Shown here: one piece after another, positions 1-64,000 of the stretch | Layout: each line of letters starts with the position of its first letter | How positions within the stretch are numbered: position 1 is the first letter of the stretch | Position numbers and translations under genes: made by a program | Source: a virus | Lineage: Duplodnaviria; Caudoviricetes | Reading direction: 5' to 3' (one strand) | Virus record (IMG/VR): IMGVR_UViG_3300035190_000444 | Location: 1 to 64,000 of that record | DNA: 64,000 nucleotides | Notes under the pieces: generated by a model | The model's input: only the letters and a program-made list of their open reading frames with translations | Databases searched by the model: none | What the model was told of the DNA's origin: nothing

Positions 1-464
1 TGATTTCCGTCTGTAGCAATATTACCAGGTACTGTTAGTATACCATCGTTTCCAAAAGTCCAAGCATGCAACGCAGGATTGTATGTGTTTATAACAACTG
101 CATCATTACTTGATATTGCTACTACACTAGCAAGACCAAATAGTTCACTGCCTTCAATAGACAATTGTGTATCATTAACTTCGGGAAATGTCACAACGCC
201 TGATGAATTTAAAGATACGGTATGTAATCCGTTTACTAACTCATTAGTAGCACCAGCCGGTCCAACATCACCTTGTGGTCCAACATCACCTTGTGGTCCA
301 ATATCCCCAACAAAGAATGATAATGCAGACCAAGTTGATGTGCCGTTGCCAATTTTAATTTTGTCTAATGTAGTATCTAAGCCAAGTTCGCCTTCGCTTA
401 GAATAGGATTTACTGCCGTCCAGTTTGTAGTAGTATCCCTTCTTATTTGTATTTTATTTGCCAT
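1..464 (-). CDS. tail fibre-like protein with Mtd-N-like start and short collagen repeat (runs off window start)
   Basis: Not in ORF track. My translation from ATG at 464: MANKIQIRRDTTTNWTAVNPILSEGELGLDTTLDKIKIGNG...GPQGDVGPQG; paralogous to 24890-25240. Confidence 0.75.
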   Translation of the reverse strand, partial: MANKIQIRRDTTTNWTAVNPILSEGELGLDTTLDKIKIGNGTSTWSALSFFVGDIGPQGDVGPQGDVGPAGATNELVNGLHTVSLNSSGVVTFPEVNDTQLSIEGSELFGLASVVAISSNDAVVINTYNPALHAWTFGNDGILTVPGNIATDGN

Positions 465-823
465 TATGCGGCTCCTCCGTTGATTAGCATATCTGTAAAT
501 GATGATGTAGCAGAATTGCCACCGTCAAAAATTAGATCCTCAAACACTGTAGATGCATATCCGTTATCTACAGTTGCAGATGTATTATATAAATCAAGTG
601 CATTATTTGGGTCATTATAATTAGCAGCAAGGCCAAACAGAGTACCGTTGGCTATCATTTCTGCTATTGTATCTTGTATAAGTTCTTTGAGATTGGCAGT
701 TGTACCGCCGGTGATAGAATACAATTCCGTAAAGTTAGCATTAACTTTATTAAAAGCAGCGAATAAGCTATCGCCAGTTTTATCGTTTGGAACTGTACCT
801 GTTTTAATTAGATGTTGTGACAT
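464..823 (-). CDS. baseplate/tail structural protein (T4 gp9/gp10 N-terminal-like motif)
   Basis: GTVPNDKTGDSLFAAFNKVNANFTELY motif; TAAATA late motif upstream near 843. Confidence 0.6.
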   Translation of the reverse strand: MSQHLIKTGTVPNDKTGDSLFAAFNKVNANFTELYSITGGTTANLKELIQDTIAEMIANGTLFGLAANYNDPNNALDLYNTSATVDNGYASTVFEDLIFDGGNSATSSFTDMLINGGAA

Positions 824-876
824 AATTGATCCTCATTCTAATATTTATCGTAAAATGAGGATCAATACGAATTGAC

Positions 877-1122
877 TTAGTACAAACGTTTGCGATTTGC
901 AGTTACTGCATTTGCTTCTTTTTGAAGTTTCTTACGGTAACGTGCTTTTGCAGCGCCTGCTTCACGTTTTCTAGCAGTAGTTGGTTTTTCGTAAAACTCT
1001 TTTTTACGTAGTGTTTCTAATTTTCCAGAATCTTCAACCTTGCGCTTAAATCGTCTTAACGATTGTGTAATGTTTTCATTTTCGCGCATTGTTACTTTGA
1101 CTCTATTCTGCATTGTTATCAT
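877..1122 (-). CDS. rpsU: 30S ribosomal protein bS21 (phage-encoded)
   Basis: VxMRENENITQSLRRFKRKVEDSGKLETLRKKEFYEKPTTARKR matches the bS21 pattern; start uncertain (1113-1134). Confidence 0.9.
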   Translation of the reverse strand: MITMQNRVKVTMRENENITQSLRRFKRKVEDSGKLETLRKKEFYEKPTTARKREAGAAKARYRKKLQKEANAVTANRKRLY

Positions 1123-1513
1123 CATCTTCCTCATTGTTAAGTTGTTCTACAATCCAATCTAAATCAAATATTCTATTTTTAGAGATTAAATTGTAAGGTG
1201 TTAGTTCGTCGTTAGTTATATAGTATGCATTAGGGTGTGTAAGCATAAATGTGACAAATGATTTAGTAATCGGATCACAATTATCAACATCAATAATTAC
1301 TACTGCTACTTGATGTGTAACACTTAGTAACCAATCAATGTCTGCTTCATCGGTATCATAAATGAAGATATTAATATCTTCATCGCTTTCACCAATAATA
1401 GCATGAAACTGTTCTAGTACATGCGTTGATGGTTTTACTAACAAATAACCAACATCTAAATTAAAAAACTTATCCGGAGGTGTAATAACCGTAATTTTTC
1501 CTAATGGATTCAT
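1103..1513 (-). CDS. hypothetical protein
   Basis: 136 aa ORF in operon orientation with RBS. Confidence 0.7.
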   Translation of the reverse strand: MNPLGKITVITPPDKFFNLDVGYLLVKPSTHVLEQFHAIIGESDEDINIFIYDTDEADIDWLLSVTHQVAVVIIDVDNCDPITKSFVTFMLTHPNAYYITNDELTPYNLISKNRIFDLDWIVEQLNNEEDDDNNAE

Positions 1514-1521
1514 GTGACCTT

Positions 1522-2028
1522 CTATGTGGTAATTAGTTTTGCCTTGTATTTATCAGAGAAGGACTTGACCGCTAATGATACTTTCTGTACCCCAGCTATT
1601 CCAATTGCTTTTGCTGCAGCCTTTGATAAGTCAATAACTCTACCTTTAACAAACGGTCCACGATCATTAATAGTAACTAACACTGTTTGGTTATTAGCTA
1701 AATTAGTTACTTCTACAACAGTGCCAAACGGTAAAAACTTATGTGCTGCAGTTAATTGCTTTGGATTAAAATATTCGCCACTTGCAGTTTTAGGTCTGCG
1801 TCGATATCTAGGTCCAGATTCGTAACCATACCAACTAGCTATACCTTGCATTTCGTTAGATGTATGTGCTGATCTAAGTCTATGCTTATAATGCAGGTGT
1901 TTAGTTTTTTTATGTACACTGTGTTGTATTGAATGATTGTCAGTCGAATGTTTAGTAGCTGCATCTACTGGAGCTACGGTGGTAATTATTGAGAGGGCAA
2001 GGAGCCCTGATATTAGTGAATTTTTCAT
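1522..2028 (-). CDS. rlpA: RlpA-family (DPBB) lytic transglycosylase with signal peptide
   Basis: [41 protein letters not shown]; start MKNSLIS after AAGGAG RBS. Confidence 0.9.
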
Positions 2029-2338
2029 TTTTTCTCCTTTCACTTGGTGTGCATTAAAACAACTACACATTACATTAAGGGAGTAAACTGCACGAGGTTC
2101 TTCGAACCCATTTTGTTCGTGACGTCTTCTCCATCAGCCACAACATTAAACTGCAAATGTTGCACCTTTGGCAAGCCTGGCTTCCCGAATTTCGCGGGTT
2201 TCTACTTTGGCCAAGACTCGCGGGATTGTCAACTGCCCAATCCAACTATCTTAGTTTCTCTCGAAACATATAATATATAGTACAGAAATGCAAAATTCCG
2301 TTTAAAATGTGGATTTTTGCATAGATAAAGTGTACTAT
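2029..2338 (-). ncRNA. candidate structured 5' leader/ncRNA upstream of rlpA
   Basis: GC-richer than flanks, several nested hairpins on the minus strand (see findings). Confidence 0.5.
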
Positions 2339-2344
2339 TAACAC

Positions 2345-2372
2345 ATTATACAGCATTATAGTTAAATGTCAA
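2345..2372 (-). promoter_or_regulatory. sigma70-type promoter
   Basis: TTGACA-16 bp-TATAAT on minus strand. Confidence 0.6.
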
Positions 2373-2417
2373 GCAAAAACTACTAAATACACTATATTAT
2401 TATAAAAAGGATTATCC

Positions 2418-3290
2418 ATGAGAATACAAGAATTAATGGAGGCTAAAGCCGAAGACGTTATTGAACAAATACGTTGGAATGCTGCAGAGCTTGAAAAAAT
2501 ATTTTTGGTAGAATTACCGCATATTTACAACAAATATAAAGAAAAATTAACAGTTAGTGATGATGCTGATGAAGTAGAACGCGGATTGGTAAAAAACTAC
2601 CATGCAGCATTTAGAAGTGAAATTGCTAGACCGCAAAGCATGTGGTTTAAAGACAAATACATGTCAGTATCTGCACGATCTCATTTTGGCCAAGAAGTAG
2701 CAAGAGATGGATTAAAAAATGGGTTATCACAACTAGCAGAAATGGGTGCATTTCGCAATGTGCCATTTTTGAAAGAGCTAGCACACTTGCCAGTACTGAT
2801 GGATCCAAAAACCGGCGGACCAGATACTGCATCATCTAAATTAATGGGCGAAATTGTTTCTAAACTTCCAGAAGTTTTATTTAATATTGGAAGAATAGCA
2901 AATAACAAACGAGTATTTGAATTAGGAAAATCATTAGCTAACAGTATAAAATCATGGGATAAACTATATTCAACTGTACAAGCTGCTCCAACAAGTTCTA
3001 TCAAATTTAAAAAGAAAGGTGATGCTTATATTTCTAATAAGACTAATCCAAATAAAGATGCCTGGAAATCTAATAGTGACATTGTTAAAAGTACTAAGAA
3101 ACCTGTAAAACATGATACACATGCACAAAATATGTCACAAGTGGATGTACTTATCAATCATGCATTATCGCAACTTGATTCAAAAACTGCACATGAAATT
3201 AGAACGGTAATTGCACGAAGTGATAATAAACTAATGGCAATGTCCCAAGAACTTCATAAACGTAATATTCAAATGGAATCAATGTACTAA
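2418..3290 (+). CDS. hypothetical protein, candidate internal head protein (MRIQELME N-terminus)
   Basis: 290 aa ORF, TAAATA upstream, CTS-like start. Confidence 0.7.
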   Translation: MRIQELMEAKAEDVIEQIRWNAAELEKIFLVELPHIYNKYKEKLTVSDDADEVERGLVKNYHAAFRSEIARPQSMWFKDKYMSVSARSHFGQEVARDGLKNGLSQLAEMGAFRNVPFLKELAHLPVLMDPKTGGPDTASSKLMGEIVSKLPEVLFNIGRIANNKRVFELGKSLANSIKSWDKLYSTVQAAPTSSIKFKKKGDAYISNKTNPNKDAWKSNSDIVKSTKKPVKHDTHAQNMSQVDVLINHALSQLDSKTAHEIRTVIARSDNKLMAMSQELHKRNIQMESMY

Positions 3291-3304
3291 TAAGTACTCA
3301 TAAG

Positions 3305-3329
3305 AAAAGGGCTAATTAGCCCTTTTTTT
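3305..3329. terminator. bidirectional intrinsic terminator
   Basis: AAAAGGGCTAATTAGCCCTTTTTTT between convergent genes. Confidence 0.8.
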
Positions 3330-3402
3330 AACGATTGTAAATATACATAGTGACTTCAAAGCCAAAACGTAAATCAACATATGTTGGTGTTTCCCATTTC
3401 AT
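3328..3402 (-). CDS. pqqA: pyrroloquinoline quinone precursor peptide PqqA
   Basis: MKWETPTYVDLRFGFEVTMYIYNR*: W-x-x-P, DLRFG, ExxxY core and NR end; AGGAGG RBS 8 nt upstream; terminator directly after. Confidence 0.92.
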   Translation of the reverse strand: MKWETPTYVDLRFGFEVTMYIYNR

Positions 3403-3419
3403 ATCTATTACCTCCTTTT

Positions 3420-3707
3420 TTAACCTGCAAATACGTTACCACTACCAACTGCAACTTTAGATCCACATGCTACTGGATCACCTACTCGTCCGCATTGTTT
3501 ACCATTTATAAACACTTTACTGCTACCTGATGCTAATGTTGAATCATGACATGTTGGTTCTGCATTACAATGGGTAACCCAGTGATCGCCTTCACGGTGT
3601 ACTGCAATGCCGTTTACAAATACATCGCCACTTGCACTATCACTTACCCTTGCAGGCCAACTACCGTGACCTGAACATTTATCACCTAACCTTGTTACTG
3701 CTGGCAT
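3420..3707 (-). CDS. PAAR-domain spike tip protein (T4 gp5.4-like)
   Basis: MPAVTRLGD..., VFVNG..HREGD, VFING..GRVGD repeats. Confidence 0.9.
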   Translation of the reverse strand: MPAVTRLGDKCSGHGSWPARVSDSASGDVFVNGIAVHREGDHWVTHCNAEPTCHDSTLASGSSKVFINGKQCGRVGDPVACGSKVAVGSGNVFAG

Positions 3708-4246
3708 TAATATTCACTCCTCGAAACTGCTAATGTAAGTTGGTTAGCAAAATCGTCCCATACATTACTTACTTTTTGTGTTATTGTGTATGAATAATCA
3801 GTCTGAGTAATATGCTCTTGCTGATATGTGTAAGGCACTTGTGTAACTTCACCAGTCTCTGGATCTGTTACACTATTGTAACCAGTTTCGGTAGTATATG
3901 TTTTAATAGTTTCAGTTGTATTAACAATATAAGTAACCAACACAATACTACCAGCTTCTTTCTCCCCTTCAACTACTGTACCAATTTTACTAGGCATAAG
4001 ATCAAAATTAGAGATTGTAACTACATCAACAGAATCAACTGGTATGTATTTCCAAGTTGCTGGACTGTACATATTTTGGTATCTACCGGATATAGTAACT
4101 ACTCTAGTTGAAAATGAAACACTAACTCCGACATGTGGAAATGAAGAAGTTACTGAATTAATAACTTCATGTACGCCGCATGTTGCAGATTTTGAAAATC
4201 TTTCATTTTCGTGTATAATGCCAAAATTAGTAGTTGAAATGCCCAT
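3707..4246 (-). CDS. hypothetical, probably baseplate-associated protein
   Basis: 179 aa ORF coupled to the PAAR gene. Confidence 0.55.
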   Translation of the reverse strand: MGISTTNFGIIHENERFSKSATCGVHEVINSVTSSFPHVGVSVSFSTRVVTISGRYQNMYSPATWKYIPVDSVDVVTISNFDLMPSKIGTVVEGEKEAGSIVLVTYIVNTTETIKTYTTETGYNSVTDPETGEVTQVPYTYQQEHITQTDYSYTITQKVSNVWDDFANQLTLAVSRSEY

Positions 4247-4258
4247 ATCGTATTTATG

Positions 4259-4546
4259 CTATAAAATAAGGCTAGTAGTTGCTTCGGTGTATGATTTTGC
4301 TGATTCTCTTTCAGTTGCTTCTAATACTACTACTGTAGCAGCAGCGATTTTAATTGTTTTGTCTTGATCAACAGTAAACAAATAAGGTGCCATTCCAATT
4401 CCACCTTGTGCAGCTGCTAATACACGTGGTTTTGAAACTTTAATGTATTTGTCAGTTTCTTCAACTAATGATGCAATTAGTTCTTCGCCTGAAGTAAGTT
4501 TAATTGTAACTACTTCACCTGGTGATACGCCTTTATCTATAATCAT
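4259..4546 (-). CDS. small Sm-like-fold hypothetical protein
   Basis: VVTIKLTSGEELIA motif. Confidence 0.55.
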   Translation of the reverse strand: MIIDKGVSPGEVVTIKLTSGEELIASLVEETDKYIKVSKPRVLAAAQGGIGMAPYLFTVDQDKTIKIAAATVVVLEATERESAKSYTEATTSLIL

Positions 4547-4775
4547 AATTTGCCTTTAAGTATTGTTGTAATTCTGAAAAACCACCGATGTAATTGTCAT
4601 CAATTTTAATCTGCGGTAATGTTCGTGCTGTTGGTACTTCTTCTAATAGTTGTTCTTTAGTCCATCCACCATTTGAAATGTTTCGTTCTTCAAAGTTGAT
4701 GTTTTTCATTTGCAACAAGCTCTTAGCTTGCACACAGTACGGACATTGGTCTTTTGACCATATAATTGCTGTCAT
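4533..4775 (-). CDS. glutaredoxin
   Basis: CPYC active site, TLPQI, IGGF; start MTAIIWSK. Confidence 0.9.
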   Translation of the reverse strand: MTAIIWSKDQCPYCVQAKSLLQMKNINFEERNISNGGWTKEQLLEEVPTARTLPQIKIDDNYIGGFSELQQYLKANYDYR

Positions 4776-4892
4776 TTTATAAAATCCTTGTACGGTTTTG
4801 ACCAATCTATTTTTGCTATATTGGCCATCATTGCTTTTACTCTCGCTGGTGAATTTAGTGCTATTGCTTGATTTGCATTTCCTGCAGCGCCG

Positions 4893-5078
4893 TTACCCTT
4901 GCGAGATTTTTTTAAATATCTGTCCGACCGCATTGTTCATAGCCTCTACGTCTGTCTTAGTCCATAATCCATATGATGGTTGTTTTCCTTCTCTAAGCAT
5001 TTCGCATGGACATACAGGATCATCGCCCTGCGGTCCCATGCATGCACAAATGTCGTTACAATGTTGGTAATTCGTCAT
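4893..5078 (-). CDS. small Cys-rich hypothetical protein
   Basis: CACMGPQGDDPVCPCEM. Confidence 0.5.
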   Translation of the reverse strand: MTNYQHCNDICACMGPQGDDPVCPCEMLREGKQPSYGLWTKTDVEAMNNAVGQIFKKISQG

Positions 5079-6150
5079 AATCTAATTCGTCACTCATAAC
5101 GCCAATTACATAATTTACACTTTCAGATTCTTGTAAAGCAGTTTGCTTTTTACTTGGATCGGCGTGTTTGTTAAACCATGGAATAGGCGTTGATTTAGGT
5201 GCTTGTTCACGATACTTAATACCTACTTCTTTCAAAGCGTGTACTGCAGTATAGTCAACAAATTCTTTTAAGATGTTAGCATTAAGGCCAATCACTGGAC
5301 CTTTTAAAAATAGGTAATCTGCCCATTCTTTTTCTTCGCGGATCACATCTAAGTACATATTATACACGATTTCGTCACACTCTGCTTTAATTTCGGTAAA
5401 ACGCGGATCATCTTTTATTACTTGATTAATCATATACGCAGTCCACTCTTTGTGTAATAACTCATCTTGTAATATAAGCGCAATGATGTTACCATTACCA
5501 ATAAACAGCCTGTTTTCGACCATTGCTAAACTAGTAGCAAATGATACCATAAAGCGGAATGCTTCTAATGCATAACTTGCGTGTAGTGCAAGCCAAATAG
5601 CTTTAATGTGATCTCTTTCAAGAATTTCAATACCAAGTTCTTTTTGACAGTTAAGTTTATGCAATTTATTGTAGTATTTGCCAACACTGCTTGCCATGTC
5701 AACAATTTCTTTAGTATCATGTATGGTGTTAAATATCTCTTTTGGAATATTATAGATATTACGAATAATATGGCTATAACTACGACTATGAATATTTGAT
5801 TCGTAAAACCCCCAATTAAGCATTAGTAGTTCTGCTTCGGGTACACTTACTACAGGTGTGAACACTTGGGTAGGACCGCGGCCTTGCAAACTATCTAATG
5901 CAGTTTGTCTTAGTAAGTTACTAGTGAATATGTGTTTAACTGCATCACTAGCATCTTTAAAATCGTTAGCATCTTTACTTAATGAAATCTCTTCTGGAGT
6001 CCAAAAGAACCCTCTAGCAGTTGCTTCAAACTTTTGAATACGTGGATAGCGTACTTCTTCAAATCTTTGAATTGTAACTGTTCCGTCTAGAAACAGTTTT
6101 CTAGACAAGTAGTTAGTTTGTTCACCTAAGTTATACTGTTCATCACTCAT
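5056..6150 (-). CDS. nrdB: ribonucleotide reductase class Ia beta subunit
   Basis: FFWTPEEI, DSLQGR, ESNIHSRSY, EAFRF, DELLH, QESESVNY. Confidence 0.95.
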   Translation of the reverse strand: MSDEQYNLGEQTNYLSRKLFLDGTVTIQRFEEVRYPRIQKFEATARGFFWTPEEISLSKDANDFKDASDAVKHIFTSNLLRQTALDSLQGRGPTQVFTPVVSVPEAELLMLNWGFYESNIHSRSYSHIIRNIYNIPKEIFNTIHDTKEIVDMASSVGKYYNKLHKLNCQKELGIEILERDHIKAIWLALHASYALEAFRFMVSFATSLAMVENRLFIGNGNIIALILQDELLHKEWTAYMINQVIKDDPRFTEIKAECDEIVYNMYLDVIREEKEWADYLFLKGPVIGLNANILKEFVDYTAVHALKEVGIKYREQAPKSTPIPWFNKHADPSKKQTALQESESVNYVIGVMSDELDYDELPTL

Positions 6151-6337
6151 CGTCTTTAATCCTTATTGTGCTTTTTTCGTCTAGTGCATACCACGCACTT
6201 TCAAGATATTGTGTTATGTCAGTTAATGTTTCTTCTGGAAGACGCATTACCCATTCGTTAGTGTTAACATCGTGCTTAAGTGGTAATTCAACCTTTAAAT
6301 TATGTCGCATTGATATTACTAATTTTTTATCTTTCAT
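6143..6337 (-). CDS. hypothetical protein
   Basis: Small ORF overlapping its neighbours. Confidence 0.5.
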   Translation of the reverse strand: MKDKKLVISMRHNLKVELPLKHDVNTNEWVMRLPEETLTDITQYLESAWYALDEKSTIRIKDDE

Positions 6338-6507
6338 TTTTTAATTATACCTAAATATGCTAAAAACACTAAACAATATATTGTTATTGATAGTTTGATT
6401 TCTTTTACTTTGTTTAATATAGCATTAGTTAAAGAAGTTGCCTTCCACTTATAATATAGAAGGCCTCCGTTGTCTATTGCATGTAACTTTTCTAGTACTT
6501 GTTTCAT
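6334..6507 (-). CDS. small protein with C-terminal hydrophobic helix
   Basis: Start MKQVLEK overlaps the HNH stop (ATGA). Confidence 0.5.
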   Translation of the reverse strand: MKQVLEKLHAIDNGGLLYYKWKATSLTNAILNKVKEIKLSITIYCLVFLAYLGIIKK

Positions 6508-6983
6508 AACTTTTTGTTTACGTGTTCCTTTCTTGGCCACGCACTTGCCTTGCCGTTTTTAATTAATTTTGATATTACGCTATTCAGATGTCTTTGTTTA
6601 TTCTGTTCAGGAGTTAGCGCAAATATGCCTGTTTTGTTTTCCTTAGCAGATTGTCCACCTTTTTTACCGCCAATACTTCCAGCGATAGAAGCGTGTCCTA
6701 GACCAAACCCGCATTTGCCGTCCTTGTTTGCCTTAATAGCAGCAAGAGCACACAATTTACTTCTTTCTTCTTTTGTTAATCCAAGACGTTGTGCTATCCT
6801 ATTTGCAGCGGCAAAATCCCCTTGTGAATAGTGTATATCAAAGTGCTCTTGTAATGATACTGCTTTTAAGTTTGTAGGAGTGTTGTTGCTATGATTACCA
6901 TCAATATGATGGATATCGTATCCTTCCGGAATAGGTCCGTAATTCTTAATAAAAATTTTTCTATGTATTTTAGTTTCAGCCAT
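6504..6983 (-). CDS. free-standing HNH homing endonuclease
   Basis: DIHHIDGNHSNNTPTNLKAVSLQEHFDIH. Confidence 0.85.
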   Translation of the reverse strand: MAETKIHRKIFIKNYGPIPEGYDIHHIDGNHSNNTPTNLKAVSLQEHFDIHYSQGDFAAANRIAQRLGLTKEERSKLCALAAIKANKDGKCGFGLGHASIAGSIGGKKGGQSAKENKTGIFALTPEQNKQRHLNSVISKLIKNGKASAWPRKEHVNKKL

Positions 6984-6995
6984 GCGTGTGCTCCT

Positions 6996-7547
6996 TTACA
7001 TCATAGATTCATTGATATGTTTCCAATTTATAATCTTCCACTGGTTTTCAAGATAACGTTTTTTATCCCATTGATAATCGAGAGAGTAAGAATGTTCCCA
7101 CCAATCAACTAACAATACAATGTCTTTTTTAATAGCATGATTAGTTATTGTTTTGATCTTGCCATCTTTAGCAAGATAAACCCAACCACTGCCTTGTATG
7201 CCCATTGCTACTTTTAAAAACTCTTCTTTAAACTTATCAAAAGTTTTATAATGTGTTTCAATTAAATCTAAAACTTTGCCAACTGGCTTGTTTAAATTGC
7301 CAGTTGACTCTTGATATTGTTGGAATAAGATATTGTGTAAAAATACACCTGCTTCATTAAACACAGGATCACCTTCACCTGCATTATAACGCTTTGCGTA
7401 TGTTTTAGCAAGATGTTCATAATGATAATCTAATGTTGCTTTTGATATAGCAGGGTTTAAATCATCCATTCCGTATGGTAGAGGATCTATTTTTAATGAT
7501 GCAGGTTTACCTTCAGTTATGAATTGCTTAATAAAACTATAGCTCAT
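6996..7547 (-). CDS. Fe/Mn superoxide dismutase-like protein
   Basis: LPY..DDLNPAISK.TLDYH, LHNILF, GSGW, DWWEHSY. Confidence 0.85.
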   Translation of the reverse strand: MSYSFIKQFITEGKPASLKIDPLPYGMDDLNPAISKATLDYHYEHLAKTYAKRYNAGEGDPVFNEAGVFLHNILFQQYQESTGNLNKPVGKVLDLIETHYKTFDKFKEEFLKVAMGIQGSGWVYLAKDGKIKTITNHAIKKDIVLLVDWWEHSYSLDYQWDKKRYLENQWKIINWKHINESMM

Positions 7548-9859
7548 AGCTTACAGGCCTCGCAGGATTCTTCATCGTCTTCAATAATTGCACTAGGTAA
7601 ATCAACTTCGGCTTCTTCTTTACTACCTTGTTTATTCACTAGGCTGTAATAAAAGGTTTTGATCCCCCATTTAAGTCCTAACATTAAGTTCTTAGCAATT
7701 AGTGTAGTTGGTACTTTTCTACCTTCAAAGTGTGCAGGGTTGTAAAAAGTATCAGTACTAATAGATTGATCAATGTATGCAGCTAATACTGCAGCAGTTT
7801 TTAAATAACCTACGCAATCAGTTTGATCCCACATAAGCTGATATTTGTTTTTCAACTTATGATATTCCGGAACTACTTGTGTAAGTGAACCTGATTTAGA
7901 TTCTTTAGTTTGTATTAAATGCATTGGCATTGCAATGCCGTTAGTTGAGTTAATCACTACACTAGAACTTTCAACTGGAGCAATAGCACCTACTGTAGCA
8001 TTACGTACACCGTACTCTTTCATATCAGCACGCAATGGTTCCCAATCAAGTTCTGGAGTAAAGTCAGTTAATTCATTAACTCCGTCTGCACGTAATTCCC
8101 ACGGAAAAATACCCTGTCCGTACCGTGTTTTAGCACTGTCTCTACATGCACCACGTTCTTTAGCTAATTCAACTGACATTTCTGTTAGGAAGAATGTTTG
8201 ATGTTCTATCCAACTTTTAACTTCAGTTAATGCATCTGCATCGCCGTATTTAAAGTTGCGTTTTGCATGCCAGTATGCTAAGTTAGTAACACCGATACCT
8301 AATGGACGTATTTCTTGATTACTTTCACTACTGTGTACAGATAAGAAATCTTGGTAGTCTAGTATGTTGTTTAAACTACGATGTAAGATACGGCAAGCTC
8401 TACGCATATCTTCTGGGTTACGGAAAGCTCCCCAATTGATACTACCTAGTGTACATAATGCAATTCGGCCAGCTGGATCATCTAAACGCTTAAATGCTTT
8501 GGTCGGAAGTAAAATCTCTTGACATAAATTACTTTGATAAATTGTATGCCATAATGGATCAAACGGTCCTTGCTTAATTACGTTATCTATAAAGACTAAG
8601 TAGATGCGCCCGGTGTCAGTTCGTTCTTTTAGGAGTCCTCCTTTGAATACTTCTTCCGCAGACATGGTCTTCTTCCGAACTCCTGTATTTTTTTCATACT
8701 GTAGGTACAGTTTTTCAAAGAGAGCTGTATCAGTGTAAAACGCTTCGTATAAGTCTGGAACTTCATTAGGATCAAAAAATGTTATGTTTTCTTTGTTTTT
8801 AAATCTACGCCAAAAGAATGCACTTAATACTACACTGTAGTCTAAATGGCGTACCCGTGTTTCGTCTGTGCCTTGATTGTTCTTAAGTACAATTAAGTCA
8901 TCAAACTGATAATGCCAAATTGGATATGTCACAGTAGCACTAGCATTTCTAATTCCACCTTGTGAACAGCAACGTAAGTCACCAAACCATTTCTTTAAAA
9001 ATGGAATCATACCTGTGTGCATAATTTCACCACCGCGTATAGGACTTCCTAATGCGCGTACACGTCCAATTTCTAAACCTATGCCAGCGCGTTTGCTAGC
9101 ATATTTTGCCATCATCTCGCCACTAGCAAATATAGAATCCAAATCGTCATCACTGCGTATGAGAACACAGCTGCTAAATTGTTTAGTTGGAGTTCCGAGC
9201 CCAGCAAGAACAGGAGTAGCAAGAGTAAATAAACCATCAGACGCCGCATTGTAATATTCCTTTATAAATTTCATTCTAGCTGCAGTTGGTTCTTCCCTAT
9301 GGAACACAGTTGCAGCTGCAATTATATATCTAATCTGTGGTGTTTCGTAAATGTCTTTAGTAGAACGATTACGTACTAAGTATTTTTCAATTAACTGCTC
9401 AATAGCAGCAAATGAATAAGTTTCGTCTTTTGAATGATCAAGCATGTCATTCATTTTGGTCCATTCGTCTACAGTATACCATTCTAGTAATTCTGGAGTG
9501 TATAGACCAACTTCAATGTTCTTTTGAACAATTGTATATAGATGTGGCGGCTCGTATTGTCCGTATACATCTTTACGTAGCATAGACAACCGTTGTTTGC
9601 CTGCAACGTATTGGTAATTAGTATGACCTACATCTGGGTTAGCATCAACATCAATTAAGTTAACGATTGCCCGTAGTGTAATTTCGTCAATTTCGGATGT
9701 AGTAATATTATCGTAAAATTGTGGCTGACTTTTAATTTCAATCATAGACTGACTTACATCGGCAATTCCGCTACAAATCTTTGCAATTTGTGCCTGCCAT
9801 TTATCAATCGTAAGCTCTACTTGAGTGCCATTTCTTTTTGTTACTGTTATTTTATTCAT
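7544..9859 (-). CDS. nrdA: ribonucleotide reductase class Ia alpha subunit with ATP cone
   Basis: VTKRNG, QFSSC, SQGGIR, QSNLCQE, C-terminal CEAC; continuous ORF, no intein or intron. Confidence 0.95.
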   Translation of the reverse strand: MNKITVTKRNGTQVELTIDKWQAQIAKICSGIADVSQSMIEIKSQPQFYDNITTSEIDEITLRAIVNLIDVDANPDVGHTNYQYVAGKQRLSMLRKDVYGQYEPPHLYTIVQKNIEVGLYTPELLEWYTVDEWTKMNDMLDHSKDETYSFAAIEQLIEKYLVRNRSTKDIYETPQIRYIIAAATVFHREEPTAARMKFIKEYYNAASDGLFTLATPVLAGLGTPTKQFSSCVLIRSDDDLDSIFASGEMMAKYASKRAGIGLEIGRVRALGSPIRGGEIMHTGMIPFLKKWFGDLRCCSQGGIRNASATVTYPIWHYQFDDLIVLKNNQGTDETRVRHLDYSVVLSAFFWRRFKNKENITFFDPNEVPDLYEAFYTDTALFEKLYLQYEKNTGVRKKTMSAEEVFKGGLLKERTDTGRIYLVFIDNVIKQGPFDPLWHTIYQSNLCQEILLPTKAFKRLDDPAGRIALCTLGSINWGAFRNPEDMRRACRILHRSLNNILDYQDFLSVHSSESNQEIRPLGIGVTNLAYWHAKRNFKYGDADALTEVKSWIEHQTFFLTEMSVELAKERGACRDSAKTRYGQGIFPWELRADGVNELTDFTPELDWEPLRADMKEYGVRNATVGAIAPVESSSVVINSTNGIAMPMHLIQTKESKSGSLTQVVPEYHKLKNKYQLMWDQTDCVGYLKTAAVLAAYIDQSISTDTFYNPAHFEGRKVPTTLIAKNLMLGLKWGIKTFYYSLVNKQGSKEEAEVDLPSAIIEDDEESCEACKL

Positions 9860-9970
9860 ATAATTTCACTTCTGGTTAGGTTAGTATTTATTTGGCAGAC
9901 TATTCTCTAAAAATAGAATTAGATTGAAAAGAAATACTATATAAAACAATGAGATATAAGGTGTAAAAAA

Positions 9971-10028
9971 GTAGACTTATCTCTTATCATTTAACGTAAT
10001 TATACGTTCTTTTTCCTGATAAGTCTAC
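9971..10028 (-). promoter_or_regulatory. nrdA promoter overlapped by an 11-bp inverted repeat
   Basis: TAGACT-17-TATAAT (10027-9999); GTAGACTTATC/GATAAGTCTAC inverted repeat. Confidence 0.5.
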
Positions 10029-10036
10029 AGTTATGG

Positions 10037-11557
10037 TTAGAATGATGCAACGTACGAATATGTTAGTTGACGTAATGTTGACGTTGCCGCCATATTACGT
10101 GCTGAAATAGTTATTGATTGATAATTTATACTTGCTAAAAAGTCTAGCAACAATGCATTATCATCGTTTCCTGAGACAGTAAAGTCGTCAGATATACTAA
10201 TTTCAGAATTAACAAGATGTGTAGTATCAGCAGCAAATGATATAACTCCGGATCTAACATAAGAATCGCATTTATAAAAATATGTAATCTTGTATGATAC
10301 AGGTATAGTACCAGTTCCTAAACTTGAAATATTAAATGGCAGTCTGCAAATATCATGCCATGCAACATTATCAACTAGTTCTGTAGTAAACGTGCTACTG
10401 CTATACTCGCCAAACCCTGCAACTTCTGGAACATATCGAGTAGTATTACTAGTAGTTGACCCGCGATTTGATTTTAAATTTGTGCATACATTTCCGAAAT
10501 TTGCAAAATATACTTGCGGGTATCTAGCCTGTACGTCATCTTGATCGTTACCAACATGTGTCATAATGCAATTATTAACATAGTTTTTAGTACCCTTAGT
10601 TATAAGGATTGCATTTGCAGTAACGTTTATAAATTTAATATTAGTAATTTGATTTTCGTTAGCGAATCCAGTAGTAATGTTACCTAATACTAATCCGTAT
10701 CCAATTGAATCAAAGTATCCATTGTTAAATTTTAAATTTGTTACACGTTGTCTTGCATCTACTGCAAAACACACATTGCTGATATTTATATTTTCAAATA
10801 TAAGATTTTCTGAATCTTCTAATATTTTTATACCTTTGCTCTCAACACTTAAATTTGTAGAAGTGCGACTACCAAATAGTTTTAAGTTAGTAAATATACT
10901 ATTAGTAGAATGTAAATTTAATAAAGTAGATGCAAGATTACTAGTTGTAGTTATGGTTAAATCTGATATTACGATATCATGGGTAACCTCATCTGCAGTA
11001 GTAATAAATGCAGTTCCGGGGGTAGTACTGCTAGGGTCAGGCACATAGTTAAAGATTGTTTTATCAATACCTGCACCAATAATGGTTGCATAACTTGGTA
11101 CAATAATTGATCCGGAGATTTTATATATCCCAGGTGGAATTGAAAGAGTTACCCGCGCTTTAACGTTGTCACCACCGCTGCCAGTTGCAGGATTTGTAGT
11201 ATTGTTAAACAACGTATTGATTGCAGTTTGGAATGAAGTAGTATCATCTGTAATACCGTTACCTTTAGTTCCAAAGTCTTTTGATGAAACATTTTCTGCT
11301 AATTTACCTTGTAATGATCCATCAGTTGCATCTGAATCGTATGTATATTGTAATGTTTGAATTAGACTTGTTGATAAATCGTGTTCGGTTAATACTTTAG
11401 TGTTTCCTACAGCCGGAGCACCGTCACTAACTGATCCGTTGCCAATAAACAGTTGTCTTTCATCAATTGCCCAGCCTAACTCGCCCGATGAAAGCTGCGG
11501 TAAACTATCTTTTGATCCTCGACGTACTTGAATTTTTGAAATTTGGAACACTGCCAT
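10037..11557 (-). CDS. virion protein with pectate-lyase-like beta-helix (tailspike-like)
   Basis: KIQVRRG..LPQLSSGELGW N-terminus; KDFGTKGNGITDDT..FQTAI; IPPGIYKI. Confidence 0.75.
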   Translation of the reverse strand: MAVFQISKIQVRRGSKDSLPQLSSGELGWAIDERQLFIGNGSVSDGAPAVGNTKVLTEHDLSTSLIQTLQYTYDSDATDGSLQGKLAENVSSKDFGTKGNGITDDTTSFQTAINTLFNNTTNPATGSGGDNVKARVTLSIPPGIYKISGSIIVPSYATIIGAGIDKTIFNYVPDPSSTTPGTAFITTADEVTHDIVISDLTITTTSNLASTLLNLHSTNSIFTNLKLFGSRTSTNLSVESKGIKILEDSENLIFENINISNVCFAVDARQRVTNLKFNNGYFDSIGYGLVLGNITTGFANENQITNIKFINVTANAILITKGTKNYVNNCIMTHVGNDQDDVQARYPQVYFANFGNVCTNLKSNRGSTTSNTTRYVPEVAGFGEYSSSTFTTELVDNVAWHDICRLPFNISSLGTGTIPVSYKITYFYKCDSYVRSGVISFAADTTHLVNSEISISDDFTVSGNDDNALLLDFLASINYQSITISARNMAATSTLRQLTYSYVASF

Positions 11558-11598
11558 TAATATATCCTCTTATGTTATATTTATGACTTTTCACCCAT

Positions 11599-11623
11599 AA
11601 AAAAGCCCTAGTTTACTAGGGCT
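11599..11623 (-). terminator. intrinsic terminator
   Basis: AGCCCTAG/CTAGGGCT stem followed by a U-run on the minus strand. Confidence 0.75.
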
Positions 11624-11628
11624 GTTTG

Positions 11629-12042
11629 TTATACTAATGCAAATGTAACTGTAACTGCATCAACAACTGTAGTTCCACTAATGTCAACTGCATTTGGGCC
11701 AACTGACGTTGTACCATCAGCTTTTAATCCAATTCTACGAATACGTGTTTGTAGTTCAGCAGCACTGTTAATTGCTTTATCCATAACTACATAAATGTAA
11801 CCAGCTGATGCAGCAGGTGTAAACCATGCTAATGGACTAATTTCTTTAACAATGTATTCAACTGTACCATTAACTAATGCAACGTCTGCACCGCCATTGT
11901 CGCTATCTGTACTATCTTCTAATTGTAAGTTAATGTTAGCATTACTTGTATTCTTAACTTGAATAATGTATAAATTTGCATTTTGATTGTATAAGGTTCC
12001 AACTGTAGTTGATGAACCATTTACTCTTGTAACTGTTGCCAT
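11629..12042 (-). CDS. probable virion structural protein
   Basis: Late motif, RBS and own terminator; A/T/V-rich MATVTRVNG. Confidence 0.6.
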   Translation of the reverse strand: MATVTRVNGSSTTVGTLYNQNANLYIIQVKNTSNANINLQLEDSTDSDNGGADVALVNGTVEYIVKEISPLAWFTPAASAGYIYVVMDKAINSAAELQTRIRRIGLKADGTTSVGPNAVDISGTTVVDAVTVTFALV

Positions 12043-12063
12043 AATAATCTCCGTTTGTTGTAT

Positions 12064-12783
12064 TTATCCGTTCATACTGTAATATGCATCCACCCGATCC
12101 CACCATTTATTAACATATTTGTTAAATTCACTACCTTCTAATATGAACTCTTGATATTGTGGTTCACCCCATACCCATGGTGAAAGTTCAGGTGGTTTAA
12201 CACACATAAGCACAACGCCTTTTTGTATAGAAGTGTTGTGTATATGATTATGTGCAATGGCGTATGCAGCTAGTTGGAGATAATAGTCTTCTATGTATTC
12301 GCGTTTTTTAGGTTTGTTAGATTGTTTATAATCAATAATAGCAGGTTCGCCTAAATGTAAACCTACAGCGTCTGTAGTGCCAGCATATAACCCGGGATAA
12401 TACAATGCAACTTCATTACCCCATACTTCGTTGACATGTTTTAATCCATGATCTATAATGTGTTGAGCCATCTTATGACTTTGCTGACTGTATGGATTAG
12501 ATCCTGCTTCGTTTATATAACCTTGTTCAACAAAATCTTCCAAAAATTTATGCATACGAGTGCCACGACTAGCAGCTTCAGTTGTAATTTGTTGTGCTTT
12601 TTCATAGCCAACAGCTTTACGCCATGCTTGTAGTGCAGCTTTATCTTCTTCGGGTTTAGTTGCTGAAAGGATTGTTGTTACTGAGGGAACTTTTGAACCA
12701 TCGGGGCAAGAATATAATCTCTTGCCCTCAACGGATTGTCTGTTTATTGGTGTATATTGGTATTTTTCTATTAGTAGTTTCAT
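12064..12783 (-). CDS. PD-(D/E)XK exonuclease
   Basis: PSVTTIL, RGTRMH, YAGTTD, IIDYK, QLAAYA. Confidence 0.85.
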   Translation of the reverse strand: MKLLIEKYQYTPINRQSVEGKRLYSCPDGSKVPSVTTILSATKPEEDKAALQAWRKAVGYEKAQQITTEAASRGTRMHKFLEDFVEQGYINEAGSNPYSQQSHKMAQHIIDHGLKHVNEVWGNEVALYYPGLYAGTTDAVGLHLGEPAIIDYKQSNKPKKREYIEDYYLQLAAYAIAHNHIHNTSIQKGVVLMCVKPPELSPWVWGEPQYQEFILEGSEFNKYVNKWWDRVDAYYSMNG

Positions 12784-12789
12784 AACATA

Positions 12790-12818
12790 ATTATAATACA
12801 TTATGTTATAAATGTCAA
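12790..12818 (-). promoter_or_regulatory. consensus sigma70 promoter (probably leaderless transcript)
   Basis: TTGACA-17-TATAAT; ATG begins 7 nt after the -10 box. Confidence 0.75.
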
Positions 12819-13154
12819 CTAATCTTTATGTTTTCTAGTACCAATTCTAGCTTTTTTAGACCATTTACTCTCAGTGTCAGTTTGCTGAGGGATCGGTTCT
12901 TGAATTGCAGTATCTGTTTTAATTGTTATGCCAAAGTCGTCATAACTAGCAACTAATTCTGGTAAAGTTGGAACTGCAAGCTGTGAATCTTCTTCCCATC
13001 TTGCTTCAAAGCTTTCTTTATCAATATGCCCACCACCTTGTGTATTGCATTCTTTACTAAGGACATCCCAACTTTGTTTAGATGCACACTCTTGATTATT
13101 TGCTGCAGATTGTAATAAATGCAGTGTACTAATCAACGGATCAATGGTTTCCAT
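12819..13154 (-). CDS. hypothetical protein
   Basis: ORF coupled to the upstream gene. Confidence 0.6.
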   Translation of the reverse strand: METIDPLISTLHLLQSAANNQECASKQSWDVLSKECNTQGGGHIDKESFEARWEEDSQLAVPTLPELVASYDDFGITIKTDTAIQEPIPQQTDTESKWSKKARIGTRKHKD

Positions 13155-14146
13155 TATTTTTTTTTTGAGCTTAACATCATTCCTAATTTACGGCTATATT
13201 CGATACTTTCGCGTTTCATACGTCCTGCATCAGATGGAGGAATTCCGCCTGCTTCTGGGCCTGCTTCTGGGCCTGCTGTAGGAGCACCTGCACCTGGCAT
13301 TCCTTCTGGACCACCAAGATCTAAGTTTTCGCTACCTGTAGGAGCTACGCCTACTTGCGCAGTTTCGCCTTCAACTGGAGCACCTAACATTTCAGGTTCG
13401 TCACCTGCTACAATAGCTAGTCCTTGGTTTAAGCCTTGACGTGATTGTTCTAATGCCGAGTAAATACCATCCATTGCAGGTCTAACTACTGCATCGTATT
13501 GTTGTGCAACTTCTGGACCTGCAACACGTTTAATGTCGTCTACTAGCTCTAAAAATTGTTCTGAACGCATAGCAGCAACATCTTCTAACCAACCAGTGAT
13601 ACGTTGAACAATGTCACGTGTTTGAATAATTACATCTGCACGTTTTTCTTCGTCTTCTAACAAAATCCAACTAGCTTGTGATTCGTTTAAATCATAACGT
13701 GTTTTTAATTCTGCAGACAATTCACGACGATCTGATTCGCCTAATGAAATTCTACGGATTGCACTGTTAATCCAGCTTTCTGGAACTGACAGTTTTTCAG
13801 CACGTTGACGTAATCTAGACTGTGCATAGCCTTCGTCGGTTTTTTGTTTTTTCTTTTTAGGTTGTTCTTCTTCAACATCTACATCGTCGCAGTTTTCACG
13901 TTCAAAAATTTCTTGATTAACTACGTCAAGAAACATGCGAGTTTTTTGATAGTCAGTATTTTCAACTACAGTGCTATAACTTTCGTTCATTTCAAATTGA
14001 CTAATTTTAGTGCGTAATTTGTTACGTGCATCTTCAAGTTGTGCATCTGTAAAGTTTTCTAATTGTATTTTATAACCAAAGTTTTTAACTAAACTTTCGT
14101 TTAGTTTTGAACTAGTCATACGTTGATTTAAATCGTTAATTTGCAT
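13154..14146 (-). CDS. probable prohead core/scaffold-like protein
   Basis: Acidic, helical, repeated L/M-x-E-S sites (LNES, MNES, LGES), P/G/A-rich tail; late motif upstream. Confidence 0.5.
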   Translation of the reverse strand: MQINDLNQRMTSSKLNESLVKNFGYKIQLENFTDAQLEDARNKLRTKISQFEMNESYSTVVENTDYQKTRMFLDVVNQEIFERENCDDVDVEEEQPKKKKQKTDEGYAQSRLRQRAEKLSVPESWINSAIRRISLGESDRRELSAELKTRYDLNESQASWILLEDEEKRADVIIQTRDIVQRITGWLEDVAAMRSEQFLELVDDIKRVAGPEVAQQYDAVVRPAMDGIYSALEQSRQGLNQGLAIVAGDEPEMLGAPVEGETAQVGVAPTGSENLDLGGPEGMPGAGAPTAGPEAGPEAGGIPPSDAGRMKRESIEYSRKLGMMLSSKKK

Positions 14147-14178
14147 ATTGGATTCCTAGGTTATTTCTTATTATGTAT

Positions 14179-14622
14179 TTATATAAATGACTGACGAAAT
14201 AATTTCAAAATCATTTGTTGATATTGATTTGAAAGAGCATTGCTTTCTTCTAATCGTGTTAGCATTATATGATATTTTTCGTCGTCTGTTACTAAACTTA
14301 TATTATTTTTAAATACAATTGCATCATTAGCTACTGATGCATATTTACTATCGAGTAACTTGACTGAATGATATTTTTCGTAATGTCTATGATTGTATTC
14401 CTTAGCAGCGATCAATGCACAGCTTTTAAGATAATACTCATTAATTAAATCTTTTGACTCTATATTATACACGCCCCAGTATGTATTGTCAAGTTGTTTA
14501 ACTAAGAATTTTTTATATAATAGTGAGCCGTCTGGTAACACAGAAATTGGTAATGTAGTCTGTAATTCGTGATCAAAGTATTCAGCAAACTTTTTAATTA
14601 CTTTAGACTGTTGATTTTTCAT
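14179..14622 (-). CDS. hypothetical protein
   Basis: 147 aa ORF in operon. Confidence 0.6.
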   Translation of the reverse strand: MKNQQSKVIKKFAEYFDHELQTTLPISVLPDGSLLYKKFLVKQLDNTYWGVYNIESKDLINEYYLKSCALIAAKEYNHRHYEKYHSVKLLDSKYASVANDAIVFKNNISLVTDDEKYHIMLTRLEESNALSNQYQQMILKLFRQSFI

Positions 14623-14812
14623 TTATAACTACCGTTGGATTATTAAATCCAATTTTTTTTACTAAACTTTTACGAATCATAGTTTCAACTACACATTGAT
14701 CATGGTCAGATAGTTGAGAAAATTTAATCGGATATTTTAATTTTCCTAATAACTGTTTTTCTTCATTAGTAATAAAAATTTTAAAATCAGATATAAGTTC
14801 GTTTATTTTCAT
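14603..14812 (-). CDS. hypothetical protein (MKINELI start)
   Basis: 69 aa ORF in operon. Confidence 0.6.
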   Translation of the reverse strand: MKINELISDFKIFITNEEKQLLGKLKYPIKFSQLSDHDQCVVETMIRKSLVKKIGFNNPTVVINEKSTV

Positions 14813-15465
14813 CTTAAACCTGCAATTGTTAACATTGCAATTAGTTCTTCTGATTCATGTACTTGTGTATGTTTTTCTTTGCGAATACTTTTTCCTGCAT
14901 GTTTTTCAAAATCATGATCAGTTACATCGTCAATAAAATCATCAGTTTTGTCACCACCATTAGGTCCGCCAATTGGATCGTTGTGTTTAGATTTCATTAA
15001 ATCACGATCATTAAACTTTTCTGCTAGTTTAATTTCAGCACCAACTTGTGGGGGTTTAGGTGGTTGCTGTCCATTTGCAGGTTGTTGTGCAGTCTGTTGT
15101 CCGTTTGCAGGTTGTTGTCCATTTGCAGGTTGTTGTCCATTTGCAGGTTGTTGTGTACTTGTATCTTGTGCAAATGGTACAGGTTGTTGTGTAGTAGAGT
15201 CTTGTGCAATTGGTGCAGGCGGCTGAGTAGTTTGTCCAGTAGGAGCAACTCCCTCGGGTGCTTGTGCAGGTTGTGATGTAGGTTGACCAGGCAATGCTGT
15301 TGCAATAGTATATTTACTAGGGTCAGTTTGATCAGGTTGCAATTGATTAAGTGGCATTGTTATTTTAAGGTCTGGGTTATTAGGGTCAACTAACTCTGCA
15401 CCTTTAGTTGGGTCAATGCTTGCAATTTTATAATTCTCTTTTAACGTAATTTCTTTAATCTTCAT
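14809..15465 (-). CDS. Q/P-rich hypothetical protein (MKIKEITLKE start)
   Basis: 218 aa ORF with QQPANG repeats. Confidence 0.65.
   Translation of the reverse strand: MKIKEITLKENYKIASIDPTKGAELVDPNNPDLKITMPLNQLQPDQTDPSKYTIATALPGQPTSQPAQAPEGVAPTGQTTQPPAPIAQDSTTQQPVPFAQDTSTQQPANGQQPANGQQPANGQQTAQQPANGQQPPKPPQVGAEIKLAEKFNDRDLMKSKHNDPIGGPNGGDKTDDFIDDVTDHDFEKHAGKSIRKEKHTQVHESEELIAMLTIAGLR
15062..15154 (-). repeat. 18-bp coding tandem repeat (QQPANG)
   Basis: Repeated TTTGCAGGTTGTTGTCC units. Confidence 0.8.
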
Positions 15466-16162
15466 TCTGTTCTCCTAGGCTAAGTGCCGAGCTTTGTAAT
15501 TTGTTTATATGGTTGCGTAATTTATCAATCTTACCATGTGCGCGTAGTAATTTAAATGCTAGATTCTCTACACTAAACTCGCCCACATCATCTAACCCTG
15601 ATTTTCGTAATCGTTTAATGTTATCCATTGTATCTTTAGCTAACTTTAATTTAGATGATTTTAATGCTTGATTAATTTGCCCTACGTAATTACGAGCTTT
15701 ATCGTTTACTTCTTGTTCGCTTACTCTAGGTGTTTGATGTTTTGGTTCTTTAATCCATTTGTCATTTACGATACTATAAATGCCTGCAGATTCATGATGT
15801 TGGTTAGTATCTTGTACATACAGCTCAACATCAATGTTTTTAATTTTTATATTGTATGTAAAGTTGTATTGATTCTTTTTAGCATCATATAATTCAACTA
15901 GTTCTGGTTTATCGCTAGGGATATCTACTACAAGGTGCAAGTCTATATCTGAAAACTCAGAATATCCATAACTTGCATTACTTCCGCTAATAGTAATATC
16001 TTTTAAATGTATTGACTGTACATTTAAAAATTCTGTAAAATTCCTAGCGATAAGCAGTAACTGGTAACGTATCTCAGTTTTTAATTGATCATTTGCCCAA
16101 AGTAATGGATTCAGTGTTTCTTGAAATGGTATTGATTGGACAGATAATTCGTTAAATCGCAT
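15455..16162 (-). CDS. pol-beta-superfamily nucleotidyltransferase
   Basis: ISGSNASYGYSEFSDIDLHL (GS...DxD) plus downstream DVELY. Confidence 0.75.
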   Translation of the reverse strand: MRFNELSVQSIPFQETLNPLLWANDQLKTEIRYQLLLIARNFTEFLNVQSIHLKDITISGSNASYGYSEFSDIDLHLVVDIPSDKPELVELYDAKKNQYNFTYNIKIKNIDVELYVQDTNQHHESAGIYSIVNDKWIKEPKHQTPRVSEQEVNDKARNYVGQINQALKSSKLKLAKDTMDNIKRLRKSGLDDVGEFSVENLAFKLLRAHGKIDKLRNHINKLQSSALSLGEQNED

Positions 16163-16163
16163 A

Positions 16164-16400
16164 TTAAAATTTTATTAAGATAGTTACTACGGTTGATAAC
16201 AAACCAGCTATAATCGTTGCAGTTGCACCGATTACAACCTTACTCATGCTAGCTTGACTTTCTTGAATCTTTTCAGCAAGTGATTCTACTTTTGATTCAA
16301 TTGTTGTTAAACGGGTTTCTAAATTTTGATAACGTAGTGCGCATAGTTCTACATGGCTTTCTAAGTTATTTTTTTCTATATCTGTAGGTTTTAATGACAT
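16164..16400 (-). CDS. coiled-coil protein with C-terminal transmembrane helix
   Basis: Heptad segment followed by VVIGATATIIAGLLSTVVTILI. Confidence 0.6.
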   Translation of the reverse strand: MSLKPTDIEKNNLESHVELCALRYQNLETRLTTIESKVESLAEKIQESQASMSKVVIGATATIIAGLLSTVVTILIKF

Positions 16401-16450
16401 CTCATCGCTCCAATGGTCGTTCGTTGAGTTACTACTTGTAACAGTTATAT

Positions 16451-16855
16451 TTATTGCTTTTTATAGAAAACGATATTCTTATTCTTACCTTCAGTTATAA
16501 AAACTGCGTAATTTTGTTCAAGTAACTCGTCTAATCCTTGTATGTACGGTACTAATACAAAATCATCTTTAAGATATCTAACTGGGTCTCCGTTGTCTTC
16601 AAAAACAAATTCACGTTCGGTAAAAAAGTCAAATCTCCAAAGGCGCACAACTTGGTCAGTGTCAAACCCAACTAGACTACCTTTAACTTCGGTAACAATA
16701 GGGTTGTTAGTATAGTAGACATTTGACCTAATTCCAATAGTTTGTAGAATGGTATTAAAATTCTGTTCTTTCCATCGTGCAGATTCCTTTCCAGGTTCTA
16801 CTCGGTATTGTCCAGTGTGTGTTATATCAACATAAGTATAAAGTTTATAGTGCAT
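16451..16855 (-). CDS. hypothetical protein
   Basis: Start MHYKLY directly after TAAATA. Confidence 0.6.
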   Translation of the reverse strand: MHYKLYTYVDITHTGQYRVEPGKESARWKEQNFNTILQTIGIRSNVYYTNNPIVTEVKGSLVGFDTDQVVRLWRFDFFTEREFVFEDNGDPVRYLKDDFVLVPYIQGLDELLEQNYAVFITEGKNKNIVFYKKQ

Positions 16856-16873
16856 AGTGTATTTAACAGTCAT

Positions 16874-16904
16874 AAAAAAAGGGCTCACAAAATGTGAACC
16901 CTTT
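16874..16904 (-). terminator. intrinsic terminator
   Basis: AAAGGG-TCACA/TGTGA-CCCTTT stem with U-run. Confidence 0.7.
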
Positions 16905-16925
16905 AGTTAGTTAGTTAAACTTAGA

Positions 16926-17420
16926 TTATGCCCAAGCTAATGAAGCACCAGTAAATGCTGCTGATGTAACTACAACAGTTGCACTTGCATTCAAGTTAGC
17001 TGCGATTGCAGCTTCTGTGTCGCCCCATCCGCCAGCTACGTTAGAGTTAGTATCGCTGTCGTTAGCTGTATCATCAGAAACAACTGCAATAAAATCAGTA
17101 GCTGATGGTGTAAATACACCCCATACTTCAACAGTAGTTTGTAATGCACGGATTGCATTTGAATACAAGCTCAAAGAAGCCATATAGTTAGTAGCTGCAG
17201 TTGTAGTTGCATCAGTAGTGTCGATTGCAGTTAAACCGTCTTTTTTAGTTAAATCGTTGTTACCACCAGTAACGTTTACTTTGATGAAACGTAAGTTACG
17301 TGTACCAAAGTTTGTATAGTTAGTACCTTGAGCACCATATGTGTGTTGTGGAACAACACGACCATAGTTAGCTGCAACGTTAATACCTTGTGGATTTGTA
17401 TATGTAAATAATGATGGCAT
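16926..17420 (-). CDS. probable virion structural protein
   Basis: A/T-rich protein; late motif, RBS and terminator. Confidence 0.6.
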   Translation of the reverse strand: MPSLFTYTNPQGINVAANYGRVVPQHTYGAQGTNYTNFGTRNLRFIKVNVTGGNNDLTKKDGLTAIDTTDATTTAATNYMASLSLYSNAIRALQTTVEVWGVFTPSATDFIAVVSDDTANDSDTNSNVAGGWGDTEAAIAANLNASATVVVTSAAFTGASLAWA

Positions 17421-17500
17421 GATATTTCTCCTCTATTACCATAAACTTACTACTCTGTAAGTGTTATAATTATTTAGCTTCAAAACTAAAAATTATAGGT

Positions 17501-17752
17501 TTATCGTTTATTTTCTGATATTCGTTTAATGCTACGTTTGAATTTATTGCAGTCATTCGATTTAATACTATTAATAAATCTACGCTCTAATTCGGCTGCA
17601 GTTTCTATATCGTATTGTTCTCTAATTAATTCTAATAAATTAATTGCACTTTCAATTATGTTAGATCCGCGACTTTCAATTACTAATGCTGGATCTCTGT
17701 TAAGGTTAATATCACTTAGTTCTTGTAAAATAGAACGAGTACTTTTTCTCAT
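17501..17752 (-). CDS. hypothetical protein
   Basis: 83 aa ORF in operon. Confidence 0.65.
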   Translation of the reverse strand: MRKSTRSILQELSDINLNRDPALVIESRGSNIIESAINLLELIREQYDIETAAELERRFINSIKSNDCNKFKRSIKRISENKR

Positions 17753-17754
17753 AG

Positions 17755-18156
17755 TTATTCCACAGCTTGTTGTTTAAATAAATTAGGGTGCATTTTACCC
17801 CATTTACGCATGATAACAGCAGCTTGCGCATTTGCTTCGTTTTCATGATCGCTCCCATCGTTGCCACTGTCTGGAGTTAACTCATTGTTTAAGTCTTGTC
17901 TATAATGCACAAGCTCATGTGCTAACGTTCTACATACATCCATAATATGTCTATTAGATAAGGTAACAGTTATATGTTTATCACCGTATCCGCCAAATGA
18001 TCTAAATTCTACACTACGATCGTTACCGTCTTGCATTTCGATATTTGGTAATTCTTGTAAACCTAATTCAGAAGATGCAAATTTAATAAATTTACTAATT
18101 ATATTAGTAGCGTTATTGCGAGATAACCCTTCTGTTAATATTTCATGTACTTTCAT
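17755..18156 (-). CDS. zincin-like metallopeptidase (MKVHEILTE start)
   Basis: RTLAHELVHYRQ (HExxH) plus ENEANA. Confidence 0.7.
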   Translation of the reverse strand: MKVHEILTEGLSRNNATNIISKFIKFASSELGLQELPNIEMQDGNDRSVEFRSFGGYGDKHITVTLSNRHIMDVCRTLAHELVHYRQDLNNELTPDSGNDGSDHENEANAQAAVIMRKWGKMHPNLFKQQAVE

Positions 18157-18171
18157 AATAATACTTATCTT

Positions 18172-18357
18172 CTACATGATTAACGCTAATATAAATGCAT
18201 CTTCACTACTAATAGCATCAATATTTAGTCTAGCATTTTCTTGTTCAAACAACTCTAACCCTTGATTTGCAGTGTCATACCGTACTGCAGCAACTGTTGG
18301 TTGACCACTGCTTGTACTACTAGTTCCGTTGTTTAAATATGTTGAAAGTTTTATCAT
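18172..18357 (-). CDS. small hypothetical protein
   Basis: AAGGA RBS and late motif. Confidence 0.5.
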   Translation of the reverse strand: MIKLSTYLNNGTSSTSSGQPTVAAVRYDTANQGLELFEQENARLNIDAISSEDAFILALIM

Positions 18358-18380
18358 TGTTATTCCTTTACTATATTTAT

Positions 18381-18830
18381 TTAAATAGGAGTATCCGGAA
18401 ATGTAACATTAAACGGAAAACCTTCTTGTGTAGTAATATCACGTAACGATTGTCTGTATGTAGACCAAGATGTTTTAACTGCTTTAGTAAACGGTGCATC
18501 AGTTACTTGTGTCCAGTCAGACTCTTTTAATAATTGATCGCGTTTTTCTCTAACATTTGCAGATTCAACTGCAATATCAGCTGCAAGATCTTCTTCAGTC
18601 TTATCAGCAACTTCAACAGTAAAGACTTGATTATCTTCAATAACTGGCTCACAACTAACTAATTTTTCAGTACTTTTATTATGAGGTCTCCATACAGTTA
18701 CACCAAGAGCAGAATTTTCTTTCATAAATTCATCGTTTGGGCCAGTTGGCGGAAATGTAGTGTTTGAGAACACCTCCTTATAATGGCCAATTTTTACTAT
18801 TTTATTGTTTTTAATTAATGCTATTTCCAT
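18381..18830 (-). CDS. tail fibre assembly chaperone-like protein
   Basis: VREKRDQLLKESDWTQ..D, W..YRQSLRDIT.Q.GFP. Confidence 0.8.
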   Translation of the reverse strand: MEIALIKNNKIVKIGHYKEVFSNTTFPPTGPNDEFMKENSALGVTVWRPHNKSTEKLVSCEPVIEDNQVFTVEVADKTEEDLAADIAVESANVREKRDQLLKESDWTQVTDAPFTKAVKTSWSTYRQSLRDITTQEGFPFNVTFPDTPI

Positions 18831-18839
18831 GATTATTCC

Positions 18840-20288
18840 TTATGATACAGGCAATTGATATGTTGGGGGAGTAAAGTTAGCAGTGTATCTTGCAGTACCT
18901 TTAGTAACACGAAAGTTATCAATATATCCATTAATATAATCACCATTTGAAGTCTGTCTAACACCAATTGTCCACGGTTGTCCTGCAGAGTCAATAGATG
19001 TTGATGATGTAAAAGTTGATTCTTGTACACCGTTAACAAACATTCTAAATGTAGATCCGGATCTACTTACAGCTACATGATACCATACATTATTTACTAT
19101 GTTAGTTGTACTTGCAACAACTGACCCTGAACCTGGGTTTATATTATATGAATAGAAATTAAATCCAGAGCCACCGCCGGCAGCTTGTACAAATAAATCA
19201 ATGCTGCCAGCTGCCCATCCAATTACACTTGAAGTTGAAAATAATGACGGATAATTTGGAAATCCGGCTACTCTACTAGTTTGATTAAACCACAGCTCAA
19301 TTGTAAAATCAGAAGTTCCAAAATATAAACTAGAATTGGTCGGTATTGTTAAGTAATCTCCTACTCCGTCTAAATAAATGCTTCCGGTTCCTGCTATTTT
19401 TTTACTAGTATTAACTTGTGTATTACCGGAAAGTGTTACTGTTCTAGCATACGTGCTTATATCGGTAATTGATGTACTTCCGTTTGATCCGTCTCCGGTT
19501 AATGCTAATAATACGCTACTCCATAACGGATCAACAGTTGGTGGAACAACAGATGACGCCGTAGGCAACGCTGCAGTTGGAGGCGTAAAGTTAGCAGTGT
19601 ATCGTGCTAATCCTTTAGTAATACGGCAATCATCAACAAATCCATTAAATGACCCGTTATTACTCCATCCAAAATATGCAGGACCTTGTTGATCGTCAAT
19701 TGCTCCAGAGATTGTAAAGCACGGATATCCAACTCCGTTACAATATAATGTAATTTGTGTTCCATATCGTACTACTGCCAAGTGTATCCATGAACCTGCA
19801 GAATATGTGCCGTACCCGCTGGTACTAAGCCAATTAGATCCGCCACTGTTACGAACTAATACATAAAAATTAGAACTACCATTTTGAGTTTCTAATCTTA
19901 GCGAACCGTAGGTAGTACCAGAGTTAATGTTAACCGAAAACACTCCTTGGAATGCAGCAATTGCATTAAAATATGCCCAACATTCTACTGTAAAATCACC
20001 TGATCTAAAATTAAAATCTGGAGAATAAGCTGCTTTAAGATATGACCCACTAGGGACTGAGACGCCTGGTGTACATACCATGCTTCCAGTTCCAAATTTC
20101 TTAGTTGCAGTTGACACAGTTGCATTATTTACAGTAATAGATTTTGGTACCAAACTTAAATCTGAAAATGATGTACTGCCATTAGTCCCGTCACAATTAA
20201 ACATCAATACAACGTTATCAAAATACGGGTCTAACCCGCTAGTACTTGAACTAGTTGATACTGAATTTATAATTTTACGAACAATCAT
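18840..20288 (-). CDS. virion protein with two LamG/concanavalin A-like domains
   Basis: Two DFT(V/I)E.W...W.H.AV.R.G...G.(V/I)D..R.TKG.ARYTANFTPP repeats. Confidence 0.85.
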   Translation of the reverse strand: MIVRKIINSVSTSSSTSGLDPYFDNVVLMFNCDGTNGSTSFSDLSLVPKSITVNNATVSTATKKFGTGSMVCTPGVSVPSGSYLKAAYSPDFNFRSGDFTVECWAYFNAIAAFQGVFSVNINSGTTYGSLRLETQNGSSNFYVLVRNSGGSNWLSTSGYGTYSAGSWIHLAVVRYGTQITLYCNGVGYPCFTISGAIDDQQGPAYFGWSNNGSFNGFVDDCRITKGLARYTANFTPPTAALPTASSVVPPTVDPLWSSVLLALTGDGSNGSTSITDISTYARTVTLSGNTQVNTSKKIAGTGSIYLDGVGDYLTIPTNSSLYFGTSDFTIELWFNQTSRVAGFPNYPSLFSTSSVIGWAAGSIDLFVQAAGGGSGFNFYSYNINPGSGSVVASTTNIVNNVWYHVAVSRSGSTFRMFVNGVQESTFTSSTSIDSAGQPWTIGVRQTSNGDYINGYIDNFRVTKGTARYTANFTPPTYQLPVS

Positions 20289-20773
20289 TATTTTATATCC
20301 TTACCAACTAATAATCCTGTCCACGTAGCTCCAGCATCGTATGTATAAAACACAAAACTGTCACGGCCTGCAGATGTTAATCCACTCGGAGCTGTGCCGC
20401 TCACCCATTTAACAGTAGAAGTGCCACCAGCAGCCACTGACAATGTCCATGTAATAGTTGCTAATCCAGCATTAGTTAAATCCAACACAAATGAACCAAC
20501 CGTACCAGTAGTTGGAATGTTGCTTACCGTAAATGAAACAGTAGTAGCAGTTAATGTCTTGGTAAAGTATGAACCTAACGACAAATCTATGTCTAATGCA
20601 GCCATTGCTACTTTAGTTTCATAAGAACCTAATGCAGTAATAGTCTTATTAGTTAATGTTTGAGTATCGGTTGTGCCAACAATTGTTCCAGCAGGGTAAC
20701 CTGCTATAGTATCAGTAGTTTGTAATTCTTGTATTGTAGTGCCGTTAAGCACTAATGGATATCTTGCTGTCAT
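20288..20773 (-). CDS. tail-associated structural protein
   Basis: TQTLTNKT motif, in fibre operon. Confidence 0.6.
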   Translation of the reverse strand: MTARYPLVLNGTTIQELQTTDTIAGYPAGTIVGTTDTQTLTNKTITALGSYETKVAMAALDIDLSLGSYFTKTLTATTVSFTVSNIPTTGTVGSFVLDLTNAGLATITWTLSVAAGGTSTVKWVSGTAPSGLTSAGRDSFVFYTYDAGATWTGLLVGKDIK

Positions 20774-22146
20774 TAAGTTATACTCACCTGTATTGTTGTA
20801 CTAGAACGGTTTAAAACTGCTAGGTATCCAGTAGTTAAAAGGACACTTGAACTTGTAGTTCCGTCTCTTTTTAAAACTTCTACTGTTTTTGAAATTGTTC
20901 CCCAACTAGCAGTAGTACCGTCTGTTGTTAGATATTTAGTAGCATTGCCTGTTTGTGATGGCAATGAAATGGGCGCAGGTTGCGAACTCCAAGTAGTGCC
21001 ATCACTAGTTAATACGTTACCAGTAGTGCCCGGAGCAACAACTTGTAATGCACTGGTGCCATTACCTAATAATACATTGTTTGCAGCTAATTCTGCCCCT
21101 GATTCACCTAACGACCGCCAAGTTGATGTTGCTTCAATGTATATAAATGAAACATATACCCCATTAGTAGATAACACATATGAAGAACTTCCGTCAATAG
21201 TTTTACCACTGCCTGGAATTAATGTAACATTATGTGTAGAAAATGAATTAGTTGAATCAACAATACCAATTATAGATCCGTCAACCGGAGCACTTGGAAA
21301 TGTAATTGAAAAACTAGCAGCAGATGAATCGCATCTAACTAAATCGTTTCCTGAAGCAACATAGTTGTTGGATATAATAGCAGTTGAATTTAATGCACCA
21401 TCATTATGAATAATAGGTGTTTCAAGTATTTTCCAGTTTAAATCTGCTAGCACATAAACAACTGAAATATAAGTACCGCTTATATCTAAAATAACACCAG
21501 TATTATTTTCAATCGTTTTGCCAGTGTTTGGTAAAAGAGTAACTGGATGTTCTGCAAACTTAGAATCTACATCTGTAATACCAATTATTGCCCCATCGGG
21601 CGGGTTTAATGGAAGTGTTACTGAAAAACTGCTAGCAGTTGAATTACATCTAACTAAATCGTTTGCAACTGCAGTATACGCAGAAGTTTTAATTGGTGTT
21701 GGTGATAAACCCCCGCCGCCTCCCCCGCCGCCTCCTAATACACTAGCACCGGAACTATCAACAATGTCGCCACCTGACGGTAATTGTATTTCGCCATCGC
21801 TATTAAATGTCCAAGTATTAGCATTATTGACTATTGTTAAATCGCCATTAATAGTTGCTCCAGCAAACGTAGGACTTGCAGTAGTTTGCAAATCCTGCGG
21901 AGTGCCAATAGTAATAACTGTTCCAACTGTAGTAACAGTTACGCCGTAGTTAGTACTAAATGTTGGAGTATTTATTAAATCTGCATAATCATTACTTATT
22001 GTTACAATCGAGTCAACAGAAGAGACTGTTTTTTTAATAAACAGTCTCCCGTCGTATGTATTAATTGATAACTCACCTGAAGATAAATCACTTACTAATG
22101 GTACCTTTAAATGTGTATTACTTCGTTTATGTAAAATAAGTGTCAT
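20773..22146 (-). CDS. tail fibre protein
   Basis: GELSIN.DG N-terminus, two NDLVRC...FS.T.P repeats, GNVLTSDG motifs. Confidence 0.7.
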   Translation of the reverse strand: MTLILHKRSNTHLKVPLVSDLSSGELSINTYDGRLFIKKTVSSVDSIVTISNDYADLINTPTFSTNYGVTVTTVGTVITIGTPQDLQTTASPTFAGATINGDLTIVNNANTWTFNSDGEIQLPSGGDIVDSSGASVLGGGGGGGGGLSPTPIKTSAYTAVANDLVRCNSTASSFSVTLPLNPPDGAIIGITDVDSKFAEHPVTLLPNTGKTIENNTGVILDISGTYISVVYVLADLNWKILETPIIHNDGALNSTAIISNNYVASGNDLVRCDSSAASFSITFPSAPVDGSIIGIVDSTNSFSTHNVTLIPGSGKTIDGSSSYVLSTNGVYVSFIYIEATSTWRSLGESGAELAANNVLLGNGTSALQVVAPGTTGNVLTSDGTTWSSQPAPISLPSQTGNATKYLTTDGTTASWGTISKTVEVLKRDGTTSSSVLLTTGYLAVLNRSSTTIQVSIT

Positions 22147-22156
22147 AATAGCCTTA

Positions 22157-24877
22157 TTAGAAAGTACCGCCGTCTACGTCTGCCCATGATGGAAGACCAC
22201 TGGTTGGATCTAGTAACATTACTTGACCTGGGTTGCCTTTAGCAAGTTTTGATAAAGTATTAGTTGCAGATGCATATAGAATATCACCAGCTGCGTATGT
22301 GCTAAACCCGGTACCGCCGTATGCTGATGCAACTACTGTACCTTGCCAAGTACCAGTTCCAATTGTACCTAATGTAGTAATACTTGTTTGACCAACGTAT
22401 GTGCTAGCAATGTCAATGCTATCAGCATTTATAGTAATTCTGTTTGTAGTACCGCCGATATCAAACACACCGGCGTCAAATGTTAAACCTGCACCAGCTG
22501 CTGATGATGCAATTTGTACATTACCACCGCTTACTGTAAGACCATTTGAAGTGTTTACGCTAAATGAGTTACCAGTTAATGTTAACCCTGCACCTGCAAG
22601 CCACGAACCTTGTCCAGCAAACTGTGTAAATGTAATTTCAGTTGTACCAAAAACTACACCTTCAACTGATTGTACATAACCATAACCTGAGTCATTAACA
22701 TAAACAAAGTCACCACCGCCTAAATCACCATATCCAAATGCAAGGTTAACTGCACCAGTTGTACCGTGGTTAGTAGTTAATGTAATTTGAGTTGGGCTAT
22801 CGATCGATGCAATTTGTGCTCCTGCCCCTAATACACCGGATCCGCCTACTTTGTATGCAGGCATACCAACTCTTAATTTTTCAGTAGTACCGACTGAAAA
22901 TACAATAGTTGCAACACCAGATGTTAACGTAGATGTAAATCCATTTTGTGCATATGACATATCAGCATCGATTGCACGAACAAATGTAGTAGCAGTTGCC
23001 CAAACATAGATACCGTTTTGTTTTTTGTCTGTTTGCCCTATTAACAATACACGTTCACCGCCATGATCGGTAAATGTTGCAGTTTCAGCGCCGCCTAACC
23101 ATGTATATGTAAATGTAGGAGCAGCTGAGAATGTTAAGTATGAACCTGGACCAAAATCGCCTAAGTACGGAGCAGTAGCAGGACCTGCAGTATATGTAGC
23201 TGCCCCGGCATCTGCTAGTAATACAAAGTCAACCGGCGCATGTGTATGTAAGCCTTGTGCTAGTGAATCAACATAATCTTTAGTTACAGCATCTGTTGCA
23301 GCAGTTGGGTCACCTAAGTTTGTAAGTTTATATCCATTTAACGATACTGTACCGTTAAATGATGAAGTACCAATTACATTTAATGTGCCACCAACTTCTG
23401 TATTACCAGTAGCTGATGCAACTGTAAATTTACTAGTAGCAACCGAAAAATCGCCCGAAAATGCACCAGACCCTGCAGTTACTGCAGCTAATGTAGATGT
23501 ACCAGTTACGTTTAATGTACCAGCAACTGCAGTGTTACCTGTTGATGCAGCAACTGTAAATTTGTTAGTGTTTACGTTAAAGTTACCAGTAACGTCAGTT
23601 TGTCCAGTTACGTTTAATGTACCAGCAACTGCAGTATTACCAGTTAATGCTGCAACTGTAAATTTGTTAGTAGCAATTGCAAAGTCACCACCTGCGCTTA
23701 ATGTGCCAGCAGCTGCAGTATTACCCGTAGCCGAAGCAACTGTAAACTTGTTAGTAGCAACTGCAAAGTCACCTGACAAGTTTAATGCAGTTAATGAAGT
23801 TGTACCAGTAACACCTAATGTACCAGCAATTGTAGTATCACCTGTTGCTGCGGCAATTGTAAATTTAGTAGTAGCAACTGCAATGTCACCGGAGAATGTA
23901 GCTGAAGTTGAACTTAACGTACCAGTAGTAGTATTGCCGGCATGTAATGTGCCTGATATAGTAGTGTTGCCTGATGCAGTATCAACTACAAATTTATCAG
24001 TCGACCCGTCAGTAATTTTAAAATATTCAGCCGCAGCAGTCGAGTTACCTGAAATAGTAAGACCATTACTAAATGTAGCCAAGTCAGTAAATGCTGAAGT
24101 ACCAACAACACTTAAATTACCGCCAGTCCAAATATTTCCAGCAATGCCTGCTCCGCCTGCAACTTGTAATGCACCTGAAGTAGCATTGCCTGTATTTGCA
24201 GTAGTTTGTAATAATTTTAAAGCAGCTATGTCTAATTTTGCAACTTCTACTGCAGAAGTGTTGTTACTTGCATAAAAGTGTAATATGTCATCACTTACAC
24301 CAGGTGACGTTTCTGCAATAATATATGTAAGATTATCAACTGATCTTACGCCGCCTAATGATGCCCAGTTACCTGCACCGCTTGTACCAGTATAACCTTC
24401 AAACGAGTTAGTAGTTGTGTTATAACGAATCGCACCTGATATTGCAGGACTTTGCTGTGCAGTAGTACCATTTGGAAGAATAAATGCATTAGTACCGCTA
24501 ATTTGCACATACCCTGTTCCATTTGGAGTAAGTGTAATGTTACCATTTGAATTAGTAGAACTAATAACACCTGTGCTGCCAGTAAGTGTTAAATTGCCAA
24601 CATTGATTACATCAATTTTGCTGTTTGAATCAACAATAAGTGCAGAGCTTGCAGTTAAAGTACCAGCAACATGATCTAACATGTCTGTAAAATATTTACC
24701 ACCAACTACAAACGGAGTAGTACTTGCGTCATCTGCGCCTATCCCGATAAATAATCTGTCACCAGTATTTGACTGGGTACCTAAAAGTGATGAATACCCT
24801 AATTCACCAACTGCAAGTGTACCGGTGGTAATTGCAGTAGTACTGGTTCTTTTAATTCTTATTTTTGAACTTGCCAT
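22157..24877 (-). CDS. long tail fibre protein
   Basis: IRIKR..GELGY start, multiple KFTVA..TGNT.VAGTL repeats, DAVTKDYVD, C-terminal DGGTF. Confidence 0.75.
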   Translation of the reverse strand: MASSKIRIKRTSTTAITTGTLAVGELGYSSLLGTQSNTGDRLFIGIGADDASTTPFVVGGKYFTDMLDHVAGTLTASSALIVDSNSKIDVINVGNLTLTGSTGVISSTNSNGNITLTPNGTGYVQISGTNAFILPNGTTAQQSPAISGAIRYNTTTNSFEGYTGTSGAGNWASLGGVRSVDNLTYIIAETSPGVSDDILHFYASNNTSAVEVAKLDIAALKLLQTTANTGNATSGALQVAGGAGIAGNIWTGGNLSVVGTSAFTDLATFSNGLTISGNSTAAAEYFKITDGSTDKFVVDTASGNTTISGTLHAGNTTTGTLSSTSATFSGDIAVATTKFTIAAATGDTTIAGTLGVTGTTSLTALNLSGDFAVATNKFTVASATGNTAAAGTLSAGGDFAIATNKFTVAALTGNTAVAGTLNVTGQTDVTGNFNVNTNKFTVAASTGNTAVAGTLNVTGTSTLAAVTAGSGAFSGDFSVATSKFTVASATGNTEVGGTLNVIGTSSFNGTVSLNGYKLTNLGDPTAATDAVTKDYVDSLAQGLHTHAPVDFVLLADAGAATYTAGPATAPYLGDFGPGSYLTFSAAPTFTYTWLGGAETATFTDHGGERVLLIGQTDKKQNGIYVWATATTFVRAIDADMSYAQNGFTSTLTSGVATIVFSVGTTEKLRVGMPAYKVGGSGVLGAGAQIASIDSPTQITLTTNHGTTGAVNLAFGYGDLGGGDFVYVNDSGYGYVQSVEGVVFGTTEITFTQFAGQGSWLAGAGLTLTGNSFSVNTSNGLTVSGGNVQIASSAAGAGLTFDAGVFDIGGTTNRITINADSIDIASTYVGQTSITTLGTIGTGTWQGTVVASAYGGTGFSTYAAGDILYASATNTLSKLAKGNPGQVMLLDPTSGLPSWADVDGGTF

Positions 24878-24889
24878 ATAATTGTCCTG

Positions 24890-25240
24890 TTAAAATACTC
24901 CGCCATCCATATTTTGATTTGATAGTGAAGTTTGAACGTCCCATTGTTCTGTTATTGCGTTATAAATTAATAATGATCCGTCTGCTAAATCCCCGGGAAC
25001 GACATCAGGAATCTCTATAACTTTATTTATCTGTGGACCTGGAATCCCTTGCGGCCCTTGAGGTCCAACAGGTCCTTGTGGTCCTGATGCATACAGCAAA
25101 TCATTCCAGTGCAGTACGCCGTTACCTATTTTAAATTTTTCTGTATCCAATTCTAATGCTAGTTCGCCCTCTGCAAGAATTGGATTTACGTTAGACCATA
25201 ACTGTGCAGATCCTCGACGTATTTGAATTTGAACTGCCAT
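24890..25240 (-). CDS. Mtd-N-like small fibre protein with collagen repeat
   Basis: IQIRRG...W..VNPILAEGE...KFKIGNG; GPQG repeats. Confidence 0.7.
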   Translation of the reverse strand: MAVQIQIRRGSAQLWSNVNPILAEGELALELDTEKFKIGNGVLHWNDLLYASGPQGPVGPQGPQGIPGPQINKVIEIPDVVPGDLADGSLLIYNAITEQWDVQTSLSNQNMDGGVF

Positions 25241-25902
25241 TAAATATACCCTCCATCAATTGGATTAATTCCACCATAAACTGATCCTGGACCACCACCG
25301 TCTAGGTTTATTCCAATTGCTATTCCGCTAATATCAACTGTTACATCATTGCCAACTGTAGTTGTAGTTACACTGTCACCTGTAAAATTAATACTCGATG
25401 TTTGTGTAGTAATAGACGTACCATTAGACTTAATTGTTAATGGTGTTGCTGTTATTGAAGATACATCAACGCTAATAGTGCCGTCGAGACTAATAGCTAT
25501 TCCAGCTCCAATTTTAATACCACCTAATACACTAGGTGATGCAATTGGTAACGTATAATCTGATCCTGAACCTGTACCAAATGTAACTTCACTCCAATTT
25601 GATTCAGCATTAGGTACTGCGCCAGTTGAACTATTTCTAGATTCTCCAGTTTGCAGTTTATATGTATAGTATCGATCACCTGTCCTAGTATACAAACCAG
25701 ATATATAACTGTTTTTAACATAAACTAACATACCTTCTTGTATACGCTGTCCGTGTATATTAGTTAATCGATCATTTGTATCTCCAGTAATACTTTGTAA
25801 TGTACCACGAAGTTCTGTGTCTAATGCTATTGGCGCAGCAGTAGCAGGGCTCCACGTTCCTGGCCAAATATTCCTTGTTAACCCATCATAGTTAGATGCC
25901 AT
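25240..25902 (-). CDS. tail-associated structural protein
   Basis: YTLPIAS..LGGIKIG motif, C-terminal DGG. Confidence 0.6.
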   Translation of the reverse strand: MASNYDGLTRNIWPGTWSPATAAPIALDTELRGTLQSITGDTNDRLTNIHGQRIQEGMLVYVKNSYISGLYTRTGDRYYTYKLQTGESRNSSTGAVPNAESNWSEVTFGTGSGSDYTLPIASPSVLGGIKIGAGIAISLDGTISVDVSSITATPLTIKSNGTSITTQTSSINFTGDSVTTTTVGNDVTVDISGIAIGINLDGGGPGSVYGGINPIDGGYI

Positions 25903-27713
25903 TATGAAATACTCACGTAAGTTGAACCTGATTGTAAGGTAAATCCGTACAATTGATAATTTTCAGCAACGTAGTTAGGTAACGGCGAATCAGGTGCTAA
26001 TGCAACAGTTCCGCCATTTGTATATGCTACATCACTTAATAATCCAGCACTTGCACCAGTTTTAAATACTGTTGGTTGTGATGCTGAACTTCTTACTACA
26101 AACCAAAATGCTCTTGGATTTGCACTTGAATTAGTTATTGATTGTGTTGCTAATGTTTTAACTTGATCTCCTAAAACAGTAACACCTGTTTCTACTGTAA
26201 TGTTATTAATTATATCAGCCCTTGTTGGTATAATTAACACACTATCAGACCATAACCAAAAAGATGGATATGTAAAACTAGCAGATGCAGCAACATCATT
26301 TGTATTAGTAGGCCCAAGTGTAACATTGTATGCTGTTCCTGTTACAGCAGCTGGTCTAGATGCAGTAGTAGTTAATGTTACATATCTAGCAGTAGACTTA
26401 TTGCTATGATTAATCGGATCAGTAAATGTTAATGTGCCGCTTGCAGTAGTTGACGATACTGTTCCATTTGTACCACTAATTAAAAACGTTCTGTTACCTG
26501 CCGAAATATAAGATGTAGATGGCGTATATGTAGTAGATGCATACGAATCAAGAAACGTTTTTCCTGTTAATGCAGCAATTGATATTGAATGCAACACCGT
26601 AAGCCAGCTAACTGAAAATGTTGCAGTAGTTCCCCAACTAGCAAGGGTCGTGCCGTTATAGTAATTAAATGCAACAACTCCACTTGCAGCGCCGCCTGCT
26701 GTAGTAGTGGATAACGATCTAATATACGATGTTGAGTTATTTGTAGTAAAACTTTGAGTCCAGTCTACACCACCTGCAGGAATGTTACTATATAAACCTG
26801 CAGAATAATTTCCAAGTACGGTAGACACTGATCCACTTAATTGTGTAATTGCTATAACATTATTAATATATTGGTCAGTGATGTCGGTTGGATTGTCTAC
26901 AGTAACAGTAAAACCAGTTGCAGGGACATCCCAATTTAATGTTGATCCTGCAGACGATGTTACAGTTACAGTTGGAGTAAACGTTGCTAATGTTAATCGT
27001 AACGTATTTCCTGCAAATTCTGCAACTCTAACAGTATTTGTAATATCGTTTTCTTTGTATCCGGTAAGAGTGCGATAACTGCCGCTAGTTGACCAAACTA
27101 ATGTTTCGCTACCAGTAACAGACACTCCCGGAATCCCTTGAGGTCCAGTATCACCTGTATCGCCTTTAAGTCCTTGAGGTCCAGTATCACCAGTATCGCC
27201 TTTAAGTCCTTGAGGTCCAGTATCACCAGTATCGCCTTTAAGTCCTTGAATGCCCTGTGCGCCAGTATCGCCTTTAAGTCCTTGAGGTCCAGTATCACCA
27301 GTATCACCTTTTGGTCCTTGAGTATATTGTACACTAATGGTTCCGTCGGGATCTACAATTATACCATTACCAATTTTAACTACACCTTTCACAGTAGCTG
27401 ATGCAGTAGGTACTAAGGTAGCTGCATGCCATATACCGCTATATCGTACATATAAGTTAGATCGTACAGTATCCCACCACATTGTTCCGGGAACATTAGT
27501 TGCCGGGGGAGTAGGTGAAACAATCATTGTAGCGTTACCACCGCCTCCTGACCCACCTCCACCAAGAACTAACGGAATACCACCGAGTGATACACCGTCA
27601 GATAACCGCAGATCGCCTATGTCTTGATTGTAAAATATTGTGCCAATTTCACCAACATATGCATCTGCAACTACTGTGTTAATACGACCTGATTTAATTT
27701 TTTGAATTGTCAC
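25902..27713 (-). CDS. collagen-repeat tail fibre protein
   Basis: G-x-y repeats and T/S-rich beta C-terminus. Confidence 0.75.
27133..27321 (-). repeat. 36-bp collagen-coding tandem repeat ([12 protein letters not shown])
   Basis: Near-identical CCAGTATCGCCTTTAAGTCCTTGAGGT units. Confidence 0.85.
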
Positions 27714-27725
27714 CCGGTGTCCTTA

Positions 27726-28022
27726 TTATTTTCGAATAAGTTCTAGTATTCTTTTTAATTGATTAGTATGATCAGACACATCATCGTCAGTGGTGTCTTC
27801 TTCGGCGCCAACATCTTCAGGTTCTGTTATTTTATCAATTACTGCGCTGTCTTTGCCAGCATCAGCTTTTTTAAGTTCTAACTCTTGTTGTAACGGCGAT
27901 ACGAAGATTGGGTTTTCGTCGGGTTCTTCTGAATCGTTGCCTGCAACATCGATCTCAGGATCTCCGTCACCGTTTATTTTAATGTTTATTGGCACATTGA
28001 TTGTAAATTCTTTTGCTCTCAT
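27726..28022 (-). CDS. acidic hypothetical protein (MRAKEF start)
   Basis: Start after AAGGA RBS. Confidence 0.6.
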   Translation of the reverse strand: MRAKEFTINVPINIKINGDGDPEIDVAGNDSEEPDENPIFVSPLQQELELKKADAGKDSAVIDKITEPEDVGAEEDTTDDDVSDHTNQLKRILELIRK

Positions 28023-28054
28023 TATAAATCCTTTAGCTATACTATACTTATCTT

Positions 28055-30151
28055 TTATATATGCTCTTGCCAAGTGACCACGCCTACAGCACGATCGTTA
28101 TTAGTAGTGGCAATAGCAGCCAAACACCATATATCTGATACTCCGGCAATAGTGCGTCCTAGTTGTTGACTAAAGTCTACGTCATTCGAAGTAATAGAGG
28201 CTGATCCTCCTTTGTTTGATCCTACAAATATTCCTTGATCAATCACAGTTCCACCTGACAATCCGGTAGCAGAAAGGTCATACTCTACTGAACTGTCTGC
28301 GCTAGCACTAGTCCAACTAGCATTAGTTAATGTTGGATTTATAATTAACTGATAGACAAATGCAGCCTGTTGTAGACCAAAAAGATCAAACTTAACAGGG
28401 ACTACAACCGATTCAAGATTAGCTGCTTTGAGTCTAATACATACTAGAGGTCTATATACTGTGTTGCTGAGAGCCTTTCCTGTTAGACTAGTTCCGATAC
28501 TTCGACTAACACTACGATTTATGTAGCCACCTTCGGATATTACAGTTGAGCATATAGCTCGCATAGTGCCTGCGGCTCCGGTGCTTGTTAGTTCATATCT
28601 AACAGGTAATGTAGCAGTGGTCATGTAAACTTTATTAACGCCGATTTGGTTAGCGTGATGGAATGTATGACAGACTATAAACTGTCCATTAATAACAAAT
28701 CCAGCACGAACTGTTCCTACACCTAACCATTCAATATCACACCAAAAAATCTGTGCTCTACTTACAACTAACGTGATGCCGCTTGGCCCGGTTCCATTAA
28801 GTTTATCACCATTCCAATTTGTTTGAGCAAACTTTTCTGTAGTATCGTCTACAGATCCTGATGTATATTTTCTAATCACAAGATTTAATGTATTACCATC
28901 TACTTCAAAGTATACACCGTTCTGTGCTCCAAACAATCCTACCCGCTGACGCAAGCCTGCGGTAGGTGTGGTCATAACAAAAGTAGCCAACGTTAGCAAA
29001 CTCTTGCCAGGCTGATAAGCAAACACTGATTTGGTTTGTCTCAAACTTTCATCGCCGTTGCCTGATACCGACATTAATATTGAACTTTCGTTAGTTACAA
29101 ATACAGATGTAGCAGCACCAGTGTCTAGTTGATCCCATTTGAATGGGTTATCACTGTATCGTTGAGCACCATCAAACAAAGTAAACGGATTACTAACTCG
29201 TAATCTGCCAAACGCATCTAAATTTGCTCCACCAAACGATACAACAGGTGTACCTGTAATCGTAGCATTAACATTTCCACTAATAGGAACTGGATTGCCA
29301 CTGTCGTTCTTAATCTCTACTTCAGGTATAGTACCGATGTTAACTGTAGGTGTTCCACTAATAGTAACTGTGGTATTCTCTAAGGCTGATAATGTACTAG
29401 CACCTAGTTCTACTGTGCCACTCACAGTTGCTGATACTGTACCATCTACTGTTATGCTACCACCGCCATCTTGTACTGTAACTGTGCCAGTAACACCTAC
29501 ATTTTCTAATGCTGTTAATGTTGTACTACCTAACTCAACTGTACCGCTTACTATGGCATTGATGTTTTCAAGTGCTGACAAACTTCCGCTGTCTAACGTA
29601 ACTGTGCCACTTACTTGTTGGGTAGTTGGGAATGTTACATTAGCTGTTACAGTTCCGCTAACTGGTTGTGTAGTTTGCCAAAATGTTCCTGTAACCGGAG
29701 TAGTTGGCATGCTTGCAATAGATACTGGTTGGGTAGTTTGCCAAAATGTTCCAGTTACTGCAATTGGATTAGTATTAGAAACATTAGCATCAACATATAT
29801 ACGATTATTTACAGTGTTGTCATTACTATCTTTAGATACTTTGATTAATGTTGGAAATGCTGGGAAGTTACCTACATCAATACTAGTTGGAAATGCTGGG
29901 AAGTTACCTACATCAATACTAGTTGGAAATGCTGGGAAGTTACCTACATCGATATCACTTGTTAAATGAACTGGAATACTTTGTAACTCAGTATTATTAA
30001 TTTTAATTTCAGATGCAATGTTAACATTTCCAGTTACTGTAATATTATCAGATCCTAACGTAACGCGAACATGTGGTATTTCGTCAACGAGTTCCATTGC
30101 ATGATGCAAGTTGTTTATATTAGTATCACTGCGATCGTGTATATAAGGCAT
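28055..30151 (-). CDS. virion structural/fibre protein
   Basis: V/T/S repeats, then DAFGRLRVS...YQPGKS...WLGVG domain. Confidence 0.7.
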   Translation of the reverse strand: MPYIHDRSDTNINNLHHAMELVDEIPHVRVTLGSDNITVTGNVNIASEIKINNTELQSIPVHLTSDIDVGNFPAFPTSIDVGNFPAFPTSIDVGNFPAFPTLIKVSKDSNDNTVNNRIYVDANVSNTNPIAVTGTFWQTTQPVSIASMPTTPVTGTFWQTTQPVSGTVTANVTFPTTQQVSGTVTLDSGSLSALENINAIVSGTVELGSTTLTALENVGVTGTVTVQDGGGSITVDGTVSATVSGTVELGASTLSALENTTVTISGTPTVNIGTIPEVEIKNDSGNPVPISGNVNATITGTPVVSFGGANLDAFGRLRVSNPFTLFDGAQRYSDNPFKWDQLDTGAATSVFVTNESSILMSVSGNGDESLRQTKSVFAYQPGKSLLTLATFVMTTPTAGLRQRVGLFGAQNGVYFEVDGNTLNLVIRKYTSGSVDDTTEKFAQTNWNGDKLNGTGPSGITLVVSRAQIFWCDIEWLGVGTVRAGFVINGQFIVCHTFHHANQIGVNKVYMTTATLPVRYELTSTGAAGTMRAICSTVISEGGYINRSVSRSIGTSLTGKALSNTVYRPLVCIRLKAANLESVVVPVKFDLFGLQQAAFVYQLIINPTLTNASWTSASADSSVEYDLSATGLSGGTVIDQGIFVGSNKGGSASITSNDVDFSQQLGRTIAGVSDIWCLAAIATTNNDRAVGVVTWQEHI
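29850..29950 (-). repeat. 36-bp tandem repeat, about 3 copies (IDVGNFPAFPTS)
   Basis: GTTGGAAATGCTGGGAAGTTACCTACATC at 29850, 29886, 29922. Confidence 0.9.
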
Positions 30152-30412
30152 CTATGTAGTCCAAGGCCGGCCAACAACAAGTCCGCCTACATTAGGATTG
30201 TCAGTAATTCCGTCACCGTTATATTTTGTTGGTAATTGCGTAATATCATAATTGTTTCTATCACGATAGTATTGTTTAGTAGGATCTATACTTCCAGTAA
30301 CTGTACCATCAGCTGCTACAGTTTTACCTTGACGTTTAGCTTTTGCTAACGCAAGTTTAGCTGCTTGTTTTGCTTCTTTGGTTGATAACCATGCGATTCC
30401 GTTAGCTGACAT
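30152..30412 (-). CDS. hypothetical protein
   Basis: 86 aa ORF in operon. Confidence 0.6.
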   Translation of the reverse strand: MSANGIAWLSTKEAKQAAKLALAKAKRQGKTVAADGTVTGSIDPTKQYYRDRNNYDITQLPTKYNGDGITDNPNVGGLVVGRPWTT

Positions 30413-30786
30413 TATTGCCCCCTCATTGCTTTAATCATTACAATATGTTCAGGATGATCGTCTGTTGGTTCAAATTCTGTATCAATTAAATGCGGATACG
30501 CACTTGGATCTTTAACTCGTATATCAGCAGGATGTTTTGGACCATTCATTCCGCCACCTGCATGTATTGTAACTGAATCTAAATCTGCATACGCCGGATT
30601 AGGTTCATTAATAAATCTGTGTCTTTCTGGACTATCTGCCAAATCAACAATTTGCTTAAATCTGTTAATGTCATCACCTGCTGTTACTTTATGATCAGGT
30701 TTAAGTATAAACTCTGGTTCAATGGGTTCTTGTTCTCCGCCATCAATCAAGTTTAACATGTTTCTAATAATATCTTGAACTCTCAT
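30412..30786 (-). CDS. hypothetical protein (MRVQDII start)
   Basis: GAGGA RBS, late motif. Confidence 0.6.
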
Positions 30787-30824
30787 TTTTGTGTCCTCTT
30801 ATCATATTTATGTTTAAATACGGT

Positions 30825-32048
30825 ATGACTATAAACATTGAACCCTTTAAACAAACTATTCAAACGTTAAAAGACTCTGGTAACTACCGTGTGTTTAACG
30901 ATATATTACGAGAAAACGGTAAGTTCCCAACTGCAATTTGGTACGGTCCGTATAATATTAAAAATATTATAAACTGGTGTAGTAACGATTATTTAGGAAT
31001 GGGACAACATAAAGTTGTTCTTGATGCTATGCGTACTGCATTAGACATGACCGGTGCAGGAAGTGGCGGTACTAGAAACATATCCGGAACTAGTCATTAT
31101 CATGTTGCATTAGAATATGAACTAGCATTATTACATAAGAAAGATAGAGCTTTGTTATTCAGCTCTGCATATGTTGCTAATGAATGGAGTTTAATTGCAT
31201 TATCTAAAATTGTAAAAGATATTGAATTTATAAGCGACAGTAAAAATCACAATAGTTTAATAGTTGGCATGTCACACAGCAGAGCACCAAAACAGATATT
31301 TAAACATAATGATTTAATTGATTTAGAAGAATGTTTAATTAGATCAAAAGAAAACAATCATACACCTTGTATTGTGTTTGAAAGTGTATACTCAATGGAC
31401 GGTGATATAAGTCTAATAGCTGATATTTGTGATTTAGCAGATAAATACCACGCTATAACCTATATAGACGAAGTACACGCCGTTGGACTTTATGGCACAT
31501 GTGGAGCTGGGAAGCTAGAAGAACTACAATTACAGGGGAGAGTCGACATAGTCAACGGTACTCTTGGTAAAGCGTTTGGAGTCCAGGGCGGATATATCGC
31601 AGCAACTGCAGCCGTAATTGATGCAATACGATCAGTAGCAGCAGGTTTTATATTTACAACATCAATGAGTCCGGTAACATGTGCCGGAGCATTAGCCGCA
31701 GTTAAATATCTTAAAGATCATAATGAGTTAAGATTAAAACATCAACAACAAGCAAATAAATTAAAAGAACGATTGATAGAAGCAGGGTTACCTGTTATGC
31801 AAAGTGATACACACATTGTTCCAGTTCTAGTAGGCGATGCTAAAAGATGCAAAACAATGAGTGACATGCTATTAAATGATTTTAATATCTATTCACAAGC
31901 AATAAATTCACCAACTGTCCCAGTAGGAACAGAGCGTTTGCGATTTGCACCTACTCCATTGCATACTGATGGGATGATTGACGATTTAGTTAATGCACTT
32001 GTTATCGTGTTTGATCTGTGTACTTGTCATAACACAGATTTGCCATAA
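30825..32048 (+). CDS. hemA: 5-aminolevulinate synthase (Shemin/C4 haem pathway)
   Basis: [62 protein letters not shown]. Confidence 0.92.
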
Positions 32049-32446
32049 TATTTGTACCAAGATGGCTTCATAGCTATCTTTTCCTTAATACGCTGTTCTA
32101 ATACAGCATCATCTGCAGGGGTTGCAGACCAATCATTAAAAAACGTAGAAGGTATACCATTTAGATCAAGTACACGACCTTGATCTAAGTTGTATCCTCT
32201 GTTGTGTAATTCGTTAACTAACCGATCATATCTATTCCTAAGGAATGTTAGCTTGTTGTAAAAGAACAACACATGACCCTTATTCAGTGTAAATTTAGGA
32301 GGAATTTTTTTAAGAACTTCTCTTTCTGATTGTGTCTTCAACGACCGACGAAGAGATGCAAGCACCATTGGTAATTCTCTGTATTCTGCCATAAGGTGTT
32401 GATCCATTAATTTCTTAGGGTCTACATTTGAATTAATTCTTGTCAT
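32027..32446 (-). CDS. denV: pyrimidine-dimer DNA glycosylase (T4 endonuclease V-like)
   Basis: [26 protein letters not shown]. Confidence 0.92.
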
Positions 32447-32475
32447 ACATACTCCTTGCTAGTTAATATGTATAT

Positions 32476-32504
32476 ATTATACAATAAATACAATAAGATG
32501 TAAA
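32476..32504 (-). promoter_or_regulatory. sigma70 promoter of denV
   Basis: TTTACA-17-TATAAT. Confidence 0.65.
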
Positions 32505-32523
32505 GTAAAGTGAGAGGACAACT

Positions 32524-32667
32524 ATGGATTTAATTAGAAGTATTATTCATAATGTATTAGTGCATCCTATTCTACCATTCCTACCTCGTAGACTAGCAAG
32601 AACAATACACGAAAAGAATGCGCTGTGGGCGTACGGAAAAGAAGGTCCGTTTAACGGATTAGACTAG
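32524..32667 (+). CDS. small hypothetical protein (47 aa)
   Basis: Not in track; GAGGA RBS; MDLIRSIIHNVLVHPILPFLP... Confidence 0.55.
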   Translation: MDLIRSIIHNVLVHPILPFLPRRLARTIHEKNALWAYGKEGPFNGLD

Positions 32668-32676
32668 GAGCTTGAT

Positions 32677-33414
32677 ATGATATCAGATTTAACCTTTGAA
32701 CAAAAATCATTAACAATGGCAACAATGAGCAGTCTTGCATATAATGACGATCAAGAATTTAAAGAATTAGGATATGACAGTAAATTTATAAGCCATGGTG
32801 GGTCAGACTTGTATGTATTATGGGACAACGATGATTTAATAGTAGTGTGTCGTGGGACACAACCAACTCACTTTAATGATGTTGCACATGACATAGAATT
32901 TGCACTAGTACCGAGTAGATCAGGACACGGGTTAGTGCATCATGGATTTAGAACAAGTGTAGATCTTATTTGGGTTGACTTATTAAAGATGTTACAAAAA
33001 TACGGTGCTAATCGTAAAGTATGGTGTACAGGTCATAGTTTAGGTGCAGCAATGGCAACCCTTATAACTGCAAGATGTGCGCGTACAGAAAAATTAACTA
33101 CGCCGTTTTTATATACATACGGTAGTCCGCGTGTTGGTGATATGACATTTATTAAACACATGAATAGCTTAAACATCGAACATCATAGATGGGTAAACAA
33201 TGCAGATGCAGTTACACGGAATCCAATATTTCCATATAAGCATCATGGTCAGCTACACTACTTTGATCATCATGGCAATGTAAGAGTTTTTACAAGATGG
33301 CAGACAATCAAAGATAGAGTAAAAGGTTTTTATATCGGACTTAAAAAAGGTAAGATTAATTTCTTTGTTAATCACGATATTGGAAATTACATTAAAAACT
33401 TAGGAAGGTTATAA
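32677..33414 (+). CDS. class 3 lipase
   Basis: CRGT, VHHGF, TGHSLGAAMA, TYGSPRVGD, VNNADAV. Confidence 0.9.
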   Translation: MISDLTFEQKSLTMATMSSLAYNDDQEFKELGYDSKFISHGGSDLYVLWDNDDLIVVCRGTQPTHFNDVAHDIEFALVPSRSGHGLVHHGFRTSVDLIWVDLLKMLQKYGANRKVWCTGHSLGAAMATLITARCARTEKLTTPFLYTYGSPRVGDMTFIKHMNSLNIEHHRWVNNADAVTRNPIFPYKHHGQLHYFDHHGNVRVFTRWQTIKDRVKGFYIGLKKGKINFFVNHDIGNYIKNLGRL

Positions 33415-34164
33415 ACCTTTCCACAAGTCACGATTAATAGTTTGTTCAATTGGACTAGTGCCAAGTGCCGGAAAGAAGTTAATGTTTACTACGTTTTGTA
33501 ACTGCTCAACAGTTAAAATAAACTTAGGTAACTCTCTAGCAGAAATTCCGTCATTTGGTATTAAGAATGCAATTGTTTGATTATTAGTTGCATCATAAAT
33601 TGCCTTCCATAAGTAATCAGGAATAGCTACACCTTTACCAATTGTTTTAATTTGTTTACCAGGTTGATAATAAGTTCCAGAAGTTACATAAATATCACGC
33701 CCTTCCCCTGCCCAGTTACGAACAGTTGATTCTAACTTATTCCAAATACCTCTGTTGTTGGCAGGTACTTGTGGAACCATATTAGTAAGTGCAAAACTTT
33801 CACTCATAATTTCTTTAGTTTGAGTACTGTCACCTGCAGGAACTAGGTGTCCTCTGTCATATGGATGACCTGCATAGTCGTGCAGTGTTGCTCTAAATTG
33901 TTCTGGTACATCTAAGTCTGGATGAAAGTCGTCTTGACGACGAACTACTCCACTCATATCTTCAGGAGAAACATGTTCAACTACATACTCTGCAGTTTTT
34001 GTATCATATCGATAATGAATAGCATAGTTTTGTTTACACAAGTATTGTGAAGCAGTAAGTTGCGACACTGGAGCACCGTGTATAGAAAACTGTGGACATT
34101 TGTCATCAATGGGATTTGCTGCTACCGTAAAAGGTAACAGGAGTAATAATAAAAATTTCTTCAT
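33409..34164 (-). CDS. secreted DNA/RNA non-specific endonuclease
   Basis: Signal peptide; YDRGHLVPA, NMVPQ..NNRGIW. Confidence 0.9.
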   Translation of the reverse strand: MKKFLLLLLLPFTVAANPIDDKCPQFSIHGAPVSQLTASQYLCKQNYAIHYRYDTKTAEYVVEHVSPEDMSGVVRRQDDFHPDLDVPEQFRATLHDYAGHPYDRGHLVPAGDSTQTKEIMSESFALTNMVPQVPANNRGIWNKLESTVRNWAGEGRDIYVTSGTYYQPGKQIKTIGKGVAIPDYLWKAIYDATNNQTIAFLIPNDGISARELPKFILTVEQLQNVVNINFFPALGTSPIEQTINRDLWKGL

Positions 34165-34577
34165 TTAAGCCAGCCTATTCGTTTGTTGTTGTTAATACGA
34201 TATTCATAAACTTCTACACTTCCTGGAAAGCGCCATGCCCAAATAGCAACAAGTGCCATGAACCCGCCTGAACCAAGTATAGCATGTAAGTTATGTGTTG
34301 TGAACCATAATGCTACTAATGAACTACTCATTACAAGTAACATCATGTATTTCATTTTAGTTGGGAAAACTTGTTTGCCCACCCAATTTGTTAAGAATGG
34401 GCCAAAATACTTGTGATTGTAAATCCATGCATGCATTGTTGGGCTGCCTTTACTAAAACTAAATGCAGCACCTACTAGGAATGGACTAAATGGTAGTCCA
34501 GGAGTAACTACGCCAATGTAAGCTATTCCTAGTAAGATAAATCCTAATATTTTCCAAAGTGCTTGTTTTAATTTCAT
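34161..34577 (-). CDS. YbaN/DUF454 inner-membrane protein
   Basis: GVVTPGLPFSPFL..AAFSFSKGS...H.W...H..FGP. Confidence 0.8.
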   Translation of the reverse strand: MKLKQALWKILGFILLGIAYIGVVTPGLPFSPFLVGAAFSFSKGSPTMHAWIYNHKYFGPFLTNWVGKQVFPTKMKYMMLLVMSSSLVALWFTTHNLHAILGSGGFMALVAIWAWRFPGSVEVYEYRINNNKRIGWLK

Positions 34578-35125
34578 ATCATAAAGTTCCGTGCAAACTC
34601 ATTACTACATCTTTCTAATGCAACGTCCCATACATCTTCAAGGTCAGTATCAAACACTAGTTCCGGATCGCATGAAGACGTACACCAGCTAATGCTAGAT
34701 TTAGATGATCCTAACCCGGTTACTTCGTTGTCAAGTTGACCTGGCTCCCAAGTACACATTCCAAGGAACATTCTCCATTGTAATGGTTCATCACCTTTCT
34801 CAAACTTTTTAAGTACATCGTCGTCGGAACTAATTGCAAAATGATTGTTAACTTTAAATGTATTTTTACTACTCCATTCTAGCGAATGCAACAAACAAAA
34901 ACTAGTTTGTTTATCAGTGCCGCCTATGTGTAGCATACCCGGTACATGATCTAAATCATATCCTAATCTTTCACCAAATTCAGCAATTGTCATTCGACTT
35001 TCTCTGTTTAATATCAATCCGGTAGTACCTAGTGAAGTAATGTCAGTAACTAAAATAGTTGCTGATCCCCATAATTGGTGCTGTACGTGTGGCGGAGCTA
35101 TTAATAATGTTCCTGGTATATTCAT
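34574..35125 (-). CDS. YqgE/AlgH (DUF179) family protein
   Basis: GTLLIAPP, GLILNR, GG, LLHS, FLG.C.W.PGQL..E. Confidence 0.8.
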   Translation of the reverse strand: MNIPGTLLIAPPHVQHQLWGSATILVTDITSLGTTGLILNRESRMTIAEFGERLGYDLDHVPGMLHIGGTDKQTSFCLLHSLEWSSKNTFKVNNHFAISSDDDVLKKFEKGDEPLQWRMFLGMCTWEPGQLDNEVTGLGSSKSSISWCTSSCDPELVFDTDLEDVWDVALERCSNEFARNFMI

Positions 35126-35131
35126 ATAGTG

Positions 35132-36100
35132 TTATGCTTGGTAATGTTTAAAATAGTCAATTACGTCACCTTTAGTGTAGTAATCGCGTCCTTGAGCAGC
35201 TGCCCATTTTGCAAATGGAGGGTTATCTTTCCATAATTCATTTTTTGAAATGTTAATGTTAGGTGCTAGTCTGCCGCCGCCTTTTTGACCAATTACAGTG
35301 TTTCGATCTTTATTCTTAGCCCACGGCACAAATGTAAGCATATAAATTTCACCTTGAGTCATTCCTGGTTGTACACCTACTTTCTTATAGTATTTGTAAA
35401 CTAAATCCATTTGTGAAATTGCATCCATTTTTCTAATAGTTGATCTTGGAATACCAACTGTATCATCATGACAGAATTGTATTAATCCAACACACCCGTT
35501 ATCGTTAATTGCAGTTGGCTTTAATCCGGATTCGTGTTGCATAATTTTCATTAAAATATTTGGGTCAACACCTAACTTACTTGCAACTTCGTCTACCTTT
35601 GCTAAAAATTTAGAATCTGTTGCAAGTTTAGATGTTGATTTAACTGGTTTAATTTTTTCAGTGCCATGCTGGTTAGTTACAGGTATGTTACTTACTATGT
35701 TGTTAGCAGGTGGCGTACTGCTAGCCACGTTACTAGCAGGAGCAGCTCCAGCAATTGCTGGAGCAACTGCACCTGCTAATTTATCCGAATCAGATTTTGC
35801 GGATTTCATTGCATTTGCAATATAGTCAGATAACCCAGGAATTGATGGTATTGACATATTTAATGCGCTAATAAAATTAGAATCAGGTTTGCCTGTAACT
35901 GTTAATCCAAAATTTTGTTGTGCAGCTGCAATTGCTTTCATAGTACGTTCGTCGACTATGCTAGTATCATGTACATCATAATTAAGTGCAGCTAATGCTT
36001 TTTGCATTGCAGATACAATCTTGCTCCGATATGGACCAGGCACAGGAATTTCTAATGTTCCAATGTTTTCATTTAATGGTTTAAATTCTAAAAATCTCAT
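35132..36100 (-). CDS. peptidoglycan-binding domain plus lysozyme-like/SLT transglycosylase (MRFLEFKPLNE start)
   Basis: MQKALAAL...AQQNFGLTVTG; IMQHESG..PTAIN...GLIQF. Confidence 0.75.
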   Translation of the reverse strand: MRFLEFKPLNENIGTLEIPVPGPYRSKIVSAMQKALAALNYDVHDTSIVDERTMKAIAAAQQNFGLTVTGKPDSNFISALNMSIPSIPGLSDYIANAMKSAKSDSDKLAGAVAPAIAGAAPASNVASSTPPANNIVSNIPVTNQHGTEKIKPVKSTSKLATDSKFLAKVDEVASKLGVDPNILMKIMQHESGLKPTAINDNGCVGLIQFCHDDTVGIPRSTIRKMDAISQMDLVYKYYKKVGVQPGMTQGEIYMLTFVPWAKNKDRNTVIGQKGGGRLAPNINISKNELWKDNPPFAKWAAAQGRDYYTKGDVIDYFKHYQA

Positions 36101-36108
36101 AAGGGTTC

Positions 36109-36441
36109 CTACGAATAGTCAGGTAACGGACCGCCGTATTTAGAACTTTTAACTGTTTTACCATCAAGTTTAACACGTTTTTTACCAATCTTTTGCGATT
36201 TGCCAGTTTTACGAGCCATAAAGCCTTGTGCTTTACAACTTGATTCGTCACTAGCACCTTTTTTCTTATTACTTAGACATAGTTCTTTACTAGCTTTGCC
36301 ACGTTCGTCTAAATGTGTATCAGCAGTTACTTTATATCTAGATTCGGCTGCATGCCCGCGAGCAGGACGATCACTTTTACGCCCTGGACGTTTAGCACTA
36401 GTGCCAATTTTTTCTTCTTTAATAAACTCTTGAGCTCTCAT
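36109..36441 (-). CDS. basic hypothetical protein (MRAQEFIKEE start)
   Basis: K/R-rich, ends YGGPLPDYS. Confidence 0.6.
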   Translation of the reverse strand: MRAQEFIKEEKIGTSAKRPGRKSDRPARGHAAESRYKVTADTHLDERGKASKELCLSNKKKGASDESSCKAQGFMARKTGKSQKIGKKRVKLDGKTVKSSKYGGPLPDYS

Positions 36442-36452
36442 TTTAATTCCTA

Positions 36453-37262
36453 TCATCTGTTAATGTATTCAAATACATTAAGCCATTGACGTTTTCCAAT
36501 TGTAGCTTTTAACAATGTTAAATTGGCACACGTCTTGTAGCGTACATCATGTCCATTTGATTCTACTACTTTTATTACTGCATTTTCTTGTTCTGCTACA
36601 GCCTCTGCAATGTCTAAATAGCTGTGTGCTAGACCTGCACCTACATTCCAAATGCCTGATCCGTGTACGGTTTTAATAAAGTCAATGTGTAACTTACATA
36701 CATCACCTACCCACACCCAATCACGTTTAACTTGGTCAGCAGTATTCCATACTGTAATTTGGTTTGTCTTACGTGCTTCTTCTTGCCACTTATGTATAAT
36801 GTTAGCTTGATTACCTCGTAAGTGCATGTACTTGCCGTATACATTAAAGTATCTAAACCCTTGTACAAACGACGTATGTGCAGGTTGTCTAAACGCCCAC
36901 CGGTCAAATAAGTATTTGCTTAACGCATACGGTGTTAGTGGTGTACATTCGGCAGTTTCACTAAAATCCTTACCATACCCGTATACAGAACTTGTACTAG
37001 CATATTGTAAGTGTACTTCGTTTAGTTGGCATTCGTTGAATAGCCATTGACTAAATTCATAATTTTGAATCATAAATTTGTCAATGTTTGTTTCGGACTT
37101 GTTAGTTAATGCTCCTAGATGTATCACCCATTGATATTGTTTAATATCAGGTAAATTATCAGGATCATAATCCCATCCTTCTACATGCCATCCTTCGGCC
37201 GATATCCATTCGACCATATTACGACCAATAAATCCATTATGGCCTGTAACTAGAATATTCAT
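36453..37262 (-). CDS. NAD-dependent epimerase, ADP-L-glycero-D-manno-heptose 6-epimerase-like
   Basis: ILVTGHNGFIG, YASTSSVYG, YALSK, FRYFNVYG, RDWVWVGD. Confidence 0.8.
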   Translation of the reverse strand: MNILVTGHNGFIGRNMVEWISAEGWHVEGWDYDPDNLPDIKQYQWVIHLGALTNKSETNIDKFMIQNYEFSQWLFNECQLNEVHLQYASTSSVYGYGKDFSETAECTPLTPYALSKYLFDRWAFRQPAHTSFVQGFRYFNVYGKYMHLRGNQANIIHKWQEEARKTNQITVWNTADQVKRDWVWVGDVCKLHIDFIKTVHGSGIWNVGAGLAHSYLDIAEAVAEQENAVIKVVESNGHDVRYKTCANLTLLKATIGKRQWLNVFEYINR

Positions 37263-37270
37263 AGTAGTAT

Positions 37271-37474
37271 TTATAAGTCGTCTTCGTGAATGATTAAAGA
37301 ATATTGTACACTTGGCAGTGGGTACAATATATATTCTTCAGCTTCTTCTCTAACATCAAACGACTCAAGTTCGCAACGGTCGGTAGTACATTTAAACACG
37401 TGATATATTCCATTATCGTCTAAATTAACTGATACTGAATGAGTACTAAATTGAATTGTGCATATACTAGACAT
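37271..37474 (-). CDS. hypothetical protein (paralogue of 45713-45919)
   Basis: VFK...RCELESF...EEYILYP. Confidence 0.55.
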   Translation of the reverse strand: MSSICTIQFSTHSVSVNLDDNGIYHVFKCTTDRCELESFDVREEAEEYILYPLPSVQYSLIIHEDDL

Positions 37475-37511
37475 AGACCTGCTCCTTTATTATAATATTT
37501 ATGTGTTACAT

Positions 37512-38006
37512 CTAAGACTTCGGTAACAAAATTGCTTCAAGCCATGCCTTACAATCGGTCCAGTTTTTATATTGATAGCCAACACCCCCAGCTTCATTCC
37601 ACTCAGTAATGTTGCTTAATCGATCGTCAATAAGGATATCTCCAAACTTGCAACGTTTAACTTTTTCATGACTACGCGGTCCGATAAACACTGGAATACC
37701 TGGAAAATACTTCTGACACCATTCAACCTTATCCATGATTGCATACGGGATATCATTATTTCTAGGAATCGCTGTTAGAAAAAACAGTCCAACGTTATGT
37801 TCATGACAATACACTCTTAGCCAATTAATAAGTGAGTAGCCACCCTCTCTTACTTGTAGATCACGATATAATCTTTCACAACTTGCTAATCGCTCCCATT
37901 CTTCAGGTGGAAGTCGTTCTCTATTATCTAGATTTCTTTGAAAGAATTCTTCAGCAAACCCTTTAAAATCTGCTACTACCTCATCCATATCTACGTATAT
38001 ATTCAT
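37512..38006 (-). CDS. HAD-family 5'(3')-deoxyribonucleotidase
   Basis: IYVDMDEVVADF, LTA, LIDDR..N..EW..AGG. Confidence 0.85.
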   Translation of the reverse strand: MNIYVDMDEVVADFKGFAEEFFQRNLDNRERLPPEEWERLASCERLYRDLQVREGGYSLINWLRVYCHEHNVGLFFLTAIPRNNDIPYAIMDKVEWCQKYFPGIPVFIGPRSHEKVKRCKFGDILIDDRLSNITEWNEAGGVGYQYKNWTDCKAWLEAILLPKS

Positions 38007-38350
38007 GATGCCTCTACTTGTTGTACGATTACTTCTTTACTCGGGAATCGAGCTTCAACCGCAGCAACTGCTTCGTCTAAACTTTTACCTTGTCCTGCAA
38101 AGATATTAGTTGATACATCATACAAATACCAATGTGTGTTAACTTTTTCAAAAGAAACTACAATTGTATCTTTGCCATCAATGTCTTCGTCGTCATTATC
38201 AAGATCATCTTGATATGATGCATGGAATTGTCGAATACCATCAATTAATGCGTCCGGAGCATGTCGCATTGCACTTCTATACATCGTAATGTTTAACCAT
38301 AAACCTGATAATACACCAACTACAAAAGTTCCAATAATAATACCAATCAT
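38003..38350 (-). CDS. membrane-anchored hypothetical protein
   Basis: N-terminal hydrophobic helix. Confidence 0.6.
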   Translation of the reverse strand: MIGIIIGTFVVGVLSGLWLNITMYRSAMRHAPDALIDGIRQFHASYQDDLDNDDEDIDGKDTIVVSFEKVNTHWYLYDVSTNIFAGQGKSLDEAVAAVEARFPSKEVIVQQVEAS

Positions 38351-38362
38351 ACATTTCTCCTA

Positions 38363-38713
38363 TTAAATTAGAATTGATTCATCTATATAGATGAACATGT
38401 TTGCATACGACTTACTTTCTGATAGTTTAACTATGCAGTAATGTCCGTCTTTTATTAATTGTTCTTCAATATACAGTAGAGTTTCTTGAAAGTCGCTTAT
38501 TTTATCATGACCAATAAGTGCAACTGATGCAGGTTGTGTTGCTGAAGGTTGACTTGTTACACCAATAGGTGTTACTAGTAAAATACAATGTTCATTGTGT
38601 TTACGTCGTTCAATTACTGCCTCTAGTACTTTATTTAATAATCGCTCTCTTGGCGATATAATTAACTTAGGCTTTTGAAAAAATCGTGTTATGTTCTTTA
38701 TTAATCCTGTCAT
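38363..38713 (-). CDS. hypothetical protein
   Basis: Start MTGLIK after AGGAG. Confidence 0.55.
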   Translation of the reverse strand: MTGLIKNITRFFQKPKLIISPRERLLNKVLEAVIERRKHNEHCILLVTPIGVTSQPSATQPASVALIGHDKISDFQETLLYIEEQLIKDGHYCIVKLSESKSYANMFIYIDESILI

Positions 38714-38714
38714 A

Positions 38715-38996
38715 TTACTCCTTTGGTAGTGTGTCAACATGTTTTATATAATCAAACAAACCACGTTTGTATTTAGGATACCATAATAATGCTTGTGGTC
38801 CACAGAACGACCTATCAAGACGAGCAACCGTGCATGCTCCTAACTTTTCTGGAGTAGTGTTACCTAATACCGGATCATACTTTGCTGGTGTGATATATTT
38901 TGTACAATTATATCCATATTGGTTTCTAATTAGTTTTGAAAACCAACTAGCATGTGAATGAATACAATCTTTACACTTTAGTTCTGACTGTTCCAT
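38715..38996 (-). CDS. Cys-containing hypothetical protein
   Basis: CKDC...C...C...CG; start MEQSELK after AGGAG. Confidence 0.6.
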   Translation of the reverse strand: MEQSELKCKDCIHSHASWFSKLIRNQYGYNCTKYITPAKYDPVLGNTTPEKLGACTVARLDRSFCGPQALLWYPKYKRGLFDYIKHVDTLPKE

Positions 38997-39179
38997 ATAT
39001 TCTCCTAATAGTTGGAAACATGGTGAAAATTGTAACATTACGTCATTAATAATGTTATTAGTTGTTTGCATATAACTCCTATATACATAAGTTATGTGTA
39101 TATTATACACGTATTTAAATAAAAGTCAAAGACAATTTCATCATATAAATACACTATTATATAAACTAAAGGAATTGTT

Positions 39180-40706
39180 ATGCGTTATACAGAATTCAAA
39201 CCGTTACTCAATGAAGTAAACATGAGTCCGGGTTCTCTACAAAATTGGTTACAAGGTCCTGCATCTGCAGGTATGACTATGGGATTTGAAGCAGAAATGT
39301 GCGTACCATGTCAAAATATGCCGCCAATGGTAGATGACATTGAAAGCATTATTGAATTCTTTGGTAACGGTGATCCTAAGTTAGAAATTAAAATAGGTAA
39401 AGCATTAGCATCTGCATATAAGCATTGGGTTACTGCAAAATATAACAAATACCTTAAGGATAACCCCGACTTTAAATACGATGTAGAAGAACGTGTATTT
39501 AAAGAACTATCTAAAGAATACGGTGAAGACGAAGCATATCAAATGATTGATTATGCAACTGATGAATACACCGCAGAATACGAAAGAGTAATTGCCGAAC
39601 ATAAAAAATATTTCTTTAAAATGAAAATTCATTCAACATCATATTGGTTATCATCATTAGATGTTAATAATATGTTAGATATTGCAGGATTAGACATAGG
39701 CGGTAAACAAGAGCTTGAATTACCTCCTGAATATAATCCGTTGACAAATTTGCTTGATGGGTTTAAGAAAGCAGTTAAAACAGATGTTGTTCAAAGTAAT
39801 TTAATTTATCACGGAGTTGAACGGTCTGCAGCTAGTTATGAAAATTGGATTATTGAACCAGATGTTACTATACAACCAGCTAAAGGGCAAGCAGCAGTTG
39901 GATTAGAATTTATTAGTCCTGCTAAACCAATTGCTGAAACATTAGCTAACTTAGAAAATACAGTTGCATGGGCTAATGCATATGGATGCACCACAAATGA
40001 ATCCACTGGATTGCATGTAAATGTTTCTATTCCAGACTTTGATCGGTCTAAACTTGACTATATTAAATTAGCGTTGTTCTTAGGTGATGAGTATATTTTA
40101 AGTCAATTTAATCGTTTATATAACTCGCAATGTGATAGTGTGTTACGATCATTAAGAAACGATCCAGAGCGATTTGATGTTTCTGATGAAAATGGATCTA
40201 TGTTGTTAAATCAAATGCGTCAGAACATGACTACACGAGTAAGCCAGTTCTTTCATAATAGTATTACCGATAAGTATGTGTCAATCAATGCTAAGGAAAA
40301 TTGGGTAGAGTTTCGTGGACCAGGTGGTAATTATTTAAAACACGATATTAGATCGTTAATCAGTGTTGCAATACGTACTGCAATGGCATTACAAATTGCA
40401 TGTAATGAACAGTTATATAGAAAAGAATACCTTAGAAAACTATACACATTAGTTAATCCAGAGTTAGGAACAAGTGCAGTTGAACTGTTTGCAAAATCAG
40501 CAGCTAATGAGTTAAACAAATCAGAATTAAAATCATTATTGAAAGATTTGAAAAAGGTAAAAGAAATAGAAAAACAATATGTAGCGCCTACTGTAGATCC
40601 TGCAAAACCTATTTCTAAAAAGCCATTACCTGTATATAACAAACCAGCTGTGCAACAACCAATTGAACCGCAAGTAGTTACTCCAGAAGATATAACGGAA
40701 TACTAA
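39180..40706 (+). CDS. putative amidoligase (COOH-NH2 ligase fold; MRYTEFKPLLNE start)
   Basis: GFEAE, IEPD, GLEFISP, STGLHVNVS, KYVSIN, VEFR. Confidence 0.75.
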   Translation: MRYTEFKPLLNEVNMSPGSLQNWLQGPASAGMTMGFEAEMCVPCQNMPPMVDDIESIIEFFGNGDPKLEIKIGKALASAYKHWVTAKYNKYLKDNPDFKYDVEERVFKELSKEYGEDEAYQMIDYATDEYTAEYERVIAEHKKYFFKMKIHSTSYWLSSLDVNNMLDIAGLDIGGKQELELPPEYNPLTNLLDGFKKAVKTDVVQSNLIYHGVERSAASYENWIIEPDVTIQPAKGQAAVGLEFISPAKPIAETLANLENTVAWANAYGCTTNESTGLHVNVSIPDFDRSKLDYIKLALFLGDEYILSQFNRLYNSQCDSVLRSLRNDPERFDVSDENGSMLLNQMRQNMTTRVSQFFHNSITDKYVSINAKENWVEFRGPGGNYLKHDIRSLISVAIRTAMALQIACNEQLYRKEYLRKLYTLVNPELGTSAVELFAKSAANELNKSELKSLLKDLKKVKEIEKQYVAPTVDPAKPISKKPLPVYNKPAVQQPIEPQVVTPEDITEY

Positions 40707-42022
40707 TGTTATTAAGGGAATTATTTTTAGTTGACGGCTATAAAGAAGCTCAAGCAGAGTTTTCAAAGTTAGGAAGACCGGAAAGTGTAAAAGATATGAT
40801 TAGCAAGTTTAGACAGCTTGTTGATCGCAATCAAGTACAAGGTGAACAACGTAATATTGATGCATGGCGTAAAAAAGGCTGGTTTGAATTTCAAAGATTT
40901 GTATTTGATAAATCACAAGAACAAAGTAAAACACAGAAAAAGAAATTAGTAAAAAAAGAACAAGATTCAGTAACTGTGTATGATCATAATAACATTACTG
41001 GAGTTATGCCATTAAACAAAAATGCTAGCGTTAACATTGGTAGACATAGTGATTGGTGTACTACTAAAGCAGAACAGCAGCATTGGGAAGAATACACCGG
41101 AAAAGGTGTAGTTCTAATTTATTGTTTCCTTAATTATCGAGGCGACGGTGACGGTGATGACAGGTGGGCAATTGCATTTTACAGAAATCAACCAAATAGT
41201 TTTGAATTGTTTACTGGCGCTGATGATAAAATGTCCAACGAGCAGTTTTTAGAAGAAACTGGAGTAGCAGCAACTGATATCATTCGTGCTGCGCTTGCTA
41301 ATCCTAATATTGATAATGTTGAATCAGAACCGCCTAAAGAACAAAAACCAACAACATATCTTGATACAATTGCTGATATGTTGACAATTAATCAACATAA
41401 CTATCGTGGTAAACGTAATCCAGAAATTGAATATGCGTTGCTTAATTTCTTTGATAGAAATCATAATGCATATTCTATAAATGATGAATATTCAGGAAGA
41501 AGTTTTAAGAGATTACTTAGAACGTATACTGCAGATATTAAACCAGCAGATATGAAAGAGATGGATATTCTATTTCAAACAGATTACTTGCAAGTGCATC
41601 CTGATTTTATAAAGCATATTAGTAATCCAACAGATCAACAGATCAAGGCTGCAGTTAGAGGTAACCCAAGACTTATTAAAAAAATACCAAATCCATCGAG
41701 AGAGCAAATTGAAATGGCAATATGGACATATCCTAAAATATTTTATGATATTAGTGAAAATCCTATTGCACAAGATGTTTATGCTGATATGGTAATATCA
41801 TCAAAAAATGGAGTACAAACTTTATTTAACGCATTAAATCCCCAAACACTTGATCCAAGTGTTGAGATGAAACTTGCAAAAGCATTCCCGTATAACATGC
41901 ATATGCTAGGGTACCTTAGACCAGAAACAATTGAATATATAAAAGCAACTAATCCTAGAGATTTACAATTTGTTAAAGGTCAAAACATAAATGGTGTCTT
42001 GCAACCATTTACCCAAACTTAA
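40706..42022 (+). CDS. hypothetical protein with WCT motif and short helical repeats (MLLRELF start)
   Basis: DWCTTK; IKHISNPTDQQIKAAV / IKKIPNPSREQIEMAI repeats. Confidence 0.65.
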   Translation: MLLRELFLVDGYKEAQAEFSKLGRPESVKDMISKFRQLVDRNQVQGEQRNIDAWRKKGWFEFQRFVFDKSQEQSKTQKKKLVKKEQDSVTVYDHNNITGVMPLNKNASVNIGRHSDWCTTKAEQQHWEEYTGKGVVLIYCFLNYRGDGDGDDRWAIAFYRNQPNSFELFTGADDKMSNEQFLEETGVAATDIIRAALANPNIDNVESEPPKEQKPTTYLDTIADMLTINQHNYRGKRNPEIEYALLNFFDRNHNAYSINDEYSGRSFKRLLRTYTADIKPADMKEMDILFQTDYLQVHPDFIKHISNPTDQQIKAAVRGNPRLIKKIPNPSREQIEMAIWTYPKIFYDISENPIAQDVYADMVISSKNGVQTLFNALNPQTLDPSVEMKLAKAFPYNMHMLGYLRPETIEYIKATNPRDLQFVKGQNINGVLQPFTQT

Positions 42023-42233
42023 GAATTACATACGTAGTCCACTTCCCTTCTTTAAATGAAAATCTAATATGATCGTATTGCGGAGTATTAAAGTCATCGT
42101 ACTCCGCAACTGCTACATATTTAAAATCAAAGTCTTCCCCACTCTGTAACCCCTTTGAACGTAAGTCACGTATAACTTCTAAAGTTTCAGTTAATGGAAT
42201 TACTATGTTAGCAACGTGTTCAAACCGGCTCAT
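42009..42233 (-). CDS. hypothetical protein
   Basis: 74 aa ORF. Confidence 0.55.
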   Translation of the reverse strand: MSRFEHVANIVIPLTETLEVIRDLRSKGLQSGEDFDFKYVAVAEYDDFNTPQYDHIRFSFKEGKWTTYVILKFG

Positions 42234-42579
42234 TTAACTCACGTTTGTTACCATTTTTATCAATACTTACAAATGTAATATTAGTGCTAAATGCATGCTC
42301 ACGTGGGTTTGATCTATCATCGCAGTATACATCAATTTTAAATGTAACCGATGATTTACCTTTACGTGTAAGTACCGCATCAAACTCTAAGATGGATCCG
42401 GCAGGTACACGTTTAGTAAATGATACACTGTCTAATCCTCGGGTAACAAACTCATATCCCGGAAACTCGTAGTTTGCAGATACATAGCCAACTGAGTCAA
42501 TCCAATGGAGCATTTGCCCCCCGAATAAAAATCCGTAATGATTAAGATGACTGGTTAAAACTAATTTGTGGTGTTTCAT
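42220..42579 (-). CDS. hotdog-fold acyl-CoA thioesterase (YciA-like)
   Basis: LNHYGFLFGGQMLHWID, VTRGLDSVSF, GKSS, TFVSID..G. Confidence 0.85.
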   Translation of the reverse strand: MKHHKLVLTSHLNHYGFLFGGQMLHWIDSVGYVSANYEFPGYEFVTRGLDSVSFTKRVPAGSILEFDAVLTRKGKSSVTFKIDVYCDDRSNPREHAFSTNITFVSIDKNGNKRELNEPV

Positions 42580-42612
42580 AAATTCCTATAAATATATTAA
42601 ATTGGGCACAAC

Positions 42613-43329
42613 ATGAAAATTAAAGAATTATTAAGTGAAATAAAATTTAAACCACGTATATCAAATAAATCTACTAGTGGTGTAATACAGTCACCTAAGT
42701 TGCAATTTATTGCAGCTGGATGTCAAGCAATCGCATACTATCATAAAACACATCCTAATACAGTAGTTAAAGTAGCTGCAGTATCGGGAGAGGATGATCC
42801 AATATGGCAGTTCTTACGGGTATGTATTAATCATCCTAACAACCCATATTTCCCAAAAGTATTTAATCATAAAGTGTTTAACTTAAAAAATATAACACCT
42901 GAAGAAGAAGATTATTTAGAAACACACCCTGAATTTGAATATCTTCCAATACACGATAATAGAAAATTGCAAATCTTAATAGTAACCGAGCGACTACAAG
43001 AAACTGACGCTGATCAGTTTGAAGCAGTGTTAAAACAGCTTGGATTACTCGAGTATATTACACGTTACCAATCAGGACTAAAACCTATCGCAAGACACCC
43101 TATTACAACAGAATTTGCATGGGCGCACATGATGGATACTCCAAAGTTCCGTCGTGATATACGAAACCTTGCGACTGATAAACATTTTAAAGATGCGATG
43201 AGATTGCTTGAACCATTGTTTGCGCATGCAGGGTTTTATGCAGATGTCCATCTTGCTAACATGATGTCACGCCCTAATGGACATCTAGTGTTTAATGATC
43301 CGTTAGCAATTGCGTTATCAGTGGACTAA
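42613..43329 (+). CDS. protein-kinase-like fold enzyme (MKIKELLSE start)
   Basis: IAAGCQAIAY, VVKV, TERL, DVHLANMM, FNDP; TATAAATA upstream. Confidence 0.7.
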   Translation: MKIKELLSEIKFKPRISNKSTSGVIQSPKLQFIAAGCQAIAYYHKTHPNTVVKVAAVSGEDDPIWQFLRVCINHPNNPYFPKVFNHKVFNLKNITPEEEDYLETHPEFEYLPIHDNRKLQILIVTERLQETDADQFEAVLKQLGLLEYITRYQSGLKPIARHPITTEFAWAHMMDTPKFRRDIRNLATDKHFKDAMRLLEPLFAHAGFYADVHLANMMSRPNGHLVFNDPLAIALSVD

Positions 43330-43557
43330 GTAAGTTGATCCATCTTCAGTTTGTTTTGGTAAACTATCACACCAACGTAAAATAAACCAGTTACGTTTCT
43401 TTTCGCTTTTAAAGCTCCAAAGAGTATCTGTCATCTTAGTTCCGCAATTGTTTTCTTTACACCAGTCTTCCATTTCTTTAATTAGTTCTTTACTAAGTTG
43501 TCCTCTTTCAAATGTAAGGCCAGGTAATTTGAACATTCCGACTAAACAATTTTTCAT
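43318..43557 (-). CDS. hypothetical protein
   Basis: AGGAG RBS. Confidence 0.6.
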   Translation of the reverse strand: MKNCLVGMFKLPGLTFERGQLSKELIKEMEDWCKENNCGTKMTDTLWSFKSEKKRNWFILRWCDSLPKQTEDGSTYLVH

Positions 43558-43565
43558 TATATCTC

Positions 43566-43829
43566 CTAATTTGAATTTGCCATAATATACGCAGTAACAT
43601 GTGCGCCTTCTATAATAACAACATCATCCGGTGGACGTTGATATGCAGTTTGCTTAAACCATCTGTTTGGATCATGTGCAGTAATACGATTAATCTTAAC
43701 ACGTCTTGGTGTTAACTTAGTTATCTTACCAACATACTGCGATCCGCTTTCTGCAAACGCAACAATGTCACCTACTGCTATTTTTTTATTAAGTAAGTCT
43801 CTATGTTCTATTGGCTCTTTCTTACTCAT
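43566..43829 (-). CDS. SH3/KOW-like small protein
   Basis: IAVGDIVAF...GKITKLTPRRVKI. Confidence 0.55.
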   Translation of the reverse strand: MSKKEPIEHRDLLNKKIAVGDIVAFAESGSQYVGKITKLTPRRVKINRITAHDPNRWFKQTAYQRPPDDVVIIEGAHVTAYIMANSN

Positions 43830-44112
43830 AATCGTATTCAGTCCATGTGTTATTTTTGTAACTCCAATGTCTACTATCGTACATGTTTATGTTTAATTCA
43901 AAACATAATAATCCAATGCGTAAACATGGACCTGCGTGATCAGACCCCCATAAGTGTGTGCCTAGTTCAAACCCTGCTATAATATCTTTATTAAATATAC
44001 CTTCTATTTCCCAGTGTTTGTGTTTAGTAAACGATCCATGCAAGTTAAACAGATCACGAAATCCATTGTGTGTTACAAATGGATTAGTTACTCCTATACT
44101 TATTTCAAGCAT
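43822..44112 (-). CDS. hypothetical protein
   Basis: Start MLEISIG after AGGAG. Confidence 0.55.
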   Translation of the reverse strand: MLEISIGVTNPFVTHNGFRDLFNLHGSFTKHKHWEIEGIFNKDIIAGFELGTHLWGSDHAGPCLRIGLLCFELNINMYDSRHWSYKNNTWTEYDYE

Positions 44113-44142
44113 TGTTGCTCCTGTAGTTAAAAATGTTTGCAT

Positions 44143-44171
44143 ATTATAAACTATTATATACAGTGTGTCAA
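44143..44171 (-). promoter_or_regulatory. consensus sigma70 promoter at the strand-divergence point
   Basis: TTGACA-17-TATAAT. Confidence 0.7.
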
Positions 44172-44205
44172 GCAAATAAATACAGTTGTTACACTACGAG
44201 GACAT

Positions 44206-44370
44206 ATGAAACCAAAACTCTTTAAACAAAACAATACCTGGTACTGCAAACTAGGACAAACCCTAGGTCAAGGCCAATCACCTAAACGCGCTTACACAAA
44301 CTTTTACACACTATATAATAAGTGTAAAGTTGTTATTTCAGACGACTTAATACATTATTATAAACAATGA
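44206..44370 (+). CDS. small hypothetical protein
   Basis: GAGGA RBS, MKPKLFK. Confidence 0.45.
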   Translation: MKPKLFKQNNTWYCKLGQTLGQGQSPKRAYTNFYTLYNKCKVVISDDLIHYYKQ

Positions 44371-44500
44371 TTACGATAATGTAATAATGTTAGCTTGATT
44401 GTTTACTAAATGTAGATAGTCATTTTACTGTTTAGCTACTTGTTTTTCATGTTAAAATAGCATAAAATACTATGTAGACATTAACAAAGGAGACTACACT

Positions 44501-44656
44501 ATGATTAACACTATTACAACTTACACTGCTTCACGAAGTACAAACGACATCTTAATTGACGTATTGCATGTTGCAAGCGTAGTATGTTTTGCAACACTAG
44601 TATGGGTAATGTTCTGCGGATACATTATAACACCTCCAGTCTGGTGGCATGCGTAA
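44501..44656 (+). CDS. 51-aa single-pass membrane protein
   Basis: Not in track; AAGGAG RBS; MINTITTY...LHVASVVCFATLVWVMFCGYIITPPVWWHA; terminator follows. Confidence 0.65.
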   Translation: MINTITTYTASRSTNDILIDVLHVASVVCFATLVWVMFCGYIITPPVWWHA

Positions 44657-44668
44657 TCCAATCCAGTA

Positions 44669-44707
44669 GCCTGCGCATACTACAATACTTGCGCAGGCAC
44701 TTCTTTC
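44669..44707 (+). terminator. intrinsic terminator
   Basis: GCCTGCGCA/TGCGCAGGC stem followed by TTCTTT. Confidence 0.6.
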
Positions 44708-44714
44708 AAGTCAG

Positions 44715-44743
44715 TTGACTTGTCCTACACAACTTGTTATACT
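44715..44743 (+). promoter_or_regulatory. sigma70 promoter
   Basis: TTGACT-17-TATACT with extended -10 TG. Confidence 0.65.
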
Positions 44744-44774
44744 TTATTAAATTAAATTAACTTATAAGTATAAT

Positions 44775-45035
44775 ATGAGCATTGAAATATCCCCAAAAGA
44801 CTATTGGAAAGCAATGTGCCGAGATGAAGCACAGATGTATTGTTTATTCTTAGTAATAGACGGCAAGAAAGGATGGCGATTCCCTACTTATCGAGAATTA
44901 ATTGGACACGAGTCTACATATCATATAAGTATGTTAGGAGAATGGTATGAAGACGATTTAGTTGATACTAATTTATGCGATACTGACGATTTGTACTGTA
45001 TAGTACCAGTAAGGGATAGAAAAGATGACGATTGA
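44775..45035 (+). CDS. mini Lcl-C/DUF1566-like protein, paralogue 1
   Basis: DEAQMYC..GKKGWRFPT..PVRD. Confidence 0.75.
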   Translation: MSIEISPKDYWKAMCRDEAQMYCLFLVIDGKKGWRFPTYRELIGHESTYHISMLGEWYEDDLVDTNLCDTDDLYCIVPVRDRKDDD

Positions 45036-45276
45036 AATTTCACCAAGAGAAACATGGAAAAAACCACTTCCAAAAGATCAAGCACAAATGTATTGTTTAT
45101 TTTTTGAACACAACGGCAGAGGGTGGAGATTTCCTACTCTAGAAGAATGTCTAACTAACATGAGTGGAATTCCAACGATTGTTGGATGGTGTTGGAACAA
45201 AGAACGCATGGAAAGTGATGATTATAATACTGCAATTTGTGACGTAATTCTAGTTCGAGATGTTAAAAATGCATAA
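45025..45276 (+). CDS. mini Lcl-C/DUF1566-like protein, paralogue 2
   Basis: AQMYC..GWRFPTLEE..LVRD. Confidence 0.75.
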   Translation: MTIEISPRETWKKPLPKDQAQMYCLFFEHNGRGWRFPTLEECLTNMSGIPTIVGWCWNKERMESDDYNTAICDVILVRDVKNA

Positions 45277-45284
45277 ATAGTTTT

Positions 45285-45527
45285 ATGAAAATAGAAGAAC
45301 TTTTAAACGAACTAACCTTTCACGGCTCGCAATGCACTAAAGACTGTAGCGGACATCGCGCAGGATGGTCATGGGGTAAAAAGTATCCCAATCGTGCTAC
45401 TACTAACAGAGCTACTCATCAAAGTTTCAACAATGGTGTTGATATTGCTAATGCTAATACCAAAGTCGTTATGATGCCAAATGCACGTGGTGCAGGTGGT
45501 AAGTTTGTTAAGAAGCCTAAACCATAA
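45285..45527 (+). CDS. small protein with CTxDCSGH motif (MKIEELLNE start)
   Basis: CTKDCSGHRAGWSW; TAAATA just upstream. Confidence 0.65.
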   Translation: MKIEELLNELTFHGSQCTKDCSGHRAGWSWGKKYPNRATTNRATHQSFNNGVDIANANTKVVMMPNARGAGGKFVKKPKP

Positions 45528-45606
45528 AAGGCCCCGCTGTAAACTCTGCATTACACACATTTTCACACGAGTATAATTACATAAACATGTAATACGCTCA
45601 TACACA

Positions 45607-45635
45607 TTGACAACACACATATACACTTATATACT
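45607..45635 (+). promoter_or_regulatory. sigma70 promoter
   Basis: TTGACA-17-TATACT; a twin at 45946-45974 (TTGACA-17-TATAGT); both followed by ACGCATAAC. Confidence 0.65.
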
Positions 45636-45712
45636 ATACGCATAACACGTTATATGCAAATAGGCCCCGCTGTAACACATACACTAAATAATTTATCAAC
45701 CGGAGTAATACC

Positions 45713-45919
45713 ATGGAAACCATTTATACTGACAGAAGAATAGTAGAAACTGGATGTATGTTGTACATGCGGATAATATCAATCGATTCTAGCATTACTG
45801 TTTATGCTTTTAAACATGACGAGTTTCGTTGCGAGATGGAAATCTTTACTGGCGATAACTATACAGGTAACTTAGAAGAATGGTTGTTACTTCCTGTTAG
45901 TACAGCTGCATCGTACTAA
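45713..45919 (+). CDS. hypothetical protein (paralogue of 37271-37474)
   Basis: AFKH...RCEMEIF...EEWLLLP; GGAG RBS. Confidence 0.6.
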   Translation: METIYTDRRIVETGCMLYMRIISIDSSITVYAFKHDEFRCEMEIFTGDNYTGNLEEWLLLPVSTAASY

Positions 45920-46199
45920 AAGGCCCCGCTGTAACATAATAACACTTGACATACGTGTGCATATACTGTATAGTGTACGCATAACTACAGCAGGTGTCGC
46001 GCAAACTGTATTATCTATGCGCCCTATAACTGGACAGATGTATCACAGTGATGGAATTGTTGAACTGTAGCAACGACATAACCACCTACCCATTTGGATG
46101 AACATGAGATGTACCTTTACAAAACTCATTACAGGTTATGGCCCCGCTGTACACATAAGGTTAAAAGAAAGGATAACACCCTTACGACTGATTATATAG

Positions 46200-46442
46200 T
46201 TAGCATTGTATAATTAGTCCGCCGTCATATAAAAACCAGGACGGAGCTCGAGGTACCGGATGACCGCCTCTGTAATGCTCTAATGCTAAGACATGAAGAA
46301 ACTCAACAAATGTTCCATTGGCCTTTGCGGGCCAATATGACTTCTAAATCTAACAAAATATTCAAAGAAAGAAAATAAAATTATAATAATTGATATGAGT
46401 GCCAACGAATATAAAATTATTATAATTTAGGACTTTAGTCCT
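46200..46442 (+). other. structured non-coding element (ncRNA or origin-like; strand not established)
   Basis: Nested stems, a 7-bp hairpin and a 14-bp AT-rich inverted repeat. Confidence 0.5.
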
Positions 46443-46463
46443 TTATACCTAATAGGAGAAATT

Positions 46464-46682
46464 ATGATTGAACTAGCACCACTATCTGATTATAAGATGT
46501 CATATGACGAAGCTTGGTTGTACTGTGCTACTCTAACTCATAATAACAAATATGATTGGCGTATTCCAACTGATTACGAGTTTACATACAACGACGAAAT
46601 TGATGAAGAATCCTTTGATCAATCAGACGAACCACGTCCTAGCCATTGGCGTGTACAACCAGTGAGAACTAAAGATGCTTGA
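46464..46682 (+). CDS. mini Lcl-C/DUF1566-like protein, paralogue 3
   Basis: DEAWLYCATL..NKYDWRIPT..PVR. Confidence 0.75.
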   Translation: MIELAPLSDYKMSYDEAWLYCATLTHNNKYDWRIPTDYEFTYNDEIDEESFDQSDEPRPSHWRVQPVRTKDA

Positions 46683-46944
46683 GATTGCACCTATATTAAA
46701 TGAATATCTAAATTACGACGAAGCATGGCTATACTGCGCTACCTGTATACACGATAACAAATACGATTGGCGTATTCCAACTTATGACGAATATGAAGAT
46801 ATTGATGGAATTTCAATATCAGCATATGATGACTCGGATGAAGATGATTTTAGAGATAGCAATCTAAACAGCTTACCAACGGTAAAAAGTTTAAAATTCT
46901 TATCAATAAGAGTTGTACAACCAGTGAGGACTAAAGATGCTTGA
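46675..46944 (+). CDS. mini Lcl-C/DUF1566-like protein, paralogue 4
   Basis: DEAWLYC..KYDWRIPT..PVR. Confidence 0.75.
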   Translation: MLEIAPILNEYLNYDEAWLYCATCIHDNKYDWRIPTYDEYEDIDGISISAYDDSDEDDFRDSNLNSLPTVKSLKFLSIRVVQPVRTKDA

Positions 46945-47161
46945 GATTGCCCCAATGCCCGCCGGCCGGTTCTCATTTGATGATGCCTGGTTATATTGTG
47001 CTACACTAACATATAATAACAAGTATGACTGGCGCATACCAACTGAAGAAGAATTTTGTGATTACGAAGCAATTGATTGCGATGCGTTTGATCAGAATGA
47101 TGAAGGTCTTAAGATAGCTAAAGTAACACATAAAATATGTCCAGTGCGCACTGCTGATTAA
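46937..47161 (+). CDS. mini Lcl-C/DUF1566-like protein, paralogue 5
   Basis: DDAWLYC..KYDWRIPTEEE..PVR. Confidence 0.75.
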   Translation: MLEIAPMPAGRFSFDDAWLYCATLTYNNKYDWRIPTEEEFCDYEAIDCDAFDQNDEGLKIAKVTHKICPVRTAD

Positions 47162-47220
47162 AATACCATTTGTAAAGTCCTAAGTTTTGCGCTATAATAA
47201 TGTTTTATGTAAGGAGCCAT

Positions 47221-47511
47221 ATGCTAGTAGCCACTTGTCAATCAAAATTTATAACGTATGCCGAAGCTGTTATGTATTGTTTGTTTTTAGATCACCAAGG
47301 AAAGAAAGGCTGGCGGTTGCCAACTTTACTTGAATGGGCAGATACTGCAGATGGCAGACTTACAACTAATACATGGTATCGAGAGAGTACGAATGAAGAA
47401 CGAGCATTGCTTGCAAAACAATACAACCATACCCAGCAAGCTATAGAAGCTATGATTGAACCATATGAAAATCGTAAAACAGGTATAGCAGTTGCAGTGA
47501 GAGACAAATGA
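47221..47511 (+). CDS. mini Lcl-C/DUF1566-like protein, paralogue 6
   Basis: EAVMYC..GKKGWRLPT..AVRD. Confidence 0.75.
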   Translation: MLVATCQSKFITYAEAVMYCLFLDHQGKKGWRLPTLLEWADTADGRLTTNTWYRESTNEERALLAKQYNHTQQAIEAMIEPYENRKTGIAVAVRDK

Positions 47512-47735
47512 TAGAAATATTATCTAATCCACCTGGGATCAGTCGGAAATTATATAATCGCGATGCAGCTTTTTTGTATGTAATTACTCTAGTCCATGAT
47601 GGGCATGCAGACTGGCGATTTCCTACTCCAGACGAATGGGTTGAAGGTCCTTTAGCGTATATGGCATGGCATCAAGGAAGAATTGATAACGATAGATTTT
47701 TCAGCTATCACATATACCCAGTGAGAGATTTATGA
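47508..47735 (+). CDS. mini Lcl-C/DUF1566-like protein, paralogue 7
   Basis: GHADWRFPT..PVRD. Confidence 0.7.
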   Translation: MIEILSNPPGISRKLYNRDAAFLYVITLVHDGHADWRFPTPDEWVEGPLAYMAWHQGRIDNDRFFSYHIYPVRDL

Positions 47736-48031
47736 AATATCATAAACCATTAAGTGTACATTATCTACCAGTAGATCCAAATCCTAACAGGATGTCTTTA
47801 CATGAAGCAGTTATGTATTGTACATTCTTAGAGTTTGAAGGAAAGAAAGGATGGCGATTACCCACTAGTAGTGAAGTAGATGAGATTTATGCTCTCAGAG
47901 AAGCAACTCGGTGTAATTCGTTTATATACAAACCAAAGTATGTGTGGACACAAGATGATTTAGACAATCCGTCATCACACGATCCTCACAATCGCGGACG
48001 TGTATTGGCAGTAAGGACTAAGCATGATTGA
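47732..48031 (+). CDS. mini Lcl-C/DUF1566-like protein, paralogue 8
   Basis: EAVMYC..GKKGWRLPT..YVWT..AVR. Confidence 0.75.
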   Translation: MKYHKPLSVHYLPVDPNPNRMSLHEAVMYCTFLEFEGKKGWRLPTSSEVDEIYALREATRCNSFIYKPKYVWTQDDLDNPSSHDPHNRGRVLAVRTKHD

Positions 48032-48275
48032 GCATGCAAACGAATCGCCGCACAAGATAACATGTGACGAATCATGGTTGTACTGTGCTACCCTAACTCA
48101 TAATAACAAGTATGATTGGAGGATGCCAACATATGACGAACGAATGAAATTAGAATTCTTTGATACATGGGATATAGTTGACTATATTGGTAGGCCTAAC
48201 GCTGCGTGGTTAAACTATAATGCAACCTGTTTTATTATACCAGTGAGGGATATAAATGAAAAAAACAAAGTATAA
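48024..48275 (+). CDS. mini Lcl-C/DUF1566-like protein, paralogue 9
   Basis: WLYCATL..KYDWRMPT..PVRD. Confidence 0.75.
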   Translation: MIEHANESPHKITCDESWLYCATLTHNNKYDWRMPTYDERMKLEFFDTWDIVDYIGRPNAAWLNYNATCFIIPVRDINEKNKV

Positions 48276-48609
48276 ATCAGCTGAAGAAAAGCGTAAAGCA
48301 TTAGAAGCTGAGAAGCAATGGTTAGCTATGGCAAAGCAACACGGATTATCTACCAAACCATCTAGTTCTAAATCTCTTAAAGACGCACTTAAGAAACAGT
48401 CATATACTCCGCCTGCACCAACATATAGAGGTAGTGATAGTAAACCTCCCAGTTTAGTTACAACTACTAAAGGTGGCGGCAGTCGTATTGAACCTCCTAA
48501 GTATACAGGTACTTTGATTAAAGGATGTGCGCAAATGCACAAAAGTAATTTAGTTCCTGTTATCAACCAAGAGCAAGCAACTGAGATTTCACGGATGCGT
48601 AGAGGATGA
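48256..48609 (+). CDS. basic hypothetical phage protein
   Basis: YTG...G..QMHKSNLVPV...ISRMRR. Confidence 0.65.
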   Translation: MKKTKYKSAEEKRKALEAEKQWLAMAKQHGLSTKPSSSKSLKDALKKQSYTPPAPTYRGSDSKPPSLVTTTKGGGSRIEPPKYTGTLIKGCAQMHKSNLVPVINQEQATEISRMRRG

Positions 48610-48815
48610 TAGAATTCGCCCCAACGTTCTTCCCTCAGCTAACATATGACGAAGCATGGGTATACTGTCTTATATTAGAACATAATGGGCACAAGGATTG
48701 GCGCATGCCAACTCATAAAGAATGGGCTAGCAGAAATGAATTACTTGGTTGGTATGAAAACGCAAAAACTGTAAAGAAGTTTCGAATTGTTTGTCCAGTA
48801 AGGGAACAAATATGA
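48606..48815 (+). CDS. mini Lcl-C/DUF1566-like protein, paralogue 10
   Basis: DEAWVYC..GHKDWRMPT..PVRE. Confidence 0.75.
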   Translation: MIEFAPTFFPQLTYDEAWVYCLILEHNGHKDWRMPTHKEWASRNELLGWYENAKTVKKFRIVCPVREQI

Positions 48816-49225
48816 AATGGTTTAACCGAATATTCAATTGTAATGTATATTTAAAATTTGACGTACCTACGAATCCTTATGGCGACAACAGAGTGCGTTA
48901 TGTTGTAGGAGTCCCGGTTAATCACTATGAGAAAAAAATCATTGAAATCGTTTATACTGGACTATTATGTTCTAGTGCTGATGAAGCAACGATGCATTTG
49001 TTTATGCTGAGTAAGCATGATGGAAAGAGAGGATGGCGACTACCTACAATGAATGAAGCTATATACTGTTCGAACCTATCAGTAATTAGACATTTCTCTG
49101 ATTGGAATTCACTCAGAGCTCCATTAGAATTAGTTTTAGTAAGAGATGTTACAGAAGATGAGTATAACTATTACAATGGACCTATAACACGTTTCTTTAA
49201 GCAGTTTGCGCAGTGGACTTATTGA
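48812..49225 (+). CDS. mini Lcl-C/DUF1566-like protein, paralogue 11 (N- and C-terminally extended)
   Basis: DEA..GKRGWRLPT..LVRD. Confidence 0.7.
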   Translation: MKWFNRIFNCNVYLKFDVPTNPYGDNRVRYVVGVPVNHYEKKIIEIVYTGLLCSSADEATMHLFMLSKHDGKRGWRLPTMNEAIYCSNLSVIRHFSDWNSLRAPLELVLVRDVTEDEYNYYNGPITRFFKQFAQWTY

Positions 49226-49256
49226 TAGCTAAATAGCAGACAATAAGGAGAGTGTT

Positions 49257-50336
49257 ATGTCAAAAGAAGAAGTAGGTACAGGTGTAAGCCAAGAAGAGTC
49301 AGTTACGCTTAATGGCGTAACAATAACAGAAGAATCACATGCTGATGTATATGCCGAAGCACACGCAGGTGCAAGTGCGGAAGTAACTGATACAAGCGCA
49401 TCAGCAGAAGCACACGCAGGTGCAAGTATTGGCGCAGAAGCCGGTGCAAGTGTTACAGTAGGTGATGTTACATTAGAAGCTGAAGCACACGCTACTGCAG
49501 AAGTTGAAGCTACTGCTGAAGCAAGTGCAGGATGGACAGGTACAGATGTAGTTGTTGAAGCTAGTGCAAGTGTTGAAGCTCGTGCTGAAGTTGGAGCAAG
49601 TGCATCAGTTGGTAATGAAGATGTTGGTACAGTTAGTGTTTCGGGTGGCGCGTATGCTGAAGCTCATGCCGGTGTTGAAGCCGAAGCATCAGTCGGGTTA
49701 CATGGCGCAGAAGGACACGCAGGAGCATCAGTAGGTGCAAGTGTTGGTGTAGAAGCTAATGCAGTAGCAGAAAGCCATGGCGTGTCTGCTGAAGCAGGTG
49801 CAGGTGTTAGCATTGGATTACAAGCCGGTGCAGAAGTTGGAGGTGGTGCAACTGTACACGGCAATACCGTTAGCATAGGTGTAGAAGGTGAAATAGAGTT
49901 ATTAGCTGGTGTAGAATTTAATGCTGAATTATCAGTTGATACTACTCCAGTTGTAGACGCAGTTGATCAAGCAGCATTAGAGTCAGCTCGTTTTGCGCAT
50001 GAGCAAGCGGAAATTGTTGCTAAAGAAGCTCAAGAAGCTGCCCGCATTGCTAATGAAGAAGCTAATCGTATTGCAAGAGAAGCTCAAGAACAAGCAGATC
50101 GTGCAGCTAGAGAAGCACTTGAGCAAGCACAACGCGCAGCTAGAGAAGCACAAGAAGCATCTGAAAGAGCAATTAGAGAAGCACAAGAAGCATCTGAACG
50201 AGCAACTAGAGCAGCACAAGAAGCCGCAGAAAGCGCAGCTAGAGAAGCAGATCGTGTAGCTAACGAAGCTAGAGAAGCAGCCAATCGCGCAGCAAATGAA
50301 ATGAATAAAGCACTTAAAAAAGTAAAGTTCTGGTAA
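49257..50336 (+). CDS. A/E/G/V-rich repeat protein with C-terminal 11-residue coiled coil
   Basis: AEAHAGAS repeats then AREAQE.S.RA repeats; AAGGAG RBS; TAAATA upstream. Confidence 0.8.
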   Translation: MSKEEVGTGVSQEESVTLNGVTITEESHADVYAEAHAGASAEVTDTSASAEAHAGASIGAEAGASVTVGDVTLEAEAHATAEVEATAEASAGWTGTDVVVEASASVEARAEVGASASVGNEDVGTVSVSGGAYAEAHAGVEAEASVGLHGAEGHAGASVGASVGVEANAVAESHGVSAEAGAGVSIGLQAGAEVGGGATVHGNTVSIGVEGEIELLAGVEFNAELSVDTTPVVDAVDQAALESARFAHEQAEIVAKEAQEAARIANEEANRIAREAQEQADRAAREALEQAQRAAREAQEASERAIREAQEASERATRAAQEAAESAAREADRVANEAREAANRAANEMNKALKKVKFW

Positions 50337-50443
50337 AAGGCCCCGCTGTAACATGTATAGAGTAAACTTTCAGTTGACAAATTGTAAAGTTTACTTTATA
50401 CTTTAATTTGTTTTAAACATTCACACAGTAAAAAGGAGAAGTT

Positions 50444-50704
50444 ATGCAAAAAATTATCTTATCTGCACTTCAATCTGGTGCAAAGACTCCAATAGAACTT
50501 TATGACCTGTGTAGATGTGATCCATATGATTTTGCAAGGATGCTAACTGATTTAGCAGATTCTGAAAAGATCGAACGACGCATTATCATTCCTAATCATG
50601 ATCAAATATACCGCTCACTAACATTAATCCCTAATAATGTAATTGACGGATTGCCTTGGGACGCTATTCGGATAGAATACCGTTTGACAAATAAAACACA
50701 CTAA
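50444..50704 (+). CDS. possible winged-helix protein
   Basis: ILSALQSGAKTPIELY...L.DL....KIER. Confidence 0.5.
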   Translation: MQKIILSALQSGAKTPIELYDLCRCDPYDFARMLTDLADSEKIERRIIIPNHDQIYRSLTLIPNNVIDGLPWDAIRIEYRLTNKTH

Positions 50705-50742
50705 TATATAATAAACACTTTACAACAACACAAGGAGTTACA

Positions 50743-50958
50743 ATGCTAATTGGAACAAATCCGCAAGGAGATAATGTAATGGTTATTGATGATATGATTT
50801 TAAATTATTCATATTGGGATTGTGATTGCTCACATGCATATCTAAGATCAGTAAAACAACACCATTGCAATGAATGTGGAGCAGATAGAGATGACAGCGA
50901 AGTATCTCAAGAAGCAGAAGTACAACTTTTTATCTATAACCATACCTCACAGGAGTAA
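50743..50958 (+). CDS. small zinc-ribbon-like protein
   Basis: WDCDC...CNECG. Confidence 0.55.
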   Translation: MLIGTNPQGDNVMVIDDMILNYSYWDCDCSHAYLRSVKQHHCNECGADRDDSEVSQEAEVQLFIYNHTSQE

Positions 50959-50960
50959 CT

Positions 50961-52007
50961 ATGACAGCAGAAATAACCATTTTTGATAACGTACACGGCG
51001 ATATAAAATCATTGCCATCAGACATGCAAGCTTCAGTTATTAAAGAGTTAGCTCAACAAGTACATGATAATCCTAAATTATCAAATAAGTTTATTACATT
51101 CTTACAGACTAATCTTGATCCTGTTATGGCAGTATACGGTTATTACTATTCAATTGACGAAGGATTACTGCAGCCAACTGCTCGTAACTTTCAAACAACT
51201 ATGTTATTTGAACAAGAGTTTAATCATTTAATCAAATATCTTACGCCTAGCAAAAAGGCAACACTCTATGAATCGGTTGCAGATGGAATTGGCTTAACTC
51301 AGATTGAGCTAGAACTAACTAGTCCATTCGAATTACAACCTGAAGATGAGATTGGCACTGGTACATGGGAATACGTTGAACCTGAGTTACCTGAAATCGA
51401 TGATGACGATACAGCAAATCCAGCTACTACGACAATAACAAGTACTCCAGGTACTATTAAGATTCCATTAAAAGATATTCTTGATACTGCCGCTAAAAAG
51501 GTATTTGGTGTAGGTGTTAAAAAGACTGATGCTGAAAAAGATCAAGAACAAGATGATCGTGATGCCTACCATGTATACACTCAGTATCTATATCAGTTCA
51601 CTGGTGCATGGTTCCCTAACGACGCTCCTACTATTAATGTAGTATCGCAAAAGTTTTGGGATGAACATGAATGTATTGATGATCAACACATTTCAGAGTA
51701 CTTAGAATCGATTATTCCAGATTGGTCTAATAACTGGTGTGAAACTACGGACAGTGTATTTGAATACACTGGCGGTTCAACTAAAGCAGAAGCTATTGCT
51801 TATTTAAAAGCAACAGGGTTCTTTAAACAAAAAGAACTATTTGATGTTGAATTTAGTAAAGCAGGTATCTTACTAAGTTATCTTGAAGGTCAACCTGAAG
51901 AAGTAATTTCTAAGTTTCTCAAAGAGGCACTTACACATCTTGATGATAGCCAAATTCAAGACTTAATTCAAAAGTATGAAGACGCTTGGCACGAAGAGGA
52001 TGAATAA
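50961..52007 (+). CDS. acidic hypothetical protein
   Basis: 348 aa ORF, AGGAG RBS. Confidence 0.7.
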   Translation: MTAEITIFDNVHGDIKSLPSDMQASVIKELAQQVHDNPKLSNKFITFLQTNLDPVMAVYGYYYSIDEGLLQPTARNFQTTMLFEQEFNHLIKYLTPSKKATLYESVADGIGLTQIELELTSPFELQPEDEIGTGTWEYVEPELPEIDDDDTANPATTTITSTPGTIKIPLKDILDTAAKKVFGVGVKKTDAEKDQEQDDRDAYHVYTQYLYQFTGAWFPNDAPTINVVSQKFWDEHECIDDQHISEYLESIIPDWSNNWCETTDSVFEYTGGSTKAEAIAYLKATGFFKQKELFDVEFSKAGILLSYLEGQPEEVISKFLKEALTHLDDSQIQDLIQKYEDAWHEEDE

Positions 52008-52076
52008 ATAACTGCTTGCACATCCGCGTGTAGTTTGTTATAATATGTTTTTACTTACTAACACGCGGAGCTTACA

Positions 52077-52781
52077 GTGTTTCTTTTACTATCAACTAGC
52101 AACATCAAAACACAAAAAGGTGTTAAATTAGGATATGCTACTTATGTCTTACACTTATCACCATCTGATCTCAGTGGTGTTATCAACACTTGCCCAAAAG
52201 CAACACTAGGTTGCAAAATAGGTTGCCTAAACACTTCAGGTCACGGCGGCATGTACACTGACATTGAAGACAGTGTAGTTCAACAAGCTCGCATACGCAA
52301 AACAAAATGGTTTGCTACCGGACGCGACAGCTTCTTAGAAGCTCTAGTGCTTGACATCCAACGCGCAATCAAACAAGCTACGAAGAAAGGTCTTATTCCT
52401 GTATTTCGCCTCAATGGCACAAGTGATCTCTCATGGGAGAAATACAAAATTAACGGTAAGAATATCTTTGAACTATTTCCAACTGTTCAATTCTACGACT
52501 ACACTAAGGTGTTGCATCGTAAAGTTGGACACATCCATAACTATCATTTAACATTCTCTAGAGGCGAGTCTAATCAAGCAGAGGTTGATTATGCTATTGC
52601 TAACGGTATGAATGTTGCTTATGTATTTGATAAAACTCCAGCAACATACGATGGTATGACTGTATTTGATGGCGACGACACTGACTTACGATTCCTTGAT
52701 CCGACAGGTGTAATTGTAGGTCTTAAGGCAAAAGGTCGCGCACGTAAAGACACTAGTGGGTTTGTAATTAGAACAAAATAG
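52077..52781 (+). CDS. Gp88-like Cys-cluster protein (radical-SAM-like)
   Basis: TCPKAT.GC...CL..SG.G, RLNGTSD, FYDYTK, YHLTFS, GD..DLRF.D. Confidence 0.65.
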   Translation: MFLLLSTSNIKTQKGVKLGYATYVLHLSPSDLSGVINTCPKATLGCKIGCLNTSGHGGMYTDIEDSVVQQARIRKTKWFATGRDSFLEALVLDIQRAIKQATKKGLIPVFRLNGTSDLSWEKYKINGKNIFELFPTVQFYDYTKVLHRKVGHIHNYHLTFSRGESNQAEVDYAIANGMNVAYVFDKTPATYDGMTVFDGDDTDLRFLDPTGVIVGLKAKGRARKDTSGFVIRTK

Positions 52782-52788
52782 GATTATT

Positions 52789-53001
52789 ATGATTGAATCA
52801 GGAATAGGTTCTGATCATTTTCTAACATACGATGAAGCCTGGCTCTTTTGTATCACTACTACTCTCTACAATAAGTATGATTGGAGAATGATGACACGAC
52901 GTGAGTTTATAGAGTATAAACCAAGAGAAAAATGGTTCGAAGTCACCGGCGTGTCGCATTTAATAGCCCAGGTACTACCAGTGAGAGATGTAAATGATTA
53001 G
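52789..53001 (+). CDS. mini Lcl-C/DUF1566-like protein, paralogue 12
   Basis: DEAWLFC..KYDWRMMT..PVRD. Confidence 0.7.
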   Translation: MIESGIGSDHFLTYDEAWLFCITTTLYNKYDWRMMTRREFIEYKPREKWFEVTGVSHLIAQVLPVRDVND

Positions 53002-53245
53002 AAGAGATTTAGCTTACAATACACACTTAGAATACTTAGATTATTCTAACTATAAAATGGATTGGGACAGCGCATGGTTATACTGTGCTACCTGTACATA
53101 TAAAGACATGTATGATTGGCGAATGCTTACTCCATATGAATTTCGTAATGATCCATACATACACAGCTGGCATGCCGCTTCACGGAAGAATAACTTTCCA
53201 GCATTTGTATTACCAGTTCGAGATAGAGGCCCCGCTGTAACATGA
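52994..53245 (+). CDS. mini Lcl-C/DUF1566-like protein, paralogue 13
   Basis: AWLYCAT..YDWRMLT..PVRD. Confidence 0.7.
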   Translation: MIRRDLAYNTHLEYLDYSNYKMDWDSAWLYCATCTYKDMYDWRMLTPYEFRNDPYIHSWHAASRKNNFPAFVLPVRDRGPAVT

Positions 53246-53460
53246 GAATAGAAATATCACCAACAACTAATAAAGAATTTACATACGATGAAGCAATAAT
53301 GTACTGCTTTTTTCTTATTATAGACGGCAAAAAAGGATGGAGACTACCTACAAGAGAAGAATATAATTCTTCTGTCAAAATATGGGGATGGCATCAAGAT
53401 GATGATAGATCATCAACATCTGATCTTTTCAAAGTAACCCCAGTGCGGGACTCTGACTAA
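53242..53460 (+). CDS. mini Lcl-C/DUF1566-like protein, paralogue 14
   Basis: DEAIMYC..GKKGWRLPT..PVRD. Confidence 0.75.
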   Translation: MRIEISPTTNKEFTYDEAIMYCFFLIIDGKKGWRLPTREEYNSSVKIWGWHQDDDRSSTSDLFKVTPVRDSD

Positions 53461-53533
53461 ATTATCATTTGCTTACCAATAAATATTTTGCTATAATATA
53501 TTTTTATTTACAAACCTTACGGAGTACATAACT

Positions 53534-53740
53534 ATGGCACACGTAGAACATGGACCAAGATCCGAAAACAAAATGACTTATGATGAAGCAATAATGTATT
53601 GCTTCTGGTTCACTCACAATGGCAAGAAAGGATGGCGTCTTCCAACCTTTCATGAATTTCTAGACGGGAACTCGTGGTATAAGGATGCTGAGATTACTAA
53701 ACGCAAGTGGTACGTAAAACCTGTGAGGGACATAAAATGA
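53534..53740 (+). CDS. mini Lcl-C/DUF1566-like protein, paralogue 15
   Basis: DEAIMYC..GKKGWRLPT..PVRD. Confidence 0.75.
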   Translation: MAHVEHGPRSENKMTYDEAIMYCFWFTHNGKKGWRLPTFHEFLDGNSWYKDAEITKRKWYVKPVRDIK

Positions 53741-54054
53741 ACTTTGAAATAGCACCACGCGACAAATGGTTAGCAGAAACTCCTTACGACCAAGGAGCAA
53801 TGTATTGTTTATTCCTTGAAATTGATGGAAAGAAAGGATGGCGATTGCCAACTAATGAAGAAGCTGACATGTTAGTAAACACAGTAGATCCGGGTAATGA
53901 TTTTGAGAATCCCGAAGTCCTTCCAGAGTTAGAGGAGTTTAATTCCTATTGGTTTGATGCTGATCATTGGGGGTTTTGGACACACGAAGATACAGTTGAC
54001 GACTATGATCTTGACGAATTGTTTACTGCAATTCCAGTAAGGGACATAATATGA
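53737..54054 (+). CDS. mini Lcl-C/DUF1566-like protein, paralogue 16
   Basis: MNFEIAP..AMYC..GWRLPT..FWT..PVRD. Confidence 0.75.
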   Translation: MNFEIAPRDKWLAETPYDQGAMYCLFLEIDGKKGWRLPTNEEADMLVNTVDPGNDFENPEVLPELEEFNSYWFDADHWGFWTHEDTVDDYDLDELFTAIPVRDII

Positions 54055-54344
54055 ACTTTGAAATAGCACCAAAAACAACGGAGATACAAGCCACGTGGGA
54101 TGAAGCAGTTATGTATTGTTTTTTTCTTGAAATAGATGGAAAGAAAGGATGGAGACTGCCTACTAAAGAGGAATTAGATTATATCTACCATTCAAAAAAT
54201 GATTTCATTGATGCCTACTACTGGTCCTCTACTGAGTACAATGGCAGCAGCGCCTGGGGTCAGGTTTTCACCAGTGGCACCCAGTTCAGCTCCAGTAAGA
54301 ACGGCGGCAGCTACTACGTTAGAGCAATAAGGGACATAATATGA
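54051..54344 (+). CDS. Lcl-C/DUF1566 C-type-lectin-fold protein, paralogue 17; probable DGR target
   Basis: WDEA..YC..WRLPTKEEL..YYWSSTE...AW...F..G......K.....YVRAIR. Confidence 0.85.
   Translation: MNFEIAPKTTEIQATWDEAVMYCFFLEIDGKKGWRLPTKEELDYIYHSKNDFIDAYYWSSTEYNGSSAWGQVFTSGTQFSSSKNGGSYYVRAIRDII
54210..54335 (+). repeat. candidate DGR variable repeat (VR)
   Basis: 22 of 36 codons end in C and none in A (54210-54317); no template repeat seen in the window. Confidence 0.65.
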
Positions 54345-54418
54345 ACTTTGAAGTCGCACCTAACGGTGCTCGAACTGATAATTGCCATATGCAAAACTTA
54401 ACTGGAGAACTACGATGA
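54341..54418 (+). pseudogene. truncated start of another mini-lectin paralogue
   Basis: MNFEVAP then diverges and stops after 25 aa. Confidence 0.5.
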
Positions 54419-54891
54419 GAAAATCCCTATCACATAAAGAAATCCTAATACTAAAACTCAATAATCTTTTAGCTACTTCTGAATCACTCGAAGACAAACT
54501 TGTAACCGAGAATAATCAATGGCAATGCCGTGCAACAGTCCTACGCAGCGATATTCAAAATTTGATTGACTATGTAGAATGGTCGGTAGAAGAGAATAGT
54601 ATGAATATTGAAATAGCACCAAAATCTGCCGAGGAGTCATGTAGTTGGGATACTGCACGAACATATTGTTTATTTCTTAACTTTGATGAAAAAACTGATT
54701 GGAGACTTCCAACAAAAGAAGAACTAAATCAAATCTATGAATCAGATAATGATTTTCGTAGTGGTCGATACTGGGCTTCTAATGAACAAAGTGTAGATAC
54801 TGCTTGGAGTCAGAGTTTTGAAAATGGTAGCAGATACCCTAACTTTAAGTTCCACGGTGGCCTCTACGTTAGACCAGTAAGGGACTTATGA
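54415..54891 (+). CDS. Lcl-C/DUF1566 protein, paralogue 18 (62-aa leader fused to the domain starting at 54601)
   Basis: MNIEIAP..WD.A..YC..DWRLPTKEEL..YWAS.E...AW...F..G...YVRPVRD. Confidence 0.8.
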   Translation: MRKSLSHKEILILKLNNLLATSESLEDKLVTENNQWQCRATVLRSDIQNLIDYVEWSVEENSMNIEIAPKSAEESCSWDTARTYCLFLNFDEKTDWRLPTKEELNQIYESDNDFRSGRYWASNEQSVDTAWSQSFENGSRYPNFKFHGGLYVRPVRDL

Positions 54892-55133
54892 TTATTGATT
54901 ATATGATTGATCGTGCTCCGCCACGTATAGTAAACAACTATGAAGAGGCTTGGCTGTATTGCCTTACCTGTAATCATGATGGGCATAATGATTGGAGGTT
55001 ACCTACGGTAGACGAATGGCAATATTCGTCTACAACCTCAATGCCTTTAGAAGCTTATTATGAAAACAATTATTTCTTTAAAGTTGAACCGGCTATGCAG
55101 AATAAGGCAGTTCCGGTACGTGAAGTAAAATAG
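54888..55133 (+). CDS. mini Lcl-C/DUF1566-like protein, paralogue 19
   Basis: EEAWLYC..GHNDWRLPT..PVRE. Confidence 0.75.
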   Translation: MIIDYMIDRAPPRIVNNYEEAWLYCLTCNHDGHNDWRLPTVDEWQYSSTTSMPLEAYYENNYFFKVEPAMQNKAVPVREVK

Positions 55134-55220
55134 TCTTTACAAATCAACAAATAATTGTTATACTATATTTTTTTAAACACTACAGCAAGCAAGGCCCCGC
55201 TGTATATACAGGAGAATAAC

Positions 55221-55808
55221 ATGGCAACACGTAGCGCAATTGGTTATATGAGAAACGATGGTACTGTTCGGGCAGTGTACGTGCATTGGGACGGTTACTT
55301 ATCACATGTTGGTAAAACACTTATTGAGAACTATGACTTAATTGGTGTAGGCGATTTATGTGATTTAGGTGACATAAGCTCATTAGGCGAAACAATTGAA
55401 GATACTGAGTTTTACGGACGCGATCGCAACGAAGATGATATTGAAGCACATGAGTTTGCATCTGAACATGAGTTTGTAGATTGGTATGATGATTCTGAGT
55501 TTTTCTATTTAATAAAAGATGACACATGGTATGTGTCAGAACATTGCGCAGAGTTCTTGTTACTTGCAGATCGTTTAAAAGCTACAAAAGTTGAGTATAC
55601 CGATTATATTCGCCCAGATGAAACAACAACATCCTACAGTGCAAGAGATGCAGTAGTAGCAATGGTAGCTGATGGTGTAGTTGAACCAGTGTATATGATT
55701 AAGTTGTTACTTGATCGCATTGATCCAGAAACATTAGAAGAACTGTTGAAAGAAGAATTCAACATTGACGATATGATTCCAGAATGTTACTTTGAGGAGA
55801 ACGAATAA
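55221..55808 (+). CDS. hypothetical phage protein (MATRSAIG...YVHWDGY)
   Basis: AGGAG RBS before MATRS. Confidence 0.7.
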   Translation: MATRSAIGYMRNDGTVRAVYVHWDGYLSHVGKTLIENYDLIGVGDLCDLGDISSLGETIEDTEFYGRDRNEDDIEAHEFASEHEFVDWYDDSEFFYLIKDDTWYVSEHCAEFLLLADRLKATKVEYTDYIRPDETTTSYSARDAVVAMVADGVVEPVYMIKLLLDRIDPETLEELLKEEFNIDDMIPECYFEENE

Positions 55809-56068
55809 TGGCAGACGCTAAAGTTAAAAAGCCAGTTGTAAAGAAACGTATTGTAGAAGTTGACAACTACAAGATTCGTATTGCCGAAACAGACTTACCT
55901 CACAATGGTAAAGTAACATTAGATGGACCTCATATGCAAGAACGTGGTCCTAATTTAGAACTTATCGTATACGCAACTGCTAACAGTGACACATATGAAC
56001 CAGGTAGGCGATATGCGTGTTTCTATACACTAAAAGGTAAACGTACTGGATATTTTACAATCAATTAG
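55808..56068 (+). CDS. hypothetical protein
   Basis: Coupled ORF. Confidence 0.6.
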   Translation: MADAKVKKPVVKKRIVEVDNYKIRIAETDLPHNGKVTLDGPHMQERGPNLELIVYATANSDTYEPGRRYACFYTLKGKRTGYFTIN

Positions 56069-56218
56069 GAGGCCCTGTGCTCAAGAGCGAAGTATTTGAA
56101 AACAATGTAATTAAGGCACTTGAAGATTACATAAATTACAACAATCAGATAACTCCTCTTAGTGAGGATTTCTTTCATCGGATTGAAGCACTGAAACAAA
56201 AAGCACAGGAGTTACAGA

Positions 56219-56452
56219 ATGAAGCTAACAAATCATGATATGATTTTAGTTGCCTTACAACCATATAAAGGCCAAGAACTATCGTATGCCAAGATAAAAG
56301 AATTAGTGTCGGCAAGATTTCCTGATTTTAACTTAGGTAGTCTCCAGCCAAATGATCATTCTCAACTTGGTAACAAGAATTGTTGCAGATGTGTAGGTTC
56401 AAATCGGCAGCTATTTATTAATCGAGGTCGTGCCACCTATCAAGTTTTATAG
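56219..56452 (+). CDS. hypothetical protein
   Basis: AGGAG RBS. Confidence 0.6.
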   Translation: MKLTNHDMILVALQPYKGQELSYAKIKELVSARFPDFNLGSLQPNDHSQLGNKNCCRCVGSNRQLFINRGRATYQVL

Positions 56453-56459
56453 GACTAAC

Positions 56460-56804
56460 ATGAAAATTACATTTGCAGGTTTAAAGACAACTGGTAAAGT
56501 AGATACCGTTTGGGTTGTTATTGAGTTAGGTAAACATCGACAACAAGAATGGTATTCTGATTATGTAATTGCCTGGGGCAGACGAGGCGGCAAGTTGCAA
56601 TCTATGACTCGATTAGGATATTATCCACCATCGTTAGACTATAACTCTGATCGTTACAGTAGGTTTAGTACTATTGGCAAACTAATCAATAAGAAACTTA
56701 ACAAAGAGTATGAAAGTATCGATGAAACTCGGTTAGCTGAAGTATATCCAGAGTTTAAACAAGATTTAGATAAACTTGCATTTTGGGAAACATTGAAACT
56801 ATGA
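56460..56804 (+). CDS. WGR-like protein, copy 1
   Basis: WGRRGGKLQ...KKLNKEY...VYPEF. Confidence 0.6.
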   Translation: MKITFAGLKTTGKVDTVWVVIELGKHRQQEWYSDYVIAWGRRGGKLQSMTRLGYYPPSLDYNSDRYSRFSTIGKLINKKLNKEYESIDETRLAEVYPEFKQDLDKLAFWETLKL

Positions 56805-57214
56805 ACATAACATTTGCAAGTTTAAAGACAACTGGAAAAGTTGATACTGTGTGGGCAGTAATTAGTATGGGACAGCCATCTGACAAATCATTATTAACAC
56901 GATTTTCCTCAATTAAGTTTACTGACTATATCATTGTGTGGGGTAAGCGTGGTGGCAAGCTAAGATCTATTAGAGTAATGAATGATTATGTGTCAACAGT
57001 AAGCGACCGTGCATACGAAATCAAAGAGAAAGGTATCCCAACTCGGGCTAGTTGGATTGTAAGAACTGGGTATTGCGGTGAAGCAATACAACGTATTCAC
57101 AAAAAGCTAAAAGCCGGTTACCGTCCAGTTAGAGCTGAGAACTTAGCTGATGTATATCCTGAGTTTGAAAAAGACTTAGCGAAGATTAACTTTTGGGAAC
57201 AATTTAAAACATGA
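56801..57214 (+). CDS. WGR-like protein, copy 2
   Basis: WGKRGGKLR...KKLKAGY...VYPEF. Confidence 0.6.
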   Translation: MNITFASLKTTGKVDTVWAVISMGQPSDKSLLTRFSSIKFTDYIIVWGKRGGKLRSIRVMNDYVSTVSDRAYEIKEKGIPTRASWIVRTGYCGEAIQRIHKKLKAGYRPVRAENLADVYPEFEKDLAKINFWEQFKT

Positions 57215-57827
57215 GTAACAAACCATTTGCACACCAGTAAGTAATTTGCTATAATATATTTTTAGTTAAACAACATTAGGAGTACATTATGTCAGTTAAA
57301 GTTAATGTAAGTGAGACCCGATCTAAACACACATTTCCGTGTATTGGGCTTGATGAATATGGTTCAGTAATCTTATTTTTAAGCCATAACAGATGCGGCA
57401 CTCACCCATTAAAGGGATTTGCGTTGCAACTTGGCAAAAATGCGCCGTCGTATCACAGAATAGGCGCACCATTATACTGGAAAACAATGACTCCTATTAA
57501 TGGAGGTAGCATAACGATCAATAATGAAATATTTGGAAGTGATAGCAACAATAGTAAAGACAAATGGAAGTATCCGTGTCTTGTAGAATTAACAGACGGC
57601 TCAATTGTACTGTTTAACGGATTTAGAGTTGGAACATTATTAAAACCTGGAAAATATCGAGGAGACTTGTATATGGGATATGATCGTAATGGGTATCCAG
57701 ACGGGCGCCAACCCTATTGGCCATGGGATTATAAATTATTTAATGGGTCAGTTACTATTACAAATGAGTAACAAACCATTTGCACACCAGTAAGTAATTT
57801 GCTATAATATATTTTTAGTTAAACAAC
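57211..57827 (+). repeat. 64-bp perfect direct repeat (promoter cassette) at 57211-57274 and 57764-57827
   Basis: ATGAGTAACAAACCATTTGCACACCAGTAAGTAATTTGCTATAATATATTTTTAGTTAAACAAC twice. Confidence 0.95.
57289..57771 (+). CDS. hypothetical protein with internal duplication
   Basis: Two (F/Y)PC...GS(V/I)(I/V)LF...GS(I/V)TI.NE units. Confidence 0.65.
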   Translation: MSVKVNVSETRSKHTFPCIGLDEYGSVILFLSHNRCGTHPLKGFALQLGKNAPSYHRIGAPLYWKTMTPINGGSITINNEIFGSDSNNSKDKWKYPCLVELTDGSIVLFNGFRVGTLLKPGKYRGDLYMGYDRNGYPDGRQPYWPWDYKLFNGSVTITNE

Positions 57828-57840
57828 TGCGGAGCACATT

Positions 57841-58014
57841 ATGGACCAAATACAACAATTTGAAGTAGACCAAATCACAGCAAGCCTTGCAGCTCAAGGC
57901 GTTACTAATTTTACAATGAAACGTGGTAACAACTGTGTTTGGGTTTCACATGGTAGAGTAGATTCTTACTACATTTTTCGCGATGAGAAATTAGTTGATG
58001 TGCAAATTGACTAA
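57841..58014 (+). CDS. small hypothetical protein (57 aa)
   Basis: Not in track; GGAG RBS after promoter; MDQIQQFEV...VDVQID. Confidence 0.6.
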   Translation: MDQIQQFEVDQITASLAAQGVTNFTMKRGNNCVWVSHGRVDSYYIFRDEKLVDVQID

Positions 58015-58021
58015 ACTTAAT

Positions 58022-58231
58022 ATGGCAGTAGGTATTAAATCACCTCAACGGATGCCATATGATGAAGCATTTCTTTATTGTATGACATCTAACGAGAATG
58101 GATACAAAGATTGGCGGTTACCATTTGAACACGAAACTAGAGACTTAACAACTTTACTCATTTGGTGTAATGAAGATATTTTTAAAGATACTGACCATCA
58201 ATATTATGCGATCCCAGTAAGAACGGTTTAA
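58022..58231 (+). CDS. mini Lcl-C/DUF1566-like protein, paralogue 20
   Basis: DEAFLYC..GYKDWRLP..PVR. Confidence 0.75.
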   Translation: MAVGIKSPQRMPYDEAFLYCMTSNENGYKDWRLPFEHETRDLTTLLIWCNEDIFKDTDHQYYAIPVRTV

Positions 58232-58302
58232 AAACCATTTGCAATCCAGCTTACACTTTGTTATAATATATTTTTACTTACACAACATTAGGAGCGTACA
58301 AC

Positions 58303-58725
58303 ATGGCTTATGTATCAAAAGAAGATAAAGACTCAAAAGCACCACGCTTAAGAGCATTGGCTAAACAATATGGGTTGACTGCTACAGTAGCAGTTCGCCA
58401 TCACAGCACCTTGCAGTTGAATGTATCAAAAGGTAAGATTGATTTCATTACTAATCATGCAGATCGTGTAGCAGAACTTAATCATTGGTCAGCTGACAAA
58501 GAAAAAGACTACAATCAAAATAAAGATCGCAAGTATATGCAAGTGTCGCATCACTGGACTGATCACTTTGATGGCAAAGCTAAAGAGTTTTTAGATAAAG
58601 CATTTGAGATCATGTTGGAAGGGTACTATAATAATAGCGACGCGATGATTGATTATTTTGATACTGCGTTCTATGTTGACATCAATATTGGCAAATGGGA
58701 TCGTCCCTATACCGTTACAGCTTAA
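58303..58725 (+). CDS. hypothetical phage early protein
   Basis: VRHHSTL, NNSDAMIDYFD..FY...IGKW..PY. Confidence 0.65.
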   Translation: MAYVSKEDKDSKAPRLRALAKQYGLTATVAVRHHSTLQLNVSKGKIDFITNHADRVAELNHWSADKEKDYNQNKDRKYMQVSHHWTDHFDGKAKEFLDKAFEIMLEGYYNNSDAMIDYFDTAFYVDINIGKWDRPYTVTA

Positions 58726-58739
58726 GAGGAGATTAGACA

Positions 58740-58979
58740 ATGGCAATTACAGTAACAACAAATCAAACAGAGTCTGTTGAAAAAATTAAGTATCCAATAC
58801 TCGGAATTTTCCCAAATGGTACTATTGTTTTGTTTTCTTCTGAAACGTCTAGCACTATCTTGAAAGGAGAATCAAAAGACTATATAGGTCTTGATTGGAA
58901 TCTCCAAAAAAACCGTTATATGCCCAATACCTGGGTGCCTTACCATGGCACTATAACATTATCTAATGAGACCTTATGA
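58740..58979 (+). CDS. hypothetical protein, single-unit paralogue of 57289-57771
   Basis: YPIL...GTIVLF...GTITLSNE. Confidence 0.6.
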   Translation: MAITVTTNQTESVEKIKYPILGIFPNGTIVLFSSETSSTILKGESKDYIGLDWNLQKNRYMPNTWVPYHGTITLSNETL

Positions 58980-59191
58980 ACGATTTTAATTTTGATTTAG
59001 ACAAGATGAAAGCTGCTGTTGAGTCCGGACGCGCTTCAATTCCTAAAGAAGCCTTAGAGAGTTTTGAGGCATTTGATAAATGGTTAAATGAGGACAACGA
59101 ACATGTTGTAAAAAAAGTTTGCGATCAAAAAGTAAACGGTGTTTGTCCATTACATAATCTATTTTGTCAATATCCTGAATGTGAGAACTAA
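58976..59191 (+). CDS. hypothetical protein with C-terminal Cys motif
   Basis: C....G.CPLHN..C.YP.C. Confidence 0.55.
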   Translation: MNDFNFDLDKMKAAVESGRASIPKEALESFEAFDKWLNEDNEHVVKKVCDQKVNGVCPLHNLFCQYPECEN

Positions 59192-59195
59192 CACG

Positions 59196-59411
59196 ATGTT
59201 AGAATTTAAATTAATCGGCTCTGTTCTTACTGTCATTGAACGACTTTATTCTTTTACCGAAACTCGTACTAGCTTTTGGTACTATAATATTGATACATGG
59301 TGTAAAAATCGTAACGGTAAAGAAAACGAACCAATGGATTTTCAATGCGACCAAGGCACTATTGACTGGGTGAGAAAATACTACTTCCCAAAAGTTGGAT
59401 TAACAAGTTAA
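59196..59411 (+). CDS. hypothetical protein
   Basis: Start MLEFK. Confidence 0.55.
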   Translation: MLEFKLIGSVLTVIERLYSFTETRTSFWYYNIDTWCKNRNGKENEPMDFQCDQGTIDWVRKYYFPKVGLTS

Positions 59412-59426
59412 CCTGAGGACCAAATA

Positions 59427-59654
59427 ATGAACAAACAAATTAGAGATTTTGCAATAGAAGCCGGCTATGAGCCATATACTCCAACTGCAGAGGCGTTTAA
59501 CGAATTTAGAATTGAGAAATTCGCTAATTTGATTATTAGTGAAGCATTGCGTATTTGCGACGAAGTATCAGAACCAGTTGATGAAGACGACCCTATGGTA
59601 AAAGGTGCGATTGTGTGTGCTGAAATGATTAGAGAAAACTTTGGTGTATCATGA
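59427..59654 (+). CDS. hypothetical phage protein (EKFA.LI..E motif)
   Basis: GAGGA RBS. Confidence 0.6.
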   Translation: MNKQIRDFAIEAGYEPYTPTAEAFNEFRIEKFANLIISEALRICDEVSEPVDEDDPMVKGAIVCAEMIRENFGVS

Positions 59655-59734
59655 TAGATCCGATAGTTTGGCTATTACTATTTTTATTCACAAAACACTT
59701 TATTGTTGACTTTCCATTACAAGGAGAAATATAA
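59651..59734 (+). pseudogene. truncated DUF3307-like N-terminus
   Basis: LLLFLFTKHFIVDFPLQ followed by a stop. Confidence 0.45.
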
Positions 59735-60009
59735 TGACATATACCGTAGAAAGAGTTGAAACACCAGACGGAATTTTTTACACATCACGTAAAGATAATA
59801 GAACTTCTGATGAAGTAGTAGCACATGGTATCGAAGGCTACAACAACGGCAGTCGTAGTCCGATATACGAGAGTCTTAATCGACATAGAACTTGTACAGT
59901 ATTGCAAGTATCAACTGGTTTAGATAAAATCTCTGCTGATGCTCTTAAAAAGAAATGCATCATCGATGCAAGAACAAATGGCGAACCTGTACTTAATGTA
60001 AGATTGTAA
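59734..60009 (+). CDS. hypothetical protein
   Basis: AAGGAG RBS. Confidence 0.55.
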   Translation: MTYTVERVETPDGIFYTSRKDNRTSDEVVAHGIEGYNNGSRSPIYESLNRHRTCTVLQVSTGLDKISADALKKKCIIDARTNGEPVLNVRL

Positions 60010-60134
60010 TTATAGCGTCACACTCGCAACAACACTTGTCTTTTGATGAGGCATGATTTGAGAGTAAATTATCACTTGTATAACCATCTAAAGTTTGCTA
60101 TAATATATTTTTACACACAACATGGAATTAACAA

Positions 60135-60512
60135 ATGAAAATCTCACGATTTAGCAAACAACGATTAGAAACATTATTTAAGACTGAGCATGTATCGGAA
60201 GAGTACTCGCTTCCATTGTTTAACTATCTGGTACATGGATTTAAACCTGGCAGTTTTTGGGAAAGTGTGTTAGCTAATGATTTTTTAGGTGCGATGATGT
60301 CTAGCCATCCAAGTAATCAAATTGTACATCTCAAGTATGCATCTATTTGGATCTATCATCGTGCTCCAGATGTAGCATTTGGTAGTTACGAGAAAGTAGA
60401 CAATTGGTTAAAGCTATCGGAAGATGAGCGCAGAACTATTTTAGAAGAGTGTGAGTTAATCTATACATCAAAAGAAGACACTTGGTTAGCACTTACTGAA
60501 GTTGAGCAATAA
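60135..60512 (+). CDS. hypothetical phage protein
   Basis: YLVHGFKPGSF...VLAND...A...GS. Confidence 0.65.
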   Translation: MKISRFSKQRLETLFKTEHVSEEYSLPLFNYLVHGFKPGSFWESVLANDFLGAMMSSHPSNQIVHLKYASIWIYHRAPDVAFGSYEKVDNWLKLSEDERRTILEECELIYTSKEDTWLALTEVEQ

Positions 60513-60578
60513 ATATCTTTACAATCCAATAGCAATTTGCTATAATATGTTTTTAGTTAAACAACTGCGGAGCACATT

Positions 60579-60770
60579 ATGTTATCAAAAGTTATTAGTA
60601 AAACTAACTGGGAATTGTTACGCAACCAAAAAGAATGGTTGTGGAATCAGGGATCCGATGAAGCAATGGGACTTGCTCATTACTTAGATGCTATCCAAGA
60701 CGCGGCAGTTGAAGATGGTATTGCTTCTAAGTTAGAAGTGTTTGGAGAGTTAACAGATGAGCAGATATAG
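60579..60770 (+). CDS. hypothetical protein
   Basis: Promoter plus GGAG RBS. Confidence 0.6.
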   Translation: MLSKVISKTNWELLRNQKEWLWNQGSDEAMGLAHYLDAIQDAAVEDGIASKLEVFGELTDEQI

Positions 60771-60993
60771 AATCTTAGAAAAACCAACATATGATTATTC
60801 CGGCGAGCTTTCTGTGGAATATTTTCCACAGTATAAATTGTGGGGATTGTTTTGGGTAGGCATAGACAATGATACCGGTCATGCTTCGTCATATTTTGAA
60901 AATACTGCTCGTGAGACAATAAAAGCTCACAAAGCAAGAAAGGTTGCAAAGCATCGTAAAGTTAGGATTATTGAGGTAGCAGATGATGATTGA
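60757..60993 (+). CDS. hypothetical protein
   Basis: YRI.E...YFPQYK. Confidence 0.55.
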   Translation: MSRYRILEKPTYDYSGELSVEYFPQYKLWGLFWVGIDNDTGHASSYFENTARETIKAHKARKVAKHRKVRIIEVADDD

Positions 60994-61312
60994 AATTGGC
61001 CCACAACTTTTTCAAATAATGCACGAACTGATTATATCAGTATCGGCATTACTAATTTTGTATGGTTTGTATCGCCTAACTGACAAAGTGTTAGAGCGAA
61101 TAATGTGAGAGCAGATCGCTATTTAATGTATCGCCAAACAGGCATTAAGTTCACTAATGCAGAAAAAGCACGATTGGCGCAACTTAAAAATAAAGATCGT
61201 AAGAATAATGGAATGTGGTATGCACCAGCTGGTACACGACGTAATTAGTTCTTTACAAATCAACAGCATTTTGCTATAATATATTTTTACTTAAACAACA
61301 AAGGAGCGCGTT

Positions 61313-61528
61313 ATGCCTACTGTTACTGTTACTGATGAAAAGTTAATTGAAATGTTTAGCGAAGCTAAAATCCTTGTACAAGGTGATGACTCCTATGTAA
61401 TTGATTTTGCAGATGCTGAAGAGATCCATGTACATCACGAAGACACTGGCGAGGAGTTTGTATTGTCATATGACGACATTGATCTTGAACATGACTTAGT
61501 ATATGGCTTAACTCTTTTAAATAGATGA
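61313..61528 (+). CDS. acidic hypothetical protein
   Basis: Promoter plus AAGGAG RBS. Confidence 0.6.
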   Translation: MPTVTVTDEKLIEMFSEAKILVQGDDSYVIDFADAEEIHVHHEDTGEEFVLSYDDIDLEHDLVYGLTLLNR

Positions 61529-61788
61529 TTAAGTACGCAGACAATTTGACCACTGAACCTTTTCGAAAAGGTTCATTTAAACCCAAACACAAGATGTCTC
61601 TTGACGAAGCAGTAATGTTTGTTACGTTTTATGAGGAAGACGGCATTAAAGGTTGGCGTCTTCCAACAGAACAAGAGTCTATAAACAACCCAGACCTTAT
61701 AGGTTGTTGGCATCAAGAAGATTTAAACACCAGCTGGCCACCCGATGAGCATTACTATGTACGTCCAGTTAAGGACATTACTCCTTAG
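61525..61788 (+). CDS. mini Lcl-C/DUF1566-like protein, paralogue 21
   Basis: DEAVMF..GIKGWRLPT..YYVRPVKD. Confidence 0.75.
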   Translation: MIKYADNLTTEPFRKGSFKPKHKMSLDEAVMFVTFYEEDGIKGWRLPTEQESINNPDLIGCWHQEDLNTSWPPDEHYYVRPVKDITP

Positions 61789-62485
61789 CTGTGTTAAACT
61801 CTAAAATAATTTTACGAATTGCGCTAGGTTTGTAAAATGAACCTAGCGTTTCTAAGATTTGTTTACGAGTGTAATTTTGCTGATATAAATCAATAACTGC
61901 TTGCTTATGGTTTTCGTTATATTTTTTATTAGGACTAAGTTCTGTCATGCGTTGAGACATGTATTTACGAAATTCAATTGAATGAGATTTTCCGTAAAAA
62001 GGATTAGTTTCGCCAGTTAGTTTACCTTTTTTACTTGCTGATAGGTTTGCTGATTTTTGAGCAGATTGTTCTTCTGTAAGAACAATTTTACGACGAGTTT
62101 TGAATCCGGCTCTCATATTTGCTAATGCTTCTGCAGATACCGGTCCTCGTTTAAGTCCAGTATAAGTTTTAGATAATTGTTTGCGTAAAGTTTCGTAAGT
62201 GCGACTTGTTATCTTAACATCTTTATGTTTAGACGGGCGACTTTGTTGCCAAGCAGCGAATACTAATTTATGCTTAACTGAGGGATCGACCATCTTAGTT
62301 AGCATACGATGACACACGAAATGTTCACGTGCAGTTAAGTGTACAAGATTAGTAGAACTATTATCGCCACCTAAACATTTTGGAATAATGTGATGTTTTT
62401 CAGTATAACCTGAGATAGATCTTGTTTGTGCTTTTGAGATGAGATTAAAATACCAAGTGGTATATTTGTTATTGATAAATATCAT
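61778..62485 (-). CDS. HNH homing endonuclease with NUMOD3-like motifs
   Basis: EKHHIIPKCLGG.N...NLV.LTAREHF..H; NPFYGKSHS. Confidence 0.88.
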   Translation of the reverse strand: MIFINNKYTTWYFNLISKAQTRSISGYTEKHHIIPKCLGGDNSSTNLVHLTAREHFVCHRMLTKMVDPSVKHKLVFAAWQQSRPSKHKDVKITSRTYETLRKQLSKTYTGLKRGPVSAEALANMRAGFKTRRKIVLTEEQSAQKSANLSASKKGKLTGETNPFYGKSHSIEFRKYMSQRMTELSPNKKYNENHKQAVIDLYQQNYTRKQILETLGSFYKPSAIRKIILEFNTAKE

Positions 62486-62646
62486 GCTGAGAGTTCCTTA
62501 ATAACTGTTAGTGCCGTTAGATATCCCCATATCGTGAACGGCATTTTTATTTATCAAAATATCAACAAGTGGATTAAAAACCATTTGCATTCCGCAACAT
62601 ACTTTGTTATAATATATTTTTATTTACAACAACACAGGAGTAAGTT

Positions 62647-63156
62647 ATGTCTACATTAGAAAATCGCTATTGGAACAGTACTGGAAAACATCAAGCTGCC
62701 TATGAAGAACTATGCAAATTAGTTCCGTCAAGTGGTCCTGCAGGTACAGTTGAAGGAGAGATGTTAAGAGCTGCGACACGCTTATATTATGATTTCTATA
62801 ATAATGGAATGGTGAATAACACCTCGGGTGCTGTGAACTATCTTACACGTTGCGATGAACTATTTAACTTAGATATTGCTGAAGAGTTAGAGATTGTTGA
62901 ACCTGAATGCAACACACCATACTACACTAATTTGCCGTTAGCAGGCCCATTAGAAACGATTGCTGACGTAGTAATTGAGTATGTGATTAGCAAAGACGGC
63001 TTGTACACTGAAAGTGGTGACAACTTGTTTGACTATGCTGATCCAGATGCAACTGATGACGATGATATATACGATTTTGACGACGATGACTACTCATGGG
63101 AAACAGATGACGTGCTTTCTGATCTCGAGTATGACGAATTAAGATTTGAAGATTAA
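62647..63156 (+). CDS. hypothetical phage protein with acidic tail
   Basis: LVP..G...TVEGE..RA..RLYYD.YNNG. Confidence 0.65.
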   Translation: MSTLENRYWNSTGKHQAAYEELCKLVPSSGPAGTVEGEMLRAATRLYYDFYNNGMVNNTSGAVNYLTRCDELFNLDIAEELEIVEPECNTPYYTNLPLAGPLETIADVVIEYVISKDGLYTESGDNLFDYADPDATDDDDIYDFDDDDYSWETDDVLSDLEYDELRFED

Positions 63157-63166
63157 TACACTCAAC

Positions 63167-63196
63167 AGCGCGTAGCAATACGCGCTTTCTCTTTTT
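63167..63196 (+). terminator. intrinsic terminator
   Basis: AGCGCGTA-GCAA-TACGCGCT followed by a T-rich tract. Confidence 0.75.
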
Positions 63197-63207
63197 AGGA
63201 GTATCGC

Positions 63208-63426
63208 ATGAAATTAGATAGAATCGCAGTAATTGAAAACCATATTGCAACCTTAGACAACTTAGCAAGGAACGCTTCTGTAAAATTCAATAATGAAGAA
63301 AATTGGGCATTCATATATGGGTACACACAGTCTGACATTCGTCATATGCTTGAGTCACTTTCACTTACACAAAAACAATTAAACATCCTTAACACACGAT
63401 TAGCAGGATACGAGAAATATGTCTAA
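63208..63426 (+). CDS. hypothetical protein
   Basis: AGGAG RBS. Confidence 0.6.
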   Translation: MKLDRIAVIENHIATLDNLARNASVKFNNEENWAFIYGYTQSDIRHMLESLSLTQKQLNILNTRLAGYEKYV

Positions 63427-63625
63427 CATCACATACGAACGCGCTATTGCAAGACATGCCGGCGTACTACCATCACAACTTCGTAAGCTATCAGAAGGCA
63501 AGTATTTCGTTGATTTAAATGTTCCACTTGAACCGTTACGCGATACACGTTATGATTTCACAGTTGAGTTTTCGCAAATACTCATAGGCAGTATTGCCAG
63601 CGTAGGCCCCGCTGTTAGTGCGTAG
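63419..63625 (+). CDS. hypothetical protein
   Basis: Coupled ORF. Confidence 0.5.
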   Translation: MSNITYERAIARHAGVLPSQLRKLSEGKYFVDLNVPLEPLRDTRYDFTVEFSQILIGSIASVGPAVSA

Positions 63626-63758
63626 CATTGCAAGCAACAACAAAAAATGTAATTTGAAATCCACGCAAAACTTGCGGACTACAGCATTTTAAATGTTTTT
63701 TAATGCTACACTAAGCAACAACAAAAACGCGCTACAACACAAATATTTGGAGGTTATT

Positions 63759-64000
63759 TTGGGATTAGATATGTCTGTGTACGCTGTTTCAGCAAATCAA
63801 GTACGCGAAGAAGATAAAGATAAAGAAGTAGATTTCGCACCATATTACGAAGAAGACCCTACTGAGATTTGGTATTGGCGCAAGCATCCAAACTTACATG
63901 GGTGGATGGAAAACTTGTATCGACGTAAAGGTGGAACTATTGAGGACTTTAATGGTGTTCCATTAAAGCTTACCGAACACGATCTAATGCGACTGGAAAA
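63759..64000 (+). CDS. hypothetical phage protein (MGLD...YWRKHPNLHGW), runs off window end
   Basis: GGAGG RBS, TTG start, open to the window end. Confidence 0.7.
   Translation, partial: MGLDMSVYAVSANQVREEDKDKEVDFAPYYEEDPTEIWYWRKHPNLHGWMENLYRRKGGTIEDFNGVPLKLTEHDLMRLE

Follow-up and report, generated by a model that had tools for sequence, protein, structure and literature searches.

C-type-lectin folds are shared by the variable proteins Mtd and TvpA of diversity-generating retroelements (DGRs). DGR variable proteins resemble the array described here in combining a constant lectin-fold scaffold with a variable C-terminal binding region, and in the available excerpts of the literature DUF1566, the domain family of the array itself, is listed among the DGR target domains. 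The characterised relatives of this domain, for example its founding member Lcl, are extracellular adhesins or lectins; in the sections of the source available, Lcl is a glycan-binding adhesin of the cell surface with a salt bridge between Arg338 and Glu344, and DUF1566 is suggested to act in carbohydrate recognition (PMC11162425). Tandem sets of distantly related paralogues are found in polyimmunity loci, where, according to the accessible part of the account, SUKH immunity proteins are proposed to neutralise many toxins (PMC3482391). Large expansions of a single domain also occur in giant phages, and the approximately 35 zinc-ribbon copies of Bacillus phage G are called unprecedented in the accessible part of a jumbo-phage review, which reports no lectin-fold FGS domains in jumbo phages (PMC7824862). 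No description of an array comparable to the present one was found in the literature searched.

The array lies in a window of 64,000 nucleotides (the whole stretch of DNA analysed) from an 88,585-bp record, G000, of an uncultured phage, and the window is part of a clade of approximately 372-kb freshwater jumbo phages that includes two complete 372-kb relatives, G001 and the more distant G002. One complete relative carries pmoC, and the host here is therefore probably a methane oxidiser. All 21 starts proposed by the sequence-only reading, from 44775 to 61525, open intact plus-strand reading frames whose products align as one family (Table 1). This number underestimates the family, as a profile built from the 21 identifies 44 intact copies in the full record, with those beyond the window situated at 64.6-65.9 kb and 79.2-83.9 kb; profile searches give 49 family matches in each complete relative, and four further IMG/VR fragments hold 10, 23, 28 and 25. 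As in Bacillus phage G, one domain has been expanded to large numbers in a giant phage, but the domain is another one and the copies are more numerous (44-49 compared with about 35). The best explanation as a whole, in which our confidence is evenly balanced, is that one genome arm devotes about 40 kb to a germline-encoded repertoire of 44-49 small Lcl_C/DUF1566-derived proteins, which would provide these jumbo phages with cytoplasmic binders built on a single scaffold.

Table 1. Family genes, promoter-like sites and other features of the window (G001 orthologue column: percentage identity, or absence of a reciprocal orthologue).
Feature	Position	Strand	Length (aa)	Characteristics	G001 orthologue
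sigma70-like site upstream of copy 1	44715..44743	+		10/12 + TG extension, consensus match only	
copy 1	44775..45035	+	86	mini; no Pfam match at E<=0.1	65%
copy 2	45025..45276	+	83	start overlaps copy 1 stop by 11 nt	83%
sigma70-like site upstream of copy 3	46399..46426	+		10/12, consensus match only	
copy 3	46464..46682	+	72	NNKYDWR subgroup; Lcl_C 16.9 bits, model 20-54 of 117	90%
copy 4	46675..46944	+	89	gene junction 93% identical to next one	no reciprocal
copy 5	46937..47161	+	74	Lcl_C 18.8 bits	93%
sigma70-like site upstream of copy 6	47170..47198	+		10/12, consensus match only	
copy 6	47221..47511	+	96	weak FGE-sulfatase (E 0.0028), Lcl_C (E 0.071)	98%
copy 7	47508..47735	+	75	ATGA overlap with copy 6	91%
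copy 8	47732..48031	+	99	Lcl_C 24.3 bits	no reciprocal
copy 9	48024..48275	+	83		no reciprocal
copy 10	48606..48815	+	69	Lcl_C 19.2 bits	no reciprocal
copy 11	48812..49225	+	137	N- and C-terminal extensions	91%
sigma70-like site upstream of GP88-family gene	52017..52044	+		10/12 + TG extension	
copy 12	52789..53001	+	70	WRMMT variant	89%
copy 13	52994..53245	+	83	GGCCCCGCTGT motif in last codons	98%
copy 14	53242..53460	+	72	AlphaFold2-modelled, pLDDT 94.3; vaccinia A33R TM 0.69	
copy 15	53534..53740	+	68	loop 81% identical to G002 orthologue	96%
copy 16	53737..54054	+	105	acidic 54-aa loop; Lcl_C 21 bits	
copy 17	54051..54344	+	97	full-length Lcl_C, 49.9 bits, model 20-117; AlphaFold2 pLDDT 83.1	
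start-only remnant after copy 17	about 54336..54373				
copy 18	54415..54891	+	158	N-terminal extension + full-length Lcl_C, 55.6 bits, model 12-117	98%
copy 19	54888..55133	+	81	Lcl_C 22.4 bits	
copy 20	58022..58231	+	69	isolated, WRLPF variant; Lcl_C 22.6 bits	no reciprocal
sigma70-like site upstream of two-gene run ending in copy 21	61252..61280	+		11/12 + TG extension	
copy 21	61525..61788	+	87	isolated, PVK variant	80%
region of copy 21	61507..62150			swapped for 435 other letters in two lake DNA runs	

The proteins are mostly small, 19 of the 21 falling between 68 and 105 aa and the remaining two, copies 11 and 18, reaching 137 and 158 aa. In the alignment of the 21, W, R and E are invariant, A19, P37, T38, V79 and R80 are conserved at 90% or more, and the R and E are six residues apart in every copy. 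Most of each protein consists of scaffold, made up of strand 1 (IEIAP), helix 1 (DEA..YC), the W-R-x-P-T..E segment, and the last strand (PVRD), which together frame one loop that is unique to each paralogue. Across the 44 copies of the record this loop, from WRxPT..E to PVR, is 16-54 aa long. Over 861 pairs from 42 of the 44 copies (two without the motif were left out), its median identity between paralogues is 0.15, the same as in shuffled sequences, whereas scaffold identity is 0.42 against 0.19 when shuffled. The sequence-only reading, which had described mostly 68-105-aa proteins with a shared frame around a segment highly variable in sequence and length, is borne out in these respects. 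It had also regarded the proteins as stand-alone, without signal peptides or fibre domains, and this agrees with the lack of any additional Pfam domain in the copies and with a crude hydrophobicity scan that finds no stretch of signal-peptide or membrane-helix grade (highest 15-aa Kyte-Doolittle mean 1.46). The median pI is 5.1. Each copy contains 0-4 cysteines, with only one conserved Cys column, and the aligned copies have no conserved disulfide pair, the mark of classical Ca2+-dependent C-type lectins.

The only Pfam families reported among the 21 copies are Lcl_C, FGE-sulfatase and Fib_succ_major. The gathering cut-off of Lcl_C/DUF1566 (PF07603; 34.9 bits) is passed only by copies 17 and 18, the full-length members. 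Matches to Lcl_C at E <= 0.01 are found for 10 of 21 copies; 12 sub-threshold copies score 13.8-24.3 bits over model positions of approximately 18-84 of 117, while six of the 20 copies scanned singly have no match at E <= 0.1 and copy 21 lacks one at E <= 0.01. The other 19 copies are tied to the family by identities of 33-47% with copies 17 and 18, by a shared profile, and by the W-R...E core common to all; unlike full-length members they are cut down, matching roughly the initial third of the model. The minis (65-100 aa), which are matched only over model positions of about 20-56, retain the domain's N-terminal third together with its last strand. These comparisons place the origin of the family in the Lcl_C/DUF1566 domain. 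AlphaFold2 gave confident models of copies 14 (pTM 0.81) and 17, for which C-type-lectin-like or Link domains make up 16 of the 20 and all 41 of the Foldseek PDB matches listed, respectively, all with E-values above 0.1, and structural matches in BFVD are of the same C-type-lectin-like kind. The highest TM-score among the matches listed, also with a non-significant E-value, is that of the vaccinia A33R C-type-lectin-like domain to the copy 14 model. Among the matches listed, the structures closest to the models are poxvirus A33/OPG161 (TM 0.69) and the TSG-6 Link module (TM 0.52), which are of similar size and likewise without the long-loop region, but which come from eukaryotic viruses and animals, where they are membrane or extracellular proteins, and have no detectable sequence relation to the array. 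The predicted structures point to a probable compact C-type-lectin-like fold, with Foldseek E-values that are non-significant. Of the earlier assignment to Lcl-C/DUF1566 and a C-type-lectin-like fold, the lineage and confident lectin-like models stand, whereas membership above the Pfam cut-off extends to only two of the 21 copies and no Foldseek E-value is significant.

Another reading is that the loops are rewritten by a DGR, encoded by the phage or supplied by its host, and the earlier proposal was that the array was built by duplication plus hypermutation. Besides the listing of DUF1566 as a DGR target, this reading draws on a segment of copy 17, 54210-54317, whose 36 codons have C 22, T 8, G 6 and A 0 at the third position, where A makes up 34% family-wide, and near which lake-metagenome contigs break. 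However, the reverse transcriptase domain RVT_1 was detected in neither the record nor the two complete relatives, while being found in three positive-control genomes; the copy 17 segment has no second copy, and hence no template repeat, within the 88.6-kb record, where all direct repeats found correspond to scaffolds of paralogues or to junctions between genes. The copy 17 loop is the same as that of its G001 orthologue (dN 0, dS 0 over 47 codons), the loops are of unequal length, orthologous loops are conserved, and the family diverges no faster than non-family neighbour genes. Rewriting by a DGR is thus very unlikely and the hypermutation claim is not upheld: loop diversity is germline-encoded and not retroelement-generated. 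Unlike that of DGR variable proteins, it is spread over paralogues, variable in length and stably inherited.

Reciprocal orthologues in G001 exist for 38 of the 44 copies, and over these pairs (3098 codons) omega is 0.25 overall, with values of 0.21 in the scaffold and 0.34 in the loop, such that the loops, the segment for which a dN/dS analysis had been suggested, display no excess of non-synonymous change. Both scaffold and loops are under purifying selection. Many orthologous loops are identical between the record and G001; in comparison with G002 (18 analysable of 20 reciprocal pairs) median loop identity is 0.43 and reaches 0.96, against 0.15 between paralogues, and several loops are 80-96% conserved where neighbouring genes are only about 56% identical. 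Conservation of this kind, as read from the alignments, would be more consistent with stable targets than with an arms race against defence systems. It is scarcely credible that the array consists of duplicated DNA that is non-functional or selfish. In favour of this stand the turnover of copies, six of the 44 having no G001 orthologue, and the start-only remnant behind copy 17, but all 44 frames are intact, which together with the low omega also disposes of decaying pseudogenes. Nearest paralogues are only 45-49% identical, and the copies are therefore old and retained; between G001 and G002, 20 of 49 copies are still paired as reciprocal best matches despite the divergence of their neighbours. 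The germline repertoire that we favour would have arisen by old tandem duplication of Lcl_C/DUF1566-derived genes, followed by loop replacement or shortening and a slow birth-and-death turnover of copies rather than retroelement hypermutation.

The genes had been described as translationally coupled runs behind sigma70 promoters, and within the window the stop of one family gene overlaps the start of the next by 4-11 nt in 12 of 20 consecutive pairs, with overlaps in 30 of 43 neighbouring pairs in the whole record. Sigma70-like sites, which are consensus matches only, are enriched at 44000-62500 (95 compared with 70.5 +/- 8.1 in shuffles), unlike in the structural-region control at 10000-28500 (72 compared with 70.4 +/- 8.4). 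A gene with a GP88-family match heads the run of copies 12-14. Contigs from the RNA libraries of one sample cover parts of copies 6/7, 14, 15 and 17/18 at a low depth of 2-5 and give a weak hint of transcription, with DNA carry-over a possible source. In the proposed mechanism, host RNA polymerase would transcribe the array early, as coupled runs from the sigma70-type promoters, and the mini lectin-fold proteins would stay in the cytoplasm, each binding a different host or competitor molecule for takeover, counter-defence or immunity-like neutralisation.

Action within the cytoplasm would be unusual, given that the characterised relatives are extracellular adhesins or lectins. The array proteins may instead act outside the cell in that capacity, as virion decoration, accessory receptor-binding heads, or lysis-released binders of host surface polysaccharides. 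This is unlikely, although it accords with the adhesin function of Lcl and the proposed carbohydrate recognition, with NCBIfam matches to the adhesins Lcl (adhesin_Lcl, two of 21 copies) and FimD, with a representative search in which the long relatives are giant multi-repeat proteins, and with the presence of tail-fibre and baseplate genes in the same window. The family genes, however, occupy a region rich in sigma70-like sites, on the strand opposite to that of the structural module; their products have no signal peptide-like segment, fibre or anchor domain, or conserved disulfide pair, and some 45 distinct heads on one virion are hard to picture. Compared with Lcl itself, within the part of its description available (PMC11162425), the array proteins have a six-residue R-to-E spacing equal to that of Arg338-Glu344, an equivalence suggested by spacing only, and share with it a lectin-like fold, predicted for the array, that lacks disulfides and Ca2+ motifs. 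The array differs in consisting of about 45 stand-alone phage genes for proteins lacking a collagen stalk or export signal.

For the cytoplasmic binders that we prefer, a parallel in organisation, by analogy only and as far as the available text describes it, is the SUKH polyimmunity locus, likewise a tandem set of small, distantly related paralogous putative binders (PMC3482391). It differs in fold, no SUKH-superfamily domain occurring among the Pfam matches of the 21 copies, and the array has no associated toxin genes; DUF1566 and lectins do not figure in the available text on these loci. Searches with PADLOC models gave no credible similarity among the 21 copies (one weak match, E 0.004). 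A tentative, more specific form of the explanation is that the array is a hard-wired, antibody-like repertoire of about 45-50 intracellular binders, each neutralising or redirecting a different host or rival-phage protein, which by analogy would evolve by birth and death in the manner of NK-receptor or MHC families.

The array stores lectin-fold diversity in the germline in place of generating it by a retroelement, and it is larger than the domain expansion called unprecedented in the portion of the jumbo-phage review available (PMC7824862). Should every paralogue have a target of its own, a single genome would supply natural 70-residue binders by the dozen, all built on the same scaffold, and these could be used to probe what in the host a giant phage needs to control. 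Were the antibody-like repertoire, which we put forward only tentatively, to prove true, it would represent a third route to phage binder diversity, beside DGRs and tail-fibre cassettes.

All 21 starts named in the sequence-only reading open intact plus-strand reading frames in the window, and their products align as a single family whose W-R-x-P-T..E motif has W, R and E without variation, with A19, P37, T38, V79 and R80 conserved at 90% or more, so that the proposed set of 21 paralogues stands as described. The length of mostly 68-105 aa given there holds for 19 of the 21 copies, which are numbered here by start; copies 11 (137 aa) and 18 (158 aa) are longer. A profile built from these copies identifies 44 intact copies in the 88,585-bp record (CheckV completeness 25%), of which the window forms the first 64 kb, with a median length of 75.5 aa and a median pI of 5.1. 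Recovery of the 21 source copies by their own profile is circular, and the other 23 copies and the matches in relatives are non-circular.

Coordinates of the array, its neighbours and related features (window numbering unless a relative is named)
Feature	Coordinates	Strand	Remark
Family array, copies 1-21	44775-61788	+
Copy 14	53242-53460	+	72 aa
Copy 17	54051-54344	+	97 aa
Copy 18	54415-54891	+
Copy 21	61525-61788	+	87 aa
Further copies beyond the window	64.6-65.9 kb; 79.2-83.9 kb	+
Segment of copy 17	54210-54317	+	36 codons
Gene-start remnant	54336-54373		follows copy 17; frame differs from that of copy 18
Ala/Glu-rich protein	49257-50336		mid-array, 359 aa, no Pfam family
33-nt periodic repeat	50043-50282		7 copies, within the Ala/Glu-rich protein gene
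Second small family	56430-57214		neighbouring paralogues of 124 and 143 aa
Variant stretch	61507-62150		435 other letters in two lake DNA runs
HNH homing endonuclease	61778-62485	-
GGCCCCGCTGT sites	45530-63615	+	8 occurrences
Ribonucleotide reductase, large subunit	G001:C1:293703-296993		one 1099-aa open frame
pmoC/amoC	G002:C1:249671-250387		full length, PF04896, E 3.1e-122

The copies combine a shared scaffold, including the W-R-x-P-T..E frame and the last strand (PVRD), with a loop between that E and the last strand that spans 16-54 aa among the 44 copies. Across 861 pairs drawn from 42 of the 44 copies (two were left out for want of the motif), median paralogue identity is 0.42 for the scaffold versus 0.19 when shuffled, and 0.15 for the loop, equal to the shuffled value. 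Two complete IMG/VR relatives, G001 (372,016 bp) and G002 (372,173 bp), hold 49 profile matches each, and four further fragments hold 10, 23, 28 and 25. Placement of the arrays within long terminal repeats was considered and dropped, since in G001 (128 bp) and G002 (83 bp) the supposed repeats are assembly overlaps. Reciprocal orthologues in G001 are present for 38 of the 44 copies at 65-99% identity (six have none), with an omega of 0.25 over these pairs and 3098 codons, and of 0.21 for scaffold versus 0.34 for loop in the 35 splittable pairs (both Nei-Gojobori). When G001 is compared with G002, reciprocal pairing is limited to 20 of 49 copies (median identity 58%); in the 18 splittable pairs identity is 0.67 for scaffold and 0.43 for loop, five of the 18 loops being 80-96% identical. 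The nearest paralogue in the same genome is 45-49% identical, so the duplications are for the most part old. In the same arm, genes outside the family are 91.6% identical to G001 (46 of 67 found) and 56.4% identical to G002 (32 of 67 found), and comparison of the orthologue identities with these genes shows the family diverging as fast as the accessory genes around it and no faster; ribonucleotide reductase is 91% identical to that of G002.

Several local irregularities accompany the array. The remnant after copy 17 consists of a repeated junction and the first codons of a family gene, and probably marks the place where a copy was lost or recombined. The stretch replaced in two lake DNA runs, a population variant, takes in copy 21 together with a portion of the HNH homing endonuclease. 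Deleted or fused copies as copy-number variants were rejected, since the joints 46682>47019 and 54091>54663 have sides of 21 and 26 letters and come from one run.

The array had been proposed to be built by duplication plus hypermutation, and the latter component is not upheld: RVT_1 was not found in the window's record, G001 or G002 and was detected in three control genomes, and the loop of copy 17 is identical in its G001 orthologue. The direct repeats that occur within the array correspond to scaffolds of paralogues and to gene junctions, at 60-93% identity. Within copy 17, one segment has third codon positions of C 22, T 8, G 6 and A 0; A-ending codons make up 34% family-wide, and the rest of copy 17 is also unlike the segment. 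This composition resembles that of a DGR variable repeat; no template or reverse transcriptase was found in the phage, nor a second copy of the segment in the 88.6-kb record. By its composition the segment looks like a relic of some DGR-type target, or material imported from one, and the phage is not actively diversifying it.

Ten of the 21 copies have a match to Pfam Lcl_C (PF07603, formerly DUF1566) at E ≤ 0.01. In single scans of 20 of the 21 copies, only copies 17 (49.9 bits) and 18 (55.6 bits) exceed the 34.9-bit cut-off and cover the model to its end, whereas the minis score 13.8-24.3 bits over about positions 20-56 of 117 and six copies have no match at E ≤ 0.1. On this basis the minis are truncated Lcl_C derivatives, retaining helices 1 and 2, the WRLPT strand and the final strand. 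NCBIfam adhesin_Lcl matches 2 of the 21 copies, and a weak PADLOC orphan-methyltransferase hit to one of the 21 (E 0.004) was taken as chance. AlphaFold2 gave confident models of copy 14 (pLDDT 94.3, pTM 0.81) and copy 17 (pLDDT 83.1, pTM 0.74). Foldseek returns no hits to either at E ≤ 0.001; among the matches listed, C-type-lectin-like or Link domains account for 16 of 20 PDB hits of copy 14 and 41 of 41 of copy 17, the best PDB match being vaccinia A33R (TM 0.69, rmsd 3.0), and BFVD matches comprise poxvirus OPG161, lectin-family proteins and one phage DUF1566 protein. A PDB sequence-profile search produced chance-level hits only (best relevant, the FGE-like part of OvoA, E 0.29), and a homotrimer prediction for copy 14 (score 0.01, mark 0.42) counts neither for nor against oligomerisation.

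[quoted passage not shown] In the array copies R and E, both invariant, are as far apart as this pair, which suggests an equivalent salt bridge. Since every characterised relative is an adhesin, an extracellular lectin role for the array proteins is a real rival to action inside the cell, which is nevertheless probable. The 44 copies carry 0-4 Cys with a single conserved Cys column, and their most hydrophobic 15-aa stretch has a Kyte-Doolittle mean of 1.46.

Stop-on-start overlap joins 12 of 20 neighbouring family pairs in the window and 30 of 43 across the record as a whole, in agreement with the translationally coupled runs of the sequence-only reading, and the conserved P-V-R-D codons fall within 25 nt upstream of the next start. 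The sigma70 promoters it placed here also find support, as consensus-like sites are enriched at 44000-62500 (95 versus 70.5 ± 8.1 in shuffles; nine at 11/12 or better, eight of these on the plus strand) and not among the tail and baseplate genes at 10000-28500 (72 versus 70.4 ± 8.4; three at 11/12 or better). Matches to the T4-type late promoter word TATAAATA number 5 versus 11.4 expected, all of them between 10.7 and 42.6 kb and so outside the array, and are too few to use. RNA-library contigs from one sample partly cover four stretches inside family genes at a depth of 2-5, with DNA carry-over possible; in these libraries cover is confined to 12 and 10 of the 30 bins, the uncovered parts being uninformative. 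The family genes are probably expressed early from host-type promoters. The GGCCCCGCTGT sites compare with 0.18 expected, several being found where genes end or shortly before sigma70-like sites (45922 before 45946, 50339 before 50374), and may serve this arm as a regulatory site.

Genes neighbouring the array are small and mostly without an assigned family, apart from a GP88-family gene and the HNH homing endonuclease. The paralogues of the second small family have the segment ITFA-LKTTGKVDTVW in common at the N-terminus, and also a segment W-G-(R/K)-R-G-G-K-L. In G001, the ribonucleotide reductase large subunit matches in two pieces, with what looks like an intein-type insertion missing from the window's 771-aa gene. 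At least 85% of sampled words are held by 18 lake or freshwater DNA runs, 10 of which may be the source sample. Full-length pmoC/amoC in G002, not found in G001 or the window's record, places the clade among large freshwater pmoC phages and points to methane- or ammonia-oxidising hosts. Searches of INPHARED cultured phages gave no matches by megablast of the array or tblastn of a neighbouring gene and copy 14, and five weak single hits for copy 17; the family is thus unplaced in any cultured phage by these searches. Against cellular genomes, copy 17 has one weak hit, to a Bacteroidales MAG (40% over 40 residues), which is uninformative as to host or origin.

A published description of such arrays was not found in the literature searched, whose supplementary gene-family tables could hold one; DUF1566, lectin and paralog do not occur in the main text of PMC7674155. 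In passages of a jumbo-phage survey, lectin-fold FGS domains are not reported in jumbo phages and an expansion of ~35 copies is called unprecedented (PMC7824862). The array is best read as a germline-encoded library of compact binders with a lectin fold, each paralogue having a conserved loop of its own, a function that we infer from how the array is built and by analogy to polyimmunity loci (PMC3482391). Because the loops are conserved, we argue for stable targets of these binders rather than a fast arms race.

What the first reader, a model, noticed from the sequence alone, without database searches (positions are those of the whole stretch)
54210..54369. DGR variable-repeat signature in mini-lectin paralogue 17
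Seen: in 54210-54317, 22 of 36 codons end in C, 8 in T, 6 in G and none in A, whereas the 5' part of the same gene and the rest of the window favour A/T endings. Fixed residues (YWSSTE, AW, Q, F, G, Q, K, YVR) alternate with NNC/NNT codons. A GCACC-TAAC-GGTGC hairpin follows at 54356-54369. Paralogue 18 has a colinear, more eroded copy (AAG TTC CAC GGT GGC CTC TAC GTT AGA versus AAG AAC GGC GGC AGC TAC TAC GTT AGA). Established: DGR reverse transcription mutates template adenines, so AAC/AAT codons become NNC/NNT, and a hairpin often follows the VR. Inference: a template resembling TACTGGTCCTCTACTGAGAACAATAACAACAACGCCTGGAATCAGAATTTCAACAATGGCAACCAGAACAACAACAATAAG and an RT lie elsewhere in this genome or act in trans, and the other paralogues may be older products that no longer match the template.
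Basis: partly seen in the sequence, partly recalled or inferred. Interest (0 to 1): 0.85.

Follow-up and report, generated by a model that had tools for sequence, protein, structure and literature searches.

The report
Orphan DGR variable repeat, phage mini-lectin
The C-rich patch is a genuine product of a diversity-generating retroelement in a tiny lectin gene of a lake jumbo phage, but the template and reverse transcriptase that wrote it lie on another DNA piece and this copy now looks frozen.

Summary
Observation confirmed: 54210-54317 has 22 C / 8 T / 6 G / 0 A codon endings. Third-position C is 12.8% in 87 long ORFs of the contig, giving P about 1e-11.

The gene (54051-54344) encodes a 97-aa Lcl_C/DUF1566 C-type-lectin-fold protein. 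It is one of 44 such mini-lectins on this 88.6-kb phage fragment.

A metagenome scan found a canonical cassette, target-Avd-TR-RT, on the 1.8-kb contig L063. Against its TR, window 54219-54325 shows 20 substitutions. All 20 fall on template adenines (20 of 44), and none on the 63 other positions.

No TR, Avd or RT is present on this contig or in a complete 372-kb relative. A positive control for the RT search worked.

The VR is identical in three assemblies and in contigs of four lake runs. Its 3' flank lacks the element shared by cassette-linked VRs. The hairpin is a weak copy of a general intergenic motif.

Verdict: a real DGR VR of a known class (CLec2/DUF1566), here orphaned and probably frozen.

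The parts
54051..54344 (+). Gene for mini-lectin paralogue 17: 97 aa plus stop, a single Lcl_C/DUF1566 (C-type-lectin-fold) domain with no other domain
   Evidence: ORF list. Pfam PF07603 E 4.7e-13, 49.9 bits against cut-off 34.9. AF2 model pLDDT 95.1. Foldseek top hit is the Legionella Lcl C-terminal domain 8q4e_A, TMq 0.84, E 2.5e-6, followed by snake C-type-lectin-like chains.
54219..54326 (+). Variable repeat (VR) core. It is colinear and ungapped with the template repeat of L063. By eye it can be extended 5' to 54213 with three more adenine-site changes and no other change.
   Evidence: Over 54219-54325, 20 of 44 template A positions are substituted (A>G 11, A>T 6, A>C 3) and 0 of 63 non-A positions. 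Base 54326 is the first non-A difference. It is the only one of 21 unique VR-like sequences with zero non-A mismatches.
54204..54218 (+). 5' edge of TR homology (TTCATTGATGCCTAC against the TR's TTCGTTGGTAACAAC). It has two G>A non-adenine differences, so it probably lies outside the last homing tract.
   Evidence: Alignment. The same 15 nt are shared with the orthologue in L052/L005, which carries a different VR.
54327..54355 (+). 3' flank. It is the tandem-array gene junction (end of paralogue 17, ATGA overlap, start of a truncated paralogue) rather than the element shared by cassette-linked VRs. TR homology ends within GTTAGAGC (54318-54325).
   Evidence: The VR of L063 shares GTTAGAGCCACC with its TR, and the G002/L005/L052-type VRs share GTTAGAGCCAYYAGATCAATCC. 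The window diverges after GTTAGAGC.
54356..54369 (+). Stem-loop GCACC-TAAC-GGTGC. It is a single, reversed copy of a recurrent intergenic stem-loop motif of the phage family.
   Evidence: Fold z = -1.86, 12 of 200 shuffles as good. A 19-nt identity to G002 copies; 28 copies in G002, 1 in G000.
54341..54418 (+). Truncated paralogue start (25 codons, MNFEVAPNG...) that runs into the stem-loop motif. It looks like a recombination scar downstream of paralogue 17.
   Evidence: Sequence. Alignment with L057 and L005.
54601..54891 (+). Mini-lectin paralogue 18 (possibly starting at 54415 with a 62-aa extension in the same frame). It carries an eroded VR at 54769-54876.
   Evidence: Pfam Lcl_C E 3e-15. 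Against the L063 TR, 19 of 64 non-A and 21 of 44 A positions differ. Its orthologue in L057 carries a non-eroded VR.

Best explanation
Window 54219-54326 is a genuine DGR variable repeat at the 3' end of a 97-aa stand-alone C-type-lectin-fold (Lcl_C/DUF1566, 'CLec2'-class) gene of a freshwater jumbo phage.

How it arose. A reverse transcriptase copied a template repeat of the L063 type, in which every variable codon is AAC or AAT, with adenine-specific errors. The cDNA then replaced the VR, so NNC/NNT codons now sit between fixed scaffold codons. The varied residues are expected to form the ligand-binding face of the lectin fold (inferred, not tested).

Where the machinery is. The writing machinery (bAvd-like protein, TR, RT) is not on this contig and is absent from a complete 372-kb relative that carries the identical VR. 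It occurs on a separate short contig, and a TR fragment is present in one lake-water run that also holds the window's stretch. Its nearest RT relatives sit in contigs syntenic with a related jumbo phage.

Present state. This copy is most likely an orphaned, currently fixed VR. It would have been made in a DGR-bearing relative (or ancestor) and spread among strains by recombination as a block of about 440 nt. Its 3' flank has been replaced by the tandem-array junction, so it probably lacks the cis element needed for further homing.

Shown: the VR/TR adenine pattern, the cassette, the absences, and the invariance of the consensus. Inferred: the recombinational spread, the loss of homing competence, and ligand binding.
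For: VR/TR pattern.
- 20 of 20 differences over 107 nt lie at TR adenines, and 0 of 63 non-A positions differ.
- If mismatches fell at random, the chance that all 20 hit A sites is about (44/107)^20, roughly 2e-8 (my arithmetic).

Cassette on L063.
- Order: target 3' end with its own VR, GC hairpin, 116-aa accessory gene, TR, RT.
- Accessory gene: PHROG 'Avd protein of DGR' E 9.9e-15; Pfam bAvd E 2e-8.
- RT: PF00078 E 2.4e-13, phrog_1423 E 1.3e-83, with IGNLSSQ and YVDD visible.

Family context.
- Across 21 unique VR-like sequences, 410 of 924 A-site cells differ, against 120 of 1323 non-A cells.
- A second, complete cassette in L065 has VR/TR with 18 A-site and 2 non-A differences.
- L064 and L065 (RT 68-69% identical to L063's) are syntenic with jumbo phage G002.
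- G002 keeps only residues 1-110 of that cassette's target.

Absence of the machinery.
- A-tolerant ungapped scans find no TR in G000, G001 or G002. The best non-self site in G000 and G001 has 35 or more non-A mismatches in 135 nt; in G002, 19 or more in 125 nt for its own VR-like copies.
- PF00078 gives 0 hits in G000, G001 (complete, terminal repeats) and G002. The same search finds the RT in the records of L064 and L065.
- phmmer/hmmsearch --max with the BPP-1 and Bacteroides phage p00 RTs gives nothing below E 0.01.
- tblastn with the L063 and L065 Avd and RT gives no hit.

Frozen state.
- The VR is identical in G000, G001 and L057.
- Contigs covering it in 4 of 4 lake runs (tool years 2016, 2020, 2023, 2024) show 0 other letters.
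- G000 and G001 have no difference over 54058-54500, while the flanks differ by about 2.5-4%.
- The 3' flank differs from that of cassette-linked VRs.

Fold.
Against: - The contig is only about 25% of a genome by CheckV, so a cassette elsewhere in this very phage is not excluded.
- The window VR is the best match of all 21 VRs to the L063 TR, better in ungapped alignment than L063's own neighbouring VR, which has a 3-nt deletion. This argues for a very recent homing event and a close link to that cassette.
- Run X16 holds a TR fragment, so the machinery co-occurs with the phage.
- All runs were Logan contigs, which drop rare variants, and the tables were truncated. Low-frequency diversification would therefore be invisible.
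- Contigs break inside or near the VR in X11 and X12. This could reflect graph branching from variants as well as low depth.
- What this DGR needs at the 3' flank is unknown. 'Loss of IMH' is an analogy with BPP-1 (recalled knowledge), not a test.
Confidence: 0.68

Rival explanations
1. Active remote target. The L063-type cassette lies in the unsampled three quarters of this phage's genome, or is supplied in trans by a co-infecting DGR-bearing relative. Paralogue 17 is still rewritten, at a rate or frequency too low to change assembled consensus sequences.
For: - The contig is about 25% complete.
- There are zero non-A mismatches to the TR, so no erosion at all, whereas paralogue 18 has 19.
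- A TR fragment is present in run X16 together with the phage.
- The orthologous gene in L052/L005 carries a different VR while sharing an identical 40-nt upstream flank.
- Passages of Wu et al. 2018 (PMC5758913) state that avd, TR and brt work in trans from a plasmid, and that non-adjacent targets are common.
Against: - The complete relative G001 carries the identical VR and has no RT, Avd or TR.
- The VR consensus is identical in three assemblies and four runs.
- The 3' flank is not the one shared by cassette-linked VRs.
Confidence: 0.25
2. A host-encoded DGR (bacterial chromosome or prophage) writes the phage's VRs during infection.
For: The phage relatives G001 and G002 lack an RT. Trans action is possible in principle (PMC5758913 passages).
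Against: - The TR pattern and the 18-mer-anchored template were not found in one genome for each of 185,579 species.
- The closest RTs in those genomes are 54% identical or less, against 68-69% in contigs syntenic with jumbo phage G002.
- L063 is AT-rich like the phage (sequence; impression only, not computed).
Confidence: 0.04
3. The patch is a recently imported GC-rich segment, or a codon-bias quirk, with no retroelement involved.
For: A 443-nt block around it is identical between G000 and G001 while the flanks differ, so the segment has moved recently. GC is locally 0.52 against 0.37.
Against: Import alone does not explain why all 20 differences from an independently found template lie on its adenines. 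Nor does it explain why that template sits between an Avd gene and an RT gene.
Confidence: 0.02

Closest known systems
DGRs with DUF1566/DUF823/Fib_succ_major ('category d', CLec2 VR) targets, exemplified by the Legionella pneumophila DGR and its target LdtA (Wu et al. 2018, PMC5758913; passages read)
   Same: The VR overlaps an Lcl_C/DUF1566 domain at the 3' end of the gene. Template codons are AAC/AAT. Avd-TR-RT cassette. The paper says about half of such targets are short proteins made of the DUF1566 domain alone.
   Different: Here the target is one of 44-82 tandem mini-lectin paralogues in a jumbo phage. It shows no lipoprotein signal (its N-terminus is MNFEIAPK). The cassette is not in the same assembled molecule.
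Bordetella phage BPP-1 DGR (mtd-avd-TR-brt; record AY029185 fetched)
   Same: Phage-borne mutagenic retrohoming into the C-terminal C-type-lectin-fold VR of a binding protein, with the same gene order in the L063 and L065 cassettes.
   Different: BPP-1 has one adjacent target, a tail-fibre protein, followed by IMH and a GC hairpin. The window VR is not adjacent to any cassette, and its 3' flank is an ordinary gene junction. The Brt RT is only distantly related to this RT family (Brt against the Bacteroides phage p00 RT gives E about 1e-21; Brt against L063 was not compared).
Remote or retired VR paralogues in cyanobacteria, e.g. Nostoc all3226 with 'remnant TR-VR homology' and no nearby RT (Vallota-Eastman et al. 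2020, PMC7517822; passages read)
   Same: Paralogous CLec-domain genes show graded TR homology. The authors suggest that the diversifying components are removed once a variant is selected. Paralogue 18 (eroded) and paralogue 17 (pristine but orphaned) fit that picture.
   Different: Those paralogues share a genome with a DGR. Here a complete relative has the VR and no DGR at all, and the setting is a virus.
Treponema denticola DGR with multiple remote targets (as summarised in PMC5758913)
   Same: One TR serves many dispersed CLec targets.
   Different: It is cellular. Wu et al. expected remote targets (>100 kb) not to occur for phage DGRs, whereas a 330-370-kb phage genome has room for them.

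Membership tests
DGR variable repeat (target of mutagenic retrohoming) | A TR/VR pair of equal length whose differences are confined to template adenines | tested here: met
   Against the L063 TR: 20 of 44 A positions are changed and 0 of 63 non-A positions, ungapped over 107 nt. The alignment is shown.
DGR variable repeat (target of mutagenic retrohoming) | The TR lies next to a DGR-type reverse transcriptase | tested here: met
   On L063 the TR ends about 30 nt before a 3'-open RT ORF of 274 aa: PF00078 E 2.4e-13, phrog_1423 E 1.3e-83. The IGNLSSQ and YVDD motifs are read from the translation; that they are DGR hallmarks is recalled knowledge.
DGR variable repeat (target of mutagenic retrohoming) | An accessory variability determinant (Avd) in the cassette | tested here: met
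   L063:1128-1475(-), 116 aa. phrog_3206 'Avd protein of DGR' E 9.9e-15. Pfam bAvd E 2e-8, but 35.1 bits is below the curated 40.
DGR variable repeat (target of mutagenic retrohoming) | RT and TR in the same genome as the VR | tested here: not met
   None on the 88.6-kb contig and none in the complete 372-kb relative with the identical VR. The rest of this phage's own genome is not available, so this holds for what could be examined.
DGR variable repeat (target of mutagenic retrohoming) | VR at the 3' end of an ORF encoding a C-type-lectin (or Ig) fold | tested here: met
   The VR covers codons 57-92 of 97. Pfam Lcl_C. AF2 pLDDT 95.1. Foldseek hits are the Lcl C-terminal domain and C-type-lectin-like chains.
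DGR variable repeat (target of mutagenic retrohoming) | A cis element (IMH) and a GC-rich hairpin just 3' of the VR | tested here: inconclusive
   Homology to the TR stops after GTTAGAGC. The flank is the array junction, unlike the flanks of the L063, L065 and G002-type VRs. The stem-loop at 54356-54369 is weak and belongs to a general motif family. What this DGR requires is unknown.
DGR variable repeat (target of mutagenic retrohoming) | Ongoing diversification: population variants at adenine-derived positions | tested here: inconclusive
   No variant is listed in the VR in contigs of 4 of 4 runs, and the VR is identical in 3 assemblies. Only contigs were available, and the tables were truncated.
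Pfam PF07603 Lcl_C (DUF1566) | Score above the curated gathering threshold | tested here: met
   49.9 bits against 34.9 for paralogue 17, and 57.0 bits for paralogue 18. The profile of 29 homologues hits the PDB chain 8q4e_A at E 3.5e-10.

The most novel reading that the evidence does not exclude
A 'communal' DGR in a lake population of jumbo phages. Only some strains carry the avd-TR-RT cassette. Its hypermutated products end up in cassette-less strains, including a complete 372-kb genome, either through trans-homing during co-infection or through recombinational exchange of roughly 0.4-kb VR blocks. The arrays of 44-82 stand-alone 70-100-aa lectin-fold genes per genome would then be a phage-encoded repertoire of small binders. 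DGR-written members are successively fixed, stripped of their homing signal, and left to erode. CLec-fold DGR targets of this sort were not found in a 224-genome survey of jumbo phages (PMC7824862 passage).
Probability: 0.25. Interest if true: 0.75.

Novelty: new member of a known kind. Interest (0 to 1): 0.58.

Why it matters
- A DGR target can be recognised from codon endings alone. Its template could be predicted almost base for base before any template was known.
- It adds a freshwater jumbo-phage lineage to the hosts of CLec2/DUF1566-type DGR targets.
- It documents presence/absence polymorphism of the cassette within one phage family. G002 retains a truncated target where relatives have the full cassette.
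- A pristine VR in a genome that has no RT raises a testable question: do DGR products or DGR activity move between co-circulating phages?
- The huge arrays of mini-lectins are themselves unexplained. They are candidates for small diversified binding proteins.

Tried and rejected
- blastn ('distant') of 53000-56000 against 50,697 phage records: no match.
- The 18-mer at the VR start in IMG/VR gave 9 loci, all VR-like and none a template. In one genome per 185,579 species it gave 4 loci, none a template.
- A TR-specific pattern gave 0 hits in both collections.
- Five Bacteroidota-type loci (L002, L004, L006, L009, L050) share the 18-mer but belong to a different VR family (GCG TGG ... TTG CGT ATG AGT). 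I set them aside.
- A regex for RT motifs in L002-L009 printed nothing.
- The look-up of sequencing runs and the metagenome scan were each unanswered at first and were repeated unchanged later (then 35, 55).
- Read laying gave contigs only. Depth dips, contig breaks in the VR (X11 at 54251/54269, X12 at 54270-54275) and parts without cover are not used as evidence. Whether the TR is present in X11, X12 and X20 cannot be told, because 25 records and 19 loose ends were not shown.
- The protein search with the L063 RT found a 92%-identical 371-aa RT whose longest contig is 11.2 kb.
- Paper supplements were not opened. Supplementary Table S1 of PMC5758913 may list comparable phage targets.
- I considered and rejected the hairpin as a DGR cruciform.

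Full report
**1. The observation**

The gene at 54051-54344 (+) encodes 97 aa. In its frame, 54210-54317 is 36 codons ending C 22, T 8, G 6, A 0. The first 53 codons of the same gene end A 21, T 17, G 10, C 5.

In 87 non-overlapping ORFs of 100 aa or more on the contig, third-position C is 12.8% and A is 37.2%.
- The binomial probability of 22 or more C in 36 is 1.3e-11.
- No 36-codon window among 15,693 in those ORFs exceeds 16 C.

Local GC reaches 0.52 against 0.37 for the genome.

**2. What the gene is**

- Pfam gives Lcl_C (PF07603, formerly DUF1566) at E 4.7e-13, above the curated cut-off. The next paralogue scores E 3e-15.
- A profile of 29 homologues hits the PDB chain 8q4e_A at E 3.5e-10.
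- An AlphaFold2 model built on that alignment has pLDDT 95.1.
- Foldseek places the model on the Legionella Lcl C-terminal domain (TMq 0.84, E 2.5e-6) and then on snake-venom C-type-lectin-like chains.

The protein is therefore a minimal C-type-lectin-fold domain and nothing else.

A jackhmmer census of six-frame ORFs finds 44 such mini-lectins on the 88.6-kb contig, 50 in relative G001 and 82 in relative G002. On this contig only paralogues 17 and 18 carry the long YWSSTE...AW..Q.F..G...K...YVR segment.

The contig is a phage fragment.
- It carries ribonucleotide reductase, tail-fibre, baseplate and virion proteins.
- CheckV rates it at about 25% complete.
- It is colinear, at 77-99% identity, with G001, a 372-kb record with terminal repeats rated 100% complete.
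- Twenty lake-water or freshwater metagenome runs hold the stretch.

**3. Looking for the template in cis**

I ran an ungapped scan that lets any target adenine mismatch freely.
- In G000 and G001, no site other than the VR itself has fewer than 35 non-A mismatches in 135 nt.
- In G002, no template was found for any of its own four VR-like copies.

The RT searches also came back empty.
- PF00078 gives no candidate in G000, G001 or G002. The same search finds the RT at E about 1e-17 in two positive-control records.
- phmmer and hmmsearch --max with the BPP-1 and Bacteroides phage p00 RTs find each other at E about 1e-21. They find nothing better than E 0.012 in G000-G002.

**4. The template exists elsewhere**

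The 18-mer at the VR start recurs in related IMG/VR contigs. There it heads a family of VR-like segments that differ mainly at codon positions 1-2.

A single metagenome scan anchored on that 18-mer returned 12 loci. One of them, L063 (1,822 nt), reads as follows on its minus strand:
- the 3' end of a lectin gene with its own VR;
- a GC-rich hairpin;
- a 116-aa gene;
- a repeat in which every variable codon is AAC or AAT;
- a 3'-open ORF of 274 aa.

The 116-aa product is 'Avd protein of DGR' in PHROGs (E 9.9e-15) and bAvd-like in Pfam (E 2e-8, below the cut-off). The long ORF is RVT_1 (E 2.4e-13) and phrog_1423 reverse transcriptase (E 1.3e-83).

Against this TR, window 54219-54325 has 20 differences. 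All 20 are at template adenines (20 of 44), and none of the 63 other positions differs. The substitutions are A>G 11, A>T 6 and A>C 3.

Of 21 unique VR-like sequences of template length, the window's is the only one with zero non-A mismatches. Summed over all 21, 410 of 924 adenine cells differ, against 120 of 1323 others.

**5. Whose DGR is it?**

- The closest RTs in IMG/VR (68-69% identical) are on L064 and L065. Their flanks are 91-95% identical to G002 at 178-187 kb.
- L065 carries a complete cassette next to tail-fibre-like genes: a 325-aa target with a C-terminal lectin-type VR, Avd, TR and RT. Its VR/TR pair has 18 adenine-site and 2 other differences.
- G002 retains only residues 1-110 of that target and nothing of Avd, TR or RT. 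The cassette is therefore polymorphic within the family.
- In one genome for each of 185,579 species, the best RT relatives are 54% identical or less. Neither the 18-mer-anchored template nor a TR-specific pattern occurs there or in IMG/VR.
- A protein search finds a 92%-identical RT whose longest contig is 11.2 kb. Its context could not be fetched.

The cassette therefore most likely belongs to a jumbo phage of this family rather than to a host. Its linkage to this particular genome is not shown.

**6. Is this VR still being written?**

Evidence for 'no':
- The VR and the whole gene are identical in G000, G001 and metagenome contig L057.
- G000 and G001 have no difference over 54058-54500 (443 nt), while the flanks differ by roughly 2.5-4%. 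This suggests a recently shared block.
- In four runs (tool years 2016, 2020, 2023, 2024), every listed contig over the VR has 0 other letters.
- Homology to the TR ends within GTTAGAGC. The flank beyond it is the ordinary tandem-array junction, not the sequence shared by cassette-linked VRs.

Evidence for 'perhaps':
- The match to the template is pristine, whereas paralogue 18 has 19 of 64 non-A positions changed, mostly third-position C>T or C>A.
- The orthologue in L052/L005 shares an identical 40-nt upstream flank but carries a different VR. That VR derives from a second template variant (ATG TCR in place of TTC AAC).
- Run X16 contains a 151-nt contig whose loose ends are the L063 TR's upstream flank and that second variant.
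- Contigs hide rare variants, and three quarters of this genome is unseen.

**7. The hairpin**

GCACC-TAAC-GGTGC folds weakly: z = -1.86, with 12 of 200 shuffles as good. It lies inside a 25-codon stub of a truncated paralogue.

It is 19 nt identical to copies of a roughly 22-nt stem-loop motif that has 28 copies in G002.
- 7 of those copies lie 10-58 nt after VR-type mini-lectin genes.
- At least 14 are next to no mini-lectin gene.
- G000 has only this one copy, in the opposite orientation.

It is better read as a general intergenic (terminator- or regulator-like) element than as a DGR cruciform.

**8. Comparison with what is known**

Passages of Wu et al. 2018 (PMC5758913) describe 'category d' targets (DUF1566/DUF823/Fib_succ_major, CLec2 VRs).
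- They make up 14% of DGRs and are exemplified by Legionella.
- About half are short DUF1566-only proteins.
- The paper also states that remote targets are not expected for phage DGRs, and that avd-TR-brt work in trans from a plasmid.

Passages of Vallota-Eastman et al. 2020 (PMC7517822) describe CLec paralogues with remnant TR-VR homology and no nearby RT.

A passage of Iyer et al. 2021 (PMC7824862) says that the lectin-fold domain diversified by RTs was not found in 224 jumbo phages.

Full-text searches for DGRs with jumbo or huge phages, or with lake phage lectin paralogues, listed no paper describing such arrays. For those searches I saw listings and abstracts only.

The VR is thus a new member of a known class. 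What is unusual is the setting: a jumbo phage, tens of stand-alone mini-lectins, and a pristine VR in a lineage whose complete relative has no DGR.

**9. Verdict**

- Genuine DGR-written VR: about 0.95.
- Orphaned and currently fixed on this lineage: about 0.65-0.7.
- Still active through a cassette elsewhere in the genome or in co-infecting relatives: about 0.25.

Noticed in passing
window 44751-49222, 52768-55130, 57995-58228, 61525-61785; contig G000 64599-65868 and 79173-83850: Massive expansion of 70-110-aa Lcl_C-like 'mini-lectin' genes, often with ATGA stop/start overlaps: 44 ORFs on the 88.6-kb contig, 50 in G001 and 82 in G002. Most keep only the N-terminal YDEA..YC....G...WRLPT half and a ..PVRD end, and lack the VR-type segment.
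   Followed up: partly
window 54341-54600: Downstream of paralogue 17 lies a 25-codon stub of another paralogue, fused to a stem-loop motif. It is followed by a 62-aa ORF (54415-60) with no Pfam or PHROG match, in frame with paralogue 18. Paralogue 18 may therefore be a 158-aa fusion.
   Followed up: partly
G002 (loci L029-L045), e.g. G002 237315, 237985, 238366, 240367, 324830, 325851: A conserved stem-loop motif of about 22 nt (GCGAGCACCGCTAGGTGCGAGC and its reverse form) has 28 copies in G002 and only one in G000. In L005 one copy is followed by a sequence that reads like a TTGACA-N17-TATACT promoter (by eye).
   Followed up: partly
G002 179127-179459 against L065 3131-6037: G002 keeps only the first 110 residues of the 325-aa DGR target. 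It lacks that target's VR domain, Avd, TR and RT, all of which relatives L064/L065 carry at the syntenic place. L064 has ORFs of 131 and 487 aa there that were not examined.
   Followed up: partly
L002, L004, L006, L009 (IMG/VR) and L050 (a bacterial MAG): Small proteins of about 140 aa in phage records of about 35 kb share the same 18-mer. Their C-terminal segments vary in the classic DGR way around fixed GCG TGG ... TTG CGT ATG AGT ... GTT CGT CCG. No RT was found in record G004 (provirus, rated 99% complete, two such genes) or in G003. These may be further orphan VRs.
   Followed up: partly
L063 minus-strand VR (about 1796 downwards) against its TR (941 downwards): The VR next to the cassette is one codon shorter than the TR: an AAC is missing before TAC GTT. 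With that gap, all its differences are at adenines (by eye).
   Followed up: no
window 54070-54709, 54091-54663, 54263-54700 (read laying joints): Contigs in runs X20 and X12 join paralogue 17 to paralogue 18 sequence, skipping 436-638 nt. They may be hybrid paralogues, other array variants or assembly chimeras.
   Followed up: no
proteins P0015, P0089, P0092: Some database RT proteins of this family are annotated PF00078 plus PF07603. Presumably the gene call runs through the TR, whose translation looks like a lectin segment.
   Followed up: no
window 49257-50336: A 359-aa highly repetitive Ala/Glu/Val/Gly-rich ORF with long open frames on the opposite strand lies between two mini-lectin arrays.
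   Followed up: no
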